The notes beneath the pieces are model-generated. The model was not told the DNA's origin. It worked only from the letters and a program-made list of their open reading frames with translations, and searched no databases. This document shows, piece by piece, positions 1-64,000 of a stretch of 64,000 nucleotides of DNA. This DNA comes from Candidatus Saccharibacteria bacterium QS_5_54_17 (lineage in GTDB: Bacteria; Patescibacteriota; Saccharimonadia; QS-5-54-17): contig PXOU01000007.1 in assembly GCA_003022365.1 (NCBI GenBank), positions 227 through 64,226 of the forward strand. Reading direction: 5' to 3'. Each line of letters starts with the position of its first letter. Position 1 is the stretch's first letter. The translations under genes were made by a program, and so were the position numbers.

Positions 1-2957
1 CTCCAGAGCAGGCGTGGGCCCAATCCGACCAATCATCCGGCTCAGTAGAAGGTGAATGGATCGACAATGCCCATATCAAAATTAAGGGAAACTTATATCT
101 CTACGGAAGTAACAATGAAGAGGATTCAGGGGATCAATTCTATTTTCAAAAATCAGAAGGCGAAAAGTTTAATAAAGAGTTTGAGGATGCAGCACCTTGG
201 GATCGCGACCATCCAGATAATTGCGTGGATTACATTCATGGTGACTCGTTTGGGCAATACCCCCATTTTAATAAGAAGACTACCACCGAAACCGCCACGC
301 TTACCATCAGAGATCACAAAGACGGCGAGGACGTATGTTATACAGAAAAGAAAGACGTTAACCTCGACCCGGAAGATGCCAACCCGGAAGATGCCAATAT
401 TGTGTTTAGACAGTTCGGGGAAGGGGACAAGAAGGAGATTAAGCCGGTTCATAATGACGCTTTTAGCAAGCCGGGTGATATAGATGATTACGATGTCAAG
501 GATACCATCAGTTTGGAAGGTTACAAGTCGTACCAATTTTTGGGTACCTATAGAATTGATAAGGACTACTCTAAACACAACGAAGGGGATGGGGAAAGGT
601 ACGCTAATACCAAGGGAGGGAAAGATTGCAAATCAGAACTCATAAAGCAAAGTAAAGGTGACGACAAAGTAGATGCGACCATCAAGCATTATGACAACTC
701 TTTTGAGTTGACCCCGACATGTGAGAGTAAAGAATTTAACGGTCTACGGGTAGTGAATGAATTTGACAATGTAAAGGCGGGCGAAACCCCAGCATACAAC
801 AAAGAGGACCTGGACGAACCGGGCGTGGATGCTGGCAATGACGATGAAGGCGACGATGAAGGAAGCGATGACAACATCGATTGCGACGCCGGGTTCGGAC
901 TCTCTTGGTTGGTCTGCAACATCATCAGCGCTTTCCGGAATTTCATGGAGTTCGCGACCAATGTATTAGAGTCGCTTTTGAGCGTCAGCCCCCTGGAGAG
1001 AACCAATGATGAAGGTGGCAAAACGTTCATCTACCAAACGTGGAGCAGCGTACGGAATATGGCCAATATATTCCTGATCCCGGTATTCATCTTTTTGATC
1101 TACGCCCAAGCCACCTCTTTCAATATAGACACCTATACCATAAAAAAGATGCTCCCCCGGCTGGTAGCGGCGGTTATATTTATCCAAGCCTCCTTCTTCC
1201 TGGTCGCAATTGCTGTAGACATTACCAACGTCCTGGGGAAAGGCATCGAAGGAGTAGTTCTGGCGCCCATACAAGACTCAGCCCTGCAAGAATCAGTTGC
1301 CCAAGACAGACCAGATCTGAATTTCAGCGGGGAAGGCGAAACGAGCGTAATAGTCGCCGGATCCGCCTTTTTGACGTATTTCGCAGCTACCGGGGGCCTG
1401 GCTACGATCGCGGGCGGGGCGGTCGCGTTCTTCCTGGTCATGCTGCCGGCTATCATCGCCATCATCGCTACTTTCTTGACCTTAATGCTGCGTCTTATAA
1501 TCATCGTGTTGCTGACTGTCCTATCCCCCATCGCCTTCCTTTTGTGGGTACTCCCCAATACGGAAAAATGGTTCAAACAATGGCTGGACATGCTCCTGAA
1601 AGCACTGATGATGTTCCCGTTGATCATGCTGCTGTTGGCTTCCGGTACCCTGGTGGCCGTGATAGCGACCAACTTTGGGGAAGGAGACGCCACAGAGGTT
1701 GAAGACGCTGTGACTGCGTTGATCGGCTTCGTGGCCGTTATGGCGCCCCTGTTCGTAATACCCTTCACCTACAAATTAGCCGGAGGGGCGGTGTCGGTCC
1801 TCGGCGGCACAGTCTCCAATCTCACCAACAAAGCCGCCCGGGGCAAAGACGGCAAGGGTGGTAAAGGTGGCAAGGGCGGCCTAATGGGGGGACTCCAGGA
1901 AAAGAAAGAGCGGCGTGAAACGGAGATGGCCGCCGGTATGAAACCCGACAACTTGCTCGGCAGGGCGGTAATGGGTACCCCCGCCGTAAGAAAAGCGGCC
2001 CAGGCCGGGGCCCGCCCCGGAGTCGGCGTGGGAGGAAAATCCCAAGCCCAGGCGATAGGAAAATTCAAGCAGCAAGTCGGCGAAGCGGACAGAACCCTTG
2101 AGGAGGAAGGCATTAACGACCCCGAAATACAGAATGAAATTGCCCAACATGGTGACTCAATTAGGGGCCGGATAAAGGAACTTGAAGGTAACGGTGAAAC
2201 CGAGAAGGCGGAGAAGTTGAAGGAGGTTAAGCACCATAGCGGCAAAAAAGAAGTGCGGGCCGCCGCCTTGCAGCGGGTAGCCAAGCAAGGGAAGGCGCAG
2301 CAGGCCAGTTTTGATGAAGTCCAGAAAGCGACCGGGGGCCAAGTCGGCAAGGACATAGTCTCCCAGGCAGCCCAAGCGGCCGGCAAAGATGGCGGTCGGC
2401 CGGACCTGAAAGCGTACAATACCGCCAGCAACGACGAAGACAAATGGAAGAATTACAAACAAGAGCTCCGGAGCATGAGCACCGAAAACTGGCAAAAACT
2501 CAAACCCGACGCCTTGGAAGACAAAAACAACAACCCAACCGAATTCGCCCAAGCCGCCAGGCAGCAAGCAGCAGAAGATAAGGAATTCAAACAGATGCTT
2601 GGTAAGATGGCGAGTCAGGAATCAGGAGTGCCGAAGGAAACCCGTGATAAGCTCAGCAGAACAGCGGGGTTGGATTTTGAGAGGGACCCCGACCTCCAAG
2701 CAGGCAACCTGGGCGTCGACGTAGCCTCGGCGGGCGGCACACCGGTAAAGCCCCGGGAGGGGGAGGAAGGCACCGTCCCCACCAGCCCACGGTTCGGGCA
2801 ATCCGGGCAATCGGGAGGACCGCAGGAACCGGGAGGAGCCGGGGAACCGGGACAACCCGGCCCCAACTACAACAACCAGGATCAAAATTCCGGAAACCCG
2901 AATCCCAATGACTCGTACAATCCGAATCCTAATGACCCGTACGATACACTTAGTTAG
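1..2957 (+). CDS. VirB6/TrbL-like polytopic membrane protein of a T4SS-like apparatus. It is 5'-truncated: frame 3 is open from the window start. It has an acidic N-terminal ectodomain, about 8 TM helices and a long K/E/G/Q/P-rich C-terminal tail with PNPND repeats.
   Basis: Frame 3 has no stop from nt 3 to 2957. There is a cluster of about 8 hydrophobic helices (aa ~225-520 of the listed ORF), matching VirB6/TrbL topology. It lies in synteny with the VirB3- and VirB4-like genes downstream. The C-terminus is a low-complexity tail. Confidence 0.55.
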   Translation, partial: PEQAWAQSDQSSGSVEGEWIDNAHIKIKGNLYLYGSNNEEDSGDQFYFQKSEGEKFNKEFEDAAPWDRDHPDNCVDYIHGDSFGQYPHFNKKTTTETATLTIRDHKDGEDVCYTEKKDVNLDPEDANPEDANIVFRQFGEGDKKEIKPVHNDAFSKPGDIDDYDVKDTISLEGYKSYQFLGTYRIDKDYSKHNEGDGERYANTKGGKDCKSELIKQSKGDDKVDATIKHYDNSFELTPTCESKEFNGLRVVNEFDNVKAGETPAYNKEDLDEPGVDAGNDDEGDDEGSDDNIDCDAGFGLSWLVCNIISAFRNFMEFATNVLESLLSVSPLERTNDEGGKTFIYQTWSSVRNMANIFLIPVFIFLIYAQATSFNIDTYTIKKMLPRLVAAVIFIQASFFLVAIAVDITNVLGKGIEGVVLAPIQDSALQESVAQDRPDLNFSGEGETSVIVAGSAFLTYFAATGGLATIAGGAVAFFLVMLPAIIAIIATFLTLMLRLIIIVLLTVLSPIAFLLWVLPNTEKWFKQWLDMLLKALMMFPLIMLLLASGTLVAVIATNFGEGDATEVEDAVTALIGFVAVMAPLFVIPFTYKLAGGAVSVLGGTVSNLTNKAARGKDGKGGKGGKGGLMGGLQEKKERRETEMAAGMKPDNLLGRAVMGTPAVRKAAQAGARPGVGVGGKSQAQAIGKFKQQVGEADRTLEEEGINDPEIQNEIAQHGDSIRGRIKELEGNGETEKAEKLKEVKHHSGKKEVRAAALQRVAKQGKAQQASFDEVQKATGGQVGKDIVSQAAQAAGKDGGRPDLKAYNTASNDEDKWKNYKQELRSMSTENWQKLKPDALEDKNNNPTEFAQAARQQAAEDKEFKQMLGKMASQESGVPKETRDKLSRTAGLDFERDPDLQAGNLGVDVASAGGTPVKPREGEEGTVPTSPRFGQSGQSGGPQEPGGAGEPGQPGPNYNNQDQNSGNPNPNDSYNPNPNDPYDTLS

Positions 2958-3147
2958 TATTAAGGCGTAATGATAAATCGGCCTATACGCCCACCATCTC
3001 AAATAGACAGATGAGAAGAGGTTGGAAGAAAAGTCTGGGTGGGGCGGGAGGGCGTGCTCGAGGAGCAGCTGAAGAGGAATAGGGGATTGGAGTTTGGGGA
3101 AGACGGCACTGGCGACGCTGCCAGCAAGGCCGCCTTCCCCGAAGACT

Positions 3148-3411
3148 CTACGATGATTTTCGTCGCCATTTAAGGCGTACTTCCCAGTACGCCTCAACGA
3201 CGGCATTAATTGCGAACCCCAGCACAAACGCTGCGGCCGACGTGGCCGCAGCGATTAATAACCCGGCAATAAGCCCGGCCTCGATCCACCCCCCTATTAG
3301 ACAAAGGGGGGCGAGCCCCATAGTGACGAAGAAGAAAATTTTAAAACCGAGGCTATCCTCGTTGGACGTTGTTTCGTTTACCACTTTGCGGACAAACGAC
3401 TTCTCGGTCAT
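3148..3411 (-). CDS. Small 2-TM membrane protein (87 aa), possibly pilin/VirB2-like; its orientation is convergent to the cluster.
   Basis: It has two clean hydrophobic helices (FFFVTMGLAPLCLIGGWIEAGLIAGLLIAAATSAAAFVLGFAINAVV). AAAGGGG lies 6 nt upstream of the ATG on the minus strand. The competing plus-strand ORF 3242-3508 is low-complexity. Confidence 0.35.
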   Translation of the reverse strand: MTEKSFVRKVVNETTSNEDSLGFKIFFFVTMGLAPLCLIGGWIEAGLIAGLLIAAATSAAAFVLGFAINAVVEAYWEVRLKWRRKSS

Positions 3412-3584
3412 CCTGTGCCCCTTTCGAGTCTTCTTCCAACCTGGCGAAGCGAAGAAAGCCCTTCGCTACTCATATAATCACATGAAATTTGATATTAGTC
3501 AAGGCTGACTGGGGTATTTTTGCACGTAGAACCCGGGATCACTCGGAATCATTACCAAAGCCCTACAATAAAAACCGGGCGAAA

Positions 3585-4140
3585 TATCATTCCTGAATAT
3601 GTCATTCCTGAAACAAGTTCAGGACAGGCTCTGAATTTATTTCAGGATCTGGTTTCCGGGTTGGTTTCAGCATAAAAATGATTCCGGATCGGAGTCCGGA
3701 ATGACAGAGAGGGTGACGAAAAAGCAATGTCATCCTGAATTTAGTTCAGGATCTATTTCAAAGCTGATTCCGAAACAAGTTCGGAATGACAGAGGGGGGG
3801 GCGGAATGAACTACCACGCCCTTACGGACGTGGTTTCACTTTAATTCAAGCTCCGCTTGGCCGCTGTCTTCCCGGCCCTGGTATTCGATGTAGTTCCGTA
3901 TGGTCTCTTCATCCACGCCGACGGTGGAGATAGCGTACAATCATGCCTCCATGCTACCGCATGGAGGCAAAGACAGCGGCGGCGCCTTCATCCACGCCCT
4001 TACGGACGTGGTTTTCTTATGGCGGATAAAGAGGATTCGCATTTTTTTCCTTACTTCCTGTTCCCTGTCTCCAGTCTCCAGTCTACTGTCTACCACTTAC
4101 TGCTTACTTCTTGCTGCTTGCTTCCTGCTTCCTTTTCCTG
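3585..4140. repeat. Composite hairpin-repeat block R1. It contains the modules gtcattcctgaaacaagttcaggacaggctctgaa, atttcaggatctg, ggattccggatcggagtccggaatgaca and two copies of ccacgcccttacggacgtgg, ending in a CT-rich cttacttcttgctgcttgcttcc module.
   Basis: The same modules recur at 11 or more other intergenic loci in this window. ORFs 3857-4141 and 3900-4154 lie inside the repeat and are probably spurious. Confidence 0.8.
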
Positions 4141-4197
4141 ACCGGCCATTATGACATGAGCTTTATACCCCGCATCTGATCCGCTATACTGGCGGGC

Positions 4198-5148
4198 ATG
4201 GCTACCTATAAAGTTCCCCAGGATGTCGAAGCCGAAGACAAATTACTGGGGCCGCTGACGTTCAAACAGTTCATTTTCATGCTGATCGCCGGCGGCGGGG
4301 GGCTGCTGGCTTGGCTGATGTGGCAGGTGCACCCGTTCCTGGTGGTGTTACCGCTGCCGATCGTGGTGATATTCGGCGGACTGGCCGTCTTCCGCCGGGA
4401 AGACCAGCCCATGGAGCGGTACTTACTGTCCTTTTTTAACTTTCTGTTGCGGCCGCGCCAACGGGTGTGGAACACCGAAGGGTATTACGAACATCTGGTC
4501 CTCACCAAACCCAAAAAACAGGAGGAAACACCCCTCAAACAGGATGTCCACGAAGTCCATGGCCAATTGGAAAAACTGGCCCAGACGGTCGACACGCGGG
4601 GATGGGCCGCCAAACGTCCGGAGCTGACGGTACCGGACGCCAACCCGGCTATCGGCGCCAGCGGCGACGACCGGTTGTTCAGGCCCGACGAGTCCCAGGA
4701 GCCGGCCGAGGTGCACGAGCGCGAAGACATCATGAGCGAGGAAAACCCCGAAGGCATGCAGCTTGACAATCTGCTACACGAACAAACCCGCCAGCGGCGC
4801 GAGCAAGTGATGGAGAACGTCCGCCGGCAAGCACGTGGTCAAACCCCGGCGGAGGGAGAAACCGTGCCCCAGGCGGACGGGCATCATACCCCGGCTGAGG
4901 TTCCTGCCGCCAGCCCGGCCGCGGAAGCTTCGGAATCCCCGCCATCACCACCGGCTGGGCAGACGGGCAACGACCAGGCGACCGACAACACCGACAATCA
5001 GGCGCCCCAGACCCAGGCACCCGAAACCGCCCAGCAATCTGGTATACTGAACGTGTCTGATGAGTTAAGCGTCAGCCAGATCGCCGCCGCGGCCAACCGG
5101 CAATCCGATGATCGCTTGCAAGAGGGTGAGGAGATACAACTGCGATGA
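4198..5148 (+). CDS. VirB3/PrgI-like small T4SS membrane protein with a long disordered C-terminal extension.
   Basis: The N-terminus LLGPLTFKQFIFMLIAGGGGLLAWL plus a second TM helix matches PrgI/TcpE/VirB3-family topology. It sits immediately upstream of the VirB4-like genes. The C-terminus is P/A/Q/E-rich low complexity. Confidence 0.5.
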   Translation: MATYKVPQDVEAEDKLLGPLTFKQFIFMLIAGGGGLLAWLMWQVHPFLVVLPLPIVVIFGGLAVFRREDQPMERYLLSFFNFLLRPRQRVWNTEGYYEHLVLTKPKKQEETPLKQDVHEVHGQLEKLAQTVDTRGWAAKRPELTVPDANPAIGASGDDRLFRPDESQEPAEVHEREDIMSEENPEGMQLDNLLHEQTRQRREQVMENVRRQARGQTPAEGETVPQADGHHTPAEVPAASPAAEASESPPSPPAGQTGNDQATDNTDNQAPQTQAPETAQQSGILNVSDELSVSQIAAAANRQSDDRLQEGEEIQLR

Positions 5149-5274
5149 CTAATCAGCGACACGATAGCCGCGAGCAACCAGGCCCGTTCCAAAATTCCAC
5201 CACGGCTCAGATGTCTTTATGCTTCCGTGTTACCTGCCGCGTCCGGCTGGTTCCATGGCAATCGGGGAGGTTTT

Positions 5275-6285
5275 ATGCCGCCCGATGATCAACAACCCGC
5301 CAACCAGGCAGGCCAGCAGTATGTGCCCGGGAACACCGGCGGGCAGGCCTCAGAACAGACCAACACCGCCGGGCAACCGGATCCAAGCCAAGCTGGACAA
5401 AGCCCCGGGCAAGGACAGCAGCAAGGTCAGCAACAACCCCAGCAACAACCAAACGCCCAAGCAACTCAGCAACAACCCCGGCCCCAACCCAACACCCAGC
5501 GGCCCACCCCAGGCAGCCAGCCCAATGCGGGGCAATCAAAAAAATCGAAAGAGAATAAGAAATCGAGGAAAAAGGCTAACAGCACCCAGAAATCACTGCT
5601 GGTTTCCGAGATACGCGATGGCATCGTTATCATGCGGGACAGTTCGCTGCGTTCGGTGGTCATGTGCCAGTCGGTCAACTTCGATCTGATGAGCCCACAA
5701 GAGCGGGAAGGGGTGGAACAGGCCTACCAACAGTTCCTGAATTCGCTTGATTTTACCGTCCAGATATACATCCGCAGCCAGCGCATCAACCTGGATAACT
5801 ACTTGGAAAAACTCCAAAACGCCCGGCAGAACCAGGACAACATTCTGCTGGGGCTTTTGATGGAGGATTACATCGAATACATCAAGTATCTGGTGGAAGC
5901 AGCTAACATCATGGACAAGCAATTCTACGTCATCGTGCCATATTATCCGTCCGGAATTTCCGAGGGTATCGCCAGCGGTGCCCAGAAATTCACCGAACTG
6001 TTCAAGACCAAGAAGAAAGACGTGGTAACCGTCAACGAAAACGAGTTCAATAAACATAAACAGGAGCTGAGCCGGCGGGCCCGTACGGTCGCCAACGGGT
6101 TGAACCGGATCGGCACCCAGGCCGTACCGCTCAACACCCAGGAACTCATCGAGTTGTATTACAATGTGTACAATCCGGTCACCTCCAAACAGGAGAAGCT
6201 GACCGACGTCAATCAACTAGAGTCCCCGATCATCGAAAAAGGCGAGGGGCAAGCCGACCAGGTACTCCCCGGGGAGAACGCATGA
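5275..6285 (+). CDS. Standalone VirB4 N-terminal-domain-like protein (CagE/TrbE/VirB-like fold) with a ~110-aa Q/P-rich disordered N-terminus.
   Basis: The likely start is ATG 5275, 5 nt after GGGGAGG, in the same frame as listed ORF 5227. The C-terminal 220 aa (IRDGIVIMRDSSLRSVVMCQSVNFDLMSPQEREGVEQAYQQFLNSLDFTVQIYIRSQ...) resemble the N-terminal domain of VirB4 proteins. There is no Walker motif. Confidence 0.45.
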   Translation: MPPDDQQPANQAGQQYVPGNTGGQASEQTNTAGQPDPSQAGQSPGQGQQQGQQQPQQQPNAQATQQQPRPQPNTQRPTPGSQPNAGQSKKSKENKKSRKKANSTQKSLLVSEIRDGIVIMRDSSLRSVVMCQSVNFDLMSPQEREGVEQAYQQFLNSLDFTVQIYIRSQRINLDNYLEKLQNARQNQDNILLGLLMEDYIEYIKYLVEAANIMDKQFYVIVPYYPSGISEGIASGAQKFTELFKTKKKDVVTVNENEFNKHKQELSRRARTVANGLNRIGTQAVPLNTQELIELYYNVYNPVTSKQEKLTDVNQLESPIIEKGEGQADQVLPGENA

Positions 6286-6433
6286 GCGGACACCCGCCAA
6301 ATCCAAGCCGGGCCACCCCAAACCAATCGCTGCCCGTGGTTGCCCGCCACGCAAGGGAGGAACCGTCGATGCCAGCTTGGGGTTTAGTCATCAAAGCCTT
6401 GCCTGCTAACCTGAAAACCGGAGCATTTTAGTA

Positions 6434-8356
6434 ATGGGTTTGTTAAGCAAGCTGAATGTCTTCAAAAGCAAACAGGACCCGGTCGGGCTGGCCGAAGCGC
6501 AAAAACAGCGGGAACAGCAGGAAGTCGAGCGGGAGTTCCGGCAAGGCATTACCGGGCTGCGGGATTTCATCTCCCCCTCCAGCCTGGAGTTCGAGTCTTC
6601 CTATTTGCGCATCGGCACCCGGATGGCCCGGACATTATACGTCTACGGCTACCCCCGGCAACTGTTTACCGGCTGGTTATCACCTATCATCAACCTGGAC
6701 GAAGCATTGGACATCAGCATGTTCATCTACCCGGTAGAAAGCCGGGTGGTGCTGGAGAATCTGCGCAAGAAAGTGTCCCAGCTGGAGGCCGACATCCAGA
6801 TCAACCAGGAAAAAGGGCGGGTGCGCGATCCCCAAACCGAGGCGGCCATCCAGGACGCCGAGCAGTTACGGAACCGGTTGCAGGTCGGGGAGGATCGGTT
6901 CTTCCGGTTCGGCCTCTACATCACCATGTACGCCGACAGCATGGAAGAAATGACCTACATCCAACGGAAGATCGAGGGAGTCTTCGGCCAGCAGCTGGTA
7001 TATACCAAAGTGGCCACCGTACAGATGGAACAGGCCTTCAACTCGACCGTGCCGCAAGTCACCGACCAACTCCAGATTATGCGGAACTTCAGTACCGGCG
7101 CCCTGTCGACGACCTTCCCGTTTACTTCGGCCGATCTATCCCAGGAAGAGGGCATTCTGTACGGCATAAATATGCACAACAACGGCCTGGCCATTTTTGA
7201 TCGGTTTAGCCAGGAAAACGCCAATATGGTGGTCTTCGCCAAATCGGGTGCCGGTAAATCGTTCACCGTCAAGCTGGAAGCGTTGCGGAGTCTGATGATG
7301 GGCCGGCAGGTTATCATCATCGATCCCGAAAACGAGTACGAGCGGCTCAGCGACGCGGTCGGCGGCAGTTATATCTACTTGAGCTTAAATTCGGATACCT
7401 ACGTCAACCCGTTCGATCTTCCCACGGTTACGGATTCGGAAGAGGCCGACAATGCCTTGCGGGCCAACCTGATTACCCTGCACGGCATGCTGCGGTTGAT
7501 GATGGGCAGCACCAAACAGGAGGATGATGGCAGCATCAGCTCCGGCATCACTGCCGAAGAAGAGGCGGATCTGGATATGGCGCTCATTAACACCTACGCC
7601 GCCATGGGCATTACCAACGACCCGCATACCCACACCGCCCAACCGCCCACCATTAACGATCTCTACGACACGTTGGTCAATATGGCCGGTACCGGCCCTA
7701 ATATGGCCCAGCGGTTGCGCAAATACACCGAAGGTACCTTTTCGGGTATATTTTCCAACCAATCCAACGTATCGCTGGATAACGATTTCGTGGTCTTCAA
7801 CATCCGCGACCTGGAGGACGAACTCCGGCCGGTGGCGATGTTTATCGTACTCAACTACATATGGAACCGGGTCAAATCCGACCAGACCGAGCGGTATCTG
7901 GTCGTGGACGAGGCCTGGCAGTTGATGAAATACGAGGATTCGGCCAATTTCCTCTTTTCGGTGGCCAAACGGGCCCGAAAATATTCGCTGGGACTGACCA
8001 CTATCTCCCAGGACGTGGAGGACTTTTTGACTTCCCGGCTGGGACGGGCGGTGGTGTCTAACTCCAGCATGCAGCTGTTGCTTAAGCAGGCGCCGTCGGC
8101 GGCCGATCTGATCGCCGAAACCTTCAAACTCACCAGCGAGGAGAAGAAACGGCTGACCCAGTTCCCGGTCGGGCAGGGGCTTTTCTTCGCCGGCTCCAAC
8201 CACATCCATCTCCGGATCGAGGCCAGCCCCACCGAAGCCCAGCTGGTCACCACCGACCCGCAAGAGCTGGCGGCCATGGAAAAAATCAATCAAGGGGTTG
8301 CCGGTGGGGAATCGGCCGAAACCGACAATACCGAAGCCGATACCGAGGCCGGGTAG
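6434..8356 (+). CDS. virB4: VirB4-family T4SS ATPase of the Gram-positive TrsE/PrgJ/TcpF/ConE type (COG3451).
   Basis: Walker A is VFAKSGAGKSF and Walker B is RYLVVDEAWQLM. The N-terminal region (SPSSLEFESSYLRIGTRMARTLYVYGYPRQL...WLSPIINLD) is typical of TrsE-like VirB4. It lies in synteny with the VirB3- and VirB6-like genes. Confidence 0.85.
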   Translation: MGLLSKLNVFKSKQDPVGLAEAQKQREQQEVEREFRQGITGLRDFISPSSLEFESSYLRIGTRMARTLYVYGYPRQLFTGWLSPIINLDEALDISMFIYPVESRVVLENLRKKVSQLEADIQINQEKGRVRDPQTEAAIQDAEQLRNRLQVGEDRFFRFGLYITMYADSMEEMTYIQRKIEGVFGQQLVYTKVATVQMEQAFNSTVPQVTDQLQIMRNFSTGALSTTFPFTSADLSQEEGILYGINMHNNGLAIFDRFSQENANMVVFAKSGAGKSFTVKLEALRSLMMGRQVIIIDPENEYERLSDAVGGSYIYLSLNSDTYVNPFDLPTVTDSEEADNALRANLITLHGMLRLMMGSTKQEDDGSISSGITAEEEADLDMALINTYAAMGITNDPHTHTAQPPTINDLYDTLVNMAGTGPNMAQRLRKYTEGTFSGIFSNQSNVSLDNDFVVFNIRDLEDELRPVAMFIVLNYIWNRVKSDQTERYLVVDEAWQLMKYEDSANFLFSVAKRARKYSLGLTTISQDVEDFLTSRLGRAVVSNSSMQLLLKQAPSAADLIAETFKLTSEEKKRLTQFPVGQGLFFAGSNHIHLRIEASPTEAQLVTTDPQELAAMEKINQGVAGGESAETDNTEADTEAG

Positions 8357-8725
8357 TCAGCAGACAGTAGACGGTAGACGGCAGACAGGGAGTGAGAAGC
8401 AACAGGCTCTGAAGATGTCATTCCTGAAACAGGTTCAGGACAGGCTCCGAACTTGTTTCAGGATCTATTGCAGAATCTGTTTCAGGATCATGTCTGGTTA
8501 AAGGATTTCGGCTCGGGGGCCGGAATGACAAATAGGTTTTGCATTCTCCCCTTACTTCTTGCTTCTTGCTGCTTGCTTCTTCTTCCCTGTTCCCTGTCTA
8601 CTTCTGTTTTTTGCTTACTTCTTACTTCCTGCTGCTTACTCTCCGTTCCCTGTATGCTGTCTGCTGTCTACCGCCTACTGTTACCTGCTTGCTTCCTATT
8701 CCCGCTGCCGGGAGACTGTTGTGAG
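8357..8725. repeat. Composite repeat block R2 with a MITE-like layout. The left arm is cagcagacagtagacggtagacggcagacagggagtgagaagcaacagg. Internal hairpin modules follow. The right arm is a long CT-rich microsatellite-like module (cttgcttcttgctgcttgcttc...ctgtctgctgtctaccgcctactg) that is roughly the inverted complement of the left arm.
   Basis: Direct reading of the sequence. ORFs 8453-8755 and 8539-8724 inside it are low-complexity and probably spurious. Confidence 0.8.
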
Positions 8726-8815
8726 TGTATAGGCCGCCCTTTCGTGATATGCTAGGGTAAAGGTAAGGATAACAGGTATGATCCCCCCGTCCTGGATGTG
8801 GCAGGAGTATATAAG

Positions 8816-10018
8816 ATGAAACAGATGGTTAAAGTCAAAAAACATCTCCAAAAACATTTCCGCCCGGGCTCCGGCACCGGTAAGTATCGATCGGCTGGGG
8901 TAATGCTGGGAACGGGCGTGTTGGTATTCGCCTCGGTGGTGACACTGCCCGGAGGTGGCCTGACGGCGGCCACCCAGAAGGAGCCCTCCCGAATCGCACT
9001 GGGGTCCTCACACATCGACGCCGAAACCGACATTACCCAGAACAAGAGCGGCAACGGATGTTTTGCCACCACCGCCATCACCATCCGTAACAGCGGAAAA
9101 TTAGCCGATGCCCTGGAGCGCTACGTCGAAAATCACCAACCCGACTCGCCGTTTGCCAACCTGGGAGAGGCTTTGGTCAGCGGAGCCAAGCAGGAGAACG
9201 TCAACCCCATGCTGTTGGTGGGCATCGCCCAAAAAGAAAGCATGCTGGGGACGGCCTGGGGGAGCAATTCGTCCGACAGCTATAACGCCTTCGGGCGCCG
9301 AGCCAAAGAATCCCAGCCCAGTATAGACGGATGGTACCGGTACGACTCCTGGGAGCAAAGTTTGGAGGGAGGAACCGACTTTGATGACATCCCCAATTAC
9401 CTCCGCCGGGTATTCATCGAAAACGGGGCAGTGTCAATCGAGGAATTCGTCAACCAGTACGCCCCTCCCGAGCAGAACGATACCCAGCTTTACCGTCATC
9501 AACTCCGGCAATCGATCGAGGAAATGATCGAACTGGCCGGCGACAGCATCCGCTGCGGCAGCGGCCAAAACTGGATCTGGCCAACCGGGGACGGGGGAGC
9601 CGTGCTCAGCTGCTTTGGTGAACGGGGCGCCCCGCAACCGATCGGCCCCAACAAGCATGCCGGGATCGACATTACCCCGGACGCCGACCCTTACGTATTA
9701 GCCGCCAATAGCGGCGAGGTGATCACCGCCCGCCACACCGGAGCAGCCGGGCTGATCGTCGAAATACAGCACAATGAAAACCTGATCACCCGGTATCATC
9801 ACAACAGCAGCTTGCTGGTGAACGTCGGGGAGACCGTATCGGCCGGGCAACGGATCGCCTACGTGGGCACCAGCGGCAACGCCACCCACCCGCATGTGCA
9901 TTTTGAGATCTCCCGCAACCAGAAAGCAGTCAATCCCGCCCGGGAAATGGATATACCCGGGGCAGTTTCCACCAGCGGCGCTAATTGCGGCGGCAACCAA
10001 GAAAAGGGGTCGTCATGA
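8816..10018 (+). CDS. Secreted or membrane-anchored bifunctional peptidoglycan hydrolase: an N-terminal lysozyme-like (glucosaminidase/SLT-like) domain plus a C-terminal M23 (LytM) endopeptidase. It is a VirB1/PrgK-like accessory.
   Basis: ATG 8816 follows AGGAG by 9 nt. A TM/signal region is present. The motif NPMLLVGIAQKESMLG (E in a lysozyme-like context) is shared with ORFs 32299-35304 and 53628-54344. The M23 motifs are HAGIDI...HHNSS...GNATHPHVHFE. Confidence 0.75.
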   Translation: MKQMVKVKKHLQKHFRPGSGTGKYRSAGVMLGTGVLVFASVVTLPGGGLTAATQKEPSRIALGSSHIDAETDITQNKSGNGCFATTAITIRNSGKLADALERYVENHQPDSPFANLGEALVSGAKQENVNPMLLVGIAQKESMLGTAWGSNSSDSYNAFGRRAKESQPSIDGWYRYDSWEQSLEGGTDFDDIPNYLRRVFIENGAVSIEEFVNQYAPPEQNDTQLYRHQLRQSIEEMIELAGDSIRCGSGQNWIWPTGDGGAVLSCFGERGAPQPIGPNKHAGIDITPDADPYVLAANSGEVITARHTGAAGLIVEIQHNENLITRYHHNSSLLVNVGETVSAGQRIAYVGTSGNATHPHVHFEISRNQKAVNPAREMDIPGAVSTSGANCGGNQEKGSS

Positions 10019-10959
10019 AGAACCGGATATTGGTCGGGGCGATTGCGGGAGGCTTGATACTGGCAACGGCCCTCGTCGTCGCGGTCCAGCTGAATTCCGG
10101 GTCGGAACCCTTTTTCCAGAAAGCCGCCCATGATCACGTCAAACACATGCGGTTCGTGGAACCCAATGTGCTCCAGTACGTCACCCGGGACAACGAGGTT
10201 AAGCGACTCGGAGCGGAAACCTTCCGGACCGAAACCCAAACCCAGGTGAAAGGGTTTCACGTCCGGCTCAGCCCCTCAGGCGAATACGTCAGCCACGCCA
10301 AGGACGGCAAAATACACATCACTACGGTATCCTCGGAGCGGACCAACCACCGGTTGCACGGTTCGCTGCATCGCTGGCAGGACGAGTCATCGCTTATGTA
10401 TATCAAAAACCAATCAAAGCCCTCCGTGTTCCTGGAAGAAGGACAGCTTACCCGGTACCATCTTGAGACTACCAACAAGGACTATGTCATGGACATAGCG
10501 GGCACCGTTATCCATCCGTTGAATTCGTATTCGGGACTGATACTCACCGCGGCCGGCCAGGAGGTAGCCGAGAACGCCCGTTTAACGCTCTACAGTGGCC
10601 GGAAAGAGGCGGAGGTGGCGGTCTCCGATCAACCCATCCAAAGCACGGCCAGCGCTCATGGACTGATGGCTTTCCAGACCCGCGGCGATCCCACCCTGAA
10701 ACTCATCAACCGGCACGGCCGGGTAAAACCGACCGCCATCCAACCGCGGGAAAGTTTGTACCGACCCGTGGATGGGGATACCATCGCCGCCGAGATAACC
10801 AGCGCCGATCAACGGAAAATCGAACTATACGACGTCTCCCAATCGGTGGTGGAAAGACAGCTGCCTCTGGGTGAAGTAGGCGAAGTCATCGACGTGGCGG
10901 CCACGGACAGCTACGTCGCCGTCGCCACCACCAACGGGATATACGTAGGAGCCTTATAG
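10015..10959 (+). CDS. N-terminally TM-anchored extracytoplasmic protein of unknown function (possible T4SS structural component).
   Basis: ATG 10015 follows AAAAGGGG. It has a single N-terminal TM helix, sits in the operon with the hydrolase genes, and its start overlaps the stop of the upstream gene. Confidence 0.5.
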   Translation: MKNRILVGAIAGGLILATALVVAVQLNSGSEPFFQKAAHDHVKHMRFVEPNVLQYVTRDNEVKRLGAETFRTETQTQVKGFHVRLSPSGEYVSHAKDGKIHITTVSSERTNHRLHGSLHRWQDESSLMYIKNQSKPSVFLEEGQLTRYHLETTNKDYVMDIAGTVIHPLNSYSGLILTAAGQEVAENARLTLYSGRKEAEVAVSDQPIQSTASAHGLMAFQTRGDPTLKLINRHGRVKPTAIQPRESLYRPVDGDTIAAEITSADQRKIELYDVSQSVVERQLPLGEVGEVIDVAATDSYVAVATTNGIYVGAL

Positions 10960-10960
10960 T

Positions 10961-11578
10961 ATGATGCGATCCAAAAAACTACTCATCATCGCCGCTGTTA
11001 TCATCTTTCTACTGGCTGCCGTCGCGGCGGTGTATTGGCTGGAATTCCGGAACCAGGAATTCCAGCTGGAGGATACTTCCCCCGGCCAGCAAGTCCGGAT
11101 AGACCGGCTGACTCCCACCATTTCTTTTGACTATAATCAACCCCTCTTTATCCCCGAGGATTTCCGGGTGGTGAGCGATCCGCTCATGGACGCGGAAATA
11201 TACACCCGCGGCGACACGCTGTATCTGGTACCCAACCACGCGCTCCTCCAGCGAGCGGAATACACCCTGACCATACCCCGGATCGAAAGCCAATCCGGCC
11301 AAAGCATAGGTGAACACACCCTTACCTTCCGCACGGACCGGCGACAGTCGTCCCGGCTTGGGTTTATCCGTGACCTGCCGGTGCATAATCCCGGCTACAG
11401 CATCACCTATCTGGAAGATCAGGATGCGTTCGTGGTCCGCATTACCCAAGTGCCGGTAGAAGAAAAGCGGCTACGGGCGCGTAACTATCTGGAGAAGAAC
11501 GGCATTAAACCCGGGCAAAACGACGTTAAATTCGAAATATTGCGCAGCGTGGAAGGGCGGGGCGCTTCAGCGGGATAA
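10961..11578 (+). CDS. Bitopic membrane protein (205 aa) with VirB8-like topology: short cytoplasmic N-terminus, one TM helix, about 170-aa periplasmic domain.
   Basis: Topology only. It is translationally coupled (ATG 2 nt after the upstream stop). There is no sequence-level family match I can assert. Confidence 0.4.
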   Translation: MMRSKKLLIIAAVIIFLLAAVAAVYWLEFRNQEFQLEDTSPGQQVRIDRLTPTISFDYNQPLFIPEDFRVVSDPLMDAEIYTRGDTLYLVPNHALLQRAEYTLTIPRIESQSGQSIGEHTLTFRTDRRQSSRLGFIRDLPVHNPGYSITYLEDQDAFVVRITQVPVEEKRLRARNYLEKNGIKPGQNDVKFEILRSVEGRGASAG

Positions 11579-11584
11579 TCGGCC

Positions 11585-11845
11585 GATGGGGGCAGTTGAC
11601 AGGAAGCAAGGAGCAAGTGGCAAGTGGAAAATGCAAATCCTCTTTGTCATTCCGAACTTGTTTCGGAATCGGCTCTGAAACAGATCCTGAAATAAATTCA
11701 GGATGACAATGGGGGAAGATCCTGAAACAAGCCTGCCTGCCGGCAGGCAGGTTCAGGATGACATTTTCACTACCCCTCTCTGTCATTCCGGCCCCCGAGC
11801 CGGAATCTATTAAACCGAGGTGTTCAATAAGTTCTGTCAAACTAA
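11585..11845. repeat. Composite repeat block R3: purine-rich arm gacaggaagcaaggagcaagtggcaagtgg; hairpin modules including gtcatcctgaacctgcctgccggcaggcaggttcaggatgaca and tgtcattccggcccccgagccggaat; ending with the ggtgttcaataagttctgtca module.
   Basis: Direct sequence comparison with R1, R2, R4-R12. ORF 11526-11840 is probably spurious. Confidence 0.8.
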
Positions 11846-11905
11846 GCCAGTGATTTATAAAAGGCCGTGGTTATTGTATAATCCAGGGGAAATCAAAAGG
11901 CGGGT

Positions 11906-14900
11906 ATGGCGGAAGCCCAGGATACAGACGACCAGGACCAAAACCAGGATTCGGCCGGCCAGGGCGATGTCGAACAAGACACCCGGGAAGGCGGGGAGCA
12001 AGCCAATCAAGACGGCGGAGCGAGCGAATCCACCGGTGAGGGCGGAGCAGGCGAATCCAGCGGCGGAAGCGGCGGTTTTTACTCGGCTGGCGGCGGCGTA
12101 GCCGAATCCGCCCTGAATAAGACCGCCGTCGGGCGCGGGCTGAAGCCCGTGCTCAAGCTCATCGGCCGTAACAAAGGCAAGAGCGGCATTGCCGGCGGCA
12201 TCGTGGGGGTAATTATAACCATGGTAGTGGTCGGTTTTCTGGGTTTGAAACAGTTCGAGCTGGTGCACATGATGAAAATTTTTCACAACTACGCTTTCGT
12301 GGCGTCCGAATATACCGAAGGCGGCCGGACTTCCCGGCTTCTTGCCCGCACCTTCCAACGCGGCCGTAATATGGAAACGAAAAGAGTTCGCCAGGACGGC
12401 AACCGGCGGAGGACCGGCAACCTGATCAGCGACTGGGTTAATGACAGCCGTTTGAATAAAATCGAGTCAAAAATTGAGAAGAAGGGATATACATTTGAAT
12501 ACAAGAGCGCAAACGGCCACCGGGTGGCTACGGGGATACGCCAAATAGATACCGGGGAGGTGATCGAACTGAAGAACTTCCGCCAAGCACGAGGAGAGAT
12601 CCGCACGCTCATCAAACAAGGGATCAAACCTTGGCGGGTGGGGAAGCGATTCCGGTTTCATCAGTTGATGTATTACCGCACCGGGTGGAATCGGAAATTC
12701 TTTACCGGACGCAAGCGGGCCGATGCCTCCCGGCGGTTGCGCGCCCGGGTACGCGGGGAGAAGTATAACCCGGAGGCGCGCCCCAGAGACAGTGACAGCG
12801 ACAGCAAGGTTTCCGAGGAAACCAGACAACAGGTGGAAGGTGAAGTAGAGGAACAACAGAACAAAGTCAACAATATCATCGAGGACGCTCGCCGGGGACG
12901 CTCGCCAAACCTGAAAGCTCGGGCTTCCGAGATCGGTTTAAGCGTCACCGGTTTGGCAATGATGAAGTGTCTCGCCGAGAGTATTGAAAAGCAAACCGAG
13001 GGCCAAGAGCGGGCCCGCCAGGAAGCACCCATGGTCCTGGCCCAGGAAGTATCCACCGCCGCTCATCAAGCCAAAGTCGGGGGGAATACGGTGAGCGGCG
13101 AAGAATACGGGCAGCTGATGGAAGTTTTTCACGATCCAGCAACAGAGGGTACGGAAGGGAAAAACATAGTTGCAGCTGCTGGCGGCACCGGTACTCCAGC
13201 AACAGAGGATACGGAAGGGAGACACCCAGGCGAAACTGCCGCCTATAAACGAGCGGCCGGTGTACAGCTTACCGGCAACGAACCGGATCTCGAGGACAAT
13301 TATTATGTCAAGGCGGGAGGGATAGGCGGTTTTTTTCGTAACGTCGCAAAAGAGGGGTTAGAACGCATTAATGCAGTAGGCAAATTAGGAAACAATATAT
13401 GTAGCTTTTTGGGTAATACGGGAGTCCAACTGACCGCGGACTCCATAGAGCTTATCGCCTCCTTGGGTGTGGGGAAAGCGGTTGCCATCGGGGGCGAGTG
13501 GGCGCTGGAGCAATTAAGAGCTTTTCAGTGGGCTGTGGGCAATTTTGTGGATTGGATAGTCGACAACATCAGCTGCATGGATTTCGGCTTCTCGGCGCAT
13601 CTGGCCACCAACTGCCTGGCCGCCGGCATGGTGATGAACAACACCGAACATGTCCGAAGCAACATGGGCGCGCCGCCGCTTTCGGGTGATAAATACGAGA
13701 AAGTCCGGGATAAAGCCCAGGACGCCCAACACGACTTTCTGGCCCGGAAGGGTTCGTTCCATAAGTACCTGTCTCCCGACAACCCCTACTCCCTTACCTC
13801 CAAGGTGGCCGTGGCCATGCCCAAAACCTTTCACGGGCTGGCTCGCCAAACGGCCAACATTCCTTCCGCCCTTCTGGATTCGCTGGGAAGCATCTTTTTC
13901 CAGTCCGTCGGCGCCCAGTGGAAGGAAGGGGACGATTATAAAACCTACGGGTTGGAACACTTCGGGTTCACCGACGCAGAAGTGCAGAACGTCGACCCCG
14001 TTGCCAACGAAAAGCACGTTCTGGATCATCTGAACTATTACTGCTGGAAAAATTCCAACGGCAATGAGTGGCAAGTCTACGATGGGAAGGGTTATAGGGG
14101 TTGCGACAAAAGCAAGTTCACCACAGCTGTCAATATGCGGGAGTATCTGTGGTGCTCGCAACTCCCTTACAACGAACCCAGCAGCGGGGGCACAAAGGGT
14201 TGGAGCGACACCCATTGCCCGGATCGTTTCGTCCGAGACAGCTCGCAAAGTTGGTTATCCACAAACAATTTGATCGCCATTTCCATGTGGATGTTTGACC
14301 GGTATACCGTGGAAAACATGTCTCAACTGGTCTCGGATAACAAATTAGACGACACCATAACCTTTAACCTTCTTGAGGATATCGAAAGCTGCGCTCAACA
14401 AATAAAGGAAGATCCGGGTACTCCGGCCACGATGGGCTCGTTTGTTGCTAGAAAGGAAAATCCGCCCATCCCTTTGAGTTGTTATGAGAAAACGGACGAA
14501 CGGCCCTCAATTTTTTACTCCAAAGGCTATATGCAGGGTGAAGGTGGCAGTGCCTCGGCAGATGACGGCGGCTCGGGGAGTGATGGCGGCGACAACAACA
14601 CTGGCGGCGGCGGGAGCGGCGAGTCCCAACCCGTAGAGGGGGAGACGGAAGAACTGGCCAAGCGCATTCTGAATCGTCCCGATATTACTTTTAAGGGCGG
14701 CGAGGGCGGCAGAGTACGGAATTCCTTCGTGCAAGCCAGCCGCAGCGGCACCGCATCCAAGTACACCCGGGATGGTCGCCGGACGGAGGTAAGTTCCCAG
14801 TTGCTGGGGGTCATCCTGCGCATAGCCAACCAGTCTAACATACCCCGCATCCGGATCACCTCGCTTACCACCGGCGATCATACCTCCGGTAGTACGCACT

Positions 14901-15112
14901 ATAGCGGGCAGGGAGTAGATATCGGCAATCAGTTTGCCGATACTCTTATCCGGTTCGTTTACCGGAACCGCGGCAACTTCGGCATCCACGAGATTATATA
15001 CGCCTCGCCGCCACAGGGCACCAGTAATCTTAAGTCCGGGGAGTCCTTTTCCTACTCGCCGAAGACCAGGGAAAATCATAGTGATCACATACATATTTCC
15101 ACACTGCAATGA
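11906..15112 (+). CDS. Large (1068 aa) membrane-anchored protein with an acidic disordered N-terminus, one TM helix and a C-terminal LAS/M15-type zinc peptidase fold (VanY or L-Ala-D-Glu peptidase-like).
   Basis: The C-terminus RITSLTTGDHTSGSTHYSGQGVDIGN...HSDHIHIS fits the Peptidase_M15 S-x-H-x-x-G-x-A/G-x-D and HxH zinc motifs. A TM helix IAGGIVGVIITMVVVGFLGL is present. The gene is translationally coupled to the downstream gene. Confidence 0.65.
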   Translation: MAEAQDTDDQDQNQDSAGQGDVEQDTREGGEQANQDGGASESTGEGGAGESSGGSGGFYSAGGGVAESALNKTAVGRGLKPVLKLIGRNKGKSGIAGGIVGVIITMVVVGFLGLKQFELVHMMKIFHNYAFVASEYTEGGRTSRLLARTFQRGRNMETKRVRQDGNRRRTGNLISDWVNDSRLNKIESKIEKKGYTFEYKSANGHRVATGIRQIDTGEVIELKNFRQARGEIRTLIKQGIKPWRVGKRFRFHQLMYYRTGWNRKFFTGRKRADASRRLRARVRGEKYNPEARPRDSDSDSKVSEETRQQVEGEVEEQQNKVNNIIEDARRGRSPNLKARASEIGLSVTGLAMMKCLAESIEKQTEGQERARQEAPMVLAQEVSTAAHQAKVGGNTVSGEEYGQLMEVFHDPATEGTEGKNIVAAAGGTGTPATEDTEGRHPGETAAYKRAAGVQLTGNEPDLEDNYYVKAGGIGGFFRNVAKEGLERINAVGKLGNNICSFLGNTGVQLTADSIELIASLGVGKAVAIGGEWALEQLRAFQWAVGNFVDWIVDNISCMDFGFSAHLATNCLAAGMVMNNTEHVRSNMGAPPLSGDKYEKVRDKAQDAQHDFLARKGSFHKYLSPDNPYSLTSKVAVAMPKTFHGLARQTANIPSALLDSLGSIFFQSVGAQWKEGDDYKTYGLEHFGFTDAEVQNVDPVANEKHVLDHLNYYCWKNSNGNEWQVYDGKGYRGCDKSKFTTAVNMREYLWCSQLPYNEPSSGGTKGWSDTHCPDRFVRDSSQSWLSTNNLIAISMWMFDRYTVENMSQLVSDNKLDDTITFNLLEDIESCAQQIKEDPGTPATMGSFVARKENPPIPLSCYEKTDERPSIFYSKGYMQGEGGSASADDGGSGSDGGDNNTGGGGSGESQPVEGETEELAKRILNRPDITFKGGEGGRVRNSFVQASRSGTASKYTRDGRRTEVSSQLLGVILRIANQSNIPRIRITSLTTGDHTSGSTHYSGQGVDIGNQFADTLIRFVYRNRGNFGIHEIIYASPPQGTSNLKSGESFSYSPKTRENHSDHIHISTLQ

Positions 15113-16413
15113 AGTACACGCGACTCGCATTATTTAGTATGATTTTGGTTTTTACGCTGGCCTCCATAATTTCCGGAGTAGGAGCCTTGCCGGCGGAAGA
15201 CGAAAAAGCATACATTTACGACAGCGTTTATTACGATGGCGATGCCACCACCGACCGATGCAGCCAGGGCGGAGCGGAAAGTATAGAGGAGTTACCTTCT
15301 AAAATTCGGCAACCGTACCGGGATCTTTTCCCGGAAGCAGCATCTGAGCAAAATGCCGATTTGGCCTTGTTGACGTTCGTCTTCTTCTGGGAAAACCGCG
15401 ATTTCCCGCCGCCGGACTACGACTGGCCTACTTCCGATTTAGAAGGTGACGACGACCCACAGGGACCGTTCCAATTCCGACCTAGTACATGGGACGCCTA
15501 CGGGGTTGACGGCGACGGAGATGGCGACAAAGACCTACAGGACGTAACCGACGCGGCCTACGGAGCGGCTAATTTTCTGAACTCGCTGGGCGGTAGCCAG
15601 GGGAGCCCGGTGGGCAGCGCCGCCAACCCCTTTGAAGAGGGAACGTTGGCATACGCTATGGGGGCCTACAACCACGGCCCGGCCGCCATGGAAAGAAAGA
15701 AGGATCTCCCCGAAGACGAGCGTGAGCTCCCCAAGGAAACCCGGGATTATATCAAGCGCGGCGTAACTTTTATCCGGGATTTGCGGTCCGGTACGGTCAA
15801 TCTGTCTACTGACGTGGAAGCTGGAGGAGGTGAAACGGCGCAGGCAAACGTAAGCCTTTCTTCGAACGGATGCGGCGGTTTAGGGGTGGGAAGTGATCTG
15901 GTATTCCCCTTGAAAACCACCAAGGCTGCCATACGGGAAGGGACTACCTTGAACGGCACGACCCTGACTTGGTGCCATGACAACCAAACCAACTGCCACA
16001 GCCCTCCCGGCTCCGATGACTTATACAAAGCCGCCGATGTCTTCGTGGAACCCGGCACCGAAGTAGTCGCCGCCACCAGCGGGACCGTGATTAAAACCGA
16101 TCCGCCGGGGCCATCCTTGAGCGTCCGGATACACGGCGAAGATGGTAACTATTATCATTACCAACACCTGAAACCCCACTCTGAGCGCGTCAACGAGAAC
16201 GACCGCGTGGAAGCGGGTGACGTGATAGGGGTTATCGGCGGGCCGAAAGCCGCGTTTGGCACCGCACCGCATCTTCACTTTGATGTCGCCACCGAAAACG
16301 TCGGCATTAGCCGTGACTGTGTGTCAAGCGGGAACTGTGAATATGAAAAATCGGTCATGATTGACGCCCAGCCCGATTTAGTAGGAGCATATAAAGCGTT
16401 ACCACAGGATTAG
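15109..16413 (+). CDS. Secreted bifunctional peptidoglycan hydrolase: MltB/Slt-family lytic transglycosylase domain plus M23 (LytM) endopeptidase domain.
   Basis: It has a signal peptide. The MltB-like motif is GPFQFRPSTWDAYGVDGDGDGDKDLQDVTDAAYGAANFL. The M23 motifs are HDNQTNCHSPPGSDD...HYQHL...GTAPHLHFDV. The start overlaps the upstream stop (ATGA). Confidence 0.8.
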   Translation: MKYTRLALFSMILVFTLASIISGVGALPAEDEKAYIYDSVYYDGDATTDRCSQGGAESIEELPSKIRQPYRDLFPEAASEQNADLALLTFVFFWENRDFPPPDYDWPTSDLEGDDDPQGPFQFRPSTWDAYGVDGDGDGDKDLQDVTDAAYGAANFLNSLGGSQGSPVGSAANPFEEGTLAYAMGAYNHGPAAMERKKDLPEDERELPKETRDYIKRGVTFIRDLRSGTVNLSTDVEAGGGETAQANVSLSSNGCGGLGVGSDLVFPLKTTKAAIREGTTLNGTTLTWCHDNQTNCHSPPGSDDLYKAADVFVEPGTEVVAATSGTVIKTDPPGPSLSVRIHGEDGNYYHYQHLKPHSERVNENDRVEAGDVIGVIGGPKAAFGTAPHLHFDVATENVGISRDCVSSGNCEYEKSVMIDAQPDLVGAYKALPQD

Positions 16414-16416
16414 CCT

Positions 16417-17640
16417 ATGCGGATAAGTTTTACACAAATCACCATAATAGTTGTCGGGGCGCTGATAGTCATCGGGGCCATATGGCTGGTGGTTTCCTAC
16501 TTCACCACCGGAGTCCTGCGGGTGGAAACCGGGCAAAACGCCCGGGTTGAACGGTTCGAGATCGCCGAAAACAGCCAACAAGCCCGAAAGCTTGGCACGG
16601 GGCCGGTGGTTAGCCAACGATTGGATCCGGGAACCTACACCGTAACGGCCGAAAACGCGGAGGGGGAAACGCGGACCGATACTACGGTGCAAAAACGGCA
16701 GACCACCGAGGTTCAGCTCAAGGTAGAAGAAGCAGGCAAGTTCCAAGAACTCACCCGTGGCAACGCCTATAACATAATCTCCCAGGCCGGCCGCCTGCGT
16801 TTTCTCGACCAAAACTTGAAACGGCTGTATCAGTTGGAAGCAGCCGGGCAGCGGCCCGAAAACGTCTTTCCCGGTTTATCCCCGGTATCGAGTATTACCT
16901 GGGCGGGTTATGACAGCGCGTTTGTCCAGCTGGAGAATAACGCCTATAAAGCGCTGGCCAGTGGCAACGTCAAACCGTTTCGATATCCACCGGATGCCCG
17001 CCCTAGTACCGATAACATCCCCAGCCTCGCCTCCCATGACATCAACGACCGCGGCCAAATGGCGGTTAATATCGAGGGTAGTTTGTATCGGTACCCGTCA
17101 GTGGATGCTGAGCCTGACAAATTACGCGATTTACCCAGCCAGAGCAGCCAAATCGCCCTCTCGGACACCGGAAGCATTTTTATATTCCACCCACCGGTAA
17201 CGGGCGAAAACAGTCAGTCCCAGCCCAGCAACCTGATTGTGGGAAGCCAAGCGTCTATGCCGGATGCGATGAAAAATACACACGTGTTGAATGCCGAGTG
17301 GAGTCCATCCGGTAACAAGTTACTCCTGGCCAAGAAAAACGGGCTCCACGTCTACGACAAAGCCGAGCAACAATTAAGCCGGGTTATGCAGTTTCTCCCC
17401 GATAATGCGGACAGTCTCCTGTGGCGGGATGAAAACCGGTTGCTTATGGTCGACGACGGTGCCGTCTGGCAGCTGCACATAGGTGAGCAGAAATGGCGGA
17501 AAATGGCGGACACGCCGGACCCGGTCCGGCACAACAACCCGCTCACCCTTGGCCAGGATGGACGGACCTTATATATGGGTACCACTTCGCAGGGACTGGA
17601 AAATGCCGGGTCTTTGTACCAACTTCGCCTGCCGCAATAG
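16417..17640 (+). CDS. TM-anchored extracytoplasmic protein with a PEGA/CarboxypepD_reg-like beta-sandwich followed by a probable beta-propeller (TolB-like) region.
   Basis: N-terminal TM helix. PGTYTVTAENAEGETRTDTTV is a typical PEGA-like strand pattern, and WSPSGNKLLLAKKNGLHVYD is a propeller-blade-like segment. 57735-59414 looks like a paralogue. Confidence 0.5.
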   Translation: MRISFTQITIIVVGALIVIGAIWLVVSYFTTGVLRVETGQNARVERFEIAENSQQARKLGTGPVVSQRLDPGTYTVTAENAEGETRTDTTVQKRQTTEVQLKVEEAGKFQELTRGNAYNIISQAGRLRFLDQNLKRLYQLEAAGQRPENVFPGLSPVSSITWAGYDSAFVQLENNAYKALASGNVKPFRYPPDARPSTDNIPSLASHDINDRGQMAVNIEGSLYRYPSVDAEPDKLRDLPSQSSQIALSDTGSIFIFHPPVTGENSQSQPSNLIVGSQASMPDAMKNTHVLNAEWSPSGNKLLLAKKNGLHVYDKAEQQLSRVMQFLPDNADSLLWRDENRLLMVDDGAVWQLHIGEQKWRKMADTPDPVRHNNPLTLGQDGRTLYMGTTSQGLENAGSLYQLRLPQ

Positions 17641-17644
17641 CGGC

Positions 17645-18075
17645 CGTATAGTCTCCCGGCAACGGGAATAAGGGAAGTAGATGGTAGACAGCAGACAGAA
17701 AACAGAGAGTGAGAAGCAACAGGCTCTGAACCTGTCATCCTGAACTTGTTTCAGGATCTATTTCAAAACCATCTCGGTTTAATGGATTCCGGATCGGAGT
17801 CCGGAATGACAAAGCGGGTAGCCTGGTAATAACGAATCTTCTATTGTCATCCTGAATTTATTTCAGGATCTGTTTCAGGCTTAGTTTCATAATCATATCG
17901 ACTTAATGGATTCCGACTCGGGGGCCGGAATGACACAGAGGTTTTGCATTTTTTCACTTGCTTCTTGCTTCTTACTGCTTGCTTCTTGTTCCCCTCATCC
18001 GCCTCGTCTCCCGGCTTATTGAACACCCTCACAGTAAACAGCAAGGAGGTGTTCAATAAGTTTCTGTCACATTAA
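17645..18075. repeat. Composite repeat block R4, the clearest MITE-like copy. The left arm is purine-rich (gggaagtagatggtagacagcagacagaaaacagagagtgagaagcaacagg). Two tandem sets of hairpin modules follow. The right arm is a pyrimidine-rich module (cacttgcttcttgcttcttactgcttgcttcttgttcc). It ends with the hairpin cttattgaacacc-N20-ggtgttcaataag.
   Basis: Direct reading of the sequence. The internal modules are duplicated within the element (17705-17815 versus 17840-17945). Confidence 0.8.
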
Positions 18076-18085
18076 GTGGCGGATG

Positions 18086-18343
18086 TCAGCCGATCGATAT
18101 CTTGATGTCGACAACCTCCATGTCACTGAACTTATCCAGAAGTTCTTCCCGGCGTAAGCGGAGATCGTTGGCCACGGCCGAGCTGGGCGTTTCTACGGTC
18201 AGCACCTGGCGCTGGAGCCGCCGGGCGCGGACTTTCCCTGGGTAGAGATTGCTCAACAACTCCTGGATGTTGGCCAGCTGCTCCTCACGAGCCATATCAA
18301 GTGAGTCGACCCGGTCCCGCATAATGTCATCAATTGAGCGCAT
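18086..18343 (-). CDS. DUF721-family small protein (DciA-like / RNA-binding), the conserved neighbour of recF.
   Basis: It is positioned immediately downstream of recF in the canonical dnaA-dnaN-recF-DUF721 arrangement. QVLTVETPSSAVANDLRLRREELLDKF is a DUF721-like segment. Confidence 0.55.
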   Translation of the reverse strand: MRSIDDIMRDRVDSLDMAREEQLANIQELLSNLYPGKVRARRLQRQVLTVETPSSAVANDLRLRREELLDKFSDMEVVDIKISIG

Positions 18344-18355
18344 ACCCCGTCCTGA

Positions 18356-19390
18356 TTACAACTCAATGGTAGCACAACCGGTTTCTAGTTGCTGTGGCGG
18401 ATGGGTAGCCGTGATGATGGTTTGGGTGTCGTGTAGGTGTTCCAGCAAGGCCGCTTGGCGCCGCTCATCCAATTCACTGAACACGTCATCCAAAAGCAAC
18501 AGCGGCTCGGACCGGGCATACTCGCGGATATAGGAGAGCTCCCCCAGCATGAGCGCCACCGTGGCCGTCCGCACTTCGCCCCGGGATCCGACTTCGGCCA
18601 GCGGCCGGGAATTATGCGTTACGTTTATGTCGTCCCGATGCGGACCATGGCCGGTGGTGCCATATCTAAAATCGGGTTGAATGGAGGCGGCCAGCTGCCG
18701 TAATAACTCATCGGGATAGTTTTTATTGCTGGTTTTGGAGGCGTAGGTGAATTGGATCTGGTTTTGGTCACCGGTGATATCCCGGTATATAGCCGGCACG
18801 GATTGATTGAAAAACGCCACTAAATCTTCCCGGCATCGGCGGATGTAGGCGGCTTGCTCCACCAGTAATACGTCCCACCCAAAGACCTGGTCTTTACTCG
18901 CCTCTCCCCGGCGTAAAAGACTATTCCGCTGTTTTAATATCCGCCGGAACCGTAAGAGGGAGGTGAGGTATTGGCTGTCGCTAAAGCAGAGAATCCGGTC
19001 CATAAGGTGCCGGCGATAGGATGGGGAGCCGTATATCAACTGTAAGCCGCCCGGTTCGAATAAAACGACCGGTAAATAGCCGATAAAATCCCGGGGCTTG
19101 ACTTGCTCACCCTGGCAGTATAACTGTTTCTGCTTCTGCTTCCAGGTGACCGCCAATTCATTCTTATCCGACGTCCAGGCGCTGACACGGAACCATTGCT
19201 CCCCGTCGCGGGCCATACTGGCCGGCGAACCGCGAAAACTCCGACTCATTCCCAACAGGTAGATAGCTTCCAGTATGTTGGTTTTGCCGCTCCCGTTGGG
19301 ACCGGTGATAACCGTCTTGCCGGCATCAAAACTAAACGCACGGTCTGGGTAGGAACGGAAATTGGTTAGTTGAAGCGTAGAAAGCGGCAT
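18356..19390 (-). CDS. recF: DNA replication and repair protein RecF.
   Basis: Walker A GPNGSGKTNILEAIY at the N-terminus. The Walker B/D-loop region LLLDDVFSELD at the C-terminus. Synteny with dnaN. Confidence 0.9.
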   Translation of the reverse strand: MPLSTLQLTNFRSYPDRAFSFDAGKTVITGPNGSGKTNILEAIYLLGMSRSFRGSPASMARDGEQWFRVSAWTSDKNELAVTWKQKQKQLYCQGEQVKPRDFIGYLPVVLFEPGGLQLIYGSPSYRRHLMDRILCFSDSQYLTSLLRFRRILKQRNSLLRRGEASKDQVFGWDVLLVEQAAYIRRCREDLVAFFNQSVPAIYRDITGDQNQIQFTYASKTSNKNYPDELLRQLAASIQPDFRYGTTGHGPHRDDINVTHNSRPLAEVGSRGEVRTATVALMLGELSYIREYARSEPLLLLDDVFSELDERRQAALLEHLHDTQTIITATHPPQQLETGCATIEL

Positions 19391-19589
19391 ACGGTTAACG
19401 GGGAGTAGTTTTGCTTATTTTGTTGTGTAATCTGTTAGGTAATATCTCGATCAATAAAAGCGTCATTTTTATCATGGGTAGCATCATTCAGCAGCCTACA
19501 GGACTCCTTTATGTGTCGTATATGTGGATATATCCGGGCTGGCAGTATTTTCGCCCGGCCTAAAACCCTTCAATCGCGCGAAAAAACGG

Positions 19590-20675
19590 TTAGGAGCGGA
19601 GCGGCATGACGATGTGTAAGTAGGAATCATCGTCCACCGGCTGGATCAGGCACGGATTGACTTTGCCGGTTAAACTGATGTCAACTTGGTCGGTATCGAT
19701 CACGCTCAAGGCGTCGGCGATATATTTACCGTTGAGGGCTACTTCCATATCTTCACCGGAAACCTCGCCGGAAATCTCCGAGCTGTTTTCACCGACTTGG
19801 CTGGCGACCGATTCCATATACAGACTGTCACGGGCTATTTTGACTGTCACGCTTCCGGTGGTTTCCCGTGCGAACAAGGTGGCCGCTTTGGTAATATCCT
19901 GGAGCTCGCCGGTGTTCACCCGGGCGGTGGTGGGAACCTCCTGGGGTATAAGTTGCCGGTAATCAGGGAATTCGCCGTCGATGATCCGGGAAACCAACTC
20001 CGTTTCATTGAACCCGAAGCTGATTTGATTGTCATCGATTTTCACTGTGACATCTTCACCCTCACCTAAAAGCCGCAACACTTCCGACACGGTGCGGGCG
20101 GGCACCACCACGTTACACTCAGCATCGGTCTCCATGATTTGCTTTTCCGCCAACCGGTAGCTGTCGGTGGCCACCGCGTACAGCATGCCGTCTCTGGTAT
20201 GCAGATAGACACCCGTTAAAACCGGCCGGCTATCATCCCCGGAAGTGACATGCACCACCTGGCTTAAGGCGTTTTTAAGCGTTTTGGCTGCCACTTGAAA
20301 TTCTACGTTACCCGAAACGGAGGGAATCGAAGGAAACTCTTCGGCGCTGATACCGTTGATTTTAGAGGAAAACCCGTTACTGTCTATGTGCACCGTGTCT
20401 TTCTCGCAAGTCAAGGAAACGTTTCCGGCCGGAAGATTGTGCACGTATTCGGAAAACAACTTGGCCGGAATAGTAACAGCTCCATCTTCTTCTACTTTAC
20501 CGCCGATCCAGTGAGTTATGCCCATTTCAAGATTAGTAGCTGAGAGCTGGATCCGGTTGTCTTTGGTTTGGAGTAATACATTAGCCAATACCGGCAAGGT
20601 ATTCCGATTGCCGATGATGCGGGAAACGGTGCTAAGTCCGTGGTTAAGATTTTCCTGGGTGATACTGAGCTTCAT
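19590..20675 (-). CDS. dnaN: DNA polymerase III beta sliding clamp DnaN.
   Basis: The N-terminus MKLSITQENLNHGLSTVSRIIGNRNTLPVLANVLL is typical of DnaN. It is about 360 aa in three domains, in synteny between dnaA and recF. Confidence 0.9.
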   Translation of the reverse strand: MKLSITQENLNHGLSTVSRIIGNRNTLPVLANVLLQTKDNRIQLSATNLEMGITHWIGGKVEEDGAVTIPAKLFSEYVHNLPAGNVSLTCEKDTVHIDSNGFSSKINGISAEEFPSIPSVSGNVEFQVAAKTLKNALSQVVHVTSGDDSRPVLTGVYLHTRDGMLYAVATDSYRLAEKQIMETDAECNVVVPARTVSEVLRLLGEGEDVTVKIDDNQISFGFNETELVSRIIDGEFPDYRQLIPQEVPTTARVNTGELQDITKAATLFARETTGSVTVKIARDSLYMESVASQVGENSSEISGEVSGEDMEVALNGKYIADALSVIDTDQVDISLTGKVNPCLIQPVDDDSYLHIVMPLRS

Positions 20676-21017
20676 AATTCATAATCCTTTTATTTACATG
20701 GTTATTATTGCGGTCGTGGAATCTGTGGATAATCGTAATATATTCCTTTTCCAAGCAAAAACAGAACTATTTTCGAAGTGGAGAAATAGCGGAAAAACTT
20801 TGGATAGAGGTGGCGTGTGTTTGCCACAACAGCGACACGACTACCGGAGTTATAAGCGGTGAAATACATCCACCACCTATACACAACCGTTCCCGCCTTT
20901 TCCACATTATTTCCATACCTTTTCCCGAAGGTTTTTAATGTTTGAGGAGCCATAAAACCGGTGTCTCCCGTCACCTGAACACTACCATGAAACAGTTTTG
21001 GGAAAATGAGCCGAGTT
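20676..21017. promoter_or_regulatory. dnaA-dnaN intergenic region with a perfect DnaA box (TGTGGATAA at 20724-20732), weaker box-like sites and AT-rich stretches. It is a probable second origin module or DUE.
   Basis: The consensus TTATCCACA occurs on the complementary strand. The region is AT-rich between the two replication genes. Confidence 0.5.
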
Positions 21018-22391
21018 TCAGGCATACAGCTGCTCTTTGACTTGCTGAACGGTTTGGCGCATGGAGGCATCCTCGGCTATACTCTGTTCGATTTTGCTCA
21101 CCGAATGAATGGCGGTGGTGTGATCTTTCCGGCCGACCGCTTTGGCCACGGCGGGGAAGCTTAAATGGAGTTCGTTCCGGAGGAGATACATACTGATTTG
21201 GCGTGGCTGGGAGACGGTTTTCTCTCTCCGGGCGCTCATAATTTCATGGGGGGTAACATTGAAATACCGAGCCGTTTTTTCCACGATCTGTTTCTGGGTC
21301 AGCCGGTGCCGCTTGGATTGGCTACTGCCCAGCACCTGTTCCACAACCGGAATTGATGGGGTCTGTCCGCTCATCTCACAGTGGGCGAGTACTTTCGTTA
21401 AGGCGCCTTCCAGCTCACGGATGTTGGACCGGATGTGGGTGGCCAGGTACTCGCTGACATCACCGGGAATATTGGTCTGGTGTTGGTGAGCTTTACTCTG
21501 GATGATGGCCATTCTGGTTTCCAGGTCGGGCGGCTGGATATCGGCGGTCATACCCCATTCGAACCGGCTCCGTAACCGCTCTTCCAGGGTGGGGATAGAA
21601 TTGGGCGGCTGATCGCTGGAGATTATGATCTGTTTATTAGCCTGGTGCAGGGCGTTAAAGGTGTGGAAAAACTCCTCTTCGGTTTTTTCTTTTCCGGCAA
21701 TGAACTGCATGTCGTCCACAATCAGTACGTCGGCACTCCGGTATTTATCGGAAAAGGTTTTCTTCTGCAGCGTGCTGGCGATGAATTCTTTGGTAAAGCG
21801 CTCACTGGTAATGCATTCGATGCAAATGTCGGGATTTTTCCGGAACATTTCGTTGCCGATGGCTTGGATGAGGTGGGTTTTTCCCAGCCCCACTCCGCTG
21901 TATATAAACAACGGATTATACTTTTCGCCCGGATTTTTGACGATCGCCTGGGAGGCAGCATAAGCCAATTCGTTGCCGGCACCGACCACGAAGTTGTCAA
22001 AGGTGTATTTGGAGTTCAGGTTGGAGGTATTGGATCGGGATTTGGGTTTAACGCTCCAGTCGGTTTGCCGCTGCTGACCGGTTTGACGTTTCTGAGTGGT
22101 TTCTACCGGCGCGGGCTCGTTTGTTCTCCCGTCTTTTTGCAGCTGGGTTTCCTGGTGGATGGTAAAGGTTATCTTCTCCGGCTGTAGGCCGTTTTTGTGC
22201 AAGGTTTGCTCCAGAAGCGACTGGTATTTTTCCTCCAACTGCCGCTTGGTAAACACATTGGGTACGCCGATTACCACTTCCTGGCCATCACTTTTGACAA
22301 GTGTGGTGTTCTTAAACCATGTCGCGAAGCTGGCACGGGGAATCGTAACTTCAATTTCTCCCAGCACTGCCTGCCACAACGGGCTCGCCAA
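21018..22391 (-). CDS. dnaA: Chromosomal replication initiator DnaA (TTG start).
   Basis: AAA+ Walker A GVGLGKTHLIQAIGNE. Box VII/sensor motifs. A C-terminal HTH (HTTAIHSVSKIE). The start is TTG preceded by GAGGGAGG. Confidence 0.95.
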   Translation of the reverse strand: MASPLWQAVLGEIEVTIPRASFATWFKNTTLVKSDGQEVVIGVPNVFTKRQLEEKYQSLLEQTLHKNGLQPEKITFTIHQETQLQKDGRTNEPAPVETTQKRQTGQQRQTDWSVKPKSRSNTSNLNSKYTFDNFVVGAGNELAYAASQAIVKNPGEKYNPLFIYSGVGLGKTHLIQAIGNEMFRKNPDICIECITSERFTKEFIASTLQKKTFSDKYRSADVLIVDDMQFIAGKEKTEEEFFHTFNALHQANKQIIISSDQPPNSIPTLEERLRSRFEWGMTADIQPPDLETRMAIIQSKAHQHQTNIPGDVSEYLATHIRSNIRELEGALTKVLAHCEMSGQTPSIPVVEQVLGSSQSKRHRLTQKQIVEKTARYFNVTPHEIMSARREKTVSQPRQISMYLLRNELHLSFPAVAKAVGRKDHTTAIHSVSKIEQSIAEDASMRQTVQQVKEQLYA

Positions 22392-22731
22392 TGGTAACCT
22401 CCCTCACGCGCTTTGCTTAACTCTCTTTTTAGGCGTGTACCTATAAACTATATTAACCCAGGCGCTTGCATTTCCACAAATCCCGCGCATAAATCACCCC
22501 AAAACGGCTCAAGTTTTCCACAAGCAGCATTTAACACCGGCAAGCTTGTGGATAAATGCTTGTTAGATGTGTATAAAAACGATATTATGCAACTAGAAAG
22601 CAGCCTATATATACCCTGTTTGAGCACCGGTAATCCGTGTCAAGTTTGCCGGGAAGAATTAGGCAAGCGGCTAGAGCGGGTGTGTTACGATGCACGGGTA
22701 GCCAAAACAGGTTAGCATAAGGAGTTCCAGC
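22392..22731. promoter_or_regulatory. oriC-type region with DnaA boxes (TTTCCACAA at 22471-22479, TTTTCCACA at 22514-22522, and a perfect TGTGGATAA at 22547-22555) plus the rpmH and dnaA promoters.
   Basis: DnaA-box consensus matches on both strands in the divergent rpmH/dnaA intergenic region. Confidence 0.6.
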
Positions 22732-22869
22732 TATGTCCAAACGGACCTATCAACCCAAGAAACGGCAACGGGCGCGGGAGCATGGGTTCTTCAAGCGCAT
22801 GAGCAGCCAAGCGGGGCGGAATGTCCTCAAACGCCGCCGGCAAAAGGGACGGAAGCGCCTCAGCCATTA
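22732..22869 (+). CDS. rpmH: 50S ribosomal protein L34.
   Basis: Translates to [45 protein letters not shown]. It is below the 60-aa ORF-track cutoff. An AGGAG SD precedes it. Confidence 0.9.
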
Positions 22870-22903
22870 AGGCTTTCATGAGGTGATCCCTTAGGCTTTT
22901 TAT

Positions 22904-23248
22904 ATGCTCAAGCAGCCCAACCGGCTCCGCCGACAAAAAGATTTCGCCCGGGTATTCAAGCACGGGGACACCGTCCATATGCCGGCCTTTACCGTCAAAT
23001 ACCACGCCAACCACCACCCTTCGCGTACCCGGGTGGCGGTGGTGATCAGCAGCAAAGTAGCCAAACGGGCGGTTATCCGCAATCGGACCCGCCGCCGGTT
23101 CTACGGACAGGTCCAGCTTTTGTGGCCGCGGATACGGCCCGGCATGGACGTCGTCATCCTGCTTCGGCGCCAAGCCACTGATCTGCGCGGCGCCCAACTC
23201 GCCGAGCAGTTGCGGAGTTGTTTTCACAAGGCAGGCATTCTACACTAA
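22904..23248 (+). CDS. rnpA: Ribonuclease P protein component.
   Basis: A basic 114-aa protein (RLRRQKDFARVFKHG...AKRAVIRNRTRRR) in the canonical rpmH-rnpA arrangement. Confidence 0.85.
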   Translation: MLKQPNRLRRQKDFARVFKHGDTVHMPAFTVKYHANHHPSRTRVAVVISSKVAKRAVIRNRTRRRFYGQVQLLWPRIRPGMDVVILLRRQATDLRGAQLAEQLRSCFHKAGILH

Positions 23249-23263
23249 CGGGAGAGGTAACCC

Positions 23264-24217
23264 ATGATAGACACCATTATTCTGGAACCGCTACTGAACC
23301 TGTTGTTGTTTTTGTACGCCGTTATTCCGGGCGGATTCGGGGTGGCGATTATCGCTATGACGATCGTGATCCGGTTGGCGACCTGGCCGTTAATGAAGAA
23401 GCAGGTCCACAAGCAAGAGGAAATGAAAGAGCTCCAGAAAAAGCAGCAGGAGCTCAAACCCAGGATCGACAAGATCAAAAAACAGGCCAAGGGGGATAAG
23501 CAAAAGGAAGCCCGGATGCTGTCGGAACTTTATCGGGAGCAGGGGATCAACCCCATGGCCATGCTCGGCAGTATGGGGCCCATGCTGTTGCAACTGCCCA
23601 TATTGATCGCGCTGGTGGAAGTATTCCGGGATATGATCACCGTGGAGCAGATCAAAACCTCCGCCTACTCCTTCGTCAATTCTTTGCCGGCCATCCAGGA
23701 TATTCTAGCCCAGCCGGACGCGTTCGACCCGATGTTATTGGGATTCTTCCGTCTGTCCGAAACCAGTTTGATACTGGCCGCGGTGGCCGGTGTCACCACC
23801 TATGTCACGGCCAGGCAAATGTCCGCCCTCAAATCCGGCCAATCGGATTCGGGCAAAACGAGCGGTGCCGGCTTGCTCATGAAAGTCATGCCGATCGCCG
23901 TATTCGGCATCAGCGCTACGTTCCCCGCGGCATTGCCGTTGTACATCGCCACCATGAGTTTGGTGGCCACCTTCCAACAACACATCATCCTCAAAGAGGA
24001 AGAGAACGTCATCAAGCAATTCATGAACCGCCGGAGAGGGGGTGAGGCCTCCTCTGAGGTGTCATCTCCGGAGCAAACATCCAGTTCCCCGGGCGAAAAC
24101 AAGAGCAAGAACAAGACCCAAGAAGGCTCGAAGAAGCCTCAACAGTCTTCCGAGAAGGCGGCTTCCGGGCAGCAGGCTGCTTCAGGTAAACTCCAGGCTA
24201 AAACCAAGAAGGGATGA
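23264..24217 (+). CDS. yidC: Membrane protein insertase YidC/Oxa1 (short Gram-positive/CPR type) with a K/S/Q-rich basic C-terminal tail.
   Basis: Five TM segments and a conserved YidC core (WPLMKKQ...MQ...P). Synteny after rnpA. Confidence 0.85.
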   Translation: MIDTIILEPLLNLLLFLYAVIPGGFGVAIIAMTIVIRLATWPLMKKQVHKQEEMKELQKKQQELKPRIDKIKKQAKGDKQKEARMLSELYREQGINPMAMLGSMGPMLLQLPILIALVEVFRDMITVEQIKTSAYSFVNSLPAIQDILAQPDAFDPMLLGFFRLSETSLILAAVAGVTTYVTARQMSALKSGQSDSGKTSGAGLLMKVMPIAVFGISATFPAALPLYIATMSLVATFQQHIILKEEENVIKQFMNRRRGGEASSEVSSPEQTSSSPGENKSKNKTQEGSKKPQQSSEKAASGQQAASGKLQAKTKKG

Positions 24218-24220
24218 GAT

Positions 24221-24685
24221 ATGGACGCACGGCAATTCGCGACCGATTTTCTGGAAAATCTGGTTACCTTCTTCGGAGTTAACGTGATCGTGGAATCCCA
24301 GGAAGACGAAGATGAGGGCGTCATCCGATTGAACGTCCCCTCCACGCACCTCAATGGCTTTTTTATCGGCCAAAACGGGGACACGCTCCGTTCCTTCCAA
24401 AATCTGACCAATATGGCGCTGAAAAGCAACGGCTACCAAGACACCTCCGCCACCGTCGATGTTGCCGGGTATAAAAAACAACAGGACCAGCGCCTCCAGC
24501 GGCACGTACAGAAAGTAGCCCAGGACGTGAAAACCAACGGGGAGGATCACTCGCTCCGGCCCATGAACGCCTACGAACGCCGCGTCGTACACCGGGCGCT
24601 GGCCGACATTGACGGCGTGGAGAGCGAAAGCACCGGGGAAGGCCGCGCTCGCCAAGTGGTCATCAAAAAGAGCGAATCCCCCTAA
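24221..24685 (+). CDS. jag: Jag/KhpB-like R3H-domain RNA-binding protein.
   Basis: The R3H motif ERRVVHRALADIDGVESESTGEGRARQVVIKK. It lies in the conserved position after yidC. Confidence 0.8.
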   Translation: MDARQFATDFLENLVTFFGVNVIVESQEDEDEGVIRLNVPSTHLNGFFIGQNGDTLRSFQNLTNMALKSNGYQDTSATVDVAGYKKQQDQRLQRHVQKVAQDVKTNGEDHSLRPMNAYERRVVHRALADIDGVESESTGEGRARQVVIKKSESP

Positions 24686-25060
24686 TATTCCTGAAACCGA
24701 TTCTGAAACTAATCCTGAAACTAATCCTGAAACTGATCCTGAAATAAATTCAGGATGACGTCTTCAGGATGACAGGAACAAGAGCAGGAAGTAAGAAGCA
24801 AGAAGCAAGCGGGGGTCAGTAGACAGGAGACGGTAGACAGGGAACAAAAAACAAAAAGCAGGAAGTAAAGAGGAAGGAGTAAGTTTCGAAATCGGCTCTG
24901 AAATAGATCCTGAAATAAATTCAGGATGACAGTTCTTTTTCGTCACCCTCTCTGTCATTCCGGCCCCTGAGCCGGAATTCAGGCAGCTTTTTATAGATTA
25001 CCTACTGAGGCTTATTACAAAAACTGACGATCGTCAGTAAATGTGATAGCTACGTAAGGA
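24686..25060. repeat. Composite repeat block R5. It has about five tandem ~11-bp units (t)tcctgaaacta, then hairpin modules, a purine-rich arm (ggaagtaagaagcaagaagcaagcgggggtcagtagacaggagacggtagacagg) and tgtcattccggcccctgagccggaat. It ends with the cttattacaaaaactgacgatcgtcagtaaatgtgatagctac module (palindrome at 25024-25037).
   Basis: Direct reading of the sequence. ORF 24764-24958 is probably spurious. Confidence 0.8.
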
Positions 25061-25190
25061 AGTGCCCGGGAAGCAGGATGTAGCAGGCAGGACGAAGGAA
25101 CCGGGGTGGAGGAAGAGGGATAATCTCCTGGGTTAGTTAAAGGGAAATTTGGCAACCAGTGTAAACAAAAGTACGCAAAGCCCATATAGT

Positions 25191-25946
25191 CTAGGTGTCT
25201 ATTTCGTTCAACACCGCATTCCTTAGTTTGTTAAGTATTGCCATTGCACATCGTTTGTCGCCGGGACTGAAACTGGTCGATCTGTGTAACAAGCGTTGTT
25301 GCATTTGTCGCATGAACGCCATATCGTCATTGGCTAGCGTGTCCTGGAGCATCTGGAGATTTTGCTGGAGACCCCAGACCGTTTGGTGGTAACGGAGATA
25401 GGTAAGGATTTGCAACATCCGCCGGACTGTTGGAACAAACCACTTAACGGCTTCGAATTTTTCTCGCTGGGATTGTGCTTTGATCTCCTCGTCGAATTTT
25501 TCGGTGATTTTCTCAGTCGCCTCTTTGTTTGATAAATGTTTTTGCATATCAAAATCTTTCAAGCCGCTGACGAACTGCTTGAAGGTTTCGTCCTGATACA
25601 ATACCCCCGCTCCTTTTAGGACGGTGATGTACAAACTCCATGAACCGTTTTCTATGCGCTCCTCCAGCTCCGGGATGGTCAAGTAATACATAAGTGATAT
25701 TCGCGGGTATTTTTGCTCCATCGCGGGCCTGTGTTCCGGATCGGGTTGCCGCCCGAAAAACATCAGTATGTCGTAATCGCTTTCTGTTGGGGCGAAATAC
25801 CCTTCTATGTACGAGCCGTATATCAGAATCGCTCGCAAATTATCCTCCGCGTGGCGTTTCCGCGCGTCCGCCACAAAGTTTCGGAGATATTCATCTGGTG
25901 AAACGCGTGTCGTGTTCATGTATCCACTGCCGGGATATCCGGTCAT
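25191..25946 (-). CDS. Pol-beta-superfamily nucleotidyltransferase, KNTase/ANT(4')-like, with an NTase domain and a C-terminal helical domain. It may modify an antibiotic or small molecule.
   Basis: The motif ILIYGSYIEGYFAPTESDYDIL has the GS...D-x-D NTase signature. Its 251-aa length and two-domain layout resemble kanamycin nucleotidyltransferase. Confidence 0.55.
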   Translation of the reverse strand: MTGYPGSGYMNTTRVSPDEYLRNFVADARKRHAEDNLRAILIYGSYIEGYFAPTESDYDILMFFGRQPDPEHRPAMEQKYPRISLMYYLTIPELEERIENGSWSLYITVLKGAGVLYQDETFKQFVSGLKDFDMQKHLSNKEATEKITEKFDEEIKAQSQREKFEAVKWFVPTVRRMLQILTYLRYHQTVWGLQQNLQMLQDTLANDDMAFMRQMQQRLLHRSTSFSPGDKRCAMAILNKLRNAVLNEIDT

Positions 25947-26953
25947 TTAACGGGAAACTTGGTGGTTATTTTGATCAAGCCGGATTGCGTGGGCGGGGGC
26001 GCTTGATGCAAAAAGCCATCGATGTAACTTGGATCAACGCGCCTGTTGCGTTGTATCCGGTGCCGTTGCGTGAACGCTTTTGGGAGATGAATTATAATCT
26101 TAAACAACAATTTTATCAGAAGAATCAGTTTCAATTTCTTTATGAGTTGCAACATTTTGAAACCGAACACCCCCAACACCCGCCAGCCGTATCCCCAGAA
26201 CAATTTCCCCGGCATGTTTTTCATGAACACCACGGGGAAGTTTTTATACATATGCTGCAACCGGAAATCTCCCAGTTTTTCGCTGGTGGCGCCAATGTGA
26301 TGATAGACGATTGCTTCAGGGGCGTAGCGCAGCCTCCAGCCGGCCAGCCGGGCCCGGAAACTGATATCCACGTCCTCGTAGTAGGCGAAGAACCATTCGT
26401 CGAAAAATCCCACATCGACGAATAAATCAGCTCGATACAAGCTCCCGCCGCCGCTGGCGGCCAGTACTTCGCGGTGCCTGGCGCCATCGTATTGTCCGTG
26501 GTCTGCTTCGCCGCGCCCCCGGGGGAACGGCGTACCCCATATGGAATACTCGTCGCCGGTGCTATCAATGGTTTCCCCGTCATAGGCGAGGATTTTGCCG
26601 GTCACTACCCCGATGTCGCTGGATGCTTCTGCTACTGCAACCAAACGTTCCAACCAGTTTTCTTCTGCCACCGCGTCGTTGTTACACAAAGCTATATAGT
26701 CCGCGCCTTGTTTGAGCGCGTACTCTATTCCCGCGTTTACCCCGCCGGCGAATCCGTAATTATCCTCCAACTGCAGTATATGGGCATGAGGGTAGTAGTC
26801 CTCGATGAGCTGCACTGAGCCGTCCTGGGACCCGTTATCCACCACGATGACTTCCCCGGGGAGCGTCTGACGATGTAGGGAGTCAAGACATTCTCCCAGT
26901 AATTGCTCACCGTTCCAGTTGGGTACTACCACACCAATCTTCATATACCCCAT
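25943..26953 (-). CDS. Family-2 glycosyltransferase (GT-A fold).
   Basis: Motifs VVVPNWNGEQLLGECLDSL...VIVVDNGSQDGS...YIALCNNDAV (DxD). Confidence 0.8.
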   Translation of the reverse strand: MGYMKIGVVVPNWNGEQLLGECLDSLHRQTLPGEVIVVDNGSQDGSVQLIEDYYPHAHILQLEDNYGFAGGVNAGIEYALKQGADYIALCNNDAVAEENWLERLVAVAEASSDIGVVTGKILAYDGETIDSTGDEYSIWGTPFPRGRGEADHGQYDGARHREVLAASGGGSLYRADLFVDVGFFDEWFFAYYEDVDISFRARLAGWRLRYAPEAIVYHHIGATSEKLGDFRLQHMYKNFPVVFMKNMPGKLFWGYGWRVLGVFGFKMLQLIKKLKLILLIKLLFKIIIHLPKAFTQRHRIQRNRRVDPSYIDGFLHQAPPPTQSGLIKITTKFPVK

Positions 26954-27015
26954 GCTCTCCTCAAAAAACTGTTAGAAATGGCGTAAACGATAGTCTATAA
27001 TAAACAGCGTAGTTT

Positions 27016-27810
27016 ATGCGAGTTTTCAACCGACGCAATTACTATTTGCTGCGCCAATTGGTCATTACCGATTTCAAGTTACGATACCAAGGCTCCGTGT
27101 TGGGGTATTTGTGGTCACTGCTGAAACCGTTGGCGTTATTTTCGGTGTTGTATACCGTATTCTCCCAGGTTCTCCGCTTTGGTGACGCTATTCCGTTCTA
27201 TCCAGCCTATTTGTTGCTGGGCATCGTCTTCTTTACCTTTTTCGCCGAAGCTACCAATAACGGGTTGCGGGCCATCGTGGACAGAGGCGATTTGATCGGC
27301 AAGATCAGTATGCCCAAGTACATCGTGGTGGTTTCCACCGTATTTTCCAGTCTTATCAACCTGATAATCAATCTCGGCGTGGTCATGGTATTCATTTTGG
27401 CCACCAATGCGGTGATCCGGCCGGCAGCCTTATTGGTGATACCAGTGCTGGCAGTCGAAGTGCTGGTTTTTAGTTTAGCCATCGTTTTTTTGCTGTCCGC
27501 GCTCTACGTACACTACCGTGATATCGCCTACATTTGGGAAGTCGTGGTGCAAATGATGTTTTACGCCACCCCGATTATTTATCCGCTTATATTAGTACCT
27601 GAAGCAGTCCGGCCGTTCTTGCTATTAAGTCCTCTGGCCCAGATCATCCAAGACGCACGGGATGTACTGGTCACCCCGCAAACTACCACCCTCTCCAGCA
27701 TCATAAGCCTGGAAGCTATGCTAATTCCCTTTGTGTTCATTGCGGGGCTCGGCGTAGTCGCTGTCTGGTACTTTCGCCGGAAAGCCCCCTATTTCGCGGA
27801 GGAGATGTAA
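27016..27810 (+). CDS. ABC-2 type polysaccharide/teichoic-acid exporter permease (Wzm/TagG-like).
   Basis: Six TM helices and the ABC-2 signature region YLWSLLKPLA...YQGSVLGYLW. It is adjacent to the ATPase gene. Confidence 0.8.
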   Translation: MRVFNRRNYYLLRQLVITDFKLRYQGSVLGYLWSLLKPLALFSVLYTVFSQVLRFGDAIPFYPAYLLLGIVFFTFFAEATNNGLRAIVDRGDLIGKISMPKYIVVVSTVFSSLINLIINLGVVMVFILATNAVIRPAALLVIPVLAVEVLVFSLAIVFLLSALYVHYRDIAYIWEVVVQMMFYATPIIYPLILVPEAVRPFLLLSPLAQIIQDARDVLVTPQTTTLSSIISLEAMLIPFVFIAGLGVVAVWYFRRKAPYFAEEM

Positions 27811-27811
27811 T

Positions 27812-29008
27812 ATGCTCAAACAACCATACGCCGTCAAAGCCGAAAATATTTCCAAGACCTTCCGCCTGCCCAGCGAAAAACACAGCACGCTCAAACAGAC
27901 CGTACTGAATATGGGCAAACAGCACTACAGCCAGCAACACGTGCTCCAGGATATAAATTTGGAAGTCAAAAAGGGCGAATTTTTTGGCATCGTGGGGCGG
28001 AACGGCAGTGGCAAAAGCACCCTGCTGAAGATTCTGGCCGGTATTTATCAAGTCGACACCGGAAACATCCAGCTGAATGGGCGCTTAACCCCTTTCATTG
28101 AACTGGGCGTGGGGTTCAGCCCGGAACTTTCCGGCCGTGACAATGTGTTTTTAAACGGCACCATACTGGGGTTAACACCTGAGGAGATCGACCGCCAATA
28201 TAACGAAATCGTTGCCTTCGCCGAACTGGAAGACTTTATGGATCAAAAACTGAAAAACTATTCTTCCGGCATGCAAGTGCGGTTGGCATTCTCCATAGCC
28301 ATCCAGGCCCACAACGACATTCTCATGATAGACGAGGTGCTGGCGGTCGGCGATGAGAACTTCCAGAATAAGTGCGTGGATTATTTTTCTTCCATCAGAA
28401 AGGATAAGAACCAAACCGTGGTATTAGTCACCCATGATATGGGCTGGGTGGAGCGGTTCTGCGACAAAGCCATCGTCCTTCACGAGGGAGAAATCGTGGA
28501 GGGTGTCCAAAAACCCTACGACGCCCACAAACTGTATTCGCGCATTAATCAGTCTTACAAAACCGGCAAGGAGGGGGAGGATGATGAAAGCCGGTGGGGA
28601 GACGGCAAAGCACTCATCCGAGGTGTGACGCTGACAAGTCCTGATCAACAAGGCAAACATCTGTTCCGGACAGGTGCTCCTCTAGAGGTCACGGTCTCAC
28701 TTGAAAATCAGGAACTGACCTCCGGGACGATACTGGTCGGGTTGGCGGTCTATGACGAGACGGGTACCTTTATATATGGACCCAACAGCTACGGGGAAAA
28801 CCTTTCCATAGATCATACCCGGGTAACATATCGAGTACCGGACTTGAAACTGAATACCGGTCGATACTTCTTGAGCGCGGGGCTTTTTAATCAGGACGCC
28901 ACCGACACCTATGACTTTATGGACCAAGTTATAGAATTTAAAGTGATTAACGAGCACTCGGATACCAATCGTGGCAGAGTGGTGCTGGAAGGAGAGTGGG
29001 ATTACTAG
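27812..29008 (+). CDS. ABC exporter ATP-binding protein (Wzt/TagH-like) with a C-terminal glycan-binding beta-sandwich extension.
   Basis: Walker A GRNGSGKST, signature YSSGMQVRLAF and Walker B ILMIDEVLAVGD, plus a ~150-aa C-terminal domain typical of Wzt. Confidence 0.85.
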   Translation: MLKQPYAVKAENISKTFRLPSEKHSTLKQTVLNMGKQHYSQQHVLQDINLEVKKGEFFGIVGRNGSGKSTLLKILAGIYQVDTGNIQLNGRLTPFIELGVGFSPELSGRDNVFLNGTILGLTPEEIDRQYNEIVAFAELEDFMDQKLKNYSSGMQVRLAFSIAIQAHNDILMIDEVLAVGDENFQNKCVDYFSSIRKDKNQTVVLVTHDMGWVERFCDKAIVLHEGEIVEGVQKPYDAHKLYSRINQSYKTGKEGEDDESRWGDGKALIRGVTLTSPDQQGKHLFRTGAPLEVTVSLENQELTSGTILVGLAVYDETGTFIYGPNSYGENLSIDHTRVTYRVPDLKLNTGRYFLSAGLFNQDATDTYDFMDQVIEFKVINEHSDTNRGRVVLEGEWDY

Positions 29009-30065
29009 CGGATTACCTCAAACTATCAAAAGTCAGCTCGGGAGTATCCCGTTTGACCAGTTCAGCCGACAGTATATCGCCTGGCGGATAGTGGAGCGGA
29101 TGCGACCCGACATGGACAACAAGTCTCATTTAAAGATTTTGGATATCGGCGGGTATGGCGGCAAAACCCGAGAGTTTTTCCCTGAAGACGAGGTCACGGT
29201 ATTGGACCTGTATGACATTGATGAGCCCTGCTACGTCAAAGGTGACGCGCTGGACATGCCTTTTGCCGATGACGCATTCGATGTCGCGGTCAGTTTCGAT
29301 GTGCTGGAACATATACCCAGGGAAAAACGCCGGCAGTTCATTCAGGAATCGACCCGGGTTTCTCAGCATCTAAACCTTATCGCCGCTCCATTTTATTCCA
29401 AAAAGGCCGCCCAGACGGAATTCGCGCTCAATCATTACTACAAAAACCTGACCGGCTTCCCGCACCAGTGGCTGCAAGAGCACATCGACTACGGTCTGCC
29501 CGTATCAACTGATATCGAAAAATATCTCACGGAGAACGACCTGTACTTCTCCGCCGTCAACAGCAACGAGATACACAACTGGACATGGATCCAGTTCGCC
29601 GTTTTGTTTACTGCCTCAAGTAATGTCAGCTCCCAATACTTGGAGCAGTTGTACCAGTTTTATAATACCCATTTGAGCAGTCTGGAGGATTACGATGAAA
29701 ATAGTTACCGGCGGGTGTACATAGCTTCGCCGAGAGAGCTTCCCCAAGATCTGGACCGGGAATTCCAGAATAACTATTCTTGGGAAGACCGGCTGAGACT
29801 GAAGGAGATTACCTTCCAACATATAGCGCAAATGCAACAAAACGCCCAGCGTGAGATGGTCAATCATGAGCTGAACTGGTACCAATTGATGGTGGAGCGA
29901 TTGAATCGGGAGAATAAGCACCTCCATTATCTGTTAGCCATGCGGGACAACGAGCTGCAATTGATCAACCAGTCGCGGGGATGGCGCATTATCCGGTTTC
30001 TGCGGCGGTTCCGGTCCGGATTGTGGGGAAAGCTTGCCTTCAAAAAGGGGAAACATGAGGGGTAA
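28971..30065 (+). CDS. Class I SAM-dependent methyltransferase (Methyltransf_11-like) with a C-terminal coiled-coil.
   Basis: Motifs ILDIGGYGG (motif I) ... DAFDVAVSFDVLEHI. Confidence 0.7.
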   Translation: MAEWCWKESGITSGLPQTIKSQLGSIPFDQFSRQYIAWRIVERMRPDMDNKSHLKILDIGGYGGKTREFFPEDEVTVLDLYDIDEPCYVKGDALDMPFADDAFDVAVSFDVLEHIPREKRRQFIQESTRVSQHLNLIAAPFYSKKAAQTEFALNHYYKNLTGFPHQWLQEHIDYGLPVSTDIEKYLTENDLYFSAVNSNEIHNWTWIQFAVLFTASSNVSSQYLEQLYQFYNTHLSSLEDYDENSYRRVYIASPRELPQDLDREFQNNYSWEDRLRLKEITFQHIAQMQQNAQREMVNHELNWYQLMVERLNRENKHLHYLLAMRDNELQLINQSRGWRIIRFLRRFRSGLWGKLAFKKGKHEG

Positions 30066-31986
30066 ATTCATAACACTTATCTCCAAAGCTATTTCCTTTT
30101 TTCCGCCACTTCGCAGCCTGGGGGCGGCAGTATTAACCCTTTTGGTCAAAGTGCGGGGCGGCAAAACCCTAGGTCTATATAAAGAATTCCGGCAACGGGA
30201 AGTCCAACTACAACGCGTGCATGAGTACCGCCAGTGGTTTATGTCCCATTATCCGCCATATGAGGAGCTGGAGCGGCAAAAAGATTTCGCCAAAGATTTC
30301 GGGTTCCAGCCCAAAATAAGCATTCTGGTCCCCACCTACAACACCGACATAGCGCATCTGCGCTTGTGTATCGAATCAGTACTGGCTCAGACGTATTTCA
30401 GTTGGGAACTGTGTATCGCTGATGACGCCTCATCAGACCCATTGGTGGCCGAAACCGTAAATGAGTACGCCGCTCGGGATGACCGGATACGCTTGACCGT
30501 GCGGGAGCAAAACGGCCACATCTGCGCCGCGTCCAATACGGCGCTTGACATGGCCGGCGGCGACTACGTTTCCTTGCTTGATCACGATGACATCCTCTGG
30601 CCCAACGCGCTCTATGAAGTAGTTAGTTTGCTAAATGAACACCCTGATGCGGAACTGATTTATACTGACGAGGACAAACTGGAAGCGGATGGTGAAACGC
30701 ACTCCGAACCGTTCTTCAAGCCGGATTGGAATCCGGATTATCTCCGCACCATCAACTACATAACCCATTTCGCCACGCTCAAAAAAGAATTAATGGATGC
30801 GATCGGCGGTTTTCGGCTCGGTACGGAAGGTGCTCAGGACTGGGACGTGTTCTTACGCGGGACCGAAGCTACCCCGCATATACATCACATTCCCAAAATC
30901 GTTTATAGTTGGCGAAAATCACCTGCTTCTACTGCCATGACCGCTGATGCCAAGGGCTATGCCTATCAAAACCAGAAAAAGGTTATGGAGGACGATATCG
31001 AGCGCCGTGGCTACACCGGGGAAGCGCAAACCACTCATTACAAAGGATACTGGCGGGTGCGCTACGACCTCATCGATGAACCCAAAATATCCATCATCAT
31101 ACCCACCAAAGAACGGTTGGGATTCATCCAGGAGTGCCTGTCTTCCATTATCTCTCAAACCGGGTACGCAAATTACGAAATCATCATCGTGGATACCGGC
31201 AGCGAAGACAGGCGCGTCTGGGATTATTACCGGTCCATGCAGGAAGAGTACGGACATATTTCCCTGTATGAGTGGAAGGAGGAATTCAATTTCGCGGCTG
31301 TGTGTAACTTCGGCGCCGAAAAAGCCTCCGGCGATTATTATCTATTCCTCAACAACGACACCAAAGTTATAACGGATCAGTGGCTGGAAGGTTTATTGGA
31401 ACACGCCCAGCGGGAAAGAACGGGTGCCGTGGGGTGTAAACTCCTGTTTTCGGATAATACCATCCAGCACGGGGGAATCGTGCTGGGCATGAGCAGCGAA
31501 AAATCCATCCAGGGGGTGGCCGGGCATATCTTTTCCACCTGGGATGATAGATCAACCGACCATGTCAAAGCTCTGTTCGCCGATACGGTGCGGAATTACT
31601 CGGCCGTGACGGCCGCCTGCCTGATGGTGGACAAAGAAAAATTTCACCAAGTCAAAGGGTTTAATCCCAAATTCCAAATCGCTTTTAACGACGTGGATCT
31701 CTGCCTGAAACTGCAAAACGCCGGCTATTTCAACGTCTACACGCCACACGTGAAGCTATATCACTTCGAGTCCAAATCGGTCGGCAAATACAAGACGAAA
31801 GGGCGTAACAGCGAGCAATTCGAAGAGGAAACCAGCGCCATGGGGCGTAAGTGGACATGGAAATTTATCAACAATGACCCCTCTTACAATCCCAATTTGT
31901 CGCTTGCCTACCCGTTCGGTAACATCGATCCCGATACAGAAGTAGTCGGTGGCAAGCGAAAGATACCCGAGAGACGTAATTCTTAA
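30034..31986 (+). CDS. Two-domain family-2 glycosyltransferase (tandem GT-A domains, WbbL/rhamnosyltransferase-like).
   Basis: Two separate GT2 cores (ISILVPTYNTD...ADDASSD...LDHDD and ISIIIPTKERL...VDTGSEDR...LNNDT). Confidence 0.8.
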   Translation: MPSKRGNMRGKFITLISKAISFFPPLRSLGAAVLTLLVKVRGGKTLGLYKEFRQREVQLQRVHEYRQWFMSHYPPYEELERQKDFAKDFGFQPKISILVPTYNTDIAHLRLCIESVLAQTYFSWELCIADDASSDPLVAETVNEYAARDDRIRLTVREQNGHICAASNTALDMAGGDYVSLLDHDDILWPNALYEVVSLLNEHPDAELIYTDEDKLEADGETHSEPFFKPDWNPDYLRTINYITHFATLKKELMDAIGGFRLGTEGAQDWDVFLRGTEATPHIHHIPKIVYSWRKSPASTAMTADAKGYAYQNQKKVMEDDIERRGYTGEAQTTHYKGYWRVRYDLIDEPKISIIIPTKERLGFIQECLSSIISQTGYANYEIIIVDTGSEDRRVWDYYRSMQEEYGHISLYEWKEEFNFAAVCNFGAEKASGDYYLFLNNDTKVITDQWLEGLLEHAQRERTGAVGCKLLFSDNTIQHGGIVLGMSSEKSIQGVAGHIFSTWDDRSTDHVKALFADTVRNYSAVTAACLMVDKEKFHQVKGFNPKFQIAFNDVDLCLKLQNAGYFNVYTPHVKLYHFESKSVGKYKTKGRNSEQFEEETSAMGRKWTWKFINNDPSYNPNLSLAYPFGNIDPDTEVVGGKRKIPERRNS

Positions 31987-31989
31987 CCC

Positions 31990-32300
31990 TCGCCCACTTG
32001 CAATGTCATCCCGGACTCCGGTCCGGGATCTGTTTCAGGCTTGGTTTCAGAACCGGATTCCTAACCAAGTTCGCAGTGACAAATAGGGTGACGCAAAAGA
32101 ATTGTCATCCTGAATTTATTTCAGGATCTGTTTCAAAACCGGATTCCGAACTAAATTCGCAGTGACAAAGAGGCTCTGCAATTTTTTACTTGCTTCTTGC
32201 TCCTTACTTCCTGCTTCCTGTTCCTGTCATCCTGAACCTGCCTGCCGGCAGGCAGGCTTGTTTCAGGATCCATCTCAGGATCAGCTTCAGCATCCCTCCT
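31990..32300. repeat. Composite repeat block R6: hairpin modules, the CT-rich module tttacttgcttcttgctccttacttcctgcttcctgttcc, and the palindrome gtcatcctgaacctgcctgccggcaggcaggcttgtttcaggat.
   Basis: Direct sequence comparison with the other blocks. Confidence 0.8.
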
Positions 32301-35300
32301 AAATATTATCCCCAGTCGGGATCTGTTTCAGCAGCTTGTGGCTGACGCCCCGGAGCGATTTGTCGCTGCATTGACTGTTGTCTTTGGCGCTCGGTCCGGT
32401 CAGCCAGCGTTTCTCGCCGTCGTACATGCAGTAGTGTTTATTGGTCTCGGGGCTGGTAATCAATCGACTGACCTTTTTATCGGCGGTCTTCTGGGCGAAT
32501 AGGTCGACCAGTTTCTGCGTATAAATTTGCGTGTTGCTGCCGAACCACGCATCCGCCGTTTCGCCGCCATCGACAGGGAACTGCCGCCGATTACCATCGT
32601 CGATGACCCCGTCGCTTTTGCTGAGGAGATAGGTGGCTTTTTGGCTGCTTTCCAGGTTGCCAATTTCCGTATCAGTCATTTTGACGTTGCCGCCGAAGCG
32701 GCCCAGCCCAAAGTTCTTAAACGCGGCCAGAGTCGTTATGTGATACAGCTCATTGCCGTCATAGAGATATAACTGTTTATTATCCGGGTTTTGAGAGCTC
32801 ACCAGAACACTCAGATTGTTTTCTTCCAAGAAAGAAGTTAAGCGGGAACTGATGGAGGTTGAATTGTTGCCGGTGCCCCATACTTCCCCGAGTGCCAGGT
32901 TTTTGGTCCGGTACAGGGCGCCGTTCCGGGCAATGCCGTATCCATCCCCGACCGTAAAGTCGTTATTCAGATCCGGCTTTTCTTGGAACCAGTCGCTCAG
33001 CGAGGCACTGGCAATGTTCAGGTTCGGACTGAGTTCCCACTCATCGCTGACCACCTTATGGTATCCGTTGTTATCGAACACGTAATCATCAGTTCCGGAA
33101 GTGAATTGGTGGCCGGTACTGCTTCCGGTGTCCATGCCCTTGATCATGCCATGGGGTAATACGAACGTACCCTGGCCTGTCCCTGAACGCATCAATCGCA
33201 GCTTCTTGAAACTGCCCACGTGGTGCTTAGTGCCGCTGCCGTCCAGGTAGAACACCTTATTGGTGGAAGAACTGGTCACGTACGGAGTGCCGATGCCGTT
33301 TTGATCCGGATATTGATCCAGCACTGCTGCCGAAACGCTCATCGGCGATTCCGGAGCCGTGTAGGCATTTTCCAGCGAATCCTCCAAGTCGTATTTGTTC
33401 TGTTCCATGTAATAAGTAGTGGTGCCGTCCGTAGCCGTGAAGCTGCTGACACTACTATCTTTGGAGAGCATATTCAGGAATGCACCGGAGACTTCCGTTT
33501 TGGCGCCGTCACCACCGGGCTTCCAGTGATTATAAACCCCCGGGCCGGCGATGTGGTGGTACGTATCCTGATTCATCAGATAAATCTTGGTGTCGTATTT
33601 TTCTTGCAACAAAATCGTGGCTTTACCCGCTCCGGCGAAACGGTTTAGGCTGGGTTGGCTGATCCGGGAAAGGTTACCACTGTACACCTGGTCCATGGAT
33701 CCCGAAGAAATCCAGTGCTTATTACCCTGGTTGATAAAGAATATTTTATTGGTATTTGCCGCGGTCGCTTTCGGATAGTGCAATGTTCTTTCCTCCCAGC
33801 GGGGAATACAGTTGCCGTTATCGTCATAACTTTGGCAGAAATATGCCTCAGAGACTGCGATAGCGCTGCCGCTGCCCTCCCATGCGTTCAAAGTAGTCAG
33901 GTTCGGGTAATGCTGGATTACGTTACGGTCGGTATCGGCATTGCTGTCCATCATGTAAATCTTGCCATCAAGCGGTGATTTGATGCGGTATGTAAGCTTT
34001 TTCTTGTTCAGATAGTTAACGGTGTTCTGTTTCAACCACGGGATGTTGCCAAGTTGGAAGTTCCATGCTTTGGCCTGATTATGGCTCCTGACATGAAAAG
34101 CTCTCTTGTCATCCGCAAAATACGCTTTGCCGGTGCCGCGCTCATATGCCAGCCGCCGCAGCGTTCCGCCGTCATCGTATTTATCCAATTGATCAGGGCT
34201 TACATTCTGCTTAGGAAGCTCGTCGAACCCCCAGGCTATCAACGCGTCCTGGTTGGCTATATGTATTTTTAAATTTTCCTCTTTGTTGATGACATATATC
34301 GCCCCCGAATTTTCATTGCGCATCAGCACGATGTCTTGGCTCGGGGTCGGGGAACCGAACCAGTCCGTAAAATCGCGCCAAAAGTTCCGGTTGCCATAGG
34401 TGCTGCAACTATTGCCCGTGCCGTACAGATTATCCAACGCGGCCTGGTTGGGTTGGTAAGGAGTGTAGTTGTACAAAGCCGAGGTGGCCAAGTTCTTTAT
34501 ATCTACGGTATCATTTCCACAGCTGTCATCGGGGTGGTAGTCTATATCGGTCTCGCCGGGCGGGTAGTAGTTGTAGCCGCGGGTTTCCTCCATAATTTCT
34601 TTGAAAAACTTGGCGGCTTGGTTAATCTGGTTATAAAAACCGCGGTATTTCGGATCGCAATCGGAGCTATCGGGGCAGCCGAAGCCGGTAGCGGATTGGT
34701 ATTGGATAATCCACGGCCAGGAGTCGCCGACAAGTGATTGCTCCTTCTGCAGCAGAACCAGGATTACTTGCGGATTTATATCGTGTTTCTGGGAAACATC
34801 CTTAATTAATTGGGCGGCCGATTTGCCGTTGGTGCCAAGGGTGTCATTGGTATTCATGGCGTTGCTGTCGCTTTTGTTGAAGTTGGTGCGGCCGCCCTTC
34901 CACCAGCACATGGTCTTGGCCTTCTCATATCGGTTGTCGCCGGATCCAAAGCCGAACTCTTCCCGTATGTACTTATCGCTGCATTCGGGCATGTTTTCGG
35001 TGGGGTCTTCCTTGTAATCTTTCAAGCACATGTAATCCCGGCCGAAGTCCATCCAACGATTCGACTCGCTGTGCCGCTCCTCACAGCCGCCCATTTCGGA
35101 CATTTCGTTTTCCAAGAAACTTTGGATGTCGCTGACGCTCATGGTATCGGTATCGCGCATGACAGAGTTATCGATCAGTCGCCCGGGGCTGAAATTATCG
35201 GCATCGGCTACCTGCTTGTGGGAACTGACGTTAGTAGCCACCATAATCCCGCCAAGAACCAATACCAAAATGCCTGCCAATACGTATAAAGCCGGGCGCC

Positions 35301-35304
35301 TCAT
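32299..35304 (-). CDS. Large (1001 aa) secreted protein with a lysozyme-like domain and C-terminal ~35-40-aa repeats shared with the amidase and the S8 protease.
   Basis: N-terminal signal/TM. The motif NPQVILVLLQKEQSLVGDSWPW...ATGFGCPD parallels 8816-10018 and 53628-54344. Repeat units KIYLMNQD...HHI, KVFYLDGSGTKHHV and QLYLYDGNELYHI are present. Its start overlaps the stop of 35301-35870. Confidence 0.6.
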   Translation of the reverse strand: MRRPALYVLAGILVLVLGGIMVATNVSSHKQVADADNFSPGRLIDNSVMRDTDTMSVSDIQSFLENEMSEMGGCEERHSESNRWMDFGRDYMCLKDYKEDPTENMPECSDKYIREEFGFGSGDNRYEKAKTMCWWKGGRTNFNKSDSNAMNTNDTLGTNGKSAAQLIKDVSQKHDINPQVILVLLQKEQSLVGDSWPWIIQYQSATGFGCPDSSDCDPKYRGFYNQINQAAKFFKEIMEETRGYNYYPPGETDIDYHPDDSCGNDTVDIKNLATSALYNYTPYQPNQAALDNLYGTGNSCSTYGNRNFWRDFTDWFGSPTPSQDIVLMRNENSGAIYVINKEENLKIHIANQDALIAWGFDELPKQNVSPDQLDKYDDGGTLRRLAYERGTGKAYFADDKRAFHVRSHNQAKAWNFQLGNIPWLKQNTVNYLNKKKLTYRIKSPLDGKIYMMDSNADTDRNVIQHYPNLTTLNAWEGSGSAIAVSEAYFCQSYDDNGNCIPRWEERTLHYPKATAANTNKIFFINQGNKHWISSGSMDQVYSGNLSRISQPSLNRFAGAGKATILLQEKYDTKIYLMNQDTYHHIAGPGVYNHWKPGGDGAKTEVSGAFLNMLSKDSSVSSFTATDGTTTYYMEQNKYDLEDSLENAYTAPESPMSVSAAVLDQYPDQNGIGTPYVTSSSTNKVFYLDGSGTKHHVGSFKKLRLMRSGTGQGTFVLPHGMIKGMDTGSSTGHQFTSGTDDYVFDNNGYHKVVSDEWELSPNLNIASASLSDWFQEKPDLNNDFTVGDGYGIARNGALYRTKNLALGEVWGTGNNSTSISSRLTSFLEENNLSVLVSSQNPDNKQLYLYDGNELYHITTLAAFKNFGLGRFGGNVKMTDTEIGNLESSQKATYLLSKSDGVIDDGNRRQFPVDGGETADAWFGSNTQIYTQKLVDLFAQKTADKKVSRLITSPETNKHYCMYDGEKRWLTGPSAKDNSQCSDKSLRGVSHKLLKQIPTGDNI

Positions 35305-35870
35305 TCGATCCTCGCTTGCTTTTTATCTGACGCAGCTTCGCTGTTGCGGATGAAGACGCGTGCCGTCCACATGCCTTTGGGCGAAAACTTGCTGTTATTC
35401 ACCTGGACGCCACAGGCGTAATAGCCGGTCGGGGCGCGTTGTATGGCAGCTGTTTCGGTGACGGTTGAACCGTTTCGGGAGAATCGGAACTCACAGGTAC
35501 CCTCCGTTTTGTTGCTAACCATCGCATTGGCGTAAACAGTGCCGTTATCCCGCTGGCCGAAATTATTCAGCGTGATCGAAGCATCAGATTCCTCCGAAGA
35601 TTCTTGAGGAGATTCCCCAGAAGTATCAGACTCGTTCGGAGATTCTTGATTTGTATTTGTACTACTCCTGTCTTTTTTTGTTTCTTTTTCGTCATCTTTA
35701 TTTTCTGCCTCTTGTTTTTCTTCCGGCAAACCGCCTTGGGCTTCGCCATTTTCATCTTGGGAGTCTTCAGTAGCAGGGGAACCGCCCTGCGTTTGCTGCC
35801 ACAGCGCATACCCGCCACCAGTGGCGAGTAGGAGAATGAGAACGACTGAAATAACGGTGTGTTTTTTCAT
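35301..35870 (-). CDS. Small secreted or lipoprotein-like protein with an acidic low-complexity linker, co-transcribed with the 1001-aa hydrolase.
   Basis: Signal peptide MKKHTVISVVLILLLATGGG. It has a 4-nt overlap with the downstream gene. Confidence 0.45.
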   Translation of the reverse strand: MKKHTVISVVLILLLATGGGYALWQQTQGGSPATEDSQDENGEAQGGLPEEKQEAENKDDEKETKKDRSSTNTNQESPNESDTSGESPQESSEESDASITLNNFGQRDNGTVYANAMVSNKTEGTCEFRFSRNGSTVTETAAIQRAPTGYYACGVQVNNSKFSPKGMWTARVFIRNSEAASDKKQARIE

Positions 35871-36098
35871 GGGGGAGTTTTTATTTTAATACTTTCAGCG
35901 CGTAGCGCATATTTCCATATAAGCATAAAAATTGATAAAAGTCAAGATTACATAAGGGCTTTCGCCTCTATAAACCAGACTAAATGTCATTTCTGAAGAT
36001 GTCATCCGCCTAGTCTCCCGGCTTTTAGAAAACGTGGTAGCATACGCAGCAATGAACGTAGCAGGCGAAAAGTGATGCTGTTGCAACGGGGGAGGTAG

Positions 36099-37553
36099 GT
36101 GTTTTTCGCGTTCCGTAACTTTCTCCGGCAGAACAAATGGGTGGTTGTCGGGGTGCTTGGGGCGGTATTGGCATTTATTGGAGGGGGCGGGCTGAGCGTC
36201 GTTTCGATTCCCCATTTGCTGACCGCCGATGCGCCGTATCATCTTGATTACGCCTGGCAGATTTATCAGGGGAGGTTGCCGCAATTTTCCATGGGGCCGA
36301 CTATGCCCGCCGATGTTTCCATGCATACCTATCATCTGACGGGCCATCATCCGCCGCTGTATTACGGGATTATCGCGCCATTTGTGGGACCGTTCATCGC
36401 GGCAGGAAGCTGGGAGATGGCCACCATCATAGGGCGGGTGATGACGCTGGGTATCGGCGTGTTAAGCCTCCTGGCTCTGGCGTGGACCGGTTGGATAGTC
36501 GGCGGCCGTTACCGGAAAATGCTGGCTGTGGCGGCTCCGGCGATCGCTGCTACATTCGTGCCGTTCGTTTTAGTCTCGTCCGCGATTTATAGCGACGGGC
36601 TATTAGTGCTCATGTCCATCTTGGCCTTCGCGTTAAGCGCGCTGCTCCTATACCGTGGTCCCCGCCCATGGAACATAATGTGTCTGGCCATAGTGCTGTT
36701 GCTCGGCATGGCAACGCGGGTTTCGTTTACCAGCATGCTCGCCGTGGCGTTAGTGGCTGTCCTGTCTTCCTGTATAATCCATGGCAAAGGCACACTTTCC
36801 AAAAATCTACTCAAAGGCGGGGGATACGCTGCTGCCATGGGGCTGCTTGTGGTTGTCGGCATCGGGTGGTTTTACTACTTCCACAACTTTGAGGCCAGCG
36901 GTTCGCTGCTGACTAACAGAATCGATACTGTCGAACATGTGCGCAGATTCAAATCTTTCCCGGACGTCATAACCAGCAAGAATCTATGGTATCTTGTCCC
37001 ATTTGGTTTATTCGGCCACTCCTTGCAGCGTTTAGAAGACTTTACCCTTAACCAATGGTTGTCTTATCTAGTTTTCCTGGTAGGAGTTTCCGGCAGCATG
37101 GTGTGGTTTGCTAAGCAGAAACTGCGTGGATTTTTCCAAAAAGCGAACCGGGAAACCATGTTAGTCGGTACCATGTTTATCGCCTACTCCGGACTCGTTT
37201 TCACCCAGCAAATCGTATACGCGACGGGGTATGGGATGTACAACCCCCGGTACCTTTTGCCGGCGTGGGTCGTAGCAGGGGTCGTGATAGGTATGGGAAT
37301 GCTTATTTGGCAAAAAAAGGGGTTAATTGCGGTGGCCGCGATGGCGGCAGGCTGGGCAGCTGTTATCAAGTGGCTGGTGTATATACTGGTAACCGAAGCT
37401 CATTTGTCTATAGAGCGAGGATGGTTTCACATGCTCCAGTCCGCCGCCGCGGACAATGGCTTTCCGGCAGCGACGATACCAATACTGCTGACAACCACCG
37501 CGGCAGGAGTGCTGCTGGTGGGCATGTCGCTCTGGCGGCTTTCCCCGGAGTAA
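36099..37553 (+). CDS. Polytopic GT-C-fold-like membrane glycosyltransferase (ArnT/PMT-like), a paralogue of 43246-44844.
   Basis: About 12 TM helices. The first-loop acidic motif ADAPYHLDYAWQ...HPPLYY is shared nearly verbatim with 43246-44844. It is associated with the polyprenyl-P GT2 at 46396-47355. Confidence 0.5.
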   Translation: MFFAFRNFLRQNKWVVVGVLGAVLAFIGGGGLSVVSIPHLLTADAPYHLDYAWQIYQGRLPQFSMGPTMPADVSMHTYHLTGHHPPLYYGIIAPFVGPFIAAGSWEMATIIGRVMTLGIGVLSLLALAWTGWIVGGRYRKMLAVAAPAIAATFVPFVLVSSAIYSDGLLVLMSILAFALSALLLYRGPRPWNIMCLAIVLLLGMATRVSFTSMLAVALVAVLSSCIIHGKGTLSKNLLKGGGYAAAMGLLVVVGIGWFYYFHNFEASGSLLTNRIDTVEHVRRFKSFPDVITSKNLWYLVPFGLFGHSLQRLEDFTLNQWLSYLVFLVGVSGSMVWFAKQKLRGFFQKANRETMLVGTMFIAYSGLVFTQQIVYATGYGMYNPRYLLPAWVVAGVVIGMGMLIWQKKGLIAVAAMAAGWAAVIKWLVYILVTEAHLSIERGWFHMLQSAAADNGFPAATIPILLTTTAAGVLLVGMSLWRLSPE

Positions 37554-37554
37554 C

Positions 37555-37930
37555 AATAGGGACCGGAAGTAGGAAGCAAGCAGTGAGGAGCAACAGACTC
37601 TGAACCTGTCACTGCTGAAACAAGTTCAGGACAGGCTCTGAATTTATTTCAGAATCTATTGCAGAAACGATTCCGAACTAAATTCGCAGTGACAAATGGA
37701 CTTTGCATTCTTCCACTTGCTTCTTACTGCTTACTTCTTGTTCTTGTCATCCTCTTGTCATCCTGAACTTGTTTCAGGATCTGTTTCAGGATCCTTTAGG
37801 AGAACCTCGGAAAGCTGCTACACGTCGTAACAAAGCAGTCTGACTTATTACAAAAAATGACGATCGTCAGCAAATGTAATAGCTACTGGGGTGCGTGAGG
37901 AGGCGGGACGAGATAAGTGGGAAGTAGTAA
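37555..37930. repeat. Composite repeat block R7: a purine arm, hairpin modules and a CT-rich arm, then the tgacttattacaaaaaatgacgatcgtcagcaaatgtaatagctac module at 37841-37886.
   Basis: Direct sequence comparison. The second module matches 25011-25053. Confidence 0.8.
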
Positions 37931-37955
37931 GTAATAAGTAATAAGTGGGAAGTGG

Positions 37956-38915
37956 TTACGGGCGTTGCCGCCGCAGCACTTCCCGAAACGACGTGTCGAA
38001 TAGTTTGCGGGCGAACCAAGGGGTGACCACTACAAGAACCATGAAAGCCACTATACGCCGCAGCAGCGCAGCTGCCAGTGCTATGGATACGGGAAGCCCG
38101 AGCACAGTGGCGGCCACGACTATCAACCCTTCATTGATGCCAAGCCCTGCCGGTGTAATACCGATAAGTCCGGTAAGTATGACAAGAGAAGTAATGAAAA
38201 GCGCCTGCAATACGCCGATGTCCGCACCCAAAGCATTGAAAGCGGCGAAGATGGCGACAGCCATGCTTAATACGTGCGCTAACGCCCATCCGCTTGCCAG
38301 CCGCAAAATATGCCCGTCACGGCGGATAAAAAACCACCCGTTAATTACTCTGGATAAATGCTTGGTAAAAAAATTGCTGCCTTCTTTGATTTGGGGGGAA
38401 AAAAGCAGCAAACCAAGCAGAAAGATGCACATTCCTCCCAGCAGCAGTACAAACGTGGCAGTTTCCACCCCGGCATCCGAGCGGGCAACCATCAATAAAG
38501 CTCCCAAACCAAGCAGTGAACTCAAAAAGTACATTAAGATGTGCGCGGCACCCAACGCTGAGGCAAATTTGCTTAAAGGGAAACTATATTTGCGTTTTAG
38601 ATAACTCGCCCGTACCGCAAGGCCGAGTTTGCCTGGGGCGATTTGGTTTCCCAGTCTTGTCACTGCTGCCAAACCGAATGTTTCTACTCTCTTCAAACGC
38701 AAGCCTATGGGTCGCAACACCACATCCATAACGGCGCCGTTGGTATAAAGGGTTGCCACGGATCCCACGCCGAGCAATGCAATCAAGGAGGGATTTTCCA
38801 GTCGTAAAGCCAGGATCTCTTCCCAGTTTTCCGTTAAATAAACTGCCAAAAATGCCGCGAAGGCCAGAAGTATAATGACAGACCATAACAGTTTATTTTT
38901 TAAAACATTTTGCAT
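37956..38915 (-). CDS. Flippase-like / lysylphosphatidylglycerol-synthase TM-region family membrane protein (UPF0104).
   Basis: Eight TM helices, a basic C-terminus, and an N-terminal pattern typical of the LPG_synthase_TM family. It lies in the glycan locus. Confidence 0.6.
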   Translation of the reverse strand: MQNVLKNKLLWSVIILLAFAAFLAVYLTENWEEILALRLENPSLIALLGVGSVATLYTNGAVMDVVLRPIGLRLKRVETFGLAAVTRLGNQIAPGKLGLAVRASYLKRKYSFPLSKFASALGAAHILMYFLSSLLGLGALLMVARSDAGVETATFVLLLGGMCIFLLGLLLFSPQIKEGSNFFTKHLSRVINGWFFIRRDGHILRLASGWALAHVLSMAVAIFAAFNALGADIGVLQALFITSLVILTGLIGITPAGLGINEGLIVVAATVLGLPVSIALAAALLRRIVAFMVLVVVTPWFARKLFDTSFREVLRRQRP

Positions 38916-39007
38916 GCCAAAATATTATACAAGAAACCAGACGCTGAGTCCCAGTTCAAAGCCGGATTGTATACGGCAATAAAAACCTTTCTTGCTTTAT
39001 TTTTTGC

Positions 39008-40255
39008 TTGTCATATCGGAAAATAATATTCATGGCGGATAAGCCGACACATAAAGGAAAAATACTTATATTAACTTCCACGTTTCCCCGATGGGAGAAC
39101 GATAATGTTACCCGCTTCGTTTTTGATTTTGCCAAAAGCCTTTTACCTGACTTCTGTCCCACAGTATTGGCTCCCCATGACTCGGGTGCCCAAAAAAATG
39201 AACAAATGGAGGGGGTTTCAATAAAGCGGTTTCGGTACTGGGTAACGGAAAAAGGCCAAAACATCGTCTATAACGGTGGTGCCCTGGCTAACTTTAAAAA
39301 AACACCGCTATATTTTTTGAAAGTCCTCTGCTACACGGTCGTCATGTTTCTGCGCAGCGTTTGGATAACGCGGAGAGAGCAGATACCCATCATTAATCCG
39401 CACTGGCTGATCCCGCAAGGATTCATCGCGGTTGCCGCCAGCTATTTTACCGGAGCGAAAATAATAATCACCATTCATGGCGGCGATATATTTTCATTTC
39501 ATGGCAAGATTATGCGCTCCATAAAACGTTGGGTTCTCAAGAAAGCTGACGAAGTGGTCGTCAATAGTTCGGCGACTTTGGAAGCAGCCAAATCGATATA
39601 TGGTGCACGTGAATACCGGGTAATCCCTATGGGGTTGGATTACCAACATTTCAACAAAGCGGCCGATACCGAAACTATCCGAAAACGGCACGGTTTGGAT
39701 GGCTTCACCATCCTGTTCGTCGGCAGACTGGTCAAGATAAAAGGAGTGGAATACTTACTTGAAAGCCTGAAGCTATTATGGGATGAAAACCACCACTTCA
39801 AAGCTTTGATCGTCGGGGAAGGGCCAAAACGCGAAAAGCTGCATGATTATGTAGTAAACAACGGGATGGAGGATGCGGTCGAATTCGTGGGCTGGGTGGA
39901 TTCGGCGGAGATTCCCGTTTACTATCAAGCGGCGGATGTATTCGTCGGACCCTCAATTATTTCCCAAGAAGGGCGGCCCGAAGCGCTCGGGCTCGTATTC
40001 GCTGAAGCGCTTGCCAGTGGGACTCCCGTCATAGCAACCGATACCGGAGGAATCAAGGATATCATAAAACATAAAGAAAACGGCCTTTTGGTGTCTGAAA
40101 AATCCGCGGAAGAGATCAAGAAGGCGCTCAAAGTGCTGGATAATGACGAACAACTCCGTAAAACGTACGCGGAAAACGGGATGCGGCACGTAAAAAAAAC
40201 GTTCAGCTGGAAATCCGTCGGCAAGCAGTATTCCAATCTTCTCCAAAAACTATAA
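39008..40255 (+). CDS. Family-4 glycosyltransferase (GT-B fold).
   Basis: The canonical GT4 motif EGRPEALGLVFAEALASGTPVIATDTGGIKDII. Confidence 0.85.
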   Translation: MSYRKIIFMADKPTHKGKILILTSTFPRWENDNVTRFVFDFAKSLLPDFCPTVLAPHDSGAQKNEQMEGVSIKRFRYWVTEKGQNIVYNGGALANFKKTPLYFLKVLCYTVVMFLRSVWITRREQIPIINPHWLIPQGFIAVAASYFTGAKIIITIHGGDIFSFHGKIMRSIKRWVLKKADEVVVNSSATLEAAKSIYGAREYRVIPMGLDYQHFNKAADTETIRKRHGLDGFTILFVGRLVKIKGVEYLLESLKLLWDENHHFKALIVGEGPKREKLHDYVVNNGMEDAVEFVGWVDSAEIPVYYQAADVFVGPSIISQEGRPEALGLVFAEALASGTPVIATDTGGIKDIIKHKENGLLVSEKSAEEIKKALKVLDNDEQLRKTYAENGMRHVKKTFSWKSVGKQYSNLLQKL

Positions 40256-40257
40256 TC

Positions 40258-41172
40258 CTACCATCTTTTCCAAGGCGGGGCCCTTTGGGAAAGTTTTTCA
40301 AGCAACTGGATATCTTCCTGGAAATGTTCTATCAGTTTGTTTTCCGTTTCCTCACTGTAACTGGTGGTGGTTTCGGTGCTGGGTTTGACGTTCCAGCGAT
40401 TGATTTTGTTTTCTACTTTTTTACGGACGGGATGCGGAATAAGATTTTTCCATAACTTCTCGATAAAAGGAACCCGAAAAAGGAAATTAGCGGTAAGTAT
40501 TTTGGTCTTGGGTTGGCCACCGCCCTTATGATAACTGGTTTCAATATTGGAGGGTATGAATTTCTCGTCCACTCCTATAAAAGAAAAAAATTTTTTCAGT
40601 GCTGACTGCGGGTCGGCTTGAATTTCTTCTGTGAAAAGCACTAGCAATTGGTTAGGGTCGAATAGATCATAAAAGCCGGAAAGTATCCGGCCGTATTCGC
40701 TGGCGATGAGAAAATTGCTTTGGGGAGTAATGTTGGCTCTGTCTGGTGATAAATCCCTGTCCAAAAGCGTCTTAACGTCTTCATCGAACGAATTATGGGT
40801 ATTACCTCGCCGCAAAGCCATTTTGTGATGAGAAAAAGACCGCTCTATGGGGTCTCGCAGCACCGCTACGAGTTTGATATCCGGAAAATCCTGTTTTATA
40901 CGTTGGGCGATTACCTCAGGGGTGGTGTCTTCTCTGCCCAGCATGTACTGCGGTGTTATGGTGCCGGTAGTTTGATTTTCGGGTGCCTGGGCAAAGTAGG
41001 CGTTCAAGTACCAATCCAACCCCTTTTTGTATACCTCCTCATCATCATAAAAAGGCGCTTCCTTGACTTCGGGCATGTATATTTGGGGATGATGCTTTGC
41101 CCATTCGAAAAGCGTGGTAGTCGCTGATTTCCCTGCTCCGATTACCAGGAAATCCAGTGTTTTTTCGGCCAT
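40258..41172 (-). CDS. Sulfotransferase (PAPS-dependent).
   Basis: The 5'-PSB motif VIGAGKSATTTL near the N-terminus and a 3'-PB-like region. It is paralogous to 41328-42260. Confidence 0.7.
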   Translation of the reverse strand: MAEKTLDFLVIGAGKSATTTLFEWAKHHPQIYMPEVKEAPFYDDEEVYKKGLDWYLNAYFAQAPENQTTGTITPQYMLGREDTTPEVIAQRIKQDFPDIKLVAVLRDPIERSFSHHKMALRRGNTHNSFDEDVKTLLDRDLSPDRANITPQSNFLIASEYGRILSGFYDLFDPNQLLVLFTEEIQADPQSALKKFFSFIGVDEKFIPSNIETSYHKGGGQPKTKILTANFLFRVPFIEKLWKNLIPHPVRKKVENKINRWNVKPSTETTTSYSEETENKLIEHFQEDIQLLEKLSQRAPPWKRW

Positions 41173-41327
41173 AGGAAAACTCCCGCTCTGTTGCGAATTC
41201 TCGCTTTTTGATGATTAAGTTTACCTCAAAACTCAAGTAAAATAATATCACGAGGAAGACAAACTCATGAATGCCAATCCATGGAACGCCAGCCGAAGTT
41301 AAACTATAGCTATTCAATTACTTTTAC

Positions 41328-42260
41328 CTAGTTTTCCTCGAATCCCCAGATCGCCGCAAAGTCTTGATTGGTTAAGCGGCTGAGCTCCCTCACTTCTGGC
41401 CGGAGTTCTTCCGTAAGCCGTTTTCTCACTTCCGGGTCCAGCTCACCCTTCGACTGCTCCTTAAGCAGCAACTTATCCGCCTGTTTTTGCAAGTTGGTAT
41501 ACAAGGTCGGACTCATTAATTTGAAGGCCACGTTCTTTAGCCACATAGTGTGAGCTATTTTGTTAAGCCAGCTTATGCGTGGTTTCTTGCTGTTATGGAC
41601 CGATTGAAAATCGGGTATTACGTCTTCCCTGACGCCAAGAAACCGCAATATTTCTTTATAGGCGGTTTCATTATTTTTCTTGAATTCCTCGTTGGCTATT
41701 ACCATGACATTTTCCTTGCCGAATTGGTCGTAAAAACGCTGTATATGTTTGCTGTATCTGGCCCGTTCACGATAGAAGTGATAGGAAGGGCAACGCGCCC
41801 GTGGCGGGACGTTTTTACCTTTTTTACGGCTACTTTCTAGAGAGATCGCTGTCTGGAAGTCGGTTTCATTTTCCACGGTTTCATTCACGTATTGGGTATG
41901 TAGCGAATGCATGAAATCGACAGGATTCCGCAACATGATGATGATTTTGGCTTTCGGGTTATGTTGGTATATATGGCCCGCCGCCGCTTGGGAATAGCTG
42001 TAGCAAGTAGACGCGTCTCCCCGTAGTTGGCCGGGTTGGCAATGTTTAAAATGTTCCTCATACTTTTCAGGCGTCCGGACCCCGTAATATCTTTGCTTGC
42101 CGTGGAATTGATCGCTTTCTTCCCGAAGATCCGTGGCGAAGTAAGATGGCTCTTTGGGGTAAGACATACAGATCTCAGGATGTTCTGACAAAAAATGGGC
42201 CAAGGCGGTGGTCCCGGATTTTGGCTGGCCGGCGATTACGAAATCAATTTTACATGCCAT
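41328..42260 (-). CDS. Sulfotransferase (PAPS-dependent).
   Basis: The 5'-PSB motif IAGQPKSGTTAL and the sulfotransferase-family region RNPVDFMHSLHTQYV. Confidence 0.7.
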   Translation of the reverse strand: MACKIDFVIAGQPKSGTTALAHFLSEHPEICMSYPKEPSYFATDLREESDQFHGKQRYYGVRTPEKYEEHFKHCQPGQLRGDASTCYSYSQAAAGHIYQHNPKAKIIIMLRNPVDFMHSLHTQYVNETVENETDFQTAISLESSRKKGKNVPPRARCPSYHFYRERARYSKHIQRFYDQFGKENVMVIANEEFKKNNETAYKEILRFLGVREDVIPDFQSVHNSKKPRISWLNKIAHTMWLKNVAFKLMSPTLYTNLQKQADKLLLKEQSKGELDPEVRKRLTEELRPEVRELSRLTNQDFAAIWGFEEN

Positions 42261-42429
42261 AGACTTATCAATAATTTAGCAAAGTTTTACAGTATCAACT
42301 ATAGTGAGTTTTTATGATACCACGGACAAAATAAACGAATGCTATTTTGCCCGTGGCTATTTTCCAGTATAGCAACCCGGGAAAGATTAATATTATCAAC
42401 ATCACAAAAATTGTTATACTTGTAAAACA

Positions 42430-43161
42430 ATGGTTGAGCTCCAATATAAAAATCGGCAATTCCTATTCAATGAAGGCATTGACGGCAACGTAATCCGTAC
42501 TTTGGGAAAAGGCCGGTTCTATGAACCGGGCATGCTGAAATTCATTGAAAAACTCGAGCCAGAAGGCACCATTATCGACGTCGGGGCGAATATAGGCAAT
42601 CACGCGATTTATTTAGGTGCGTTCACGGACTGCCAAAAAGTCATAGCCATTGAACCTCATCCTGGGATCAACCAACATTTAACTGATAACGTGGAGCAAA
42701 ACGGGTTGGCCTCCAAAATCGATGTGCACCATATCGCCGTGGGAGATAAAGCAGGCAAATGCAATATAGAATCCAACTCGGAAAGATATAGGGGAACTGC
42801 GCAAGTCCTGCCGGACTCCCAGGGATCCATTCCTATAAAAAAGCTGGACAATCTTGCCCAAAAAAGAAAGGTTTCGGTTATCAAAATAGACGTGGAAGGA
42901 TTCGAGCCCCAAGTATTACGGGGGAGCAGCAACATCTTATCCCGGCAGGAGCCCCATATTTTCGTGGAAGCTCATGATAGAAAGGCGAAACGGCAAATAG
43001 ATGAGATTTTACACCCCTTGGGCTATAAAGCCGTCAAGGTATTTAATAGGACGCCGACCTATTATTACCGAAAAGATGCTTCCCGAACGGGCATAAAAGA
43101 ATTAATCCAAAGACCGCTCTTTCATTTACGCAGACTGCGCATATTCCGCATTTTGGGTTGA
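42430..43161 (+). CDS. FkbM-family SAM-dependent methyltransferase.
   Basis: IIDVGANIGNHAIYLG and the overall FkbM layout. Confidence 0.75.
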   Translation: MVELQYKNRQFLFNEGIDGNVIRTLGKGRFYEPGMLKFIEKLEPEGTIIDVGANIGNHAIYLGAFTDCQKVIAIEPHPGINQHLTDNVEQNGLASKIDVHHIAVGDKAGKCNIESNSERYRGTAQVLPDSQGSIPIKKLDNLAQKRKVSVIKIDVEGFEPQVLRGSSNILSRQEPHIFVEAHDRKAKRQIDEILHPLGYKAVKVFNRTPTYYYRKDASRTGIKELIQRPLFHLRRLRIFRILG

Positions 43162-43245
43162 TTTTCCCCGTCTCGGTGTAAACGCCCAAAAACCTGGGGA
43201 ATATACGCTCGCAGCTCTACGCGAAAAGAAGAAGTTTGTGCTAAA

Positions 43246-44844
43246 GTGAGGGGCAAGTGGAGATTTAATACCCGGGTTCTTACTTGGTCGGGAGATTTGG
43301 ATATAGTTGTGGAGAAAAAACATAATTTAAAATCATCATTGGTAGGCCTGTGGCAAAGACATACGTGGTTGATAATAGGATTATTCGGGGTTGTCCTGAC
43401 CTTTATAGGTGGTGCTGGTTTGCGAACTACTACTATCCCGTGGCTTTTGAGTGCTGACGCGCCGTTCCATTTGGATTATGCCTGGCAAGTATACAAGGGG
43501 GTTCTGCCGGCGGCGATGGGAGGCATACAAGCACCGGTTGCTGCCCTTCCCAATCACCCGGTCCATTTGGCGGCGCAACACCCGCCGCTTTATTACGCCA
43601 TCCTTGCTCCTTTGGCGGGCCCGTTTATGGATAACGGAGACTGGCCGATGGCGACAGCATTGGGGCGTTTGTTGTCGATGGGGTTAGGGTTGCTTTCCGC
43701 GCTGGCGCTGGCGTGGGTAGCATGGATAGTCGGGGGTAAATATCGGCGCATCCTGGCCATCGCAGCACCGGCGATTGCCATTACTTTCGTGCCGTTTGCA
43801 GGGGTGGCAGCAGCAGTTTATAACGATACATTGGTAGTCTTTACCTCGACCGTAGCGCTCGGGTTGGCCGCTTTAATTATCTACCGAGGGCCGCGCCCGT
43901 CATATGTAGGCGTATTGACCGTAGTTTTATTACTCGGTATGGCCTCGAAAGTATCGTTCGTCAGCGCCTTTTTTGTGGCAGTTTTAAGCCTCATAGGCGC
44001 TTTTGTGCTCCACGGAAAAGACACCTTCTCCAAAAATACGGGAAAGGGTATAGGCTGCGGAGCGCTGGTTTCTTTGGTGGTGATAGGGGGCATCGGTTGG
44101 TTTTATTACCTCCATAATTTCCAAGCAAGCGGATCGCTCATCAGTGCCCAACCAAGCTCACTTCCTCCCATGCGTGAATATAGACCTTTCTTGCAGGTCA
44201 TAATCAGCCAAAAATTGTGGGAGCTTGTGCCTTTTGGCCTATTTCGCCGTTCCTTCCATGAGATAGGAGGGTATACACTTAATCAGTGGATATCAATTTC
44301 CGTATTCGTATTGGGCATGCTGGGGAGCATCGCCTGGTTTGTAAAAGAAAAAGCATGGCATATATTCCACAAGACACGTAGGTTGCACTTATTGGTTGCT
44401 ACTATGTTCACAGCGCATTTCGGCATCGTTTTTGCCCAACAAATGGTTTATGCGACCGGATACGGATCCATCAATTTTAGGTATATTTTGCCGGCCTGGT
44501 TTTTGATGGGATTGGTTTTGGCGTTCGGGGTGTCGGTTTGGCAGTTTTTGCGCGGTTTCGGGGCAGTATTGGTGGCGATCGCCGGATGGGTAGCCGTCAT
44601 TAATTCTACCGTGTTCGCTTTATCAAGCAGGACGAATTTGCCTACTGAGCATGGATGGGTTCCTCTATTACAGTCCGGAGCAGAGCAAAACGGTTTCGCC
44701 CCGGTAATCGTGCCGATACTGCTACTTGCTATAGTGCTCGGTTTAACGTTGATCGCAATAGCGTTATGGTATGCCACCTCCCCGAGGAATATTAAAGCTG
44801 AAGCAAGCAGCAAAAGATTGCCCGACCGTAAGGGGAGCACATGA
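43246..44844 (+). CDS. Polytopic GT-C-fold-like membrane glycosyltransferase, paralogue of 36099-37553.
   Basis: SADAPFHLDYAWQVYKG...QHPPLYYAILAPLAGPF and the matching TM architecture. Confidence 0.5.
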   Translation: MRGKWRFNTRVLTWSGDLDIVVEKKHNLKSSLVGLWQRHTWLIIGLFGVVLTFIGGAGLRTTTIPWLLSADAPFHLDYAWQVYKGVLPAAMGGIQAPVAALPNHPVHLAAQHPPLYYAILAPLAGPFMDNGDWPMATALGRLLSMGLGLLSALALAWVAWIVGGKYRRILAIAAPAIAITFVPFAGVAAAVYNDTLVVFTSTVALGLAALIIYRGPRPSYVGVLTVVLLLGMASKVSFVSAFFVAVLSLIGAFVLHGKDTFSKNTGKGIGCGALVSLVVIGGIGWFYYLHNFQASGSLISAQPSSLPPMREYRPFLQVIISQKLWELVPFGLFRRSFHEIGGYTLNQWISISVFVLGMLGSIAWFVKEKAWHIFHKTRRLHLLVATMFTAHFGIVFAQQMVYATGYGSINFRYILPAWFLMGLVLAFGVSVWQFLRGFGAVLVAIAGWVAVINSTVFALSSRTNLPTEHGWVPLLQSGAEQNGFAPVIVPILLLAIVLGLTLIAIALWYATSPRNIKAEASSKRLPDRKGST

Positions 44845-46355
44845 ATTATATACATCGCCTAAAACCTAAACTGAATCCATATTTTCAAAATCCCATCAAC
44901 AAAACGTTGGGAATACTGGGTTCCAAAGGTTTCCGGATATTTACCTACGGATGGTTTCTTGTCCAAGCCTCATATATAGCGGTATCCACCAAATACCGTA
45001 TTGTACCGGATGCGGGCGCTCATTATGGCAGGATACGCCTTTTTGCCCGCGATGGACTCGATCCGTTCATCCAAAACCAACAGGGTTTCTATTTCGTGGG
45101 CGAGATGATCAGAAATCCTGACCCGCTGTATCATTACCTATTCAGCATTATATATAGATTAGTGCCGTTTCAGGATCCCAACCCCCTCAGTAATCAAGTA
45201 CCAAAAACGGATACGGCGACCATCATGCTGTTTGAGTTCTTAAATATAGCGCTGGTACTGGGTGGGCTTATTATGTTTTACAAACTAATGAAACGGCTTG
45301 ATTTGTCAGCTTTGACCAGGAATATTTCCTTGTTCATGATGGCGACTACGTTAATGTTTGTATTTTTGGCAGGGGGCATCAATTACGACAATCTGTTGTT
45401 TCTGGTGGCGATGTCGGTGTTTTACTTCTTCGTGAAGTTCATGCAAACGCGGACGCTTAAAAGTTTGCTGAGTTTGCTGATTCTTTTGGTGATTGCCGGA
45501 TTGACGAAAACCGCTTTCATGCCTATTGCCGCAGTAGTCTTTGTTTTGACGGGCTATTTTGCCTTTAGATCCCGAAAGGATATTTTTTCCCAAGTCAGAG
45601 GTGTACTCCGTTTGCAAAAAAAGCAACAAGCGATCTTGGGTGTTCTGCTCATATTGCTGCTTGCGTTCGGCGGCCTATTCGTTGAACGCTACGCGGTTAA
45701 TTTAGTGGAGTATGGCTCTGTGCAACCGGGTTGCCTCCAGTTGCATACGCATAAACAATGCAGCCAATGGGGCGTTTTTTCCCGTAGGCAAAAATTTGAA
45801 AGCACTCCTACTACGTATGAATTCGACCCCAGTGAATTCAGTATCAAATGGGCGCAGAGGATGCGCTTTTATACGTTTAGCGCCATAGGGCACGCTTCGT
45901 TTGCCGAAACGAATTTGATTAAATACGGGTCATATGCCTTCATCGGTTTGATGGTAATAGCCTCTATCAGGAAATTCGACCGGCGCGAGAAAGAGGTAAA
46001 CATCCTGCTGGCGATATCCATTTTTTTCATACTGTTGCTGTTGGCTGTCAATTACTTCGGAGCGTATATGACCAGCGGTATATTCGGTATAGCACTACAA
46101 GGCAGGTATGCGTTCCCTGTTCTGCCTTTGCTGTACGCGGTAGGAAACCACTATGTTTTCAAGCTACTGGCGTGGAAGTGGCTTAAGGCGTTGTACGCAT
46201 TGTTTATTTTGGTCATATTCATACCTTCGGGAGTGATTCACTATATATTCTGGACGGGTAAGAATTGGCATACCGAGTATACACCGGAAATTCATCACGC
46301 CATCAAGGAAAACTTGCGTTGGTTCAACTATAAGGTGCTAAAAATTTTTAACTAA
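44841..46355 (+). CDS. Polytopic membrane protein, a possible third GT-C-like glycosyltransferase/polymerase.
   Basis: About 11 TM helices. The first loop IVPDAGAHYGRI resembles the DAPxHLDY loop of the neighbouring paralogues. Its start overlaps the upstream stop. Confidence 0.45.
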   Translation: MNYIHRLKPKLNPYFQNPINKTLGILGSKGFRIFTYGWFLVQASYIAVSTKYRIVPDAGAHYGRIRLFARDGLDPFIQNQQGFYFVGEMIRNPDPLYHYLFSIIYRLVPFQDPNPLSNQVPKTDTATIMLFEFLNIALVLGGLIMFYKLMKRLDLSALTRNISLFMMATTLMFVFLAGGINYDNLLFLVAMSVFYFFVKFMQTRTLKSLLSLLILLVIAGLTKTAFMPIAAVVFVLTGYFAFRSRKDIFSQVRGVLRLQKKQQAILGVLLILLLAFGGLFVERYAVNLVEYGSVQPGCLQLHTHKQCSQWGVFSRRQKFESTPTTYEFDPSEFSIKWAQRMRFYTFSAIGHASFAETNLIKYGSYAFIGLMVIASIRKFDRREKEVNILLAISIFFILLLLAVNYFGAYMTSGIFGIALQGRYAFPVLPLLYAVGNHYVFKLLAWKWLKALYALFILVIFIPSGVIHYIFWTGKNWHTEYTPEIHHAIKENLRWFNYKVLKIFN

Positions 46356-46395
46356 CAAGCCTAGCCGTTAAAATACCGGCGCTATTTCCTTTTCT

Positions 46396-47355
46396 TTATT
46401 TCTGATACCGCATCCGACGCAGATGCTCCAATGATTCTTCGTGTAGCGTGCGATTGACGGCGATCAGGTCGGCCAGTATTCCCACCACTATCAACAGGAA
46501 GCCGACCAGTAACAAGACGCCTCCCCCGATAAGCGACTGGAGGTGTCCTGATACTAACCCTCCTTCTATAATTATCAGTACTATATACCGGATAAACGGT
46601 AATACCCCCAGAATGGCCAGAAGGGCACCTAATCTCAGGAATACGCTGTACGCCCGGTGCATGGCGTAGCTGCGGATGATGGCCGAGGCGGATTTGAATA
46701 CGTGCTGCCATATGTTTTTGAATAACCGCGACTCCCTGGTTTTGGCGTTGGTGGTGACGGCCACGGAGGTAATGGGTATATTTTTTCTGCCCGCGTAAAC
46801 GATGGTCTCCGTACAGTAACTGAAATCGGTCACCACGTTCATTTTAAAAGCTGCATCCCGGGAGTAAGCACGGAAGCCGCTGGCGGCATCGGGGATTTTG
46901 GTGCCGGCGGCCTTATTAACCACCCAACTTCCCGTTTTCTGTAAAAATTTTTTAAGTGGACCGAATTCGTCAATTTTGCCGGTTTGCCGGTCCGCTACCA
47001 CGATGTCGTGGCTCCCGTCCATGATCGGTTGTATCAGGTCCGGAATACGTTCCTGGGGGTATTGGTTGTCCCCGTCGGTATTGACGATGATATCCGCCCC
47101 CAGCTCGAGCGCGGCGCGTATGCCTTCGGCAAAGGTGGTGGCCAATCCTTTGTTCTGTTTATGCTGGATGATGTGATCCACACCGAGCTCTCCGGCGACC
47201 TCGACGGTTCGATCGCTCGAGCCGTCGTCGATAATCATAATTTCGACACTTTTAACGCCTTTTATCTGGCGGGGGATGGTGCCTAGCACCATCGGCAGGG
47301 TGGTTTCTTCGTTGTAACAGGGAATTTGGATGATGCATTTGGGGCGCTTCTTCAT
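46396..47355 (-). CDS. Polyprenyl-phosphate glycosyltransferase (GT2, GtrB/ArnC/DPM1-like) with C-terminal TM helices.
   Basis: CIIQIPCYNEETTL...MIIDDGSSDRT...VNTDGDNQYP, plus two C-terminal TM helices. Confidence 0.8.
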   Translation of the reverse strand: MKKRPKCIIQIPCYNEETTLPMVLGTIPRQIKGVKSVEIMIIDDGSSDRTVEVAGELGVDHIIQHKQNKGLATTFAEGIRAALELGADIIVNTDGDNQYPQERIPDLIQPIMDGSHDIVVADRQTGKIDEFGPLKKFLQKTGSWVVNKAAGTKIPDAASGFRAYSRDAAFKMNVVTDFSYCTETIVYAGRKNIPITSVAVTTNAKTRESRLFKNIWQHVFKSASAIIRSYAMHRAYSVFLRLGALLAILGVLPFIRYIVLIIIEGGLVSGHLQSLIGGGVLLLVGFLLIVVGILADLIAVNRTLHEESLEHLRRMRYQK

Positions 47356-47394
47356 GACTCTCTTTCTTACATGGTATATAATCTACTTTTCATC

Positions 47395-47545
47395 TTAACA
47401 AATGAAACGGATTCTGAAATAAATTCAGGACAGGCTCTGACCCCGATCCGGGATCAGTTTCGGAATCTAATGCTGCAACAGGGAAATTATCCCGAATCAA
47501 GTCCGGGATGACTATTATTTTCGTCATTCCGGACGACGGTCCGGA
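47395..47545. repeat. Short repeat block R8 (aaataaattcaggacaggctctgacc...tgtcattccggacgacggtccggaat).
   Basis: It shares modules with the other blocks. Confidence 0.7.
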
Positions 47546-47546
47546 A

Positions 47547-49943
47547 TCATTTGTGGCAGGCGACGGTTTCACCGCTGTCATAATTCTCAAGCATACCCGA
47601 GCCTATGGTCATGACGTCTTTCCAGCGGAAGCCGGCTTTGGTGTAAGAACGGGGAGTAACGATGTACCGGCGTACATCCGTTGTGCCGTCAGTATCGATA
47701 GCGAATACCTTGGGCGAGTCATCAGTGGTAACAGTGGTGCCGGTGCGGAGTGTCGAAAGCGAATTACCAGAAGTTAGTGCATCAATCTTGCCCTGGCTGA
47801 CTCTCCGAACGTCCCGCCGGCGTTTGTACCCGTGGCTTCCCAGAACGTTCGGGTGGGTGATATAGCGTTTCTTGCCATCTTCTGCTCGGAAGATCCTGTG
47901 TGTGTCACTGGATGTGAATACTAAACCGTCGGGAATGTCCGAACTGGCATAGACGGCAGGGCCGTCGCTGTAGCTATCCAGCCGCCGTTGGCTGACTTGG
48001 TAGGTAGGCGCATCATCGAGGTCGAATGTGTGGTATGCTTTAAGGCTGGAGATATGGCGTTTCACGTAACCGCTACTTGTTTTATCGATAATGAATATCT
48101 TGTTGCCGCTTTTTTGTTTGACGAGAGTCCCTTCACCGATTTTAATAGCATCGCCATCACTTAAATTACTTAATTCCCTCTTGGTAATATTGACTACTTT
48201 ACGGGAGCTGAGACGGTTGCTTCTGATGGCCAACGGGGATGTAAGATGGCGTTTTTTGCCGTTTTCGAGCAGGAAAATCTTACCGTTATCGGGGTTACGA
48301 ATAATTGTGCCGTTGGGCCGGGGATTGTCCGTGTACCCGAAACTGCAGAATACCTTGAGGTGGGTGCCGTAGTGGTTGTTGAAGGTGACGTTGTTTTCGC
48401 TGACCAAGCGCACGCCTTCGTAGTAGCGGCCGAAGGCGCCGCTCGGGCGTGCCCATTTGAACGTGAAGCTGCCGGTTTGCCCGGGGTCGACGCTATTTTC
48501 GTTCAGTACGGCCGGTGTTTGGCTGTCCAACCAGTCCCCGCCTTGGAAGTCGCTGCCCTCGCCCCGCGGACTGTCGGTTTTCAATAGCATTCGGTTAGTG
48601 GAATTGCTCCAGGTTTGGGTACCCGTGTTCTTGAACTCCATGGTGACTTGGGAACTCCTGTCGCCGCTGAGGTCCACCACCTTGAAATTAGTCAGCCGTG
48701 CGGCGTAGCCCCATGGATTATTACTGTTCTTGTCGGCCGTGTCCTGGCGGATGCTGTCCATTTTGTCGTAGAATAAGTCGCCGTTGCAGGTCGTATTGCC
48801 GGCGTCCCGATGGGCGGCGATGGTGGGAAGGTTGAGGCAGTTATTACCGTTTTCATCACAAAACTGGTGTGTGGTTTGGGGGTCGATTTCGAAACTGGTA
48901 GTTTTCCAGGACAGTAAGGTAGAGAGACTGTCCAGCGTGGCATCGGTGGGTGGGGTCACGTTGCCGTCGTTGAGTTCCTGACACGTCGAACTGTCACTTT
49001 GGAAACAGCCCAGTACCGCTACTCCCATGGAGCCTTTATTGTAATCACGGACGTGGCCGGCCCGTACGTGGTCGCCGCCGTAACGCCCCTCATAAATCGT
49101 TCCTTCGTGGTCGAGTAAATAATTGTAGCCGATATCGCCCCAGCCGAGTGTCTTAGCGTGATAGTCCCAAATCGCCCGGACGACTTCTTCGGGATTGGAT
49201 TGTTGATTGGAATGGACCGTGTGGTGGATGAAGATTTGCTCGGTGTCGTTGTACGTCGGGGGCCAGTAAGGACTGTCGCCCTGGAATTTGTCGCCGTTAG
49301 GGTCAGGGCTGTCCCACTCCGAACGCGTTACGATGTTCGGTCCGCCGTTGGCGGCGAATACCTTTTTGCCTAAGGCGGAGACTGCTTCGGTCGCTTTTTG
49401 AATGCCTGATTTGCGGGAATCAAGATAGGTCATTTTCATATCAGTAATCCTGGGCGATGCTTCATCCGGGGAATTCCGTTGTAAGGTAACGCGGTATTGG
49501 AAGTGGCTGCCTTCGAGGAAAATGGGTGTTTCCATGTAGGTTACCCCGGCCATGGGGTCGTTACCGCGTACGGACTTGACGGCATCTATTTCCATCCACC
49601 GCGTCCAGTCTGTGCCATCGCTTGAAACCCGGATTTCCACCGTGCGGTTTTGATTATCGGCTCGTGTTTCTTCCCACATGGGGGCAATGGCGTTGAACGG
49701 GTGGTTGGCTTCCAGTGGCTGGGAGGTTATGGTTTTTTGGGTGTCACGGCCGGAAATTTTCAGAACCGAAGGCCCGTTGTTTACGCCCAACACCTCCTGG
49801 CTGGAGCTTTGAATGCTGGTGTCTAATGGATTGGCAGTGGTCAAGTAGAAACCAGCAGACAGCAGGACAGCAACCACGGCGCCCATAATGATTTTTGATT
49901 TTTTGCTGGCGAACACGGTTTTGAGCGGAAAATGTATGTTCAT
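47547..49943 (-). CDS. Large secreted N-acetylmuramoyl-L-alanine amidase (Amidase_2/PGRP domain) with C-terminal targeting repeats.
   Basis: Signal peptide. The Amidase_2 region IHHTVHSNQ...WGDIGYNYLLDHEGTIYEGR...GHV...NKGSMGVAVLG. Repeats include KIFLLENGKKRHLTSP, KIFIIDKTSSGYVKRHIS and HRIFRAEDGKKRYITHP. Confidence 0.8.
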   Translation of the reverse strand: MNIHFPLKTVFASKKSKIIMGAVVAVLLSAGFYLTTANPLDTSIQSSSQEVLGVNNGPSVLKISGRDTQKTITSQPLEANHPFNAIAPMWEETRADNQNRTVEIRVSSDGTDWTRWMEIDAVKSVRGNDPMAGVTYMETPIFLEGSHFQYRVTLQRNSPDEASPRITDMKMTYLDSRKSGIQKATEAVSALGKKVFAANGGPNIVTRSEWDSPDPNGDKFQGDSPYWPPTYNDTEQIFIHHTVHSNQQSNPEEVVRAIWDYHAKTLGWGDIGYNYLLDHEGTIYEGRYGGDHVRAGHVRDYNKGSMGVAVLGCFQSDSSTCQELNDGNVTPPTDATLDSLSTLLSWKTTSFEIDPQTTHQFCDENGNNCLNLPTIAAHRDAGNTTCNGDLFYDKMDSIRQDTADKNSNNPWGYAARLTNFKVVDLSGDRSSQVTMEFKNTGTQTWSNSTNRMLLKTDSPRGEGSDFQGGDWLDSQTPAVLNENSVDPGQTGSFTFKWARPSGAFGRYYEGVRLVSENNVTFNNHYGTHLKVFCSFGYTDNPRPNGTIIRNPDNGKIFLLENGKKRHLTSPLAIRSNRLSSRKVVNITKRELSNLSDGDAIKIGEGTLVKQKSGNKIFIIDKTSSGYVKRHISSLKAYHTFDLDDAPTYQVSQRRLDSYSDGPAVYASSDIPDGLVFTSSDTHRIFRAEDGKKRYITHPNVLGSHGYKRRRDVRRVSQGKIDALTSGNSLSTLRTGTTVTTDDSPKVFAIDTDGTTDVRRYIVTPRSYTKAGFRWKDVMTIGSGMLENYDSGETVACHK

Positions 49944-49974
49944 ACTTTACTCATTATAACGCACATAGGACGGG

Positions 49975-50235
49975 TTATTCCTGCCTACCCTCTTTGTCAT
50001 TCCGAACCCTCTCCGTCACTCCTAACCCCATCCGTCATTCCGAATTTATTTCGGAATCCGGTCCTGAAATAGATCCTGAAATAAATTCAGGATGACAAAG
50101 AGAAAATTCATTATTACGAGGCTACCCTCTCTGTCATTCCGGCCACCGAGCCGGGATCCATTAACCCGATATGATTCTGAAACGGATCCTGAAACAAGTT
50201 CAGGATGACATCCGGAGCCGGGTCCGGGATAACAA
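49975..50235. repeat. Composite repeat block R9.
   Basis: It contains tgtcattccgaa..., cggtcctgaaatagatcctgaaataaattcaggatgaca, tgtcattccggccaccgagccgggat and gatcctgaaacaagttcaggatgaca. Confidence 0.8.
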
Positions 50236-50254
50236 AAACAAGGAAAACGACAAT

Positions 50255-52474
50255 TTAGTTAATAGGATCGCCGTCCTGGCTGGGCAAGTCATTAGTATCG
50301 ACTTGGAACGAACGGGAAGAACCCAGGCCCAACACGCGGTAAATTAACAGCGTTTTAATGTGGCGTTTTTCGATATTACCGTTACTGTCGTAGTTTACTG
50401 CGTACAATGGCGGGTCGTCATCCGTTACTAACGTGCCTTCGCGAAAATCAAGGGAATTCCCAGTGCCTAAGTTCATATCGTCCTTCGTGGCTTCTTTGAC
50501 GCCGCCACGGAATTGGTGGCTTTTGAGCACGGCGGGCGATTTCACGTATCGTCGTTGGCTATTTTCCACCAAATAAATTTGGGGTTTGCCGTCCGGACTG
50601 ATGAGTACGCCGTCGGGGTGTTGGTCGGCCGAGGAAACTGCCGGGCCGTCTTCGCCGGGGAGTACCCGCGGCTTCACTTTCATGACTTCCGAATTACTAA
50701 ATCCGAGCCCGTGGAAAACGCTGGGAGAGCCGATATGGCGTTTGCGTACCGAGCCGCTATCGTGGTCGATGATATAAATCTTGGTATCGTTGGTGGGCGT
50801 AACCAACGTTCCTTCCCGTAATGGCAATGAATTGCCGGAGTTAAGATTGGCGTCGGGAAGCGTAGTCCGTTTGATGCGTTTCCATTGGAAATTATGGCTG
50901 TTGAAAATGGCCGGGTCCGTTATGTAGCGGCGTTTCCCGTTTTCCAGCAGGAATACTCTCGGGTTGCCGACGGTGCTTATGAGTGTACCGTCGGGGTGGG
51001 TACTGTCAGCATGCTTGTTCGCTTTATGGATATTCAAGCGGCCAAACCCGTGTTTCTTAGTTCTGGTGCTGCCCATTTCAGATACTTTGTCCACGCCTTT
51101 TTGCAGATTGGTGCGGATTTGATTGAACGTGGCGTCCGGAAACATACCTTTTAGTAGCGCGGCGGTGCCGGTGACGTGCGGGGTGGAAAGGGAGGTGCCG
51201 CTGGCGTTACCAACGTATTCGCGATTGCCGTTTGCTTCGGACGGAGCGGTCAGGGCGGGGACGTCCTTGCCGGGGGCGATCAGATCCAACTGGTCACCGT
51301 AATTGGAGAATAATGCCCGTTTGTCTTCTACCGTAGAGGCACCCACCGCTAACGTGTGCCGGGAAGCAGCCGGGTAACAGACGTGGTCATCGCCGTTGTT
51401 GCCACTGGCGGCGGCGGTTATGATGCCGTTGTTCCGGGCCTCCTTCAGCGCCTCCTCGAGCTTATCGTCGATGATGTCGCAACTGCCATTGTCGTCATAT
51501 ATAGCCAGGCTGAGATTAATCGCGTCGGCGCCGTTATCCGTGGCGTATTCGACGGCTGAAACCACGCGAGCGGTAGTAGCTCTTCCATACCCGTCGAATA
51601 CCCGCAGATTCATGATTTTAGCCTTCCAATCGGTGCCGGCTACCAGGGTATTATTATTTGTTTTGGCGGCCGCGATAGACCCGACAACAGTGCCATGCCC
51701 GACATATCGAGCATCTCCGTCGTTTTTATTCAATAAACTTTTATCGTTCTCGTTGTCGCAGGAATAGGGTTGGGGACCATTATCGCCGCTACTCGTGGTG
51801 TCGGTGTCATTCGGGCAGTCGCTGCCGCTGGCGTAGCCACCGGTGAAGTCCCAGCCATATTTGTCGTCGGTATATCCGTTCAAGTCATCGTCTGTATCAT
51901 TAAGGCCGTTTACTTCGTCGCTATTCTCCCATCGTTGCGAATCAACCATATCGTTATGGTCATGATATGGGTCCTGGTTGAACAAAACGCCGCTGTCCAC
52001 GATGGCGATGATGGTATCAGTTGAGCCGGTGGTGATGTCCCACCCCTTAGGAGCGTCCGTTTTTTTCATGTTCCACTGTTCGGAATATTTGGAGTCGTTG
52101 GGAGTTTTGGTGAGCTGGTACTTGTAGTTTGGGGAGATATCCAGGCTTTCGGTTTGCATGCCCGAAAGGGAAGCACCCCCTTCGGGGCTAAGGGCCCCCT
52201 TGACCTTACCGGGCGAGCCGTTAAACGTCACAAGTGTTTCATTGTCTGGAAGCGGAAACGTGCGTTTGATTCCCAACCCGGCTTTTTCGGCGGCAGTTTT
52301 GATTTCTGCTACTTGTTTATCAGGCAACCGGATGATGCTGCTATCAGCCGGCGGTTTCGGTTCTGATTCCTGCCCTTTCACTGCGCCGGGGAGTAAAACG
52401 GTGCCCAGGATGATAAAAACCGCTCCGGCAGCAGTTGAGAGAGAAAAGAGAGAAAAGTATTTCATGAAAATCAA
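50255..52474 (-). CDS. Secreted subtilisin-like serine protease (peptidase S8) with C-terminal targeting repeats.
   Basis: Catalytic triad contexts AIVDSGV, HGTVVGSIAA and GTSLSTPHVTGTAALL. Signal peptide. Repeats PRVFLLENGKRRYITDP, PQIYLVENSQRRYVKSP and PPLYAV. Confidence 0.85.
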   Translation of the reverse strand: MIFMKYFSLFSLSTAAGAVFIILGTVLLPGAVKGQESEPKPPADSSIIRLPDKQVAEIKTAAEKAGLGIKRTFPLPDNETLVTFNGSPGKVKGALSPEGGASLSGMQTESLDISPNYKYQLTKTPNDSKYSEQWNMKKTDAPKGWDITTGSTDTIIAIVDSGVLFNQDPYHDHNDMVDSQRWENSDEVNGLNDTDDDLNGYTDDKYGWDFTGGYASGSDCPNDTDTTSSGDNGPQPYSCDNENDKSLLNKNDGDARYVGHGTVVGSIAAAKTNNNTLVAGTDWKAKIMNLRVFDGYGRATTARVVSAVEYATDNGADAINLSLAIYDDNGSCDIIDDKLEEALKEARNNGIITAAASGNNGDDHVCYPAASRHTLAVGASTVEDKRALFSNYGDQLDLIAPGKDVPALTAPSEANGNREYVGNASGTSLSTPHVTGTAALLKGMFPDATFNQIRTNLQKGVDKVSEMGSTRTKKHGFGRLNIHKANKHADSTHPDGTLISTVGNPRVFLLENGKRRYITDPAIFNSHNFQWKRIKRTTLPDANLNSGNSLPLREGTLVTPTNDTKIYIIDHDSGSVRKRHIGSPSVFHGLGFSNSEVMKVKPRVLPGEDGPAVSSADQHPDGVLISPDGKPQIYLVENSQRRYVKSPAVLKSHQFRGGVKEATKDDMNLGTGNSLDFREGTLVTDDDPPLYAVNYDSNGNIEKRHIKTLLIYRVLGLGSSRSFQVDTNDLPSQDGDPIN

Positions 52475-52749
52475 ACCCCTTCCTTCAGTTTATCAACTAA
52501 AGCATGTTTGATATACACCGCCGCGCGGTTATAAGGAGTAGTAGTTGGTATGTTTTTGATGGATTGCATGTTTTTGCTTTCTTCGCCTCCATATAGGCAA
52601 ACTTAGTAATCAATAATAACATCTAAAAACCCTTGTGTCAAAACTTCAAATACTTCAATACGACACCGAGCTTGGGCACAAACAGCAAGACAAACAGCAA
52701 TGACAGTCCTTGTTACCTCCTGGCTACCCCACGTATTTATTAGTATTGT

Positions 52750-53247
52750 TTGAAACATTCAAACGGCATTGATACACGTGGTAATATTAAGGACCTGGGG
52801 TATGTCCTCGAAGCTCTTTACCAGCTTCATACAAATAAACTACCCCCCTCTCTTATCAAGGAGTTGATGATGACGCTCCCAGGCAATCCGGAAAATCAAC
52901 CCAAAGCAGAGACGCGAGAGCAGCTTGTGCGATATTGGGAGAATTCTTTGGATAAACTACAAGAAGAAGATGATGCTGTTGTGGCAGGCTATATTCTCGG
53001 CGATATTGTCGATACTGAGTTTTGGGAAGATGAATGGATGCAAAGCGAAGAGGCTGACCCGGAGATCATCGAAGTACACGACTTAGTAGCGGCTCTCGAA
53101 ATTCCCGGTGGTGAAACTATTTTTTCTTTCGAAGATGACGGCCCCATTAGCCGTGAGCAAGCATGGGACCGGGTTAAAGAAGGAATTGAGTCATTAAAAA
53201 AGAAGTATCTTCCGGCTGAAGAACAAAGCGGATCTCAAAACGGGTGA
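52750..53247 (+). CDS. Small acidic cytoplasmic protein of unknown function.
   Basis: A 165-aa ORF with non-repetitive composition, isolated between a repeat block and the protease gene. No recognisable motifs. Confidence 0.4.
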   Translation: MKHSNGIDTRGNIKDLGYVLEALYQLHTNKLPPSLIKELMMTLPGNPENQPKAETREQLVRYWENSLDKLQEEDDAVVAGYILGDIVDTEFWEDEWMQSEEADPEIIEVHDLVAALEIPGGETIFSFEDDGPISREQAWDRVKEGIESLKKKYLPAEEQSGSQNG

Positions 53248-53274
53248 TTGGAAACAGAACAGGAGAGAAAACCG

Positions 53275-53560
53275 ACTTTGGCGTTTTCCTTTTTTCTGTC
53301 ATCCCGGACCCCGCCCGCACTGAGCCTGTCCGCATTGGGCGGACAAGGTCGAAGTGATCCGGGACCGGTTTCAGGATCGGTTTCAGAACTGGATTCCGAA
53401 CCAAGCCTGCCTACCGGCAAGGCAGGTTCGGAATGACAAAAAGGTTTTGCATTTTTCCACTTGCTTCTTACTTCTTACTGATTGCTTCTTATTCCTGTCA
53501 TTCCTGAAACAAGTTCAGGACAGGCTATGACCCCGATCCGGGATCCGTTTCAGGATCTAC
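53275..53560. repeat. Composite repeat block R10.
   Basis: It contains tgtcatcccggaccccgcc, the ggattccgaaccaagcctgcctaccggcaaggcaggttcggaatgaca palindrome, the CT-rich module cacttgcttcttacttcttactgattgcttcttattcc and tgtcattcctgaaacaagttcaggacaggct. Confidence 0.8.
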
Positions 53561-53627
53561 TCTCGCTACATCTTATCTATTCCAAATTAAAGTATACTTA
53601 AGCGTATTAACTTTTCAGAGAAGAAAG

Positions 53628-54344
53628 TTAATTGGCGCCGAACCACTTCTGCATGTAAGTGACGAAGTTGTAGTTTCCATAAAAGTATCGGTCATTGTAG
53701 GGACGCCAGGCGCTGTCGACCCGATGCGGGGTGTAGTTATACAGCGCGGCAGTGGCGCAGTTTTGTATATGGGTCGGTCTTCCGTCGATGGTGATTACGT
53801 TCCCTTTACTCCGTTGCGGATTCACCCGCCATTGCCAGGCGGATAGGTAGTCACCGCACGCTCGGTCGTAACCCGCCCGGAGAAGCTGGGTGCCCAGCTT
53901 CACTTGGTTGGCGAATCCATAGTATTCCGCTTCACAATCCGCGCCGTCGGGGCAGCCGTACCCCATGGCGGTCCGGTACTGCCATGGCTCCGGCGATGTT
54001 TCGGTGACCAACGAGTTCTCTTTCTGGAGCGTGACGAGTATGACCTTGGGGTTTATAGCGTGTTGCCGGGATAGGCGACGGATGATCTCGGCGGCGGATT
54101 CGCCCGTAGCCGGGTCTTGGTAATTCTTTAAGCATAAGTCATCGTCTTTGTCGCATTCGGTGCCTTTTTTATCCAGGAACTGCTGGATCTCCTGGGTCCG
54201 CATACCAAATCCGCCGGTAAAGACCCGGTCGCTAATTAGACGCTGGGTATATTTCCCGTCAATAGCCGGTAATTCCTGGGTGGCTCCGGGAGTAGGAAAT
54301 AAGACGACCCCCGCCCATAACAGTAATATCCACCTCCAACCCAT
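53628..54344 (-). CDS. Secreted lysozyme-like (glucosaminidase/SLT-like) cell-wall hydrolase.
   Basis: Signal peptide. The motif NPKVILVTLQKENSLVTETSPEPW...MGYGCPDGADC is shared with 32299-35304 and 8816-10018. Confidence 0.6.
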   Translation of the reverse strand: MGWRWILLLWAGVVLFPTPGATQELPAIDGKYTQRLISDRVFTGGFGMRTQEIQQFLDKKGTECDKDDDLCLKNYQDPATGESAAEIIRRLSRQHAINPKVILVTLQKENSLVTETSPEPWQYRTAMGYGCPDGADCEAEYYGFANQVKLGTQLLRAGYDRACGDYLSAWQWRVNPQRSKGNVITIDGRPTHIQNCATAALYNYTPHRVDSAWRPYNDRYFYGNYNFVTYMQKWFGAN

Positions 54345-54384
54345 ACTTCCTCCATTATACCTTTATACGAAGTGAAGCGCGAAA

Positions 54385-54700
54385 TAACCGATAATTCTGA
54401 ACGGAATCTGATCTGAAAAGATCCTGAAACAAGCCTGCCTGCCGGCAGGCAGGTTCAGGATGACAGGTTCAGGTGCGAAACTCACAAAAACATTATTGCA
54501 AGGACCGTCCTTGCAATACATAAATTGCCGCATAAGCTTTTGTTTAGCCAATCTTGCAAGGACGGTCCTTGCAATTGCGTGTCACGTCTTCCACTTACTT
54601 CTTACTGCTTACTGCTTGCTTCTTGTTCTTTGTTCCCTCTTTGTCATTCCGGCCGCCGAGCCGGAATCCAAGCAATCCAATTGGAATCTAAAAAAGTTTT
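54385..54700. repeat. Composite repeat block R11 plus two inverted copies of the 21-bp palindrome TTGCAAGGACCGTCCTTGCAA (54495-54515 and 54553-54574) upstream of rmlA.
   Basis: Direct reading of the sequence. The CT-rich module runs 54596-54640 and the tgtcattccggccgccgagccggaat hairpin follows. Confidence 0.8.
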
Positions 54701-55566
54701 TACTCCTGCTCTAAAATCTGCATCAAATACTGCCCGTAGCCGCTTTTAATCAGCGGCCGGGCCAGCTCTTCCAGTTGCGCGGGAGTGATATACCCTTCAC
54801 GATAGGCGACTTCTTCGGGGCAGCCGATTTTGAACCCCTGGCGCGACTCGATGACGTGGATGAAGTTAGCCGCGTCCATCAACGACTGGAAGGTGCCGGT
54901 ATCCAGCCAGGCGGTGCCACGGTCCAGCATGCCGACAGCCAGTTGGTTCTGATGCAAATATTCCGTCATCACGTCAGTAATCTCGTATTCACCCCGGGCG
55001 CTGGGCTCGATGCGCTTGGCAACATCTACCACGTCATTATCAAAGAAATACAAACCCGGAACCGCGTAGGATGACTTCGGTTCTTCCGGCTTTTCCTCGA
55101 TTGACACGGCTTTACCGGATCGGTCAAACTCGACGACGCCGTACCGCTGCGGGTCCGCTACGTGGTAGGCGAAGACCACGCCGCCGTCGGGATCGGTATA
55201 ATTTTTGAGCTTGTCGCCCAGTTCCGAGCCGTAAAATATATTGTCGCCGAGCACCAGTGCCGCGCTGTCATTGTCGATAAAATCTTCTGCCAATACGAAC
55301 GCGTGGGCCAAACCTTCCGGCTTTTCCTGCACAATGTAAGTGAATTGGCATCCCCACCCGGAACCGTCACCGAGTAACCGCTGGAACTGTTCCTGATCAT
55401 GCGGCGTCGTGATGATAGCGATCTCACGGATACCCGCCAACATCAGCGTGCTCAGCGGATAATAAATCATCGGCTTGTCATACACCGGCATGATCTGCTT
55501 GGATATGCCTTTGGTAATCGGATAAAGTCGAGTACCCGACCCGCCTGCTAAGATAATCCCTTTCAT
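54700..55566 (-). CDS. rfbA: Glucose-1-phosphate thymidylyltransferase.
   Basis: [24 protein letters not shown]...; the start is taken at MKG rather than the upstream in-frame M. Confidence 0.9.
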
Positions 55567-55626
55567 ACACAAACAGGGTATAGGATTCAATTACTAGGAT
55601 CTAGTGCGCAAGGACCATCCTTGTTA

Positions 55627-56628
<1,002 letters not shown>

Positions 56629-56799
56629 TCAGCATATAGCAGCCCGCACCCGAGCGTCCAGTTAATAAACGCTGCCATATGTCCCGTCACGGGCTCATGG
56701 TTAGTTACGGTTACTATGCTTCCCTCGCCTCGAGCAAAAGGAAGAATGCTGGTAAAAACATGTATATTGCTGCACAATTACAATAAAGGGTGTTTATAG

Positions 56800-57747
56800 A
56801 TGGACCAGACTGATAAACCCGCACCGGAATCAACGGTGAAAAACCCGTTTTGGCGGCGAAAGACATTTTGGTTGATCGCCATTGTCACGCTGGTTTTAAT
56901 CGGTTTGGCGGGTCTTCAAACCCATAACTTACTAACTAAAAGTTCGCGTAAGCAACGGGTTTTACAGCAGTATGAACAGCGGCGGGAGGAGCTTCGCCGG
57001 CAACAAAGACAAGCTGCCACCGAAAGAGCCCGACAGCACAGGGAAGCTCACGAGCAATTTCAAAACGTGTCGAGCCAGAATTTTCAAAAACCTTCCTGCG
57101 AGCAACTAGAAAACCGCAAAGCCATTATCATCCAAAACAGTGCCTGCGATTATCGGGTAAGGGCGGTCGGTACGAGTAAAATGGCGGTTGTATTGTTCTA
57201 TCACAACTCTCCTGAGACAGGGCAGTTTACGCAGAAAAACCCGGACAATGTCAAAAGCATGCACTACCTCAATACCTACTTGAGCGAGCAAGCGGAACGC
57301 TACGGGATTGATGATGTGAGGGTGGAATTGACCACCTACGGGCCGTATGAGCTATCACAATCGACGAGATTGGATAAAAATTCCCATGGCGAAGTGTTTG
57401 AAGTCTACAAAGAAACCTCTAAGGGAAACAACGTTCCCGAAGATAAGTACGACATGGTCCATTATGTTGAGCTTGATACTGGAGACCGAAAAGGAGTAGC
57501 CTCGCCAAGCTCGCACCGCGCATTTACGAAAAGCAAATCGGTAGGAGTTTTCGTCCATGAAACACTGCATCTTTTCGGGGCGGAAGATAAATATCATAAT
57601 GACGATTGCACCACGATAGGTACTAACGATCCATTCCAGCGGCGCGACGATCCGGAACGCGGCCTCGATATCATGTGCAACAGTTACCATATACAGTATA
57701 GTGTAATTAATGATATAACCGCGAGGGAAATAGGATGGCCCAACTAG
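56800..57747 (+). CDS. Membrane-anchored or secreted zinc metallopeptidase (HExxH).
   Basis: N-terminal TM. The zincin motif VFVHETLHLFGAEDKYH. Confidence 0.5.
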   Translation: MDQTDKPAPESTVKNPFWRRKTFWLIAIVTLVLIGLAGLQTHNLLTKSSRKQRVLQQYEQRREELRRQQRQAATERARQHREAHEQFQNVSSQNFQKPSCEQLENRKAIIIQNSACDYRVRAVGTSKMAVVLFYHNSPETGQFTQKNPDNVKSMHYLNTYLSEQAERYGIDDVRVELTTYGPYELSQSTRLDKNSHGEVFEVYKETSKGNNVPEDKYDMVHYVELDTGDRKGVASPSSHRAFTKSKSVGVFVHETLHLFGAEDKYHNDDCTTIGTNDPFQRRDDPERGLDIMCNSYHIQYSVINDITAREIGWPN

Positions 57748-59414
57748 ATCCTGATGAGAAAGACTCCACTTCCACGGAAGCTGAACGAGAGCAAAAAGAA
57801 GAATCGTCCGGTCCGGAAAAAAGCCAGCAGTATAATGCTGCCGTGTCTTTGTTAAAAAAACCGATGCATAAATGGCGTGAGCTTACCCCTAAGGCCAAAC
57901 TGCTGAGTGCCGTTGGTGTGATAGTGTTACTTTCGTTGTTAGTGTTCGTGATACCCTCGGCGCGGTACGCCGCACTCAATCTTACCATGGGTACACAGAC
58001 GGTCGAGGTGTTCGTCGTAGATAAAAAGACCCAGCAACCGATCGATAAAGCCAATATCCAGTTCGGCGATACTATGGGCGAGACCGATGAAGAAGGAAGA
58101 GCGATATTGGAAGGGGTGGATTTCGGTCCCCGGCAGATTACCGTGGAAAAAGGGGCTTACGCGGATTTTAGCGGACAGTACACCGTTGATTTCAGGGTGG
58201 ATTTTTTCGGCCCTGTCGAACTTGAGCCGACAGGAGTCCCGCTTAAAATCCGAGCGGTTAATAAAATTTCAAAAACGAGTATCGATGATTTTCAAGTCGC
58301 GCTTAAAGGGTCGGAATTAAGCGCTCGTTCGAATGATAACGGAATTGCAGAATTAAGCGCCCCGCCTCCGGCGGAACGCGAGGTGGACGTTACCGTAACG
58401 GCTGACGGTTACTGGGAAAAAACATTCACGACCGAACTCCGGCTTGAACGAGAGTCATCTAAACCCGGCGTGGTAGAAGTTGTTCCTGAGGGCAAGCATT
58501 ACTTCCTTTCAAACAGAACTGGCACGATAGACTTGGTGGAGGCGAATCTGGATGGTTCAGAAAGAACCGTGGTCGTAGAAGGAACCGGTGATGAAAAACC
58601 GGGTACGCAATTCAAGGTATCTCCGGGCGGGGACTGTGGTGCCATGATCTCAACACGGGCCGGAGAACGCGGCCCATCAGGCGATTTATTGCCTGCTTTA
58701 TACATAGTCAATTTCCAGCAACGCACGATTGAACGGGTGGATGAAGGAGCTCCAAGTTTTCAACCGATCGGCTGGTCGGGAAATCAATTTATTTACCAGA
58801 TCAATTACCGGGACGCTGGACGCGAAGGCAATCAAAAGCTCAAATCCGTTGATACTGCGAGCAATAACGCTCTTGAAACCTATGTTGTTACAAAAGGGTA
58901 CTTCCAGGGGGTTACTCTTTTGCAAGATAAGCTTCTGTATAGCTTGACGCAAAACGAGCGTGAAAAGATAGGCACGTTCCGGATCGATGTGGACAATGGT
59001 TCGGAAAAACAAGTGATTGATACATCCTCCCACCGGACTAAGATTACTGGCGCGAAAACGGCTATTTATCAGGATGATAACGGTGTGGAATACGAATATT
59101 CCGCCGAAAGCGATAGCGTCAATGAATTACAGCAACCGTCGGAGTCCGTGGCCGGTTCGGACTTTACGGTTTCCGGCAAAGGAAAAGTCGCCTGGATAGA
59201 AACCAGGGACGGCACCCGGACTTTGATCGTGGAAGGAACCGCGGTAACTAAAGAAGTGAACGTGAGCGATATTCTACGTTGGCATGGCGAGGATTATATT
59301 ATTTATCACTCTACCAAGGACGGCTCGACTGATTACATCGTTCATGTGGATAGTCAGCAATCACTCGAGATAAGTGATACGTATGAACGTACTTCCCGCC
59401 GTCATCATTATTGA
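57735..59414 (+). CDS. TM-anchored extracytoplasmic protein with a PEGA/CarboxypepD_reg-like domain plus a probable beta-propeller; paralogue-like to 16417-17640.
   Basis: N-terminal TM. The beta-sandwich signature QTVEVFVVDKKTQQPIDKANIQFGDTMGETDEEGRAIL. TolB-like segments. Confidence 0.5.
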   Translation: MAQLDPDEKDSTSTEAEREQKEESSGPEKSQQYNAAVSLLKKPMHKWRELTPKAKLLSAVGVIVLLSLLVFVIPSARYAALNLTMGTQTVEVFVVDKKTQQPIDKANIQFGDTMGETDEEGRAILEGVDFGPRQITVEKGAYADFSGQYTVDFRVDFFGPVELEPTGVPLKIRAVNKISKTSIDDFQVALKGSELSARSNDNGIAELSAPPPAEREVDVTVTADGYWEKTFTTELRLERESSKPGVVEVVPEGKHYFLSNRTGTIDLVEANLDGSERTVVVEGTGDEKPGTQFKVSPGGDCGAMISTRAGERGPSGDLLPALYIVNFQQRTIERVDEGAPSFQPIGWSGNQFIYQINYRDAGREGNQKLKSVDTASNNALETYVVTKGYFQGVTLLQDKLLYSLTQNEREKIGTFRIDVDNGSEKQVIDTSSHRTKITGAKTAIYQDDNGVEYEYSAESDSVNELQQPSESVAGSDFTVSGKGKVAWIETRDGTRTLIVEGTAVTKEVNVSDILRWHGEDYIIYHSTKDGSTDYIVHVDSQQSLEISDTYERTSRRHHY

Positions 59415-59690
59415 GCCTTCTTTGTCACTGCGAACTTGGTTCGGAATCTCATTCTGCAACAGGGAAACGATCCCGGATCACTTCGACCTTGCTCAGTGCG
59501 GGTGGGGTCCGGGATGACAATTATTTTTCGTCACCCTCTCTGTCATTCCGGCCGCCGAGCCGGGATCCATTAAGCCGATAAGATTCTGAAACTGATTCTG
59601 AAGCTGATGCTAAAACCGATCCTGAAACAAGCCTGCCTGTCGGCAGACAGGTTCAGGATGACACATTCAGGAATGATATTTAGTCCAATT
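59415..59690. repeat. Composite repeat block R12.
   Basis: It contains tgtcactgcgaacttggttcggaatc, tgtcattccggccgccgagccgggat, tandem ~12-bp gattctgaaact units and the gatcctgaaacaagcctgcctgtcggcagacaggttcaggatgaca palindrome. Confidence 0.8.
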
Positions 59691-59873
59691 TTTGTTGCAG
59701 GGTCTTGATAATGATTCCGGGTGATACGCCCGTGAACACCTTACTGTAGGGGAGGTGTTCAATGTGTCGTGTCACTATACGGGCTTAAAATCTTGCGAAA
59801 TTTGCTATAAAACTTGCGTTTTCGGCATTTGTTCGATACTCTAGGGGTAGAGAAATCAAGGAGATGCTACAAG

Positions 59874-60491
59874 ATGAAGCAAACGCTGACCAAGAAACAG
59901 AAACATTTACTCGATTTCATCCGCCAGTTCGAGCAGGAATTCGGCTATTCACCTACCTATCGGGAGATTATGGACGGACTGCACTATACCTCGGTAGCCA
60001 CGGTTGCCCAGCACGTGGACAACCTATTATATAAGGGGTTTTTGCACAAAGGCAACAATGAAGCACGTTCCATCCAATTGGTGGACGCGGACGTCGATAC
60101 CCAGAACTTGAGTGGCTTACCGGTCAAGGGTTTAATCGCCGCTGGCGAACCCATAGCTGTACTGGATGATCCCAGCGAAACACTGCAGGTGCCCAACTTC
60201 ATGATCAAAAGCGATCAAAGTTACGTGCTGCAGGTCAAGGGCGAAAGCATGGTAGAGGATGGCATTCTGGATGGCGACTACATCGTGGTGAAAGAACAAA
60301 AAACCCCAGTCAACGGGGATGTGGTGGTGGCCATGATCAACGGCGAATCGGCCACGCTGAAGCACTTTTACCGTGAATCGAACCGCATCCGCTTGGAGCC
60401 GGCCAATGCCGCTATGGAGCCGATTTACGTTGATTCGGACAACGACATTGAGATCCAGGGCACCGTAACCGGGGTGATACGGACCTTTTAA
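59874..60491 (+). CDS. lexA: LexA repressor (S24 peptidase).
   Basis: N-terminal winged HTH LTKKQKHLLDFIRQ...GYSPTYREIMD. The cleavage/active-site contexts are ...AAGEP..., VKGESM and the Lys region VVVAMINGESATLKHF. AGGAG lies 10 nt upstream of ATG 59874. Confidence 0.85.
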   Translation: MKQTLTKKQKHLLDFIRQFEQEFGYSPTYREIMDGLHYTSVATVAQHVDNLLYKGFLHKGNNEARSIQLVDADVDTQNLSGLPVKGLIAAGEPIAVLDDPSETLQVPNFMIKSDQSYVLQVKGESMVEDGILDGDYIVVKEQKTPVNGDVVVAMINGESATLKHFYRESNRIRLEPANAAMEPIYVDSDNDIEIQGTVTGVIRTF

Positions 60492-61354
60492 TCCGCACTT
60501 CCTGCTATTTGGTTGATTGCTTCGTGTCCGTCCCGGACGGCCATAGTAGCTGCCTGTACCGCTGTCGCGCCAACTTGGAAGTAAAAGTCCGCGTCTTCGC
60601 CGGATTCGATACCGCCGACTCCGATGACATCCATGTTTTCAGGTAATCTTTCCCGGAACTGCTGGACTTGCCCCAAAGCAATCGGCAACATACTCCGTCC
60701 GCTGACACCGCCCCGGCCGGCTGCCAAAACCGGTTCGCCATCTCGGAGCATAACGCCGCCAGGAAATGTATTGCTCGTAGCTACCGCTGATATGTTTTCC
60801 GAGTCAATGATGGCGCCGGCTACCTCGTTTAGTTTCCCCGGGTCCGAATAGGGCGAGAGTTTGGCTACTTGTGGAATATCGGTAACTTTTCCTATCTCGG
60901 CCGCGATGTGCACCATCGTATCAGGATCGAAACTGGCTATGGGTTTTTGCTTGCCGCTTTCGCTTACGTTTGGGCAGCCGAAATTCAGCTCCAGAATGTC
61001 CACGCCGACTTCGTCTGCCATTTTTGCCAGCTGCACGTATTCCTCGGGAGAAAATCCGGCGATGCTGAGAGCGAACGCTTTTCCGGATTCGTGAGTTTTG
61101 GAAATCATATCCGGCAGGTGCCGGCGATAATACTCCATTCCTTCATTCGGCATCCCGAATGAATTCAGAGCATAGTCTTCGCCGGCGAACCAACGCGGTT
61201 CAGGGTTGCCTTCCCGCGGTTCCATGGTGATCGATCCGACTAATACTGCTCCTGTCTCAGTATTGCGCCATCGCTCGACATCTTCCGGCGTCTTGGCGAT
61301 ACTGCAGGCCGCGTTCATGACCGGCGGGTCGATTTCGAAATTGCCTTTTTCCAT
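60488..61354 (-). CDS. pyrD: Dihydroorotate dehydrogenase-like (class 1, PyrD family) flavoenzyme.
   Basis: NAACSIAKT...LNFGCPNV...GVGGIESGEDA, motifs of the DHOD class 1 TIM barrel. Confidence 0.7.
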   Translation of the reverse strand: MEKGNFEIDPPVMNAACSIAKTPEDVERWRNTETGAVLVGSITMEPREGNPEPRWFAGEDYALNSFGMPNEGMEYYRRHLPDMISKTHESGKAFALSIAGFSPEEYVQLAKMADEVGVDILELNFGCPNVSESGKQKPIASFDPDTMVHIAAEIGKVTDIPQVAKLSPYSDPGKLNEVAGAIIDSENISAVATSNTFPGGVMLRDGEPVLAAGRGGVSGRSMLPIALGQVQQFRERLPENMDVIGVGGIESGEDADFYFQVGATAVQAATMAVRDGHEAINQIAGSAD

Positions 61355-61477
61355 ACGTTCTCTCCTCTTTCCTTAATAATACCCCTAGCTTTGGTCAAAC
61401 AAAAATTCCGCCACGGTGGTATCTGCTCGAATTCTGTTATACTTCTATGGAAACAGTGATTTGAATGGGAGTAGCCC

Positions 61478-63205
61478 GTGAGCAACCTGATCGAGCCGCA
61501 TGGCGGCAAATTAACCAATTTACTGGTTGACGGGAATGAAAAAACCCGCTTGCATGAAGAATCTCGACAATGGAAATCCTTCGACCTAAATCAACGGCAA
61601 CTCTGCGACCTGGAACTGCTTTTAACGGGCGGATTTTCCCCGCTCTCTGGGTTCATGAAGCAGGAGGATTACCGGTCGGTGCTGGATGATATGCGCTTGC
61701 GTGACGGGACCTTGTGGCCGATGCCGATCACCCTGGATGTATCGGCGGAATTCGCTGAAAGCCTGCGTGAAGGAGAGAATATCGCGCTCCGTGACAGCGA
61801 AGGCGTCATGTTGGCCGTATTAACCGCCGAAGACATCTGGCAACCGGATAAGGAAGCCGAGGCCGAAGCCGTCTACGCTACGGCCGACACCTATCACCCG
61901 GCGGTCGAGCATCTGTTTAACCAAGCCGGGGATTACTATATCGGTGGCAGCGTGCAAGGTGTCTGTCTGCCGGCTCGATACGACTTCAAATTACATCGGA
62001 ACACACCCAGTGAACTCAGGTCTGAATTCGAGCGCATGGGCTGGCGCGACGTAGTCGCCTTCCAAACCCGGAATCCTATGCACCGGGCGCATGTCGAGCT
62101 GACGCTCAGGGCCGCCAAAGAAACCGGCGCTAACGTTTTGATACATCCGGTCGTCGGCATGACCAAACCCGGCGACGTGGACCACTACACCCGGGTGCGG
62201 GTGTATCAGAAAATTTTGGATAAATATCCTGCCTATACGGCCCATTTGAGCTTGTTGCCGCTGGCCATGCGTATGGGCGGCCCCCGGGAGGCGCTCTGGC
62301 ACGCCATTATCCGGAAAAACTACGGCTGCAATCACTTTATCGTCGGCCGCGACCATGCCGGTCCGGGCAAGAACAAAGACGGCGAAGACTTTTATGAACC
62401 GTATGCCGCCCAGGAATTCGTCCAGCAATATGAATCCGAGTTGGGAATGACGATCGTGCCGTTTCAAATGATGGTTTATGTGGATGATTTGGACATGTAC
62501 AAAGCGATCGACGAACTGGAGGAAAACCAGGAGTATAGCAGTATCTCCGGTACCCAACTCCGGGAACGTCTGGCCGACGGGCGGGAATTACCCGAGTGGT
62601 TTACCTACCCGGAAGTAGCCGAAGAGCTACGCCGGAGCTACCCGCCGCGGTACCGGCAAGGTTTCACGGTCTTTTTGACCGGTTTGTCCGGTTCGGGTAA
62701 ATCAACCATTGCCAAGGCGCTCCAAGCCCGGTTGCTGGAGATGGGCGGCCGGCCGGTGACGCTGCTGGACGGAGATATGGTCCGCAAACACCTCTCCAGC
62801 GAACTGGGGTTTTCCAAGCAACACCGGGATATCAACATCAAACGCATCGGCTTCGTGGCTTCGGAGATTACCAAGAACGGCGGCATCGGGATTTGCGCGC
62901 CCATCGCTCCGTATGAGGCTACCCGCCAGGAGGTTCGGGGTATGATTAGCGCCGGGGGTGGTTTCGTGTTGGCTTACGTGGCTACGCCGCTGGAAATTTG
63001 TAAGCAACGGGATCGGAAAGGCTTGTACGCCAAAGCCGAAGCTGGCGAAATCCAGGAATTCACCGGCATATCCGACCCCTACGAGGAGCCCGAGGATGCC
63101 GAGGTTGTGCTGGAGACCGAAGACACTACACCTGAGGAATCTGCCCAGCAGATCATCCTGCACCTGGAGAGCGAAGGTTATTTAGCCGGGGAAACGGATT
63201 CCTGA
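61478..63205 (+). CDS. sat: Bifunctional sulfate adenylyltransferase (ATP sulfurylase) / adenylyl-sulfate kinase, i.e. a PAPS synthase.
   Basis: The ATP sulfurylase motifs QTRNPMHRAH and GRDHAGPG. The C-terminal APS-kinase P-loop FLTGLSGSGKSTIA with the DGD...NIKRIGF region. Confidence 0.9.
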   Translation: MSNLIEPHGGKLTNLLVDGNEKTRLHEESRQWKSFDLNQRQLCDLELLLTGGFSPLSGFMKQEDYRSVLDDMRLRDGTLWPMPITLDVSAEFAESLREGENIALRDSEGVMLAVLTAEDIWQPDKEAEAEAVYATADTYHPAVEHLFNQAGDYYIGGSVQGVCLPARYDFKLHRNTPSELRSEFERMGWRDVVAFQTRNPMHRAHVELTLRAAKETGANVLIHPVVGMTKPGDVDHYTRVRVYQKILDKYPAYTAHLSLLPLAMRMGGPREALWHAIIRKNYGCNHFIVGRDHAGPGKNKDGEDFYEPYAAQEFVQQYESELGMTIVPFQMMVYVDDLDMYKAIDELEENQEYSSISGTQLRERLADGRELPEWFTYPEVAEELRRSYPPRYRQGFTVFLTGLSGSGKSTIAKALQARLLEMGGRPVTLLDGDMVRKHLSSELGFSKQHRDINIKRIGFVASEITKNGGIGICAPIAPYEATRQEVRGMISAGGGFVLAYVATPLEICKQRDRKGLYAKAEAGEIQEFTGISDPYEEPEDAEVVLETEDTTPEESAQQIILHLESEGYLAGETDS

Positions 63206-63424
63206 ATGTTATTAAAAAACCCCCGGCGTATCCATCTAGCCAAAACCCTCACCTGGCGGGTATCCGCCACCGTGGCCACCTTTTTAATCAGTTGGGCGGT
63301 CACCGGAGAATTGATTATCGGCGTGACGATCGGTATTGCCGACGTGGCCTTGAAAACCGTGCTCTACTATCTCCATGAACGGGCCTGGTTCCGCTATGCC
63401 CAGGACCATTCCGTCCAGGAATGA
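63206..63424 (+). CDS. DUF2061-family small membrane protein, commonly adjacent to cysC.
   Basis: A 72-aa, 2-TM protein with YYLHERAW. It starts 1 nt after the sat-cysC stop. Confidence 0.6.
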   Translation: MLLKNPRRIHLAKTLTWRVSATVATFLISWAVTGELIIGVTIGIADVALKTVLYYLHERAWFRYAQDHSVQE

Positions 63425-63540
63425 TCGTCCCGGTAATAATCGCCGCTGCACCCACACCTGGGCAAGTGGGTAACGGGAGTTGCGGCCAGCCGGGTCTGCT
63501 AAGATGGGTGACATGACAACCCGAATGGGGAGCTGAAGAC

Positions 63541-64000
63541 GTGGAAGCGCTCTTAGTAGCGGTCGTATTAACAGTCGCCTTACTGGCTTTACTCCGGGAA
63601 TGGTTACCGCCGGTGGTGATTTTTTTGTTGGCCTTGGGAGTGCTGTTATCCAGCAACATCATCACCGCTCAGCAAGCCTTTGCCGGTTTCAGCAACAGTG
63701 TGCTGTTCATCATCGGGTCGTTATTCGTGGTTGCCCACGCCGTGGAACGTACCGTCAACCTGGCAGGAGGAATGCAGCGAGTCCTGGGGTCCGGCGAAGG
63801 TCCACGGGGCACCCTGCTACGGCTGATGACGCCGGTGGTATTGCTGTCGGGCTTCATCAATAATACCCCGGTCGTAAGTATGTTGGTACCCCAAGTCGGC
63901 ACATGGGCCAATAAGCATGGTATATCCGCTTCGGTGTTGTTGATGCCGCTTTCCTTCGCGGCCGTAATGGGCGGGACTATCACGCTCATCGGCACCTCAA
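63541..64000 (+). CDS. SLC13/DASS-family anion permease (probable sulfate transporter), 3'-truncated by the window end.
   Basis: A GTG start lies 9 nt after GGGGAG. The frame is open to the window end. Motifs GFINNTPVVSMLVPQ and MPLSFAAVMGGTITLIGTS are characteristic of SLC13/ArsB-NhaD-superfamily permeases. The ORF is missing from the ORF track because it runs off the window. Confidence 0.7.
   Translation, partial: MEALLVAVVLTVALLALLREWLPPVVIFLLALGVLLSSNIITAQQAFAGFSNSVLFIIGSLFVVAHAVERTVNLAGGMQRVLGSGEGPRGTLLRLMTPVVLLSGFINNTPVVSMLVPQVGTWANKHGISASVLLMPLSFAAVMGGTITLIGTS

What the first reader, a model, noticed from the sequence alone, without database searches (positions are those of the whole stretch)
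1..17640. Origin-adjacent T4SS-like cluster (VirB6, VirB3, VirB4) lacking coupling protein and relaxase, occupying the usual gyrB position
Seventeen kb of co-directional genes sit directly beside dnaA-dnaN-recF-DUF721, where gyrB/gyrA normally follow. They encode a VirB6/TrbL-like polytopic protein, a VirB3/PrgI-like protein, a standalone VirB4-N-domain-like protein and a TrsE-type VirB4 ATPase. Three peptidoglycan hydrolases and several TM-anchored periplasmic proteins follow. No VirD4 coupling ATPase, relaxase, oriT-like or integrase gene is visible in the window. The cluster is bracketed and internally punctuated by the repeat elements (R1-R4). Such minimal T4SS-like sets without DNA-transfer components occur in some monoderm and CPR-type genomes. 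This suggests a non-conjugative role such as DNA uptake, host attachment or effector delivery.
Basis: partly seen in the sequence, partly recalled or inferred. Interest (0 to 1): 0.7.

Follow-up and report, generated by a model that had tools for sequence, protein, structure and literature searches.

The report
Known origin-adjacent Saccharibacteria type IV secretion system

Summary
Window 1-17640 carries a co-directional set: a VirB6-like polytopic protein, PrgI/VirB3, a TrsD-like VirB4 N-domain protein, a VirB4 ATPase, three cell-wall hydrolases and several membrane-anchored proteins. It runs convergently into DciA-recF-dnaN-dnaA. No coupling protein, relaxase or integrase gene is in the 64 kb.

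The window is a contig of 'Candidatus Saccharibacteria bacterium QS_5_54_17'. Its VirB4 is about 70% identical to proteins from at least 587 species-level Saccharibacteria genomes. In 54 of 56 informative relatives the same cluster abuts recF/dnaN/dnaA. In 38 of 46 a VirB2-like pilin array lies upstream. GC and GC3 match the neighbouring housekeeping genes. This is a vertically inherited core system, not an ICE.

This system is already published, including its lack of a relaxase, its TrsD protein and its position near dnaA (McLean 2020; Wang 2023, essential for epibiotic growth; Quinonero-Coronel 2025).

The 'bracketing' repeats are a genome-wide, lineage-specific intergenic hairpin family, not element borders.

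Small additions from this work:
- The contig breaks at an IS transposase where relatives have the pilin array.
- The VirB6 ectodomain is shared with an extended pilin in the nearest relative.
- The large protein that follows VirB4 in relatives carries swappable C-terminal hydrolase domains.

The parts
1..2957 (+). VirB6/TrbL-like extended polytopic channel subunit, about 1010 aa. The gene starts 75 nt before the window, at contig position 173, with signal peptide MKKYILSSSIAILMLLMLGVAIGLSTPEQAWAQ. Domains: an N-terminal ectodomain of about 280 aa (window 1 to about 760), a TM core (about 1044-1785) and a long hydrophilic C-terminal tail.
   Evidence: ORF and start. (TrbL E=0.0018, below the cut-off). 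(precomputed PF19590 TrbL_3 on this protein and its orthologues). (conserved core). (signal peptide plus at least 5 TM). (ectodomain 54-58% identical to the N-terminus of a 447-aa T4SS_pilin protein in L007).
3148..3411 (-). Small 87-aa protein with two hydrophobic helices, on the opposite strand. Function unknown.
   Evidence: called gene. (hydrophobic segments). (74% aa identity to the syntenic ORF in L007). No Pfam hit.
3590..4140 (.). Intergenic repeat block R1. It is built of hairpin units (TGTCATTCCGG...CCGGAATGACA; TCCTGAAAC..GTTCAGGA) and a CT-rich tract. At 3843-3945 (minus strand) there is a possible remnant of an IS200/IS605 TnpA C-terminal tail.
   Evidence: The TnpA reading rests on a motif only; Pfam did not confirm it.
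4198..5148 (+). PrgI/VirB3-like membrane protein: PrgI domain at residues 5-91, two TM helices and a long acidic low-complexity tail.
   Evidence: PF12666, E=6.4e-15, 55.9 bits against a cut-off of 27.. (present in 46 of 46 relatives).
5227..6285 (+). TrsD-like protein, a stand-alone VirB4 N-terminal domain. It has a Q/P-rich N-terminus. The called start is 5275.
   Evidence: matches positions 11-117 of the CD1110 VirB4 profile at E=8.7e-6, TIGR00929 at 1.2e-5, TrsD NF041427 at 1.1e-4; all below the cut-offs. (PF26593 TraC-like). (46 of 46 relatives, always directly upstream of virB4).
6434..8356 (+). VirB4 ATPase, C-terminal two thirds of a canonical VirB4. Walker A is AKSGAGKS (269-276) and Walker B is YLVVDE (488-493).
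   Evidence: NF045971, 2.2e-107, 360 bits against a cut-off of 325, covering profile positions 185-734. (P-loop_TraG, AAA_10). (100% identical to a protein of Ca. Saccharibacteria bacterium QS_5_54_17; about 70% to many Saccharimonadales)..
8359..8710 (.). Intergenic repeat block R2.
8798..10018 (+). Membrane-anchored peptidoglycan hydrolase with a glucosaminidase-like domain plus an M23 endopeptidase. HAGID and HPH zinc motifs are intact. It is the first gene of a 3-gene module that L008 lacks.
   Evidence: M23 3e-27; Glucosaminidase 9.9e-5.. (module present in L007, absent in L008).
9985..10959 (+). TM-anchored extracytoplasmic protein, 314-324 aa, no family assigned.
   Evidence: no significant family. 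(N-terminal anchor). (orthologue in L007). (0 of 56 other loci).
10961..11578 (+). TM-anchored 205-aa protein with a possible Ig-like domain.
   Evidence: Big_5 only at E=0.063...
11600..11825 (.). Intergenic repeat block R3, inverted relative to R1, R2 and R4.
   Evidence: pairs I1-I7..
11906..15112 (+). 1068-aa protein: one TM helix (residues 91-120), a helical scaffold module of about 600 aa that is conserved in Saccharibacteria, and a C-terminal LAS/Hedgehog-DD-peptidase-like zinc domain (H998-x6-D1005, H1061-x-H1063). It is orthologous to the large protein that directly follows VirB4 in relatives.
   Evidence: 25% identity to the L002 722-aa post-VirB4 protein. (360 representatives, two separable modules). 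(C-domain profile against the Sonic hedgehog N-domain, E=4e-5, over the zinc motif). (N-module homologues end in VanY, M74, M23 or GH26 instead).. Structure prediction failed.
15109..16413 (+). Signal-anchored lytic transglycosylase (SLT_2) plus an M23-like domain. The first zinc-ligand His is replaced (YKAAD); HLH is present.
   Evidence: SLT_2 5.6e-10; M23 5.8e-15..
16417..17640 (+). TM-anchored 407-aa protein. It may combine a CarboxypepD_reg/PEGA-like domain with a beta-propeller-like domain.
   Evidence: only weak hits, E 0.003-0.07.. Orthologues in L007 and L008.
17676..18013 (.). Intergenic repeat block R4, lying between the convergent ends of the T4SS operon and dciA.
18086..22391 (-). 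dciA (18086-18343), recF (18356-19390), dnaN (19590-20675) and dnaA (21018-22391). DnaA-box clusters lie at 20724/20898 and at 22514-22576, marking the probable oriC.

Best explanation
This is the core chromosomal type IV secretion system of Saccharibacteria (the Patescibacteria-clade T4SS, derived from monoderm MPF-FATA conjugation machinery).

Shown here:
- The membrane translocon genes are present: a VirB6-like channel subunit, PrgI/VirB3, and a VirB4 split into a TrsD-like N-domain protein plus the ATPase.
- They are followed by a fast-evolving set of membrane-anchored cell-wall hydrolases and scaffold proteins.
- The cluster is inherited vertically next to recF-dnaN-dnaA.
- In relatives it is preceded by a divergently transcribed array of VirB2-like pilins. 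In this assembly that array is cut off by a contig break at an IS element.

Inferred from published work on relatives: VirB4 powers assembly of a pilus-bearing conduit across the monoderm envelope, and the hydrolases open the wall locally. The machine serves the epibiotic, host-dependent lifestyle, either by delivering proteins to the host bacterium or by acquiring host material. It does not serve conjugation, because no relaxase or coupling protein accompanies it. The substrate is unknown.
For: Identity of the parts:
- VirB4 CD1110 family above the curated cut-off.
- PrgI above the cut-off.
- TrsD-like protein matching the N-terminal 100 positions of VirB4 profiles.
- VirB6-like topology and precomputed TrbL_3.
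- M23, glucosaminidase and SLT hydrolases.
- LAS-type C-domain.

Core gene, not mobile:
- VirB4 is about 70% identical across at least 587 species-representative genomes.
- 54 of 56 loci have recF/dnaN/dnaA convergent downstream.
- 46 of 46 have PrgI and TrsD, 44 of 46 have the VirB6 core, and 38 of 46 have an upstream pilin array.
- GC/GC3 is 0.564/0.678 for the cluster and 0.554/0.688 for the adjacent housekeeping genes.

No DNA-transfer genes:
- None in the 64-kb window.
- None within 10 kb either side in five annotated relatives.

Literature:
- The homologous cluster SEML1_0006-0019 is essential for epibiotic growth of S. epibionticum, has pilins and lacks a coupling protein and relaxase (PMC10633639).
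- Phylum-wide survey: TrsD, PrgI, VirB6, pilin arrays, no relaxase, proximity to dnaA/dnaN (PMC12102498).
- Conservation of the T4SS region across Saccharibacteria (PMC7427843).
- Review (PMC12857230).
Against: - The VirB6 assignment is weak by the local Pfam copy (E=0.0018, below the cut-off; 1 of 6 orthologues hit). It found no plasmid or PDB relative.
- The pilin array cannot be shown for this genome because the contig ends there.
- A coupling protein or relaxase elsewhere in this incomplete genome cannot be excluded.
- No experiment bears on this organism, and the transported substrate is unknown even in the model species.
Confidence: 0.9

Rival explanations
1. Remnant or cargo of an integrative conjugative element (ICE), with its VirD4, relaxase and integrase lying just beyond the left end of the window.
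For: The contig ends 61 nt before the called VirB6 ORF, in the C-terminal tail of an rve-type DDE transposase. Repeats flank and punctuate the cluster. VirB4 is of a type otherwise found on monoderm conjugative elements.
Against: - The nearest relative (98% VirB4 identity, collinear at 85-93% nt identity) has the pilin array at that position, and L002 and L008 then have HSP20 and a phosphoribosyltransferase.
- Synteny with recF-dnaN-dnaA holds in 54 of 56 species.
- Composition equals that of the housekeeping genes.
- The repeats are genome-wide.
- The transposase tail is an IS, not a tyrosine or serine integrase.
Confidence: 0.02
2. A DNA-uptake machine, analogous to H. pylori ComB or archaeal Ced, that imports host DNA as a nucleotide source.
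For: There is no relaxase or T4CP. Saccharibacteria cannot make nucleotides. VirB4 gives weak hits to CedB and CedD (44.6 and 21 bits).
Against: The CedB/CedD hits are far below their cut-offs of 700 and 600 bits. In S. epibionticum, competence depends on T4P and ComEC. Deleting comEC abolishes transformation without loss of viability, whereas the T4SS is essential (PMC12857230 summarising PMC10633639). DNA uptake for transformation is therefore not the essential role. Import of other nucleic acids is not excluded.
Confidence: 0.08
3. Mainly a pilus-assembly and adhesion device: VirB2-like pili for host attachment, without translocation of any substrate.
For: Pilin arrays are conserved beside the cluster in 38 of 46 loci. 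In the nearest relative one pilin carries the same 275-aa ectodomain as the VirB6-like protein, which suggests surface display. Tubular structures at the parasite-host interface are reported for another Patescibacterium (bioRxiv 10.64898/2026.06.21.733656).
Against: Type IV pili already provide adhesion in Saccharibacteria (PMC10633639). The many associated wall hydrolases with varied C-terminal domains fit envelope penetration better than adhesion alone. This rival is not exclusive of the best explanation.
Confidence: 0.15

Closest known systems
T4SS of Candidatus Southlakia epibionticum ML1 (SEML1_0006-0019; Wang et al. 2023, PMC10633639) and the 'Patescibacteria clade' T4SS of Quinonero-Coronel et al. 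2025 (PMC12102498)
   Same: Same class (Saccharimonadia). Same parts: VirB6, PrgI/VirB3, TrsD, VirB4, and peptidase and lysozyme-type hydrolases downstream of virB4. Same lack of a relaxase and a nearby coupling protein. Same position beside dnaA/dnaN. Pilin array in relatives.
   Different: - This assembly lacks the pilin array because of a contig break at an IS.
- The region after VirB4 is the longest seen: 10.0 kb against a median of 6.2 kb. This is due to an extra 3-gene hydrolase module and the intergenic repeats.
- The accessory proteins are too diverged to align with most relatives.
- I did not align this locus directly with the ML1 sequence.
T4SS region of Nanosynbacter lyticus TM7x (McLean et al. 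2020, PMC7427843)
   Same: VirB4, VirB6 and VirB2 homologues plus an array of small Sec-signal proteins, conserved across Saccharibacteria.
   Different: That paper compared the array to pertussis toxin subunits. It was later re-read as VirB2-like pilins (PMC12102498).
Gram-positive conjugative T4SSs of class MPF-FATA: pGO1/pSK41 Trs (TrsC-TrsD-TrsE), pCF10 Prg/Pcf (PrgH-PrgI-PrgJ-PrgK-PrgL), CTn2 (CD1110 VirB4)
   Same: Gene order VirB6-like, VirB3-like, (TrsD), VirB4, then a membrane-anchored wall hydrolase. VirB4 scores above the CD1110-family cut-off. There are no outer-membrane core components.
   Different: There is no relaxase, coupling protein, oriT or plasmid/ICE backbone. VirB2-like pilins are present in relatives but absent from Gram-positive systems. 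No VirB8/PrgL-like protein was recognised. The location is chromosomal, beside the origin, and inheritance is vertical.
T4CP-less effector translocators (Bordetella pertussis Ptl, Brucella VirB)
   Same: They function without a coupling protein and without DNA transfer.
   Different: Those are diderm MPF-T systems with a VirB7/9/10 core complex. No homology exists beyond VirB4/VirB3/VirB6.

Membership tests
Patescibacteria-clade chromosomal T4SS (Wang 2023; Quinonero-Coronel 2025) | VirB4 ATPase related to the monoderm MPF-FATA type and closely related to other Patescibacteria VirB4s | tested here: met
   NF045971 at 360 bits against a cut-off of 325. 65-89% identity to Saccharibacteria proteins and loci. 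No formal phylogeny was run.
Patescibacteria-clade chromosomal T4SS (Wang 2023; Quinonero-Coronel 2025) | TrsD-like (VirB4 N-domain) gene associated with virB4 | tested here: met
   5227-6285 matches the N-terminal positions of VirB4 profiles and TrsD. PF26593. Present directly upstream of virB4 in 46 of 46 relatives.
Patescibacteria-clade chromosomal T4SS (Wang 2023; Quinonero-Coronel 2025) | VirB3 homologue (PrgI) | tested here: met
   PF12666, E=6.4e-15, above the gathering score.
Patescibacteria-clade chromosomal T4SS (Wang 2023; Quinonero-Coronel 2025) | VirB6-like polytopic membrane protein | tested here: inconclusive
   TrbL at E=0.0018, below the cut-off, and only 1 of 6 orthologues hit. 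Precomputed PF19590 TrbL_3 on 5 of 6. At least 5 TM helices and the position before prgI fit. No PDB or plasmid match.
Patescibacteria-clade chromosomal T4SS (Wang 2023; Quinonero-Coronel 2025) | Array of VirB2-like pilins beside the cluster | tested here: inconclusive
   No pilin gene in the window. The contig ends 61 nt before the called VirB6 ORF. The nearest relative L007 has at least 5 pilin genes there, and 38 of 46 relatives have an array.
Patescibacteria-clade chromosomal T4SS (Wang 2023; Quinonero-Coronel 2025) | No relaxase and no coupling protein near virB4 | tested here: met
   Pfam annotation of all called genes of the window and of 10 kb either side in five relatives. CONJscan/MOB HMMs were not available.
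Patescibacteria-clade chromosomal T4SS (Wang 2023; Quinonero-Coronel 2025) | Chromosomal position near dnaA/dnaN | tested here: met
   recF lies 716 nt from the last T4SS gene. DnaA boxes present. 54 of 56 relatives.
Patescibacteria-clade chromosomal T4SS (Wang 2023; Quinonero-Coronel 2025) | Required for epibiotic growth | not testable with these tools
   Known only for S. epibionticum ML1 by Tn-seq (PMC10633639).
Conjugative element (ICE or plasmid) with an MPF-FATA T4SS | Relaxase (MOB) gene and oriT | tested here: not met
   No relaxase family on any gene of the window or of the relatives' flanks. oriT cannot be tested without a relaxase.
Conjugative element (ICE or plasmid) with an MPF-FATA T4SS | VirD4/TcpA-type coupling ATPase | tested here: not met
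   Same calls. The only related P-loop protein is VirB4 itself.
Conjugative element (ICE or plasmid) with an MPF-FATA T4SS | Integrase and element borders; patchy distribution and foreign composition | tested here: not met
   Only an IS transposase tail at the contig end. The repeats are genome-wide. Synteny is conserved in 54 of 56 species. GC3 equals that of housekeeping genes.
DNA-import T4SS-like systems (archaeal Ced; H. pylori ComB) | CedA/CedB-type or ComB-type components | tested here: not met
   CedB 44.6 bits against a cut-off of 700; CedD 21 bits against 600. This is generic P-loop similarity only.

The most novel reading that the evidence does not exclude
The accessory half of the cluster may be a host-targeting adaptation module rather than housekeeping 'hole-punching'.

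- The conserved scaffold protein that follows VirB4 in relatives (11906-15112 here) carries interchangeable C-terminal enzymatic domains across Saccharibacteria. Here the domain is Hedgehog/DD-peptidase-like; elsewhere it is VanY, M74, M23 or GH26 (a family annotated as mannanase/xylanase).
- In this lineage the same 275-aa ectodomain sits on both the VirB6-like channel subunit and an extended VirB2-like pilin.

Together these suggest that the T4SS presents lineage-specific surface modules and enzymes that recognise and breach the envelope of the particular host bacterium. If so, these variable parts would be determinants of host range.
Probability: 0.2. Interest if true: 0.6.

Novelty: already known. 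Interest (0 to 1): 0.25.

Why it matters
The system itself matters. It is the first T4SS shown to be essential for the bacterium that carries it, its substrate is unknown, and it probably underlies the parasitic lifestyle of a large part of the bacterial tree. This window adds only one more, hypersaline, example of a published arrangement.

The modest added value lies in three lineage-specific details: the IS-associated break, an extra hydrolase module, and shared or swappable surface domains. These could guide experiments on host specificity.

Tried and rejected
1. AlphaFold2 of the 1068-aa protein with the 6 homologues obtainable gave mean pLDDT 32 and is unusable.
2. AlphaFold2 of its C-terminal domain (5 sequences) gave pLDDT 61, with the metal-site half disordered. 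Foldseek against the PDB gave nothing below E=0.8. The LAS assignment therefore rests on a sequence-profile match, motifs and a weak hhalign to a VanY homologue (E=0.0028, probability 11%).
3. A second word-indexed homologue search, using the profile, found no further relatives.
4. The VirB6 core found no match by tblastn in 72,556 plasmids. A 6-sequence profile found no PDB match.
5. Rfam and tRNA scans of the whole window found nothing, so the repeat blocks are not known RNAs.
6. The promoter/terminator scan was not informative: 12 promoter-like sites against 11.6 expected.
7. The suspected IS200 TnpA tail (34 aa) gave no Pfam hit, so I keep it only as a motif-level remark.
8. I considered that the 205-aa TM protein could be the missing VirB8/PrgL analogue, by size and position. 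Its only hint is Ig-like (Big_5, E=0.063), so I do not claim it.
9. The idea that the cluster is a recent horizontal acquisition is rejected on composition and synteny.

Full report
**What the window is.** The VirB4-like protein at 6434-8356 is 100% identical to a protein of 'Candidatus Saccharibacteria bacterium QS_5_54_17', on a 69,427-bp contig. The window is that contig from position 249 onward.

**Checking the observation.** All genes from 1 to 17640 lie on the plus strand.

- **PrgI/VirB3.** Pfam supports 4198-5148 (E=6.4e-15, above the cut-off).
- **VirB4.** NCBIfam supports 6434-8356 as a CD1110-family VirB4 (2.2e-107, 360 bits against a cut-off of 325). It has a Walker A (AKSGAGKS) and a Walker B (YLVVDE).
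- **TrsD-like protein.** 5227-6285 matches positions 11-117 of the same VirB4 profile, while the ATPase gene covers positions 185-734. It also hits the TrsD/TraD family. VirB4 is thus split into two genes, as in pGO1 TrsD/TrsE. The split is present in 46 of 46 relatives, so it is not a frameshift.
- **VirB6-like protein.** This is the weakest assignment. The local Pfam gives only TrbL at E=0.0018, and only one of six orthologues hits it. Precomputed annotation lists PF19590 TrbL_3 for five of six. The protein has a signal peptide and at least five hydrophobic helices in a conserved core, and it sits where prgH sits relative to prgI-prgJ.
- **Downstream hydrolases.** These are a glucosaminidase-plus-M23 protein with intact zinc motifs (8798-10018) and an SLT_2-plus-M23-like protein (15109-16413). 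The third is a 1068-aa protein whose C-terminal domain matches the zinc-binding motif of the Sonic hedgehog N-domain when searched as a 24-sequence profile against PDB sequences (E=4e-5). It keeps H-x6-D and H-x-H. That is the LAS (lysostaphin / DD-carboxypeptidase / hedgehog) peptidase signature. Structure prediction did not confirm it.
- **Anchors.** Every protein after VirB4 has a single N-terminal hydrophobic anchor.
- **Origin genes.** DciA, recF, dnaN and dnaA follow on the minus strand. DnaA boxes cluster on both sides of dnaA.
- **Missing DNA-transfer genes.** No coupling ATPase, relaxase or integrase family appears on any called gene of the 64 kb.

**What lies upstream.** The contig ends 61 nt before the called VirB6 ORF. 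Its first 99 nt encode the C-terminal tail of an rve-type DDE transposase (NTYNSVRPHEALGMLTPEEYY...). The assembly therefore breaks at an IS copy. The true VirB6 start is probably the ATG 75 nt before the window, which gives a signal peptide.

In the nearest relative (L007, 98% VirB4 identity, collinear at 85-93% nucleotide identity), that position holds a divergently transcribed array of at least five T4SS_pilin (PF18895) genes. The same is true of L002, L003, L004 and L008. In L002 and L008, HSP20 (and, in L002, a phosphoribosyltransferase) follow the array.

**Core or mobile?** A scan of one genome per species found at least 587 close VirB4 relatives, and nearly all of the 80 listed are labelled Saccharibacteria/Saccharimonadales. 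I analysed 80 fetched loci.

| Feature | Loci with the feature | Loci informative |
|---|---|---|
| recF/dnaN/dnaA convergent downstream | 54 | 56 (at least 11 kb after virB4) |
| PrgI and TrsD | 46 | 46 (at least 9 kb before virB4) |
| VirB6 core | 44 | 46 |
| Pilin array on the opposite strand | 38 | 46 |

GC and GC3 of the ten T4SS genes (0.564/0.678) equal those of dciA-recF-dnaN-dnaA-rnpA-yidC-jag (0.554/0.688). The glycan locus further right is the low-GC part of the window (0.506/0.591). This is a vertically inherited, origin-adjacent core locus, not an island.

**The repeats.** The four intergenic blocks are real. Their core hairpin motif, TGTCATTCCGR, occurs 13 times in the window against 0.11 expected, and six of those sites lie outside the cluster. 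Among the 81 relatives' loci (the other 7 of the 88 fetched by then were pieces of this contig or not yet held) it occurs ten times in L007, in intergenic gaps of the cluster (before VirB6, VirB6-PrgI, after VirB4, after the 204-aa gene, after the last gene), and once in L048. The repeats are a lineage-specific, genome-wide REP/MITE-like family. They do not mark the borders of an element. Rfam finds no known RNA there.

**Comparison with what is known.** The literature already describes this system.

- McLean et al. 2020 reported a conserved T4SS region (VirB4, VirB6, VirB2 plus a secreted-protein array) across Saccharibacteria (PMC7427843).
- Wang et al. 2023 showed by Tn-seq that the cluster SEML1_0006-0019 is essential for epibiotic growth of S. 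epibionticum. They noted that it resembles Gram-positive conjugative T4SSs, has essential pilins, and lacks a recognisable coupling protein and relaxase (PMC10633639).
- Quinonero-Coronel et al. 2025 surveyed the phylum. VirB4 forms a Patescibacteria clade related to MPF-FATA. TrsD is the most abundant associated component. PrgI and VirB6 are present, pilin arrays are common, relaxases are nearly absent, and virB4 lies near dnaA, dnaN, rnpA and rpmH. They proposed that this placement gives a gene-dosage effect (PMC12102498).
- A 2025 review repeats these points (PMC12857230).

**How it most likely works.**

*Shown here:* the gene set, its conservation and its context.

*Inferred from established T4SS biology and the papers above:* VirB6, PrgI and the split VirB4 form the membrane translocon and its motor. 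Pilins, off-contig here, are assembled into a surface filament. The anchored hydrolases open the cell wall. The machine operates at the contact with the host bacterium.

Because relaxase and coupling protein are absent, conjugation is unlikely. Because comEC is dispensable in S. epibionticum while the T4SS is essential, DNA uptake for transformation is not the essential role. Protein delivery to the host, or acquisition of host material, remains open.

**Small additions from this work.**

1. The region between virB4 and recF is 10.0 kb here, against a median of 6.2 kb and a maximum of 8.6 kb in 51 relatives. The excess comes from a three-gene module (M23/glucosaminidase, 314 aa, 205 aa; 8798-11578) flanked by repeat blocks. 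The module is present in L007 but absent in L008.
2. The 1068-aa protein is orthologous, through its N-terminal module, to the large protein that directly follows VirB4 in relatives. An exhaustive profile search found 360 cluster representatives and showed two separable modules. Of 48 proteins with the N-module, the C-terminus is VanY in 3, M74 in 2, GH26 in 2 and M23 in 1. In one representative the hedgehog-like domain occurs with LysM plus glucosaminidase. This is a conserved scaffold with a swappable wall-degrading domain, functionally comparable to PrgK/VirB1.
3. The N-terminal 275-280 residues of the VirB6-like protein are 54-58% identical to the N-terminus of a 447-aa protein in L007 whose C-terminus is a T4SS_pilin domain. 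No such sharing was found in 40 other loci.

These points support, but do not prove, the idea that the variable parts adapt the machine to particular hosts.

**Verdict.** Interest is low for this finding as such, although the system itself remains an open functional problem.

Noticed in passing
L001 1-102 (contig start, 147-248 nt before window position 1): The contig begins inside the C-terminal tail of an rve-type DDE transposase (NTYNSVRPHEALGMLTPEEYYESISNKPAPMCT*), directly upstream of the VirB6-like gene. Relatives carry the pilin array at this position, so an IS copy probably caused the assembly break.
   Followed up: partly
window 1-760 (VirB6 ectodomain) and L007 1050-2393 (minus strand): The signal peptide plus the 275-aa ectodomain of the VirB6-like protein is 54-58% identical to the N-terminal part of a 447-aa protein that ends in a T4SS_pilin domain. 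A second L007 pilin shares the first 64 residues. This was not seen in 40 other Saccharibacteria loci.
   Followed up: partly
window 11906-15112: The scaffold protein that follows VirB4 in relatives has a polymorphic C-terminus across Saccharibacteria. Here it is a Pfam-unannotated Hedgehog/DD-peptidase-like zinc domain. In homologues it is VanY, Peptidase_M74, M23 or GH26.
   Followed up: partly
window 3590-4140, 8359-8710, 11600-11825, 17676-18013; also 24953, 49995, 50132, 53428, 54642, 59541: A genome-wide intergenic repeat family built from short hairpins (TGTCATTCCGG..CCGGAATGACA; TCCTGAAACnnGTTCAGGA) and CT-rich tracts. Among the relatives' loci fetched by then it occurs in L007 (10 copies) plus a single match in L048. 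Its function is unknown and there is no Rfam match.
   Followed up: partly
window 3843-3945 (minus strand): The reading frame AISTVGVDEETIRNYIEYQGREDSGQAELELK* resembles the C-terminal tail of IS200/IS605 TnpA. It is flanked by two copies of the hairpin CCACGCCCTTACGGACGTGG (about 3812-3835 and 3986-4010). This is a motif-level reading only; Pfam gave no hit.
   Followed up: partly
window 8798-11578: A three-gene module (glucosaminidase+M23, 314 aa, 205 aa) lies between repeat blocks. It is present in L007 and absent in L008 (89% VirB4 identity), so it is a lineage-specific insertion into the cluster.
   Followed up: partly
window 3148-3411 (minus strand): An 87-aa two-helix membrane protein on the opposite strand between the VirB6-like gene and prgI. 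It is conserved at 74% in L007 and has no family.
   Followed up: partly
window 38000-46400: The glycan/sulfotransferase locus (two Sulfotransfer_1 genes, PMT, GT4, Methyltransf_21) has distinctly lower GC (0.44-0.51) than the rest of the window. This region, rather than the T4SS, is the better candidate for horizontal acquisition in this window.
   Followed up: no
L079, L080, P0097: Near-identical Saccharibacteria-type VirB4 loci occur in MAGs labelled Dormiibacterota, Flaviaesturariibacter and Magnetospirillaceae. These are probably binning contaminants.
   Followed up: no
L002 19367-20709: dnaA is called as two ORFs (260 + 182 aa) in this relative. This may be a frameshift or an assembly error.
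   Followed up: no
VirB6-like orthologues (L001, L002, L003, L007, L008): Precomputed annotation lists PF19590 TrbL_3 without a weak mark, but the local Pfam-A scan never reports that family, even at E up to 0.1 (against 31, 35). The two Pfam copies apparently differ.
   Followed up: no

What the first reader, a model, noticed from the sequence alone, without database searches (positions are those of the whole stretch)
3585..59690. One modular hairpin-repeat family fills almost every intergenic gap (at least 12 loci, about 4 kb)
The blocks lie at 3585-4140, 8357-8725, 11585-11845, 17645-18075, 24686-25060, 31990-32300, 37555-37930, 47395-47545, 49975-50235, 53275-53560, 54385-54700 and 59415-59690. 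All are built from the same small vocabulary of modules. (a) caggctctgaa(c)ctgtcatcctgaacttgtttcaggat, which is itself a hairpin. (b) gatcctgaaataaattcaggatgaca. (c) tgtcattccggcc(c/g)ccgagccggaat and ggattccggatcggagtccggaatgaca. (d) the perfect palindrome gtcatcctgaacctgcctgccggcaggcaggttcaggatgaca. (e) a polypyrimidine ~10-bp-period module cttgcttcttgcttcttactgcttgcttc, or its purine complement. The modules occur in shuffled order and orientation. The density (about 6% of the window) and strict confinement to gaps between genes recall REP/BIME or MITE families. I do not recognise this combination of modules. Candidate functions include transcription terminators or insulators, structured small RNAs, a recombination scaffold, or non-autonomous transposons.
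Basis: seen in the sequence. Interest (0 to 1): 0.75.

Follow-up and report, generated by a model that had tools for sequence, protein, structure and literature searches.

The report
Tagged hairpin (REP) repeat arrays
The gaps downstream of genes in this tiny Saccharimonadales (candidate-phyla-radiation) genome hold arrays of a known bacterial hairpin repeat, the CGTC/TGTC-tagged REP; it is an unusually dense case of a known kind, not a new one.

Summary
The core observation is real. All 12 blocks share repeats far beyond chance, and two more blocks lie on the 5 kb of the contig beyond the window.

Several details are wrong:
- Repeats fill 12 of 28 gaps, not almost all.
- They avoid gaps between divergent genes.
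- The polypyrimidine module has a 7-nt period, not 10.
- Module (d) as written does not exist.

The core unit is an oriented hairpin: (T/C)GTC tag, 8-bp stem starting with AT, 5-6 nt loop (sometimes with a nested palindrome), then a C. Units mostly form head-to-head dimers, reiterated with conserved linkers and flanked by purine and pyrimidine heptamer runs that pair across a block.

This matches the CGTC/TGTC-tagged REP superfamily (Di Nocera 2013; the CCTGAA type resembles CGTC-2). That superfamily includes Neisseria dRS3/NTS, the single-stranded-DNA target of the GIY-YIG nuclease SsnA (Nat Commun 2025).

A ~90% identical relative has the family in the same gaps but with different units. Relatives at 65-76% have none.

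Best reading: BIME/NIME-like mosaics of Ssn-type hairpins, turned over by single-stranded-DNA processing and recombination. No ssn gene lies on the 69 kb available. Verdict: new member of a known kind.

The parts
3540..4140 (.). Block 1: edge module, 4 tagged hairpins, nested IS200-relic, pyrimidine heptamer run
8357..8725 (.). Block 2: purine heptamer arm, hairpins, 12-nt units, long pyrimidine heptamer arm; folds as one long hairpin (z -7.2)
11585..11845 (.). Block 3: purine run plus 4 hairpins (one with nested palindrome)
17645..18075 (.). Block 4: purine arm, two head-to-head dimers joined by a linker, pyrimidine arm, TTGAACACC hairpin; fold z -3.65
24686..25060 (.). Block 5: 12-nt half-hairpin array, 3 hairpins, purine heptamer runs
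31990..32300 (.). Block 6: 3 intact and 2 degenerate hairpins, pyrimidine run, nested palindrome
37555..37955 (.). Block 7: purine run, degenerate hairpins, pyrimidine run, A-type hairpin, TGACGATCGTCA hairpin, AAGTAAT heptamers
47395..47549 (.). Block 8: short block with a tag-to-tag (TT) hairpin pair
49975..50235 (.). Block 9: 19-nt tandem tag/5'-arm repeats plus two head-to-head dimers
53275..53560 (.). Block 10: two long-loop hairpins, pyrimidine run, degenerate A' hairpin
54385..54700 (.). Block 11: long A hairpin, TTGCAAGGACSGTCCTTGCAA pair, pyrimidine run, C-type hairpin
59415..59745 (.). Block 12: long E and long A hairpins, C-type hairpin, 12-nt array, edge module
3601..3628 (+). Hairpin A' (TGTCAT-TCCTGAA-ACAAG-TTCAGGA, degenerate closing pair)
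3679..3705 (-). Hairpin D-type (TGTC-ATTCCGGA-6-TCCGGAAT-C)
3729..3754 (+). Hairpin A-type (TGTC-ATCCTGAA-5-TTCAGGAT-C)
3765..3790 (-). Hairpin B-type (TGTC-ATTCCGAA-5-TTCGGAAT-C)
8417..8444 (+). Hairpin A'
8503..8529 (-). Hairpin C-type (TGTC-ATTCCGGC-6-GCCGGAAT-C), 1 mismatch
11646..11671 (+). Hairpin B-type
11682..11707 (-). Hairpin A-type
11717..11762 (-). Long A-type hairpin with nested palindrome CCTGCCTGCCGGCAGGCAGG in the loop
   Evidence: (D13, D19)
11782..11808 (+). Hairpin C-type
17734..17759 (+). Hairpin A-type
17784..17810 (-). Hairpin D-type (head-to-head partner of 17734)
17846..17871 (+). Hairpin A-type
17908..17934 (-). Hairpin C-type (head-to-head partner of 17846)
24734..24759 (-). 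Hairpin A-type (CGTC tag), followed by the 12-nt array
24905..24930 (-). Hairpin A-type
24954..24980 (+). Hairpin C-type
32005..32031 (+). Hairpin E-type (TGTC-ATCCCGGA-6-TCCGGGAT-C)
32104..32129 (+). Hairpin A-type
32226..32271 (+). Long A-type hairpin with nested palindrome
37757..37782 (+). Hairpin A-type
47487..47512 (-). Hairpin E-type, AGTC tag, 1 mismatch
47523..47549 (+). Hairpin D-type (CGTC tag)
50034..50059 (+). Hairpin B-type (CGTC tag)
50071..50096 (-). Hairpin A-type
50133..50159 (+). Hairpin C-type
50184..50209 (-). Hairpin A-type
53298..53367 (+). Long E-type hairpin with a 49-nt structured insert in the loop
53391..53437 (-). Long B-type hairpin with a variant of the nested palindrome
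53497..53524 (+). Hairpin A'
54419..54464 (-). Long A-type hairpin with nested palindrome
54643..54669 (+). Hairpin C-type
59468..59518 (-). Long E-type hairpin (30-nt loop insert)
59542..59568 (+). Hairpin C-type
59617..59662 (-). Long A-type hairpin with nested palindrome (2 substitutions)
4039..4140 (+). Pyrimidine heptamer run (CTTACTT/CTTGCTT/CTCCAGT)
   Evidence: (D1, D7)
8359..8400 (+). Purine heptamer run (AGACRGY), pairs with 8640-8711
   Evidence: (D11)
8544..8711 (+). Pyrimidine heptamer runs (CTTGCTT x5 and relatives)
11595..11624 (+). Purine heptamer run
   Evidence: D16
17676..17715 (+). Purine heptamer run
   Evidence: D11
17950..18001 (+). Pyrimidine heptamer run (CTTGCTT x4.6)
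24780..24883 (+). Purine heptamer runs (CAAGAAG)
   Evidence: (D16)
32175..32226 (+). Pyrimidine heptamer run
37709..37760 (+). Pyrimidine heptamer run
53446..53497 (+). Pyrimidine heptamer run
54587..54638 (+). Pyrimidine heptamer run (CTTACTT x4.4)
24689..24744 (+). Tandem 12-nt array (TCCTGAAACTAA x4.7): reiterated hairpin arm plus tail
59582..59628 (+). Tandem 12-nt array (GATTCTGAAACT x3.9)
49987..50044 (+). Tandem 19-nt array of tag plus 5' arm (ACCCTCTCCGTCATTCCGA x3.1)

Best explanation
The blocks are BIME/NIME-like mosaic clusters of CGTC/TGTC-tagged REP hairpins, in a Saccharimonadales (Patescibacteria) genome.

Anatomy (shown):
- The elementary unit is an oriented DNA hairpin: (T/C)GTC tag, 8-bp stem starting with AT, 5-6 nt loop (or a long loop with a nested palindrome), then a C.
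- Units are mostly paired head-to-head with tags outward and a 10-50 nt spacer.
- Dimers are reiterated with conserved linkers.
- Arrays are bracketed by purine and pyrimidine heptamer runs, so a whole block can fold into one long hairpin.

Mechanism (inferred):
- The hairpins are recognised as single-stranded DNA by a small GIY-YIG Ssn-type nuclease encoded elsewhere in the genome. In Neisseria, SsnA binds the NTS hairpin and cuts a few nucleotides upstream of the tag.
- Such nicking, together with slippage and ectopic recombination between units, creates, moves and deletes units.
- The arrays persist only downstream of genes, where they do no harm.
- By analogy with Neisseria, they would mark incoming or exposed single-stranded DNA for cleavage. 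That would modulate recombination of the flanking surface, secretion-system and glycan gene cassettes.
For: Family features
- All 20 perfect AT-stem hairpins carry GTC on exactly one side, and 19 of 20 carry C right after the stem.
- Tags are TGTC 21, CGTC 3, AGTC 2.
- The stem is kept through compensatory changes: 99.3% of cells paired, 4 of 8 pairs changed on both sides, 0 of 500 shuffles as good.
- Head-to-head dimers predominate.
- Blocks sit in co-directional and convergent gaps only.
- These are the defining features of CGTC REPs in PMC3733652. Its CGTC-2 example peptide RHSELVSGS corresponds to the CCTGAA/TCTGAA-type hairpin.

Link to Ssn
- The paper states that Neisseria dRS3 is CGTC-1.
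- PMC11893778 shows that NTS (CGTCATTCCCGCG..GCGGGAATC) is bound and cut by SsnA as single-stranded DNA only.
- The 3 nt upstream of the palindrome matter most for cutting, and the C after the palindrome for binding. Both positions are conserved here.
- In locus L078 (Psychrosphaera), a 96-aa single-domain GIY-YIG gene (Pfam E 2.7e-16) is flanked on both sides by CGTC-ATCCTGAC hairpins. It also has tandem half-hairpin arrays like those in the window.

Turnover
- A relative about 90% identical in DNA (L121) has the family in the same gaps, but with whole-unit gains, losses and swaps.
- A ~135-nt module in one L121 gap lies at a non-orthologous block in the window, at 93-96% identity.
- Relatives at 65-76% identity (L123, L124) have no hairpins, and their orthologous gaps are 57 nt or absent.

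Breadth
- The same hairpin occurs in more than 119 genomes of many phyla.
Against: - No GIY-YIG gene is present in the 69 kb available, in the relatives' loci, or in 118 of the 119 other loci.
- The published degenerate SRM search string gives 0 hits in the window, because the stems differ.
- SsnA recognition depends on stem sequence as well as shape. A cognate nuclease for the CCTGAA/TCCGGC stems is therefore assumed, not shown.
- Ssn has been shown to cut, not to copy or transpose repeats. How CGTC REPs spread is unknown (PMC3733652).
- The heptamer runs and linkers have no place in the published Ssn model.
- Only one Ssn-flanking example (L078) was seen here.
- Unit-number differences between assemblies could partly be assembly error.
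Confidence: 0.6

Rival explanations
1. REPIN-like doublets mobilised in trans by a Y1 HUH transposase (a RAYT or IS200/IS605 TnpA), as for GTAG REPs in gamma-proteobacteria.
For: - The elements are hairpin doublets in inverted orientation with a conserved 5' tetranucleotide, as in REP/RAYT systems.
- A C-terminal relic of an IS200/IS605 TnpA, including the Tyr region, lies inside block 1.
Against: - The tag is (T/C)GTC, not GTAG/GTGG.
- Di Nocera et al. found no tyrosine-transposase gene flanked by CGTC REPs in any species.
- The relic has its own, different terminal hairpins (CCACGCCCTTACGGACGTGG at 3814 and 3992, found nowhere else in the window). It therefore looks like an IS that inserted into a REP cluster.
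- No intact Y1 gene was found in the 45 largest ORFs scanned against Pfam or in the Pfam calls for the contig's called genes.
Confidence: 0.15
2. Purely cis-acting RNA elements (3' stabilisers, terminators or insulators) kept by selection at gene ends, with no dedicated DNA-level enzyme. Arrays would change only by slippage and recombination.
For: - The blocks lie strictly downstream of genes, and promoter-like sites sit between a block and the next gene.
- The folds are strong.
- REPs have been proposed to act as RNA elements.
Against: - The asymmetric conserved flanks (GTC on one side, C on the other) and the identity of the hairpin sequence across phyla are not needed for a stabiliser hairpin.
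- Blocks occur in both orientations relative to the upstream gene.
- The hairpins lack T-tails, and the terminator scan is not enriched at them.
- There is no Rfam match.
- Relatives with the same genes do without the blocks.
Confidence: 0.12
3. Composite MITEs derived from a DDE-type insertion sequence. The purine and pyrimidine heptamer arms would be long terminal inverted repeats, and whole blocks would be the mobile unit.
For: - The left purine arm pairs with the right pyrimidine arm over 40-60 nt.
- Similar arms recur in several blocks (D1, D11).
Against: - Blocks differ in length, module order and content.
- Several blocks have only one arm or none.
- Differences from L121 are internal unit changes, not presence or absence of whole blocks.
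- No matching transposase gene was found.
- Target-site duplications were not systematically looked for.
Confidence: 0.05

Closest known systems
CGTC-tagged REP superfamily, especially family CGTC-2 (Di Nocera, De Gregorio & Rocco 2013, PMC3733652)
   Same: - One-sided CGTC/TGTC tag.
- 8-bp stem beginning with AT.
- 5-nt loop in the A and B types.
- C-rich 3-nt tail.
- Head-to-head heterodimers with 20-100 bp spacers.
- Position between co-directional and convergent ORFs.
- No flanked transposase gene.
- The paper's CGTC-2 peptide RHSELVSGS corresponds to the same hairpin sequence type.
   Different: - The paper did not report this host phylum (Patescibacteria); its five phyla are Proteobacteria, Chlorobi, Bacteroidetes, Spirochaetes and Thermotogae.
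- 11 of 25 units have 6-nt loops, and 7 have long nested loops.
- Units are almost all clustered, whereas clusters are rare for CGTC REPs except in Neisseria and Wolbachia.
- The units are tightly associated with heptamer runs and conserved linkers.
Neisseria NTS/dRS3 and Ssn-related motifs (SRM) with the GIY-YIG single-stranded-DNA nuclease SsnA (Nat Commun 2025, PMC11893778)
   Same: - Oriented hairpin with CGTCAT upstream and C downstream, the two positions that matter for cutting and binding.
- Clustering around particular genes.
- Large expansions in symbiotic bacteria.
- Near-identical hairpins flank a GIY-YIG gene in L078.
   Different: - The stem sequences differ, and the published SRM search string finds nothing here.
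- No ssn gene was seen on the 69 kb contig.
- Nuclease activity was not tested.
Neisseria intergenic mosaic elements (NIMEs) and E. coli BIMEs
   Same: - Intergenic mosaics in which REP-type hairpins alternate in orientation with other conserved short motifs.
- Variable unit number between strains.
- Location at the 3' ends of transcription units (the NIME description is from my own knowledge of Parkhill et al. 2000).
   Different: - The non-hairpin modules are unrelated in sequence.
- BIMEs use GTAG REPs and RAYT.
- Density here is about 6% of the sequence. From my own memory, not measured here, that is higher than in E. coli or Neisseria.
REPIN-RAYT systems (Bertels & Rainey 2011)
   Same: Inverted hairpin doublets act as the apparent unit, and the family is lineage-restricted and expanded.
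   Different: - The tag is different.
- The doublets are heterodimers that do not pair with each other.
- No RAYT was found.
Cyanobacterial STRR heptamer repeats (own knowledge, Mazel et al. 1990)
   Same: Tandem heptanucleotide repeats located in intergenic DNA.
   Different: - The heptamer sequences differ.
- Here the runs are strand-asymmetric (purine or pyrimidine), attached to REP tags, and paired as inverted arms.

Membership tests
CGTC-tagged REP superfamily (PMC3733652) | Unpaired CGTC (or TGTC/CCTC) tag at one end only | tested here: met
   An untagged hairpin search found that 20 of 20 perfect AT-stem hairpins have GTC on exactly one side. Tags are TGTC 21, CGTC 3, AGTC 2.
CGTC-tagged REP superfamily (PMC3733652) | Stem of 8-9 bp with complementary A and T at stem positions 1 and 2 | tested here: met
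   All 25 intergenic units have 8-bp stems beginning with AT and closing with AT. Paired cells are 99.3%, with compensatory changes at 4 of 8 pairs.
CGTC-tagged REP superfamily (PMC3733652) | Loop of 4-5 nt | tested here: inconclusive
   14 units have a 5-nt loop (A and B types) and 11 have 6 nt (C, D and E types). Seven more have 25-49 nt loops with nested stems. In other genomes the same hairpin has 5-nt loops in 196 of 221 cases.
CGTC-tagged REP superfamily (PMC3733652) | Short unpaired 3' tail, consensus CCA | tested here: met
   24 of 26 tails start with C. The commonest are CTA, CTG and CCA, 5 each.
CGTC-tagged REP superfamily (PMC3733652) | Head-to-head dimers predominate (bodies facing, tags outward) | tested here: met
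   At least 9 head-to-head pairs, for example 17734/17810, 17846/17934, 50034/50096 and 50133/50209. Only a few are tag-to-tag, such as 47512/47523.
CGTC-tagged REP superfamily (PMC3733652) | Located between co-directional and convergent ORFs, downstream of coding regions | tested here: met
   Repeats occupy 0 of 8 divergent gaps and 12 of 20 other gaps. By my own hand hypergeometric calculation, P is about 0.004. The caveat is the doubtful 87-aa ORF at 3148-3411.
CGTC-tagged REP superfamily (PMC3733652) | No transposase gene flanked by the repeats | tested here: met
   No intact transposase was found in the 45 largest ORFs scanned against Pfam or in the precomputed Pfam calls for the contig's called genes. 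The only trace is an IS200 relic with different ends.
Ssn-related motif / NTS (PMC11893778) | Match to the published search string HGTCWYN(0-2)YYVSBRHN(0-5)WNVSBRGN(0-2)RNCYNB | tested here: not met
   There are 0 matches on either strand, against a simulated mean of 0.34. The stems CCTGAA, TCCGGC and TCCGGA fall outside YYVSBRH.
Ssn-related motif / NTS (PMC11893778) | Conserved GTC just upstream of the palindrome (cleavage determinant) and C just after it (binding determinant) | tested here: met
   GTC is present in 20 of 20 hairpins and the 3' C in 19 of 20.
Ssn-related motif / NTS (PMC11893778) | A cd10448 GIY-YIG (ssn) gene in the same genome, typically flanked by the motif | not testable with these tools
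   None was found in the 69 kb contig or in the relatives' loci, but more than 90% of the genome is not available. L078, from another phylum, shows the expected arrangement with ATCCTGAC hairpins.
Ssn-related motif / NTS (PMC11893778) | Strand-specific cleavage of single-stranded DNA by the nuclease | not testable with these tools
   This needs a biochemical assay.
REPIN/RAYT (GTAG REPs) | GTAG/GTGG guide tetranucleotide 5' of the hairpin | tested here: not met
   The tag is (T/C)GTC in all units.
REPIN/RAYT (GTAG REPs) | A RAYT gene flanked by the REPs (REPtron) | tested here: inconclusive
   No RAYT is present in 69 kb. The IS200-type relic in block 1 has its own hairpin ends. The rest of the genome was not seen.
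BIME/NIME-type mosaic | Clusters of REPs in alternating orientation, interleaved with other conserved short motifs; unit number variable between strains | tested here: met
   Conserved linkers, a leader, an edge module and heptamer runs recur between hairpins. Unit number and order differ from L121.
DDE-type MITE | Fixed terminal inverted repeats with target-site duplications; presence or absence of whole elements | tested here: inconclusive
   Heptamer arms pair in some blocks, but blocks are heterogeneous. Differences from L121 are internal. Target-site duplications were not searched systematically.
CRISPR array | Regularly spaced identical direct repeats with unique spacers | tested here: not met
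   Repeats are inverted and irregularly spaced. Tandem Repeats Finder shows only 7-, 12-, 14- and 19-nt micro-arrays.
Known structured RNA (Rfam 15) | A covariance-model match | tested here: not met
   No hit at gathering score over the window. Only chance-level hits appear in block 1 at E up to 1.

The most novel reading that the evidence does not exclude
In an ultra-small, host-dependent Saccharimonadales lineage, an Ssn-type hairpin family has recently expanded into composite 'super-hairpin' elements. These consist of a purine heptamer arm, reiterated head-to-head hairpin dimers, and a pyrimidine heptamer arm. They would behave as a distinct mobile or recombinogenic cassette boundary. By directing single-stranded-DNA cleavage during DNA uptake, they would control exchange of secretion-system, cell-wall and glycan gene cassettes. 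One example is the 3-gene insert at 8798-11578, bounded by blocks 2 and 3 and absent from L123 and L124.
Probability: 0.15. Interest if true: 0.6.

Novelty: new member of a known kind. Interest (0 to 1): 0.38.

Why it matters
- It extends the CGTC/TGTC-tagged REP (NTS/SRM-type) hairpins to Patescibacteria. The Di Nocera survey did not list that phylum, and neither Patescibacteria nor Saccharibacteria is mentioned in the main text of the Ssn paper (its supplementary data could not be read).
- It shows a recent, lineage-specific expansion to about 6% of the sequence, in a genome type usually considered streamlined.
- The Ssn authors noted that the largest expansions occur in symbionts, and an epibiotic Saccharimonadales fits that pattern.
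- From my own knowledge (not tested here), Saccharibacteria take up DNA and are naturally transformable. The Neisseria model, in which hairpins mark incoming single-stranded DNA for cutting and so shape recombination of neighbouring genes, is therefore directly testable in this group.
- For annotation, these arrays create spurious ORFs and can break short-read assemblies.

Tried and rejected
- **Rfam.** A scan of the whole window at gathering score and of block 1 at E up to 1 gave nothing useful.
- **tRNA/tmRNA.** None found.
- **IS200 relic, profile searches.** Pfam and PDB searches with the 34-aa relic found nothing. tblastn against plasmids identified it.
- **Shared neighbour gene.** All-against-all BLASTP of ORFs within 1.5 kb of the hairpin in 119 loci found no common family.
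- **Literature by sequence.** Searching for the hairpin sequence returned only unrelated primers.
- **Metagenome scan.** A lineage-specific 33-nt pattern returned only 3 unrelated loci.
- **GIY-YIG gene.** Regex, tblastn and jackhmmer searches of the window and all loci found only L078.
- **Heptamer runs in other genomes.** The test for whether they accompany the hairpin elsewhere was not significant: 2 near against 18 far.
- **Terminator and promoter scan.** Too noisy to assign terminator function.
- **Ssn paper supplements.** None are held as text.
- **Rejected readings.** CRISPR (no regular spacing), structured small RNA, and assembly artefact. The same arrays appear in independent JGI and Logan assemblies, L121 and L122.

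Full report
**Source and organism**

The window is bases 249-64248 of a 69,427-bp metagenome contig (ENA ERZ27230158, k119_113951). It carries:
- rnpA-yidC-jag, dnaA, dnaN, recF and dciA;
- a PrgI/TraC-like/VirB4-like/TrbL-like secretion cluster with M23 and SLT cell-wall hydrolases;
- a large glycosyltransferase, sulfotransferase and ABC-transporter region.

DnaN is 61% identical to proteins that NCBI labels Candidatus Saccharimonadales. I therefore take the organism to be a Saccharimonadales (Patescibacteria) bacterium.

Yes, in its core.
- The repeat finder returned many families of 3-15 copies that fall almost only in the 12 stated blocks.
- TCCTGAA/TTCAGGA occurs 55 times, 49 of them inside the blocks.
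- Repeated 11-mers cover 23-57% of those 12 gaps and 0-12% of every other gap.
- Perfect 8-bp hairpins number 42, against 4.2 expected.

Four details are wrong.
- Only 12 of 28 gaps of at least 30 nt are occupied.
- Module (d), written as a 43-nt perfect palindrome, has no match even with six edits.
- Module (e) has a period of 7, not about 10.
- The module list is incomplete.

Two further blocks lie in the 5 kb of the contig beyond the window.

The arrays are not an assembly artefact. A related organism shows them in two independent assemblies, one from JGI and one from Logan.

**Anatomy**

The elementary unit is an oriented hairpin: a (T/C)GTC tag, an 8-bp stem that always starts with AT and closes with AT, a loop, then a C.
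- I found 25 clean intergenic units with 5-6 nt loops and about 35 when long-loop and slightly degenerate units are included.
- Five stem types occur: ATCCTGAA (A), ATTCCGAA (B), ATTCCGGC (C), ATTCCGGA (D) and ATCCCGGA (E).
- Pairing is kept by changes on both sides at 4 of 8 positions. Paired cells are 99.3%, and no shuffle or register shift comes close.
- In a search that ignored the tag, all 20 perfect AT-stem hairpins carried GTC on exactly one side, and 19 of 20 had C immediately after the stem. The unit is therefore asymmetric although its body is palindromic.
- Seven units carry inserts in the loop. Five have the palindrome CCTGCCTGCCGGCAGGCAGG or a variant placed after CAAG. Two have a longer structured insert.

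Units are mostly arranged with bodies facing and tags outward (for example 17734/17810, 17846/17934, 50034/50096 and 50133/50209). The partners are usually of different stem type. Spacers often contain 12-nt reiterations of the 3' arm plus tail.

Dimers are joined by conserved linkers (GAGAGGGTGACGAAAAAG four times; AGAGGTTTTGCATTTTT six times).

Outside the tags lie purine-rich heptamer runs on one side and pyrimidine-rich runs on the other. When blocks 2 and 4 are folded as single strands, these arms pair with each other and enclose the hairpins (z -7.2 and -3.65).

**Where the blocks sit**

None of the 8 gaps between divergent genes holds a block. Five of 6 convergent gaps and 7 of 14 co-directional gaps do. 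By my own hand hypergeometric calculation, the chance of missing all divergent gaps is about 0.004.

There is one caveat. The gene caller of the source also called an unsupported 87-aa ORF at 3148-3411 on the minus strand. If it is a real gene, block 1 lies in a divergent gap.

Promoter-like sites upstream of the genes at 4198 and 11906 lie between the block and the gene. Blocks occur in both orientations relative to the upstream gene.

**Relatives**

Three syntenic loci were recovered through DnaN homologs.
- L121 is 89-93% identical in DNA (98% in DnaN). It has the same family in the same three gaps, but with different content.
- The window has one extra dimer plus linker in the dciA gap.
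- L121 has five more units in the gap after the 1068-aa gene.
- A ~135-nt module in that L121 gap matches window block 11, a non-orthologous site, at 93-96% identity.
- L123 and L124 are 65-76% identical in DNA (84% and 76% in DnaN). They have no tagged hairpins in 12 and 21 kb, and their orthologous gaps are 57 nt or an overlap.

The family therefore expanded in this lineage and its arrays are still turning over.

The three genes at 8798-11578 are bounded by blocks 2 and 3. They are missing from L123 and L124, where the large gene abuts the VirB4-like gene.

**Beyond this lineage**

The hosts include Sphingomonadales, Bacteroidota, Treponema, Gastranaerophilales, Elusimicrobiota and several candidate-phyla groups.

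In those loci the hairpin usually occurs once or as one head-to-head pair with a related partner. Tags are TGTC 104 and CGTC 96, loops are 5 nt in 196 of 221 cases, and tails are C-rich. No protein family is shared among the neighbouring ORFs.

**What is known**

*Di Nocera et al. 2013 (PMC3733652).* They defined the CGTC-tagged REP superfamily with these features:
- a tag often changed to TGTC;
- stems of 8-9 bp with A and T at the first two positions;
- loops of 4-5 nt and short tails near CCA;
- head-to-head dimers predominant ('head' meaning the body);
- heterodimers in CGTC-2 and CGTC-3;
- location between co-directional and convergent ORFs;
- no associated transposase;
- clusters rare except in Neisseria and Wolbachia;
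- Neisseria dRS3 counted as CGTC-1.

Their supplementary list gives RHSELVSGS as a CGTC-2 insert. That is the translation of a CGTCATTCTGAACTTGTTTCAGGATC-type hairpin, the same as the A type here, which reads CHPELVSGS.

*A 2025 paper (PMC11893778).* It showed the following:
- The longer oriented form of dRS3 is NTS, CGTCATTCCCGCGMAVGCGGGAATCYRG.
- NTS is bound and cut by the 94-aa GIY-YIG protein SsnA, as single-stranded DNA only and on one strand only.
- The three bases upstream of the palindrome matter most for cutting.
- The C after the palindrome matters most for binding.
- Homologs across phyla are flanked by related hairpins (SRM).
- 81% of genomes with more than 200 SRM have an ssnA homolog.
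- The largest expansions are in symbionts.
- In Neisseria the system reduces integration of transforming DNA that carries the hairpins.

**Interpretation**

*Shown.* The hairpin modules meet the structural definition of CGTC/TGTC-tagged REPs. The blocks are mosaics of the BIME/NIME type.

*Inferred.* They are targets of an Ssn-type nuclease. The support is:
- Both experimentally critical flanking positions are conserved here.
- In L078 (Psychrosphaera), a 96-aa single-domain GIY-YIG gene (Pfam E 2.7e-16) is flanked on both sides by CGTC-ATCCTGAC hairpins.
- That gene is accompanied by tandem half-hairpin arrays like those in the window.

The evidence against is:
- The published SRM search string finds nothing here.
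- SsnA recognition is sensitive to stem sequence.
- No GIY-YIG gene lies on the 69 kb or in the relatives' loci.
- The way CGTC REPs multiply is unknown.

My estimates are about 0.9 that these are CGTC/TGTC-tagged REP mosaics, and about 0.5-0.6 that an Ssn-type enzyme is their partner.

**Rivals**

- *A Y1 transposase (RAYT or IS200).* This is suggested by a 34-aa C-terminal TnpA relic at 3836-3940 on the minus strand. That relic sits between its own direct hairpins at 3814 and 3992, which occur nowhere else in the window. It is therefore better read as an insertion sequence that landed in a REP cluster and decayed.
- *A purely RNA-level role.* This fits the position of the blocks, but not the asymmetric DNA flanks, the conservation across phyla, or the absence of the blocks from relatives.
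- *A DDE-type MITE.* This fits the paired heptamer arms, but not the heterogeneity of the blocks.

**Verdict**

This is a real and striking feature that belongs to a known kind. Three things are new: the host group, the density (about 35 units and about 4 kb in 64 kb), and the lineage-specific mosaic of heptamer arms, linkers and nested palindromes. The role of those extra modules is unexplained.

Noticed in passing
window 3810-4015 (ORF 3836-3940 minus strand; hairpins 3814-3833 and 3992-4011): A ~200-bp deletion derivative of an IS200/IS605-type element lies inside block 1. It keeps a 34-aa C-terminal TnpA relic, up to 62% identical to annotated tnpA genes. It is bracketed by two identical direct hairpins (CCACGCCCTTACGGACGTGG) that occur nowhere else in the window.
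   Followed up: partly
window 8798-11578, compared with L123 9137-9258 and L124 17585-17625: A three-gene cassette (M23 peptidase plus two unknown proteins) is bounded by repeat blocks 2 and 3. It is absent from the two more distant relatives, where the large unknown gene abuts the VirB4-like gene. It is present in the close relative L121.
   Followed up: partly
window 25191-31986 versus L121 1-5600: The glycosyltransferase, methyltransferase and nucleotidyltransferase region next to block 5 is largely replaced between the window and its ~90% identical relative. Only a 69% identical ABC-transporter fragment aligns. This looks like a variable surface-glycan island next to a repeat block.
   Followed up: no
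window 20676-21017 and 22392-22903: The two long gaps flanking dnaA (342 and 512 nt) contain no tagged hairpins. They are likely replication-origin and promoter regions. DnaA boxes were not searched.
   Followed up: no
window 25025-25036 and 37858-37869: An identical palindrome, TGACGATCGTCA, is embedded in similar AT-rich inverted repeats (TTACAAAAA...TTTGTAA). It occurs in two convergent gaps just beyond the REP arrays and may be a bidirectional terminator.
   Followed up: no
window 18019-18056, 11819-11827, 59754-59762; L128 about 16660: A separate hairpin family (CTTATTGAACACC...GGTGTTCAATAAG, stem of about 14 bp) recurs at the outer edge of several blocks next to gene ends.
   Followed up: no
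window 54496-54574; L121 18985-19100: A pair of TTGCAAGGACSGTCCTTGCAA palindromes about 58 nt apart forms a module. It sits in block 11 of the window but in a different, non-orthologous gap in L121, at 93-96% identity.
   Followed up: yes
window 35986-36072: Degenerate fragments of the family (TGTCATTTCTGAAGATGTCATCCGCC...GTCTCCCGGC) lie in one divergent gap. This is the only trace of the family outside the 12 blocks.
   Followed up: no
L078 5900-6900 (Psychrosphaera sp. chromosome OZ244904.1): A 96-aa GIY-YIG gene is flanked by CGTC-ATCCTGAC hairpins. Nearby are arrays of CGTCATTGCGGCGTAGGCCGAAATC hairpins and four tandem 14-nt half-hairpin units. This is the hairpin-nuclease-hairpin layout described for ssnA.
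   Followed up: partly
Genome-contig loci L002-L120: The identical 24-nt hairpin occurs in more than 119 species from many phyla. Period-7 tandem repeats are the commonest tandem period in these loci (20 runs, against 5 or fewer for other periods apart from 14), although they are not significantly close to the hairpins.
   Followed up: partly
window 3148-3411 (minus strand) and 3229-3253: An 87-aa ORF called by the source's gene finder has no family match. It contains a perfect GC-rich hairpin followed by T-rich sequence, so it may be a terminator region and not a gene. This affects whether block 1 counts as lying in a divergent gap.
   Followed up: no

What the first reader, a model, noticed from the sequence alone, without database searches (positions are those of the whole stretch)
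5275..8356. Duplicated VirB4 N-domain: a standalone VirB4-N-like ORF with a long Q/P-rich tail precedes a complete VirB4
ORF 6434-8356 already contains a full TrsE-like N-terminal region plus the Walker A/B ATPase. Yet the upstream ORF 5275-6285 carries a domain that also looks like a VirB4 N-terminal (CagE/TrbE/VirB) fold. It is preceded by about 110 residues of Q/P/N-rich low complexity (QQGQQQPQQQPNAQATQQQPRPQP). The two ORFs are separated by 148 bp with no frameshift that could fuse them, since the downstream ORF has its own plausible start. It is either a novel split or accessory subunit or an unrelated protein that mimics the fold.
Basis: inference. Interest (0 to 1): 0.55.

Follow-up and report, generated by a model that had tools for sequence, protein, structure and literature searches.

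The report
Split VirB4 ATPase (TrsD/TrsE-type) in Saccharibacteria
The two genes are not a duplicated domain in front of a complete VirB4 but the two halves of one type IV secretion ATPase, encoded as separate neighbouring genes. This arrangement is already described for staphylococcal plasmids (TrsD/TrsE) and for Saccharibacteria, so it is ordinary.

Summary
The sequence facts hold. There is a 336-aa ORF (5275-6285) with a ~100-aa Q/P-rich N-terminal tail, then a 148-bp gap, then a 640-aa Walker A/B ATPase ORF (6434-8356). The interpretation "duplicated N-domain before a complete VirB4" is wrong.

Full-length VirB4 profiles place the upstream ORF on positions ~11-184 and the downstream ORF on ~185-734. 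A single-chain 797-aa VirB4 from Ca. Colwellbacteria aligns to the upstream ORF over residues 5-211 (38% identity). It aligns to the downstream ORF over residues 210-797 (46% identity). The two ORFs show no similarity to each other (BLASTP, hhalign).

So this is one VirB4 split inside its N-terminal domain, as in TrsD/TrsE of pSK41. The split is conserved: 80 of 80 Saccharibacteria species genomes carry the pair, and 45 of them have a TAATG stop/start overlap. An independent assembly reproduces the 148-bp spacer.

The upstream protein carries the precomputed Pfam family PF26593 (TraC-like). A 2025 paper already reports TrsD homologues next to virB4 as the commonest T4SS component of Patescibacteria and essential in Southlakia epibionticum.

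The cluster is the chromosomal T4SS near dnaA. Already known; low interest.

The parts
225..2957 (+). VirB6/TrbL-like polytopic membrane protein (910 aa) with a low-complexity C-terminal tail; context gene of the T4SS cluster
   Evidence: Weak Pfam TrbL hit, E 0.0028. The orthologous position in relatives carries PF19590 TrbL_3.
4198..5148 (+). PrgI family (VirB3-like) membrane protein, 316 aa. The PrgI domain is aa 5-91, followed by a long low-complexity C-terminal extension.
   Evidence: Pfam PF12666, E 6.4e-15. A PrgI gene lies directly upstream of the TrsD-like gene in relatives.
5275..6285 (+). TrsD-like / TraC-like (PF26593) protein, 336 aa: the detached N-proximal subdomain (N1) of VirB4
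   Evidence: NCBIfam: aa 129-306 match VirB4 profile positions 11-184. 38% identity to residues 5-211 of the single-chain 797-aa VirB4 P0356. Precomputed PF26593. GGAGG RBS before the ATG.
5275..5574 (+). Q/P/N/G-rich, presumably disordered N-terminal tail (aa 1-100) ending in a lysine-rich patch KKSKENKKSRKK
   Evidence: Composition is 74% QPNGST. In homologues the tail varies from ~11 to ~146 aa and its sequence is not conserved.
5575..6183 (+). Folded N1 domain (aa 101-303), from ANSTQKSLLVSEIRDG to YNVYNPVT
   Evidence: AF2 model with mean pLDDT 76.5. The only significant Foldseek PDB hits are TrwK/VirB4 chains. 30 invariant columns among 53 homologues.
6286..6433 (.). 148-bp intergenic spacer between the two halves
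   Evidence: Conserved without indels in an independent assembly of a 95%-identical relative (L089). Most species have a 1-nt TAATG overlap here instead.
6434..8356 (+). TrsE-like short VirB4 (640 aa): N2 subdomain plus ATPase domain
   Evidence: NF045971 scores 360 bits over profile positions 185-734. 46% identity to residues 210-797 of P0356. 70% identity from residue 1 to the 657-aa orthologue in L001.
6563..7135 (+). N2 subdomain (aa 44-234), the distal half of the VirB4 N-terminal domain
   Evidence: Weak PF03135 CagE_TrbE_VirB hit at aa 73-209. AF2 model (pLDDT 62.5) whose significant PDB hits are all TrwK/VirB4.
7136..8251 (+). VirB4 C-terminal ATPase domain (aa 235-606), with Walker A at 7241-7264 and Walker B at 7898-7918
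   Evidence: phmmer E 1.1e-52 to 4AG5, the VirB4 C-terminal domain of T. pseudethanolicus. PF19044 P-loop_TraG, E 2.3e-24. Motif coordinates.

Best explanation
ORF 5275-6285 and ORF 6434-8356 together encode one VirB4-type T4SS ATPase that is split inside its N-terminal domain. The upstream protein is TrsD-like (Pfam TraC-like). It carries the first ~200 residues of the VirB4 N-terminal domain (N1) behind a variable disordered Q/P-rich tail. The downstream protein is TrsE-like. It carries the second half of the N-terminal domain (N2) and the Walker A/B motor domain. Shown: the two ORFs are collinear and complementary on full-length VirB4s, the split is conserved, and the T4SS gene context is present. 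Inferred: the N1 protein docks non-covalently on N2 and rebuilds the complete N-terminal domain. In the R388 structure that domain is wrapped by VirB3 and mediates VirB4 dimerisation. The rebuilt domain would couple the ATPase to the PrgI/VirB3 and VirB6 membrane platform encoded just upstream. Gene order PrgI, N1, N2-ATPase mirrors the domain order of natural PrgI-VirB4 fusion proteins. In most relatives the two halves are translationally coupled through a TAATG overlap, which suggests equimolar production. In this genome a 148-bp spacer with its own start replaces the overlap.
For: Profile coordinates are complementary: upstream aa 129-306 fall on positions 11-184 and downstream aa 40-593 on positions 185-734 of full-length VirB4 models. 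The single-chain 797-aa VirB4 of Ca. Colwellbacteria (P0356, three MAGs) aligns to the upstream ORF at residues 5-211 and to the downstream ORF at 210-797, with no gap or overlap. The 942-aa PrgI-VirB4 fusion of Vescimonas aligns to the upstream ORF at residues 124-301 and to the downstream ORF at 337-925. The prototype pSK41 TrsD (227 aa) and TrsE (672 aa) show the same profile coverage. A Pontibacillus plasmid has the same split. For both pieces, TrwK/VirB4 is the only significant PDB fold match. In 80 of 80 Saccharibacteria species genomes a short VirB4 (median ~638 aa) follows directly on the same strand, and 45 of these have a 1-nt TAATG overlap. Gene order TrbL_3, PrgI, TraC-like, VirB4 is conserved. 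Literature: TrsD has remote homology to the N-terminal portion of VirB4, is the most abundant T4SS component in Patescibacteria, is mostly adjacent to virB4, and is essential in S. epibionticum (PMC12102498). The VirB4 NTD (residues 15-400) binds VirB3 and forms the dimer interface (PMC9259494).
Against: Physical association of the two proteins is inferred, not shown. No complex prediction could be run. Foldseek gives no target residue ranges, so the fold hits alone do not say which part of TrwK each piece matches. The N2 model has low confidence (pLDDT 62.5). The upstream ORF falls far below the curated cut-off of NCBIfam TrsD/TraD (22 vs 200 bits), so its link to staphylococcal TrsD is remote homology only. 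The paper notes that TrsD homologues in Gracilibacteria are not associated with virB4, which leaves room for a more independent role.
Confidence: 0.9

Rival explanations
1. Duplication: the upstream ORF is an extra copy of the VirB4 N-terminal domain placed before an already complete VirB4.
For: Both pieces have TrwK/VirB4 as their only significant PDB fold match. Their predicted secondary-structure elements come in the same order, beta-beta-beta-alpha-beta-alpha-alpha-beta-alpha-beta-alpha.
Against: BLASTP finds no similarity between the two ORFs. hhalign of the two family profiles gives probability 0.1%. Both ORFs map to different, consecutive parts of full-length VirB4 profiles and single-chain proteins. 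The downstream ORF has only ~235 aa before the ATPase domain, against 400 in TrwK (PMC9259494).
Confidence: 0.03
2. Artefact or pseudogene: a sequencing or assembly frameshift, or a recent inactivating mutation, has broken a single virB4 gene.
For: The two ORFs are in different frames and are separated by a non-coding gap, unlike the abutting genes of most relatives.
Against: An independent assembly (L089) has the same stop, the same 148-bp spacer without indels and the same ATG. 80 of 80 species keep two ORFs. At least 7819 stand-alone homologues were found, and 2164 cluster representatives. Both ends match the native ends of orthologues. The domain sequence is strongly conserved.
Confidence: 0.01
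3. Independent accessory or regulatory subunit: the TrsD-like protein descends from the VirB4 N-terminus but now acts as a separate adaptor. It might gate assembly or recruit substrates through its disordered tail, rather than simply completing the ATPase's N-terminal domain.
For: The tail is lineage-variable, 11-146 aa. Translational coupling is lost in this genome and in about 10 of 80 others. [quoted passage not shown]
Against: The closely related fused form (38-46% identity) shows that the same domain works as a covalent part of VirB4. Gene adjacency is near-universal and the TAATG coupling is frequent. The tail is not conserved in sequence and is nearly absent in many homologues.
Confidence: 0.08

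Closest known systems
TrsD + TrsE of staphylococcal conjugative plasmids pSK41/pGO1 (MPF-FATA class; NCBIfam NF041427 TrsD/TraD family)
   Same: The same three-gene order: a small membrane protein (TrsC/PrgI-like), a ~230-aa TrsD, then a ~670-aa ATPase. Profile coverage is the same: TrsE starts at position ~183 of the CD1110 VirB4 model. A cell-wall hydrolase gene lies downstream in both.
   Different: Only remote sequence similarity to TrsD: 20% identity over 79 aa, and 22 bits against a cut-off of 200. The window protein has a ~100-aa Q/P-rich tail. The system is chromosomal near oriC, in an epibiotic CPR bacterium, and is not on a conjugative plasmid.
Patescibacteria/Saccharibacteria chromosomal T4SS (Quinonero-Coronel et al. 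2025, PMC12102498; Wang et al. 2023 Tn-seq in Southlakia epibionticum)
   Same: The same clade and gene set: VirB6, PrgI, TrsD homologue, VirB4, peptidoglycan hydrolases. The cluster lies near dnaA. The TrsD homologue sits next to virB4.
   Different: Nothing substantive; the window is one more instance. In the passages retrieved by my searches, the paper calls TrsD a protein of unassigned function and does not state that the partner VirB4 lacks the corresponding region. The complementarity shown here makes that explicit.
Single-chain VirB4 (TrwK of R388; CD1110 family; 797-aa Ca. Colwellbacteria protein P0356) and VirB3-VirB4 fusions (Vescimonas 942-aa 'PrgI family protein')
   Same: The same domains in the same order, N1, N2, ATPase, with PrgI/VirB3 in front.
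   Different: Here the chain is broken between N1 and N2, right after the YNP-x-T motif, and PrgI is also a separate gene.
Pfam PF26593 'TraC-like'
   Same: The identical protein P0001 and all 120 listed homologues carry this precomputed family assignment.
   Different: The local Pfam copy returned no PF26593 hit, so membership rests on the precomputed annotation.

Membership tests
VirB4 family ATPase (TIGR00929 / NF045971 CD1110 family) | C-terminal Walker A/B ATPase domain homologous to solved VirB4 C-terminal domains | tested here: met
   Downstream ORF aa 235-606 against 4AG5, E 1.1e-52. PF19044, E 2.3e-24. Walker A at aa 270-277 and Walker B at aa 489-495.
VirB4 family ATPase (TIGR00929 / NF045971 CD1110 family) | Complete N-terminal domain (~400 aa in TrwK) in the same polypeptide as the ATPase | tested here: not met
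   The downstream ORF covers only profile positions 185-734 of 752. Positions 11-184 are on the upstream ORF. Only the two ORFs together give full coverage.
VirB4 family ATPase (TIGR00929 / NF045971 CD1110 family) | Score above the curated NCBIfam cut-off | tested here: met
   NF045971 gives 360.2 bits against a cut-off of 325 for the downstream ORF. TIGR00929 gives 109.5 bits against 643, which is not met.
NCBIfam NF041427 TrsD/TraD family | Score above the curated cut-off (200 bits) | tested here: not met
   22 bits, E 1.1e-4, aa 111-237 on profile positions 6-142 of 201. pSK41 TrsD itself scores 227.6 bits. This is a remote homologue, not a member of that subfamily.
TrsD/TrsE-type split VirB4 (architecture) | A stand-alone protein homologous to the first ~200 residues of VirB4, encoded directly upstream of a VirB4 that lacks them, on the same strand | tested here: met
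   Searches show complementarity. One search shows adjacency in 80 of 80 genomes. Searches show the prototype has the same layout.
Pfam PF26593 TraC-like | Match to the family HMM | tested here: inconclusive
   PF26593.2 is precomputed for the identical protein P0001 and for all listed homologues. hmmscan against the local Pfam copy did not return it, presumably because the model is absent there.
Monoderm (MPF-FATA-like) T4SS locus | Co-located VirB3/PrgI, VirB6/TrbL and cell-wall hydrolase genes | tested here: met
   PrgI E 6.4e-15; weak TrbL hit; Peptidase_M23/glucosaminidase and SLT/M23 genes downstream. The same order is seen in relatives, with T4SS pilin genes nearby.
Monoderm (MPF-FATA-like) T4SS locus | The two halves physically assemble into a functional ATPase | not testable with these tools
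   No multimer prediction or experiment was available.

The most novel reading that the evidence does not exclude
The break between N1 and N2 may not be neutral. It may fall at the boundary of two ancient tandem copies of one alpha/beta fold within the VirB4 N-terminal domain, since both pieces show the same order of secondary-structure elements. Releasing N1 as a separate subunit with a variable disordered tail could then let Saccharibacteria regulate how the ATPase docks on PrgI/VirB3 during epibiotic attachment.
Probability: 0.12. Interest if true: 0.45.

Novelty: already known. Interest (0 to 1): 0.15.

Why it matters
It matters little as a discovery. TrsD-type proteins beside VirB4 are catalogued in Pfam and NCBIfam and described across Patescibacteria. 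The useful point is a clarification. The literature says TrsD has no assigned function. The complementarity shown here, including a 797-aa fused relative that both ORFs tile end to end, indicates that TrsD-like proteins are simply the missing N-terminal subdomain of a split VirB4. This bears on annotation, because 'complete' and 'short' VirB4 should not be confused. It also bears on structural modelling of the Saccharibacteria T4SS that is essential for epibiotic growth.

Tried and rejected
- Direct BLASTP between the two ORFs found nothing.
- hhalign between their family profiles gave probability 0.1%. This rejects duplication at the sequence level.
- phmmer and hmmsearch of the upstream ORF and its family profile against PDB sequences returned only chance hits, and TrwK was not reached by sequence.
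- The local Pfam scan of the upstream ORF gave only a sub-threshold TraC_F_IV hit.
- The Rfam gathering scan of the window found no families.
- A composite palindrome pattern, GTCATTCCGR-N9-CCGGAATGAC, had no matches.
- The frameshift/assembly-error idea was rejected using an independent assembly and 80 species genomes.
Full report
**Observation.** The window holds, on the + strand, a PrgI-family gene (4198-5148), an ORF at 5275-6285 and an ORF at 6434-8356.
- The upstream ORF can be read from a GTG at 5227 (352 aa). The ATG at 5275 is preceded by GGAGG at a 5-nt spacing, and the identical database protein P0001 is 336 aa.
- Its first 100 residues are 74% Q/P/N/G/S/T and end in a lysine-rich patch.
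- The downstream ORF is 640 aa, with Walker A KSGAGKSF (aa 270-277) and Walker B LVVDEAW (aa 489-495).

**What the two ORFs are.**
- NCBIfam full-length VirB4 models place the two ORFs on complementary coordinates. Upstream aa 129-306 fall on positions 11-117 (CD1110) and 18-184 (TIGR00929). Downstream aa 40-593 fall on positions 185-734 of 752 (CD1110, 360 bits, above the 325-bit cut-off).
- The upstream ORF also weakly hits the TrsD/TraD family, with 22 bits against a cut-off of 200.
- The downstream C-terminal part (aa 235-606) matches the solved VirB4 C-terminal domain 4AG5 at E 1.1e-52. That leaves only ~235 residues before the ATPase domain. TrwK has a 400-residue N-terminal domain (PMC9259494).
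- The two ORFs are not similar to each other. BLASTP finds nothing, and hhalign of the two family profiles gives probability 0.1%.

**Rosetta-stone proteins.** An exhaustive search of 1.84 billion cluster representatives found 2164 relatives of the upstream domain. Of the best 150, 149 are stand-alone proteins of 177-478 aa. One, P0356, is 797 aa with the match at residues 7-213.
- P0356 comes from three Ca. Colwellbacteria MAGs.
- It aligns to the upstream ORF (aa 101-303) over its residues 5-211 at 38% identity.
- It aligns to the downstream ORF (aa 22-621) over residues 210-797 at 46% identity.
- There is no gap and no overlap between the two alignments.

A 942-aa 'PrgI family protein' on a Vescimonas plasmid tiles in the same way: upstream on residues 124-301 and downstream on 337-925, with a PrgI region in front. 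It covers CD1110 positions 11-732 in one stretch. The two window ORFs are therefore the two pieces of one VirB4, broken inside the N-terminal domain just after the YNP-x-T motif.

**The same split elsewhere.**
- In pSK41 the order is TrsC (135 aa), TrsD (227 aa) and TrsE (672 aa). TrsE starts at CD1110 position 183, and TrsD is the defining member of NF041427.
- A Pontibacillus megaplasmid has 116-aa, 274-aa and 621-aa genes with the same coverage.
- So 'TrsE-like' is an accurate label for the downstream ORF, but TrsE is itself the short form.

**Conservation and artefact check.**
- At least 7819 homologues of the upstream domain exist as stand-alone proteins of ~230-375 aa. They are mostly from Saccharimonadales, and all those listed carry the precomputed family PF26593 (TraC-like).
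- At least 581 species genomes of GTDB encode a relative, and the best 80 are named as Saccharibacteria/Saccharimonadales or other candidate-phyla bacteria.
- In 80 of those 80, a short VirB4 (median ~638 aa) follows directly on the same strand. In 45 of them the genes overlap by one base (TAATG), the classic translational-coupling arrangement. About ten genomes, like this window, have spacers of 91-486 bp.
- An independent assembly of a 95%-identical relative has the same stop codon, the same 148-bp spacer without indels and the same ATG.
- The downstream protein aligns from its first residue to the 657-aa orthologue of L001 at 70% identity.
- A frameshift, assembly error or recent pseudogene is excluded.

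**Structure.**
- AF2 on a 53-sequence alignment gives a mixed alpha/beta fold for the upstream domain (mean pLDDT 76.5). The 13 best Foldseek PDB hits are all TrwK/VirB4 chains of the R388 T4SS (probability 0.97-1.00, E ~1e-3, TM 0.35-0.46), and nothing else is significant.
- The first 240 residues of the downstream ORF model less well (pLDDT 62.5). They too hit only TrwK/VirB4 (14 chains, E 3e-5 to 4e-4).
- Foldseek output gives no target ranges. The assignment of N1 and N2 to the two halves of the N-terminal domain therefore rests on the sequence evidence above.
- The two models have the same order of secondary-structure elements. That is inference only.

**The tail.** Among 120 homologues the region before the conserved (N)STQ-x-x-L-x-I-x-E-I-R-D-G start of the domain ranges from ~11 to ~146 residues. 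It is compositionally biased (Q/P/N/T/A) and not conserved in sequence. It behaves as a variable disordered extension, not a conserved module. PrgI here also has a long low-complexity C-terminal extension, since only aa 5-91 match the family model. Both tails sit at the junction that is covalent in PrgI-VirB4 fusions.

**Mechanism.**
- Shown: the two ORFs are complementary, the pairing is conserved, and the genes sit in T4SS context (a VirB6-like gene at 225-2957, PrgI, and M23/glucosaminidase and SLT/M23 hydrolases downstream).
- From the R388 structure: VirB3 wraps the VirB4 N-terminal domain, and that domain alone forms the VirB4 dimer interface (PMC9259494).
- Inferred: the TrsD-like protein binds the N2 region of the ATPase and rebuilds the N-terminal domain that couples the motor to PrgI/VirB3 at the membrane.

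**Comparison with what is known.** Quinonero-Coronel et al. 2025 (PMC12102498) report the following.
- It was the most abundant T4SS component in Patescibacteria (2272 homologues, 1664 next to virB4).
- It is essential in Ca. Southlakia epibionticum.
- It has no assigned function.
- These T4SS clusters often lie near dnaA.

The window fits this description. recF (18356-19390), dnaN (19590-20675) and dnaA (21018-22391) are on the minus strand, and yidC is at 23264-24217. The database twin of the upstream protein is from 'Candidatus Saccharibacteria bacterium QS_5_54_17'. The finding is thus an instance of a described arrangement. The only increment is the explicit demonstration that the partner VirB4 lacks exactly the part that TrsD supplies.

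**Verdict.** The duplication reading is refuted and the split reading is supported, but it is not novel. Novelty: already known. Interest: 0.15.

Noticed in passing
window 3606, 3733, 8422, 8445, 8469, 11685, 17738, 17850, 24737, 24908, 32108, 37613, 37761, 47412, 50074, 50187, 53358, 53502: A palindromic 19-mer, TCCTGAAAYARRTTCAGGA (up to 3 mismatches), occurs at about 18 sites, against 0 expected in shuffles. By comparison with the ORF lists, all sites fall in gaps between the longer ORFs. It looks like a dispersed REP-like hairpin element of this small genome. No Rfam family matches in the window.
   Followed up: partly
window 3590-4150, 8360-8740, 11590-11830: Three long non-coding gaps inside the T4SS cluster share composite repeat modules. 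For example, 3593-3650 and 8409-8466 are 91% identical, and 3725-3797 is 90% complementary to 11639-11711. They also share C/T-rich CTTACTTCTTGCTGCTTGC tracts. The gap 2958-4197 is 1.24 kb, which is unusual for a reduced genome.
   Followed up: partly
window 8798-11578: A three-gene block (406-aa M23/glucosaminidase, then 324-aa and 205-aa proteins without family hits) lies between virB4 and the 1068-aa gene. It is absent from the otherwise collinear cluster of a 77%-identical relative (L088). It is bracketed by the inverted repeat modules at ~8486-8575 and ~11600-11825. This suggests an insertion or recombination mediated by those repeats.
   Followed up: partly
window 18356-24217: recF, dnaN and dnaA on the minus strand, and yidC on the plus strand, lie about 10 kb from virB4. 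The T4SS cluster therefore sits next to the presumed replication origin, as reported for Patescibacteria (PMC12102498).
   Followed up: yes
P0356 (Ca. Colwellbacteria, 797 aa; not in the window): This is a fused, single-chain VirB4 closely related to both window ORFs. It is the only long protein among the 150 best representatives of the TrsD-like family. Split and fused states therefore coexist within Patescibacteria.
   Followed up: yes
window 5575-6183 versus 6563-7135: The AF2 models of the two N-terminal subdomains (N1 and N2) show the same order of strands and helices, and both hit only TrwK. They have no sequence-profile similarity. This may reflect an ancient tandem duplication inside the VirB4 N-terminal domain.
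   Followed up: partly
window 6434-8356 (aa 68-207): There is a weak NCBIfam hit to the C-terminal end (positions 333-474 of 477) of the actinobacterial SCO6880 family. It scores 19.6 bits, below the cut-off, and 24.5 bits for the Pontibacillus homologue. It hints that Actinobacteria may split VirB4 at a different point, after N2.
   Followed up: no
window 3814-3836 and 3992-4014: An exact 23-nt direct repeat, CCACGCCCTTACGGACGTGGTTT, occurs twice 178 bp apart in the long gap upstream of the PrgI gene. The repeat is itself a short hairpin followed by TTT.
   Followed up: no
window 225-2957 and 4198-5148: Other T4SS components here also carry long low-complexity tails: the VirB6-like C-terminus (GQSGQSGGPQEPGG...NPNPNDSYNPNPND) and the ~225-aa PrgI C-terminal extension. 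Disordered extensions therefore look like a cluster-wide feature, not one special to the TrsD-like protein.
   Followed up: no
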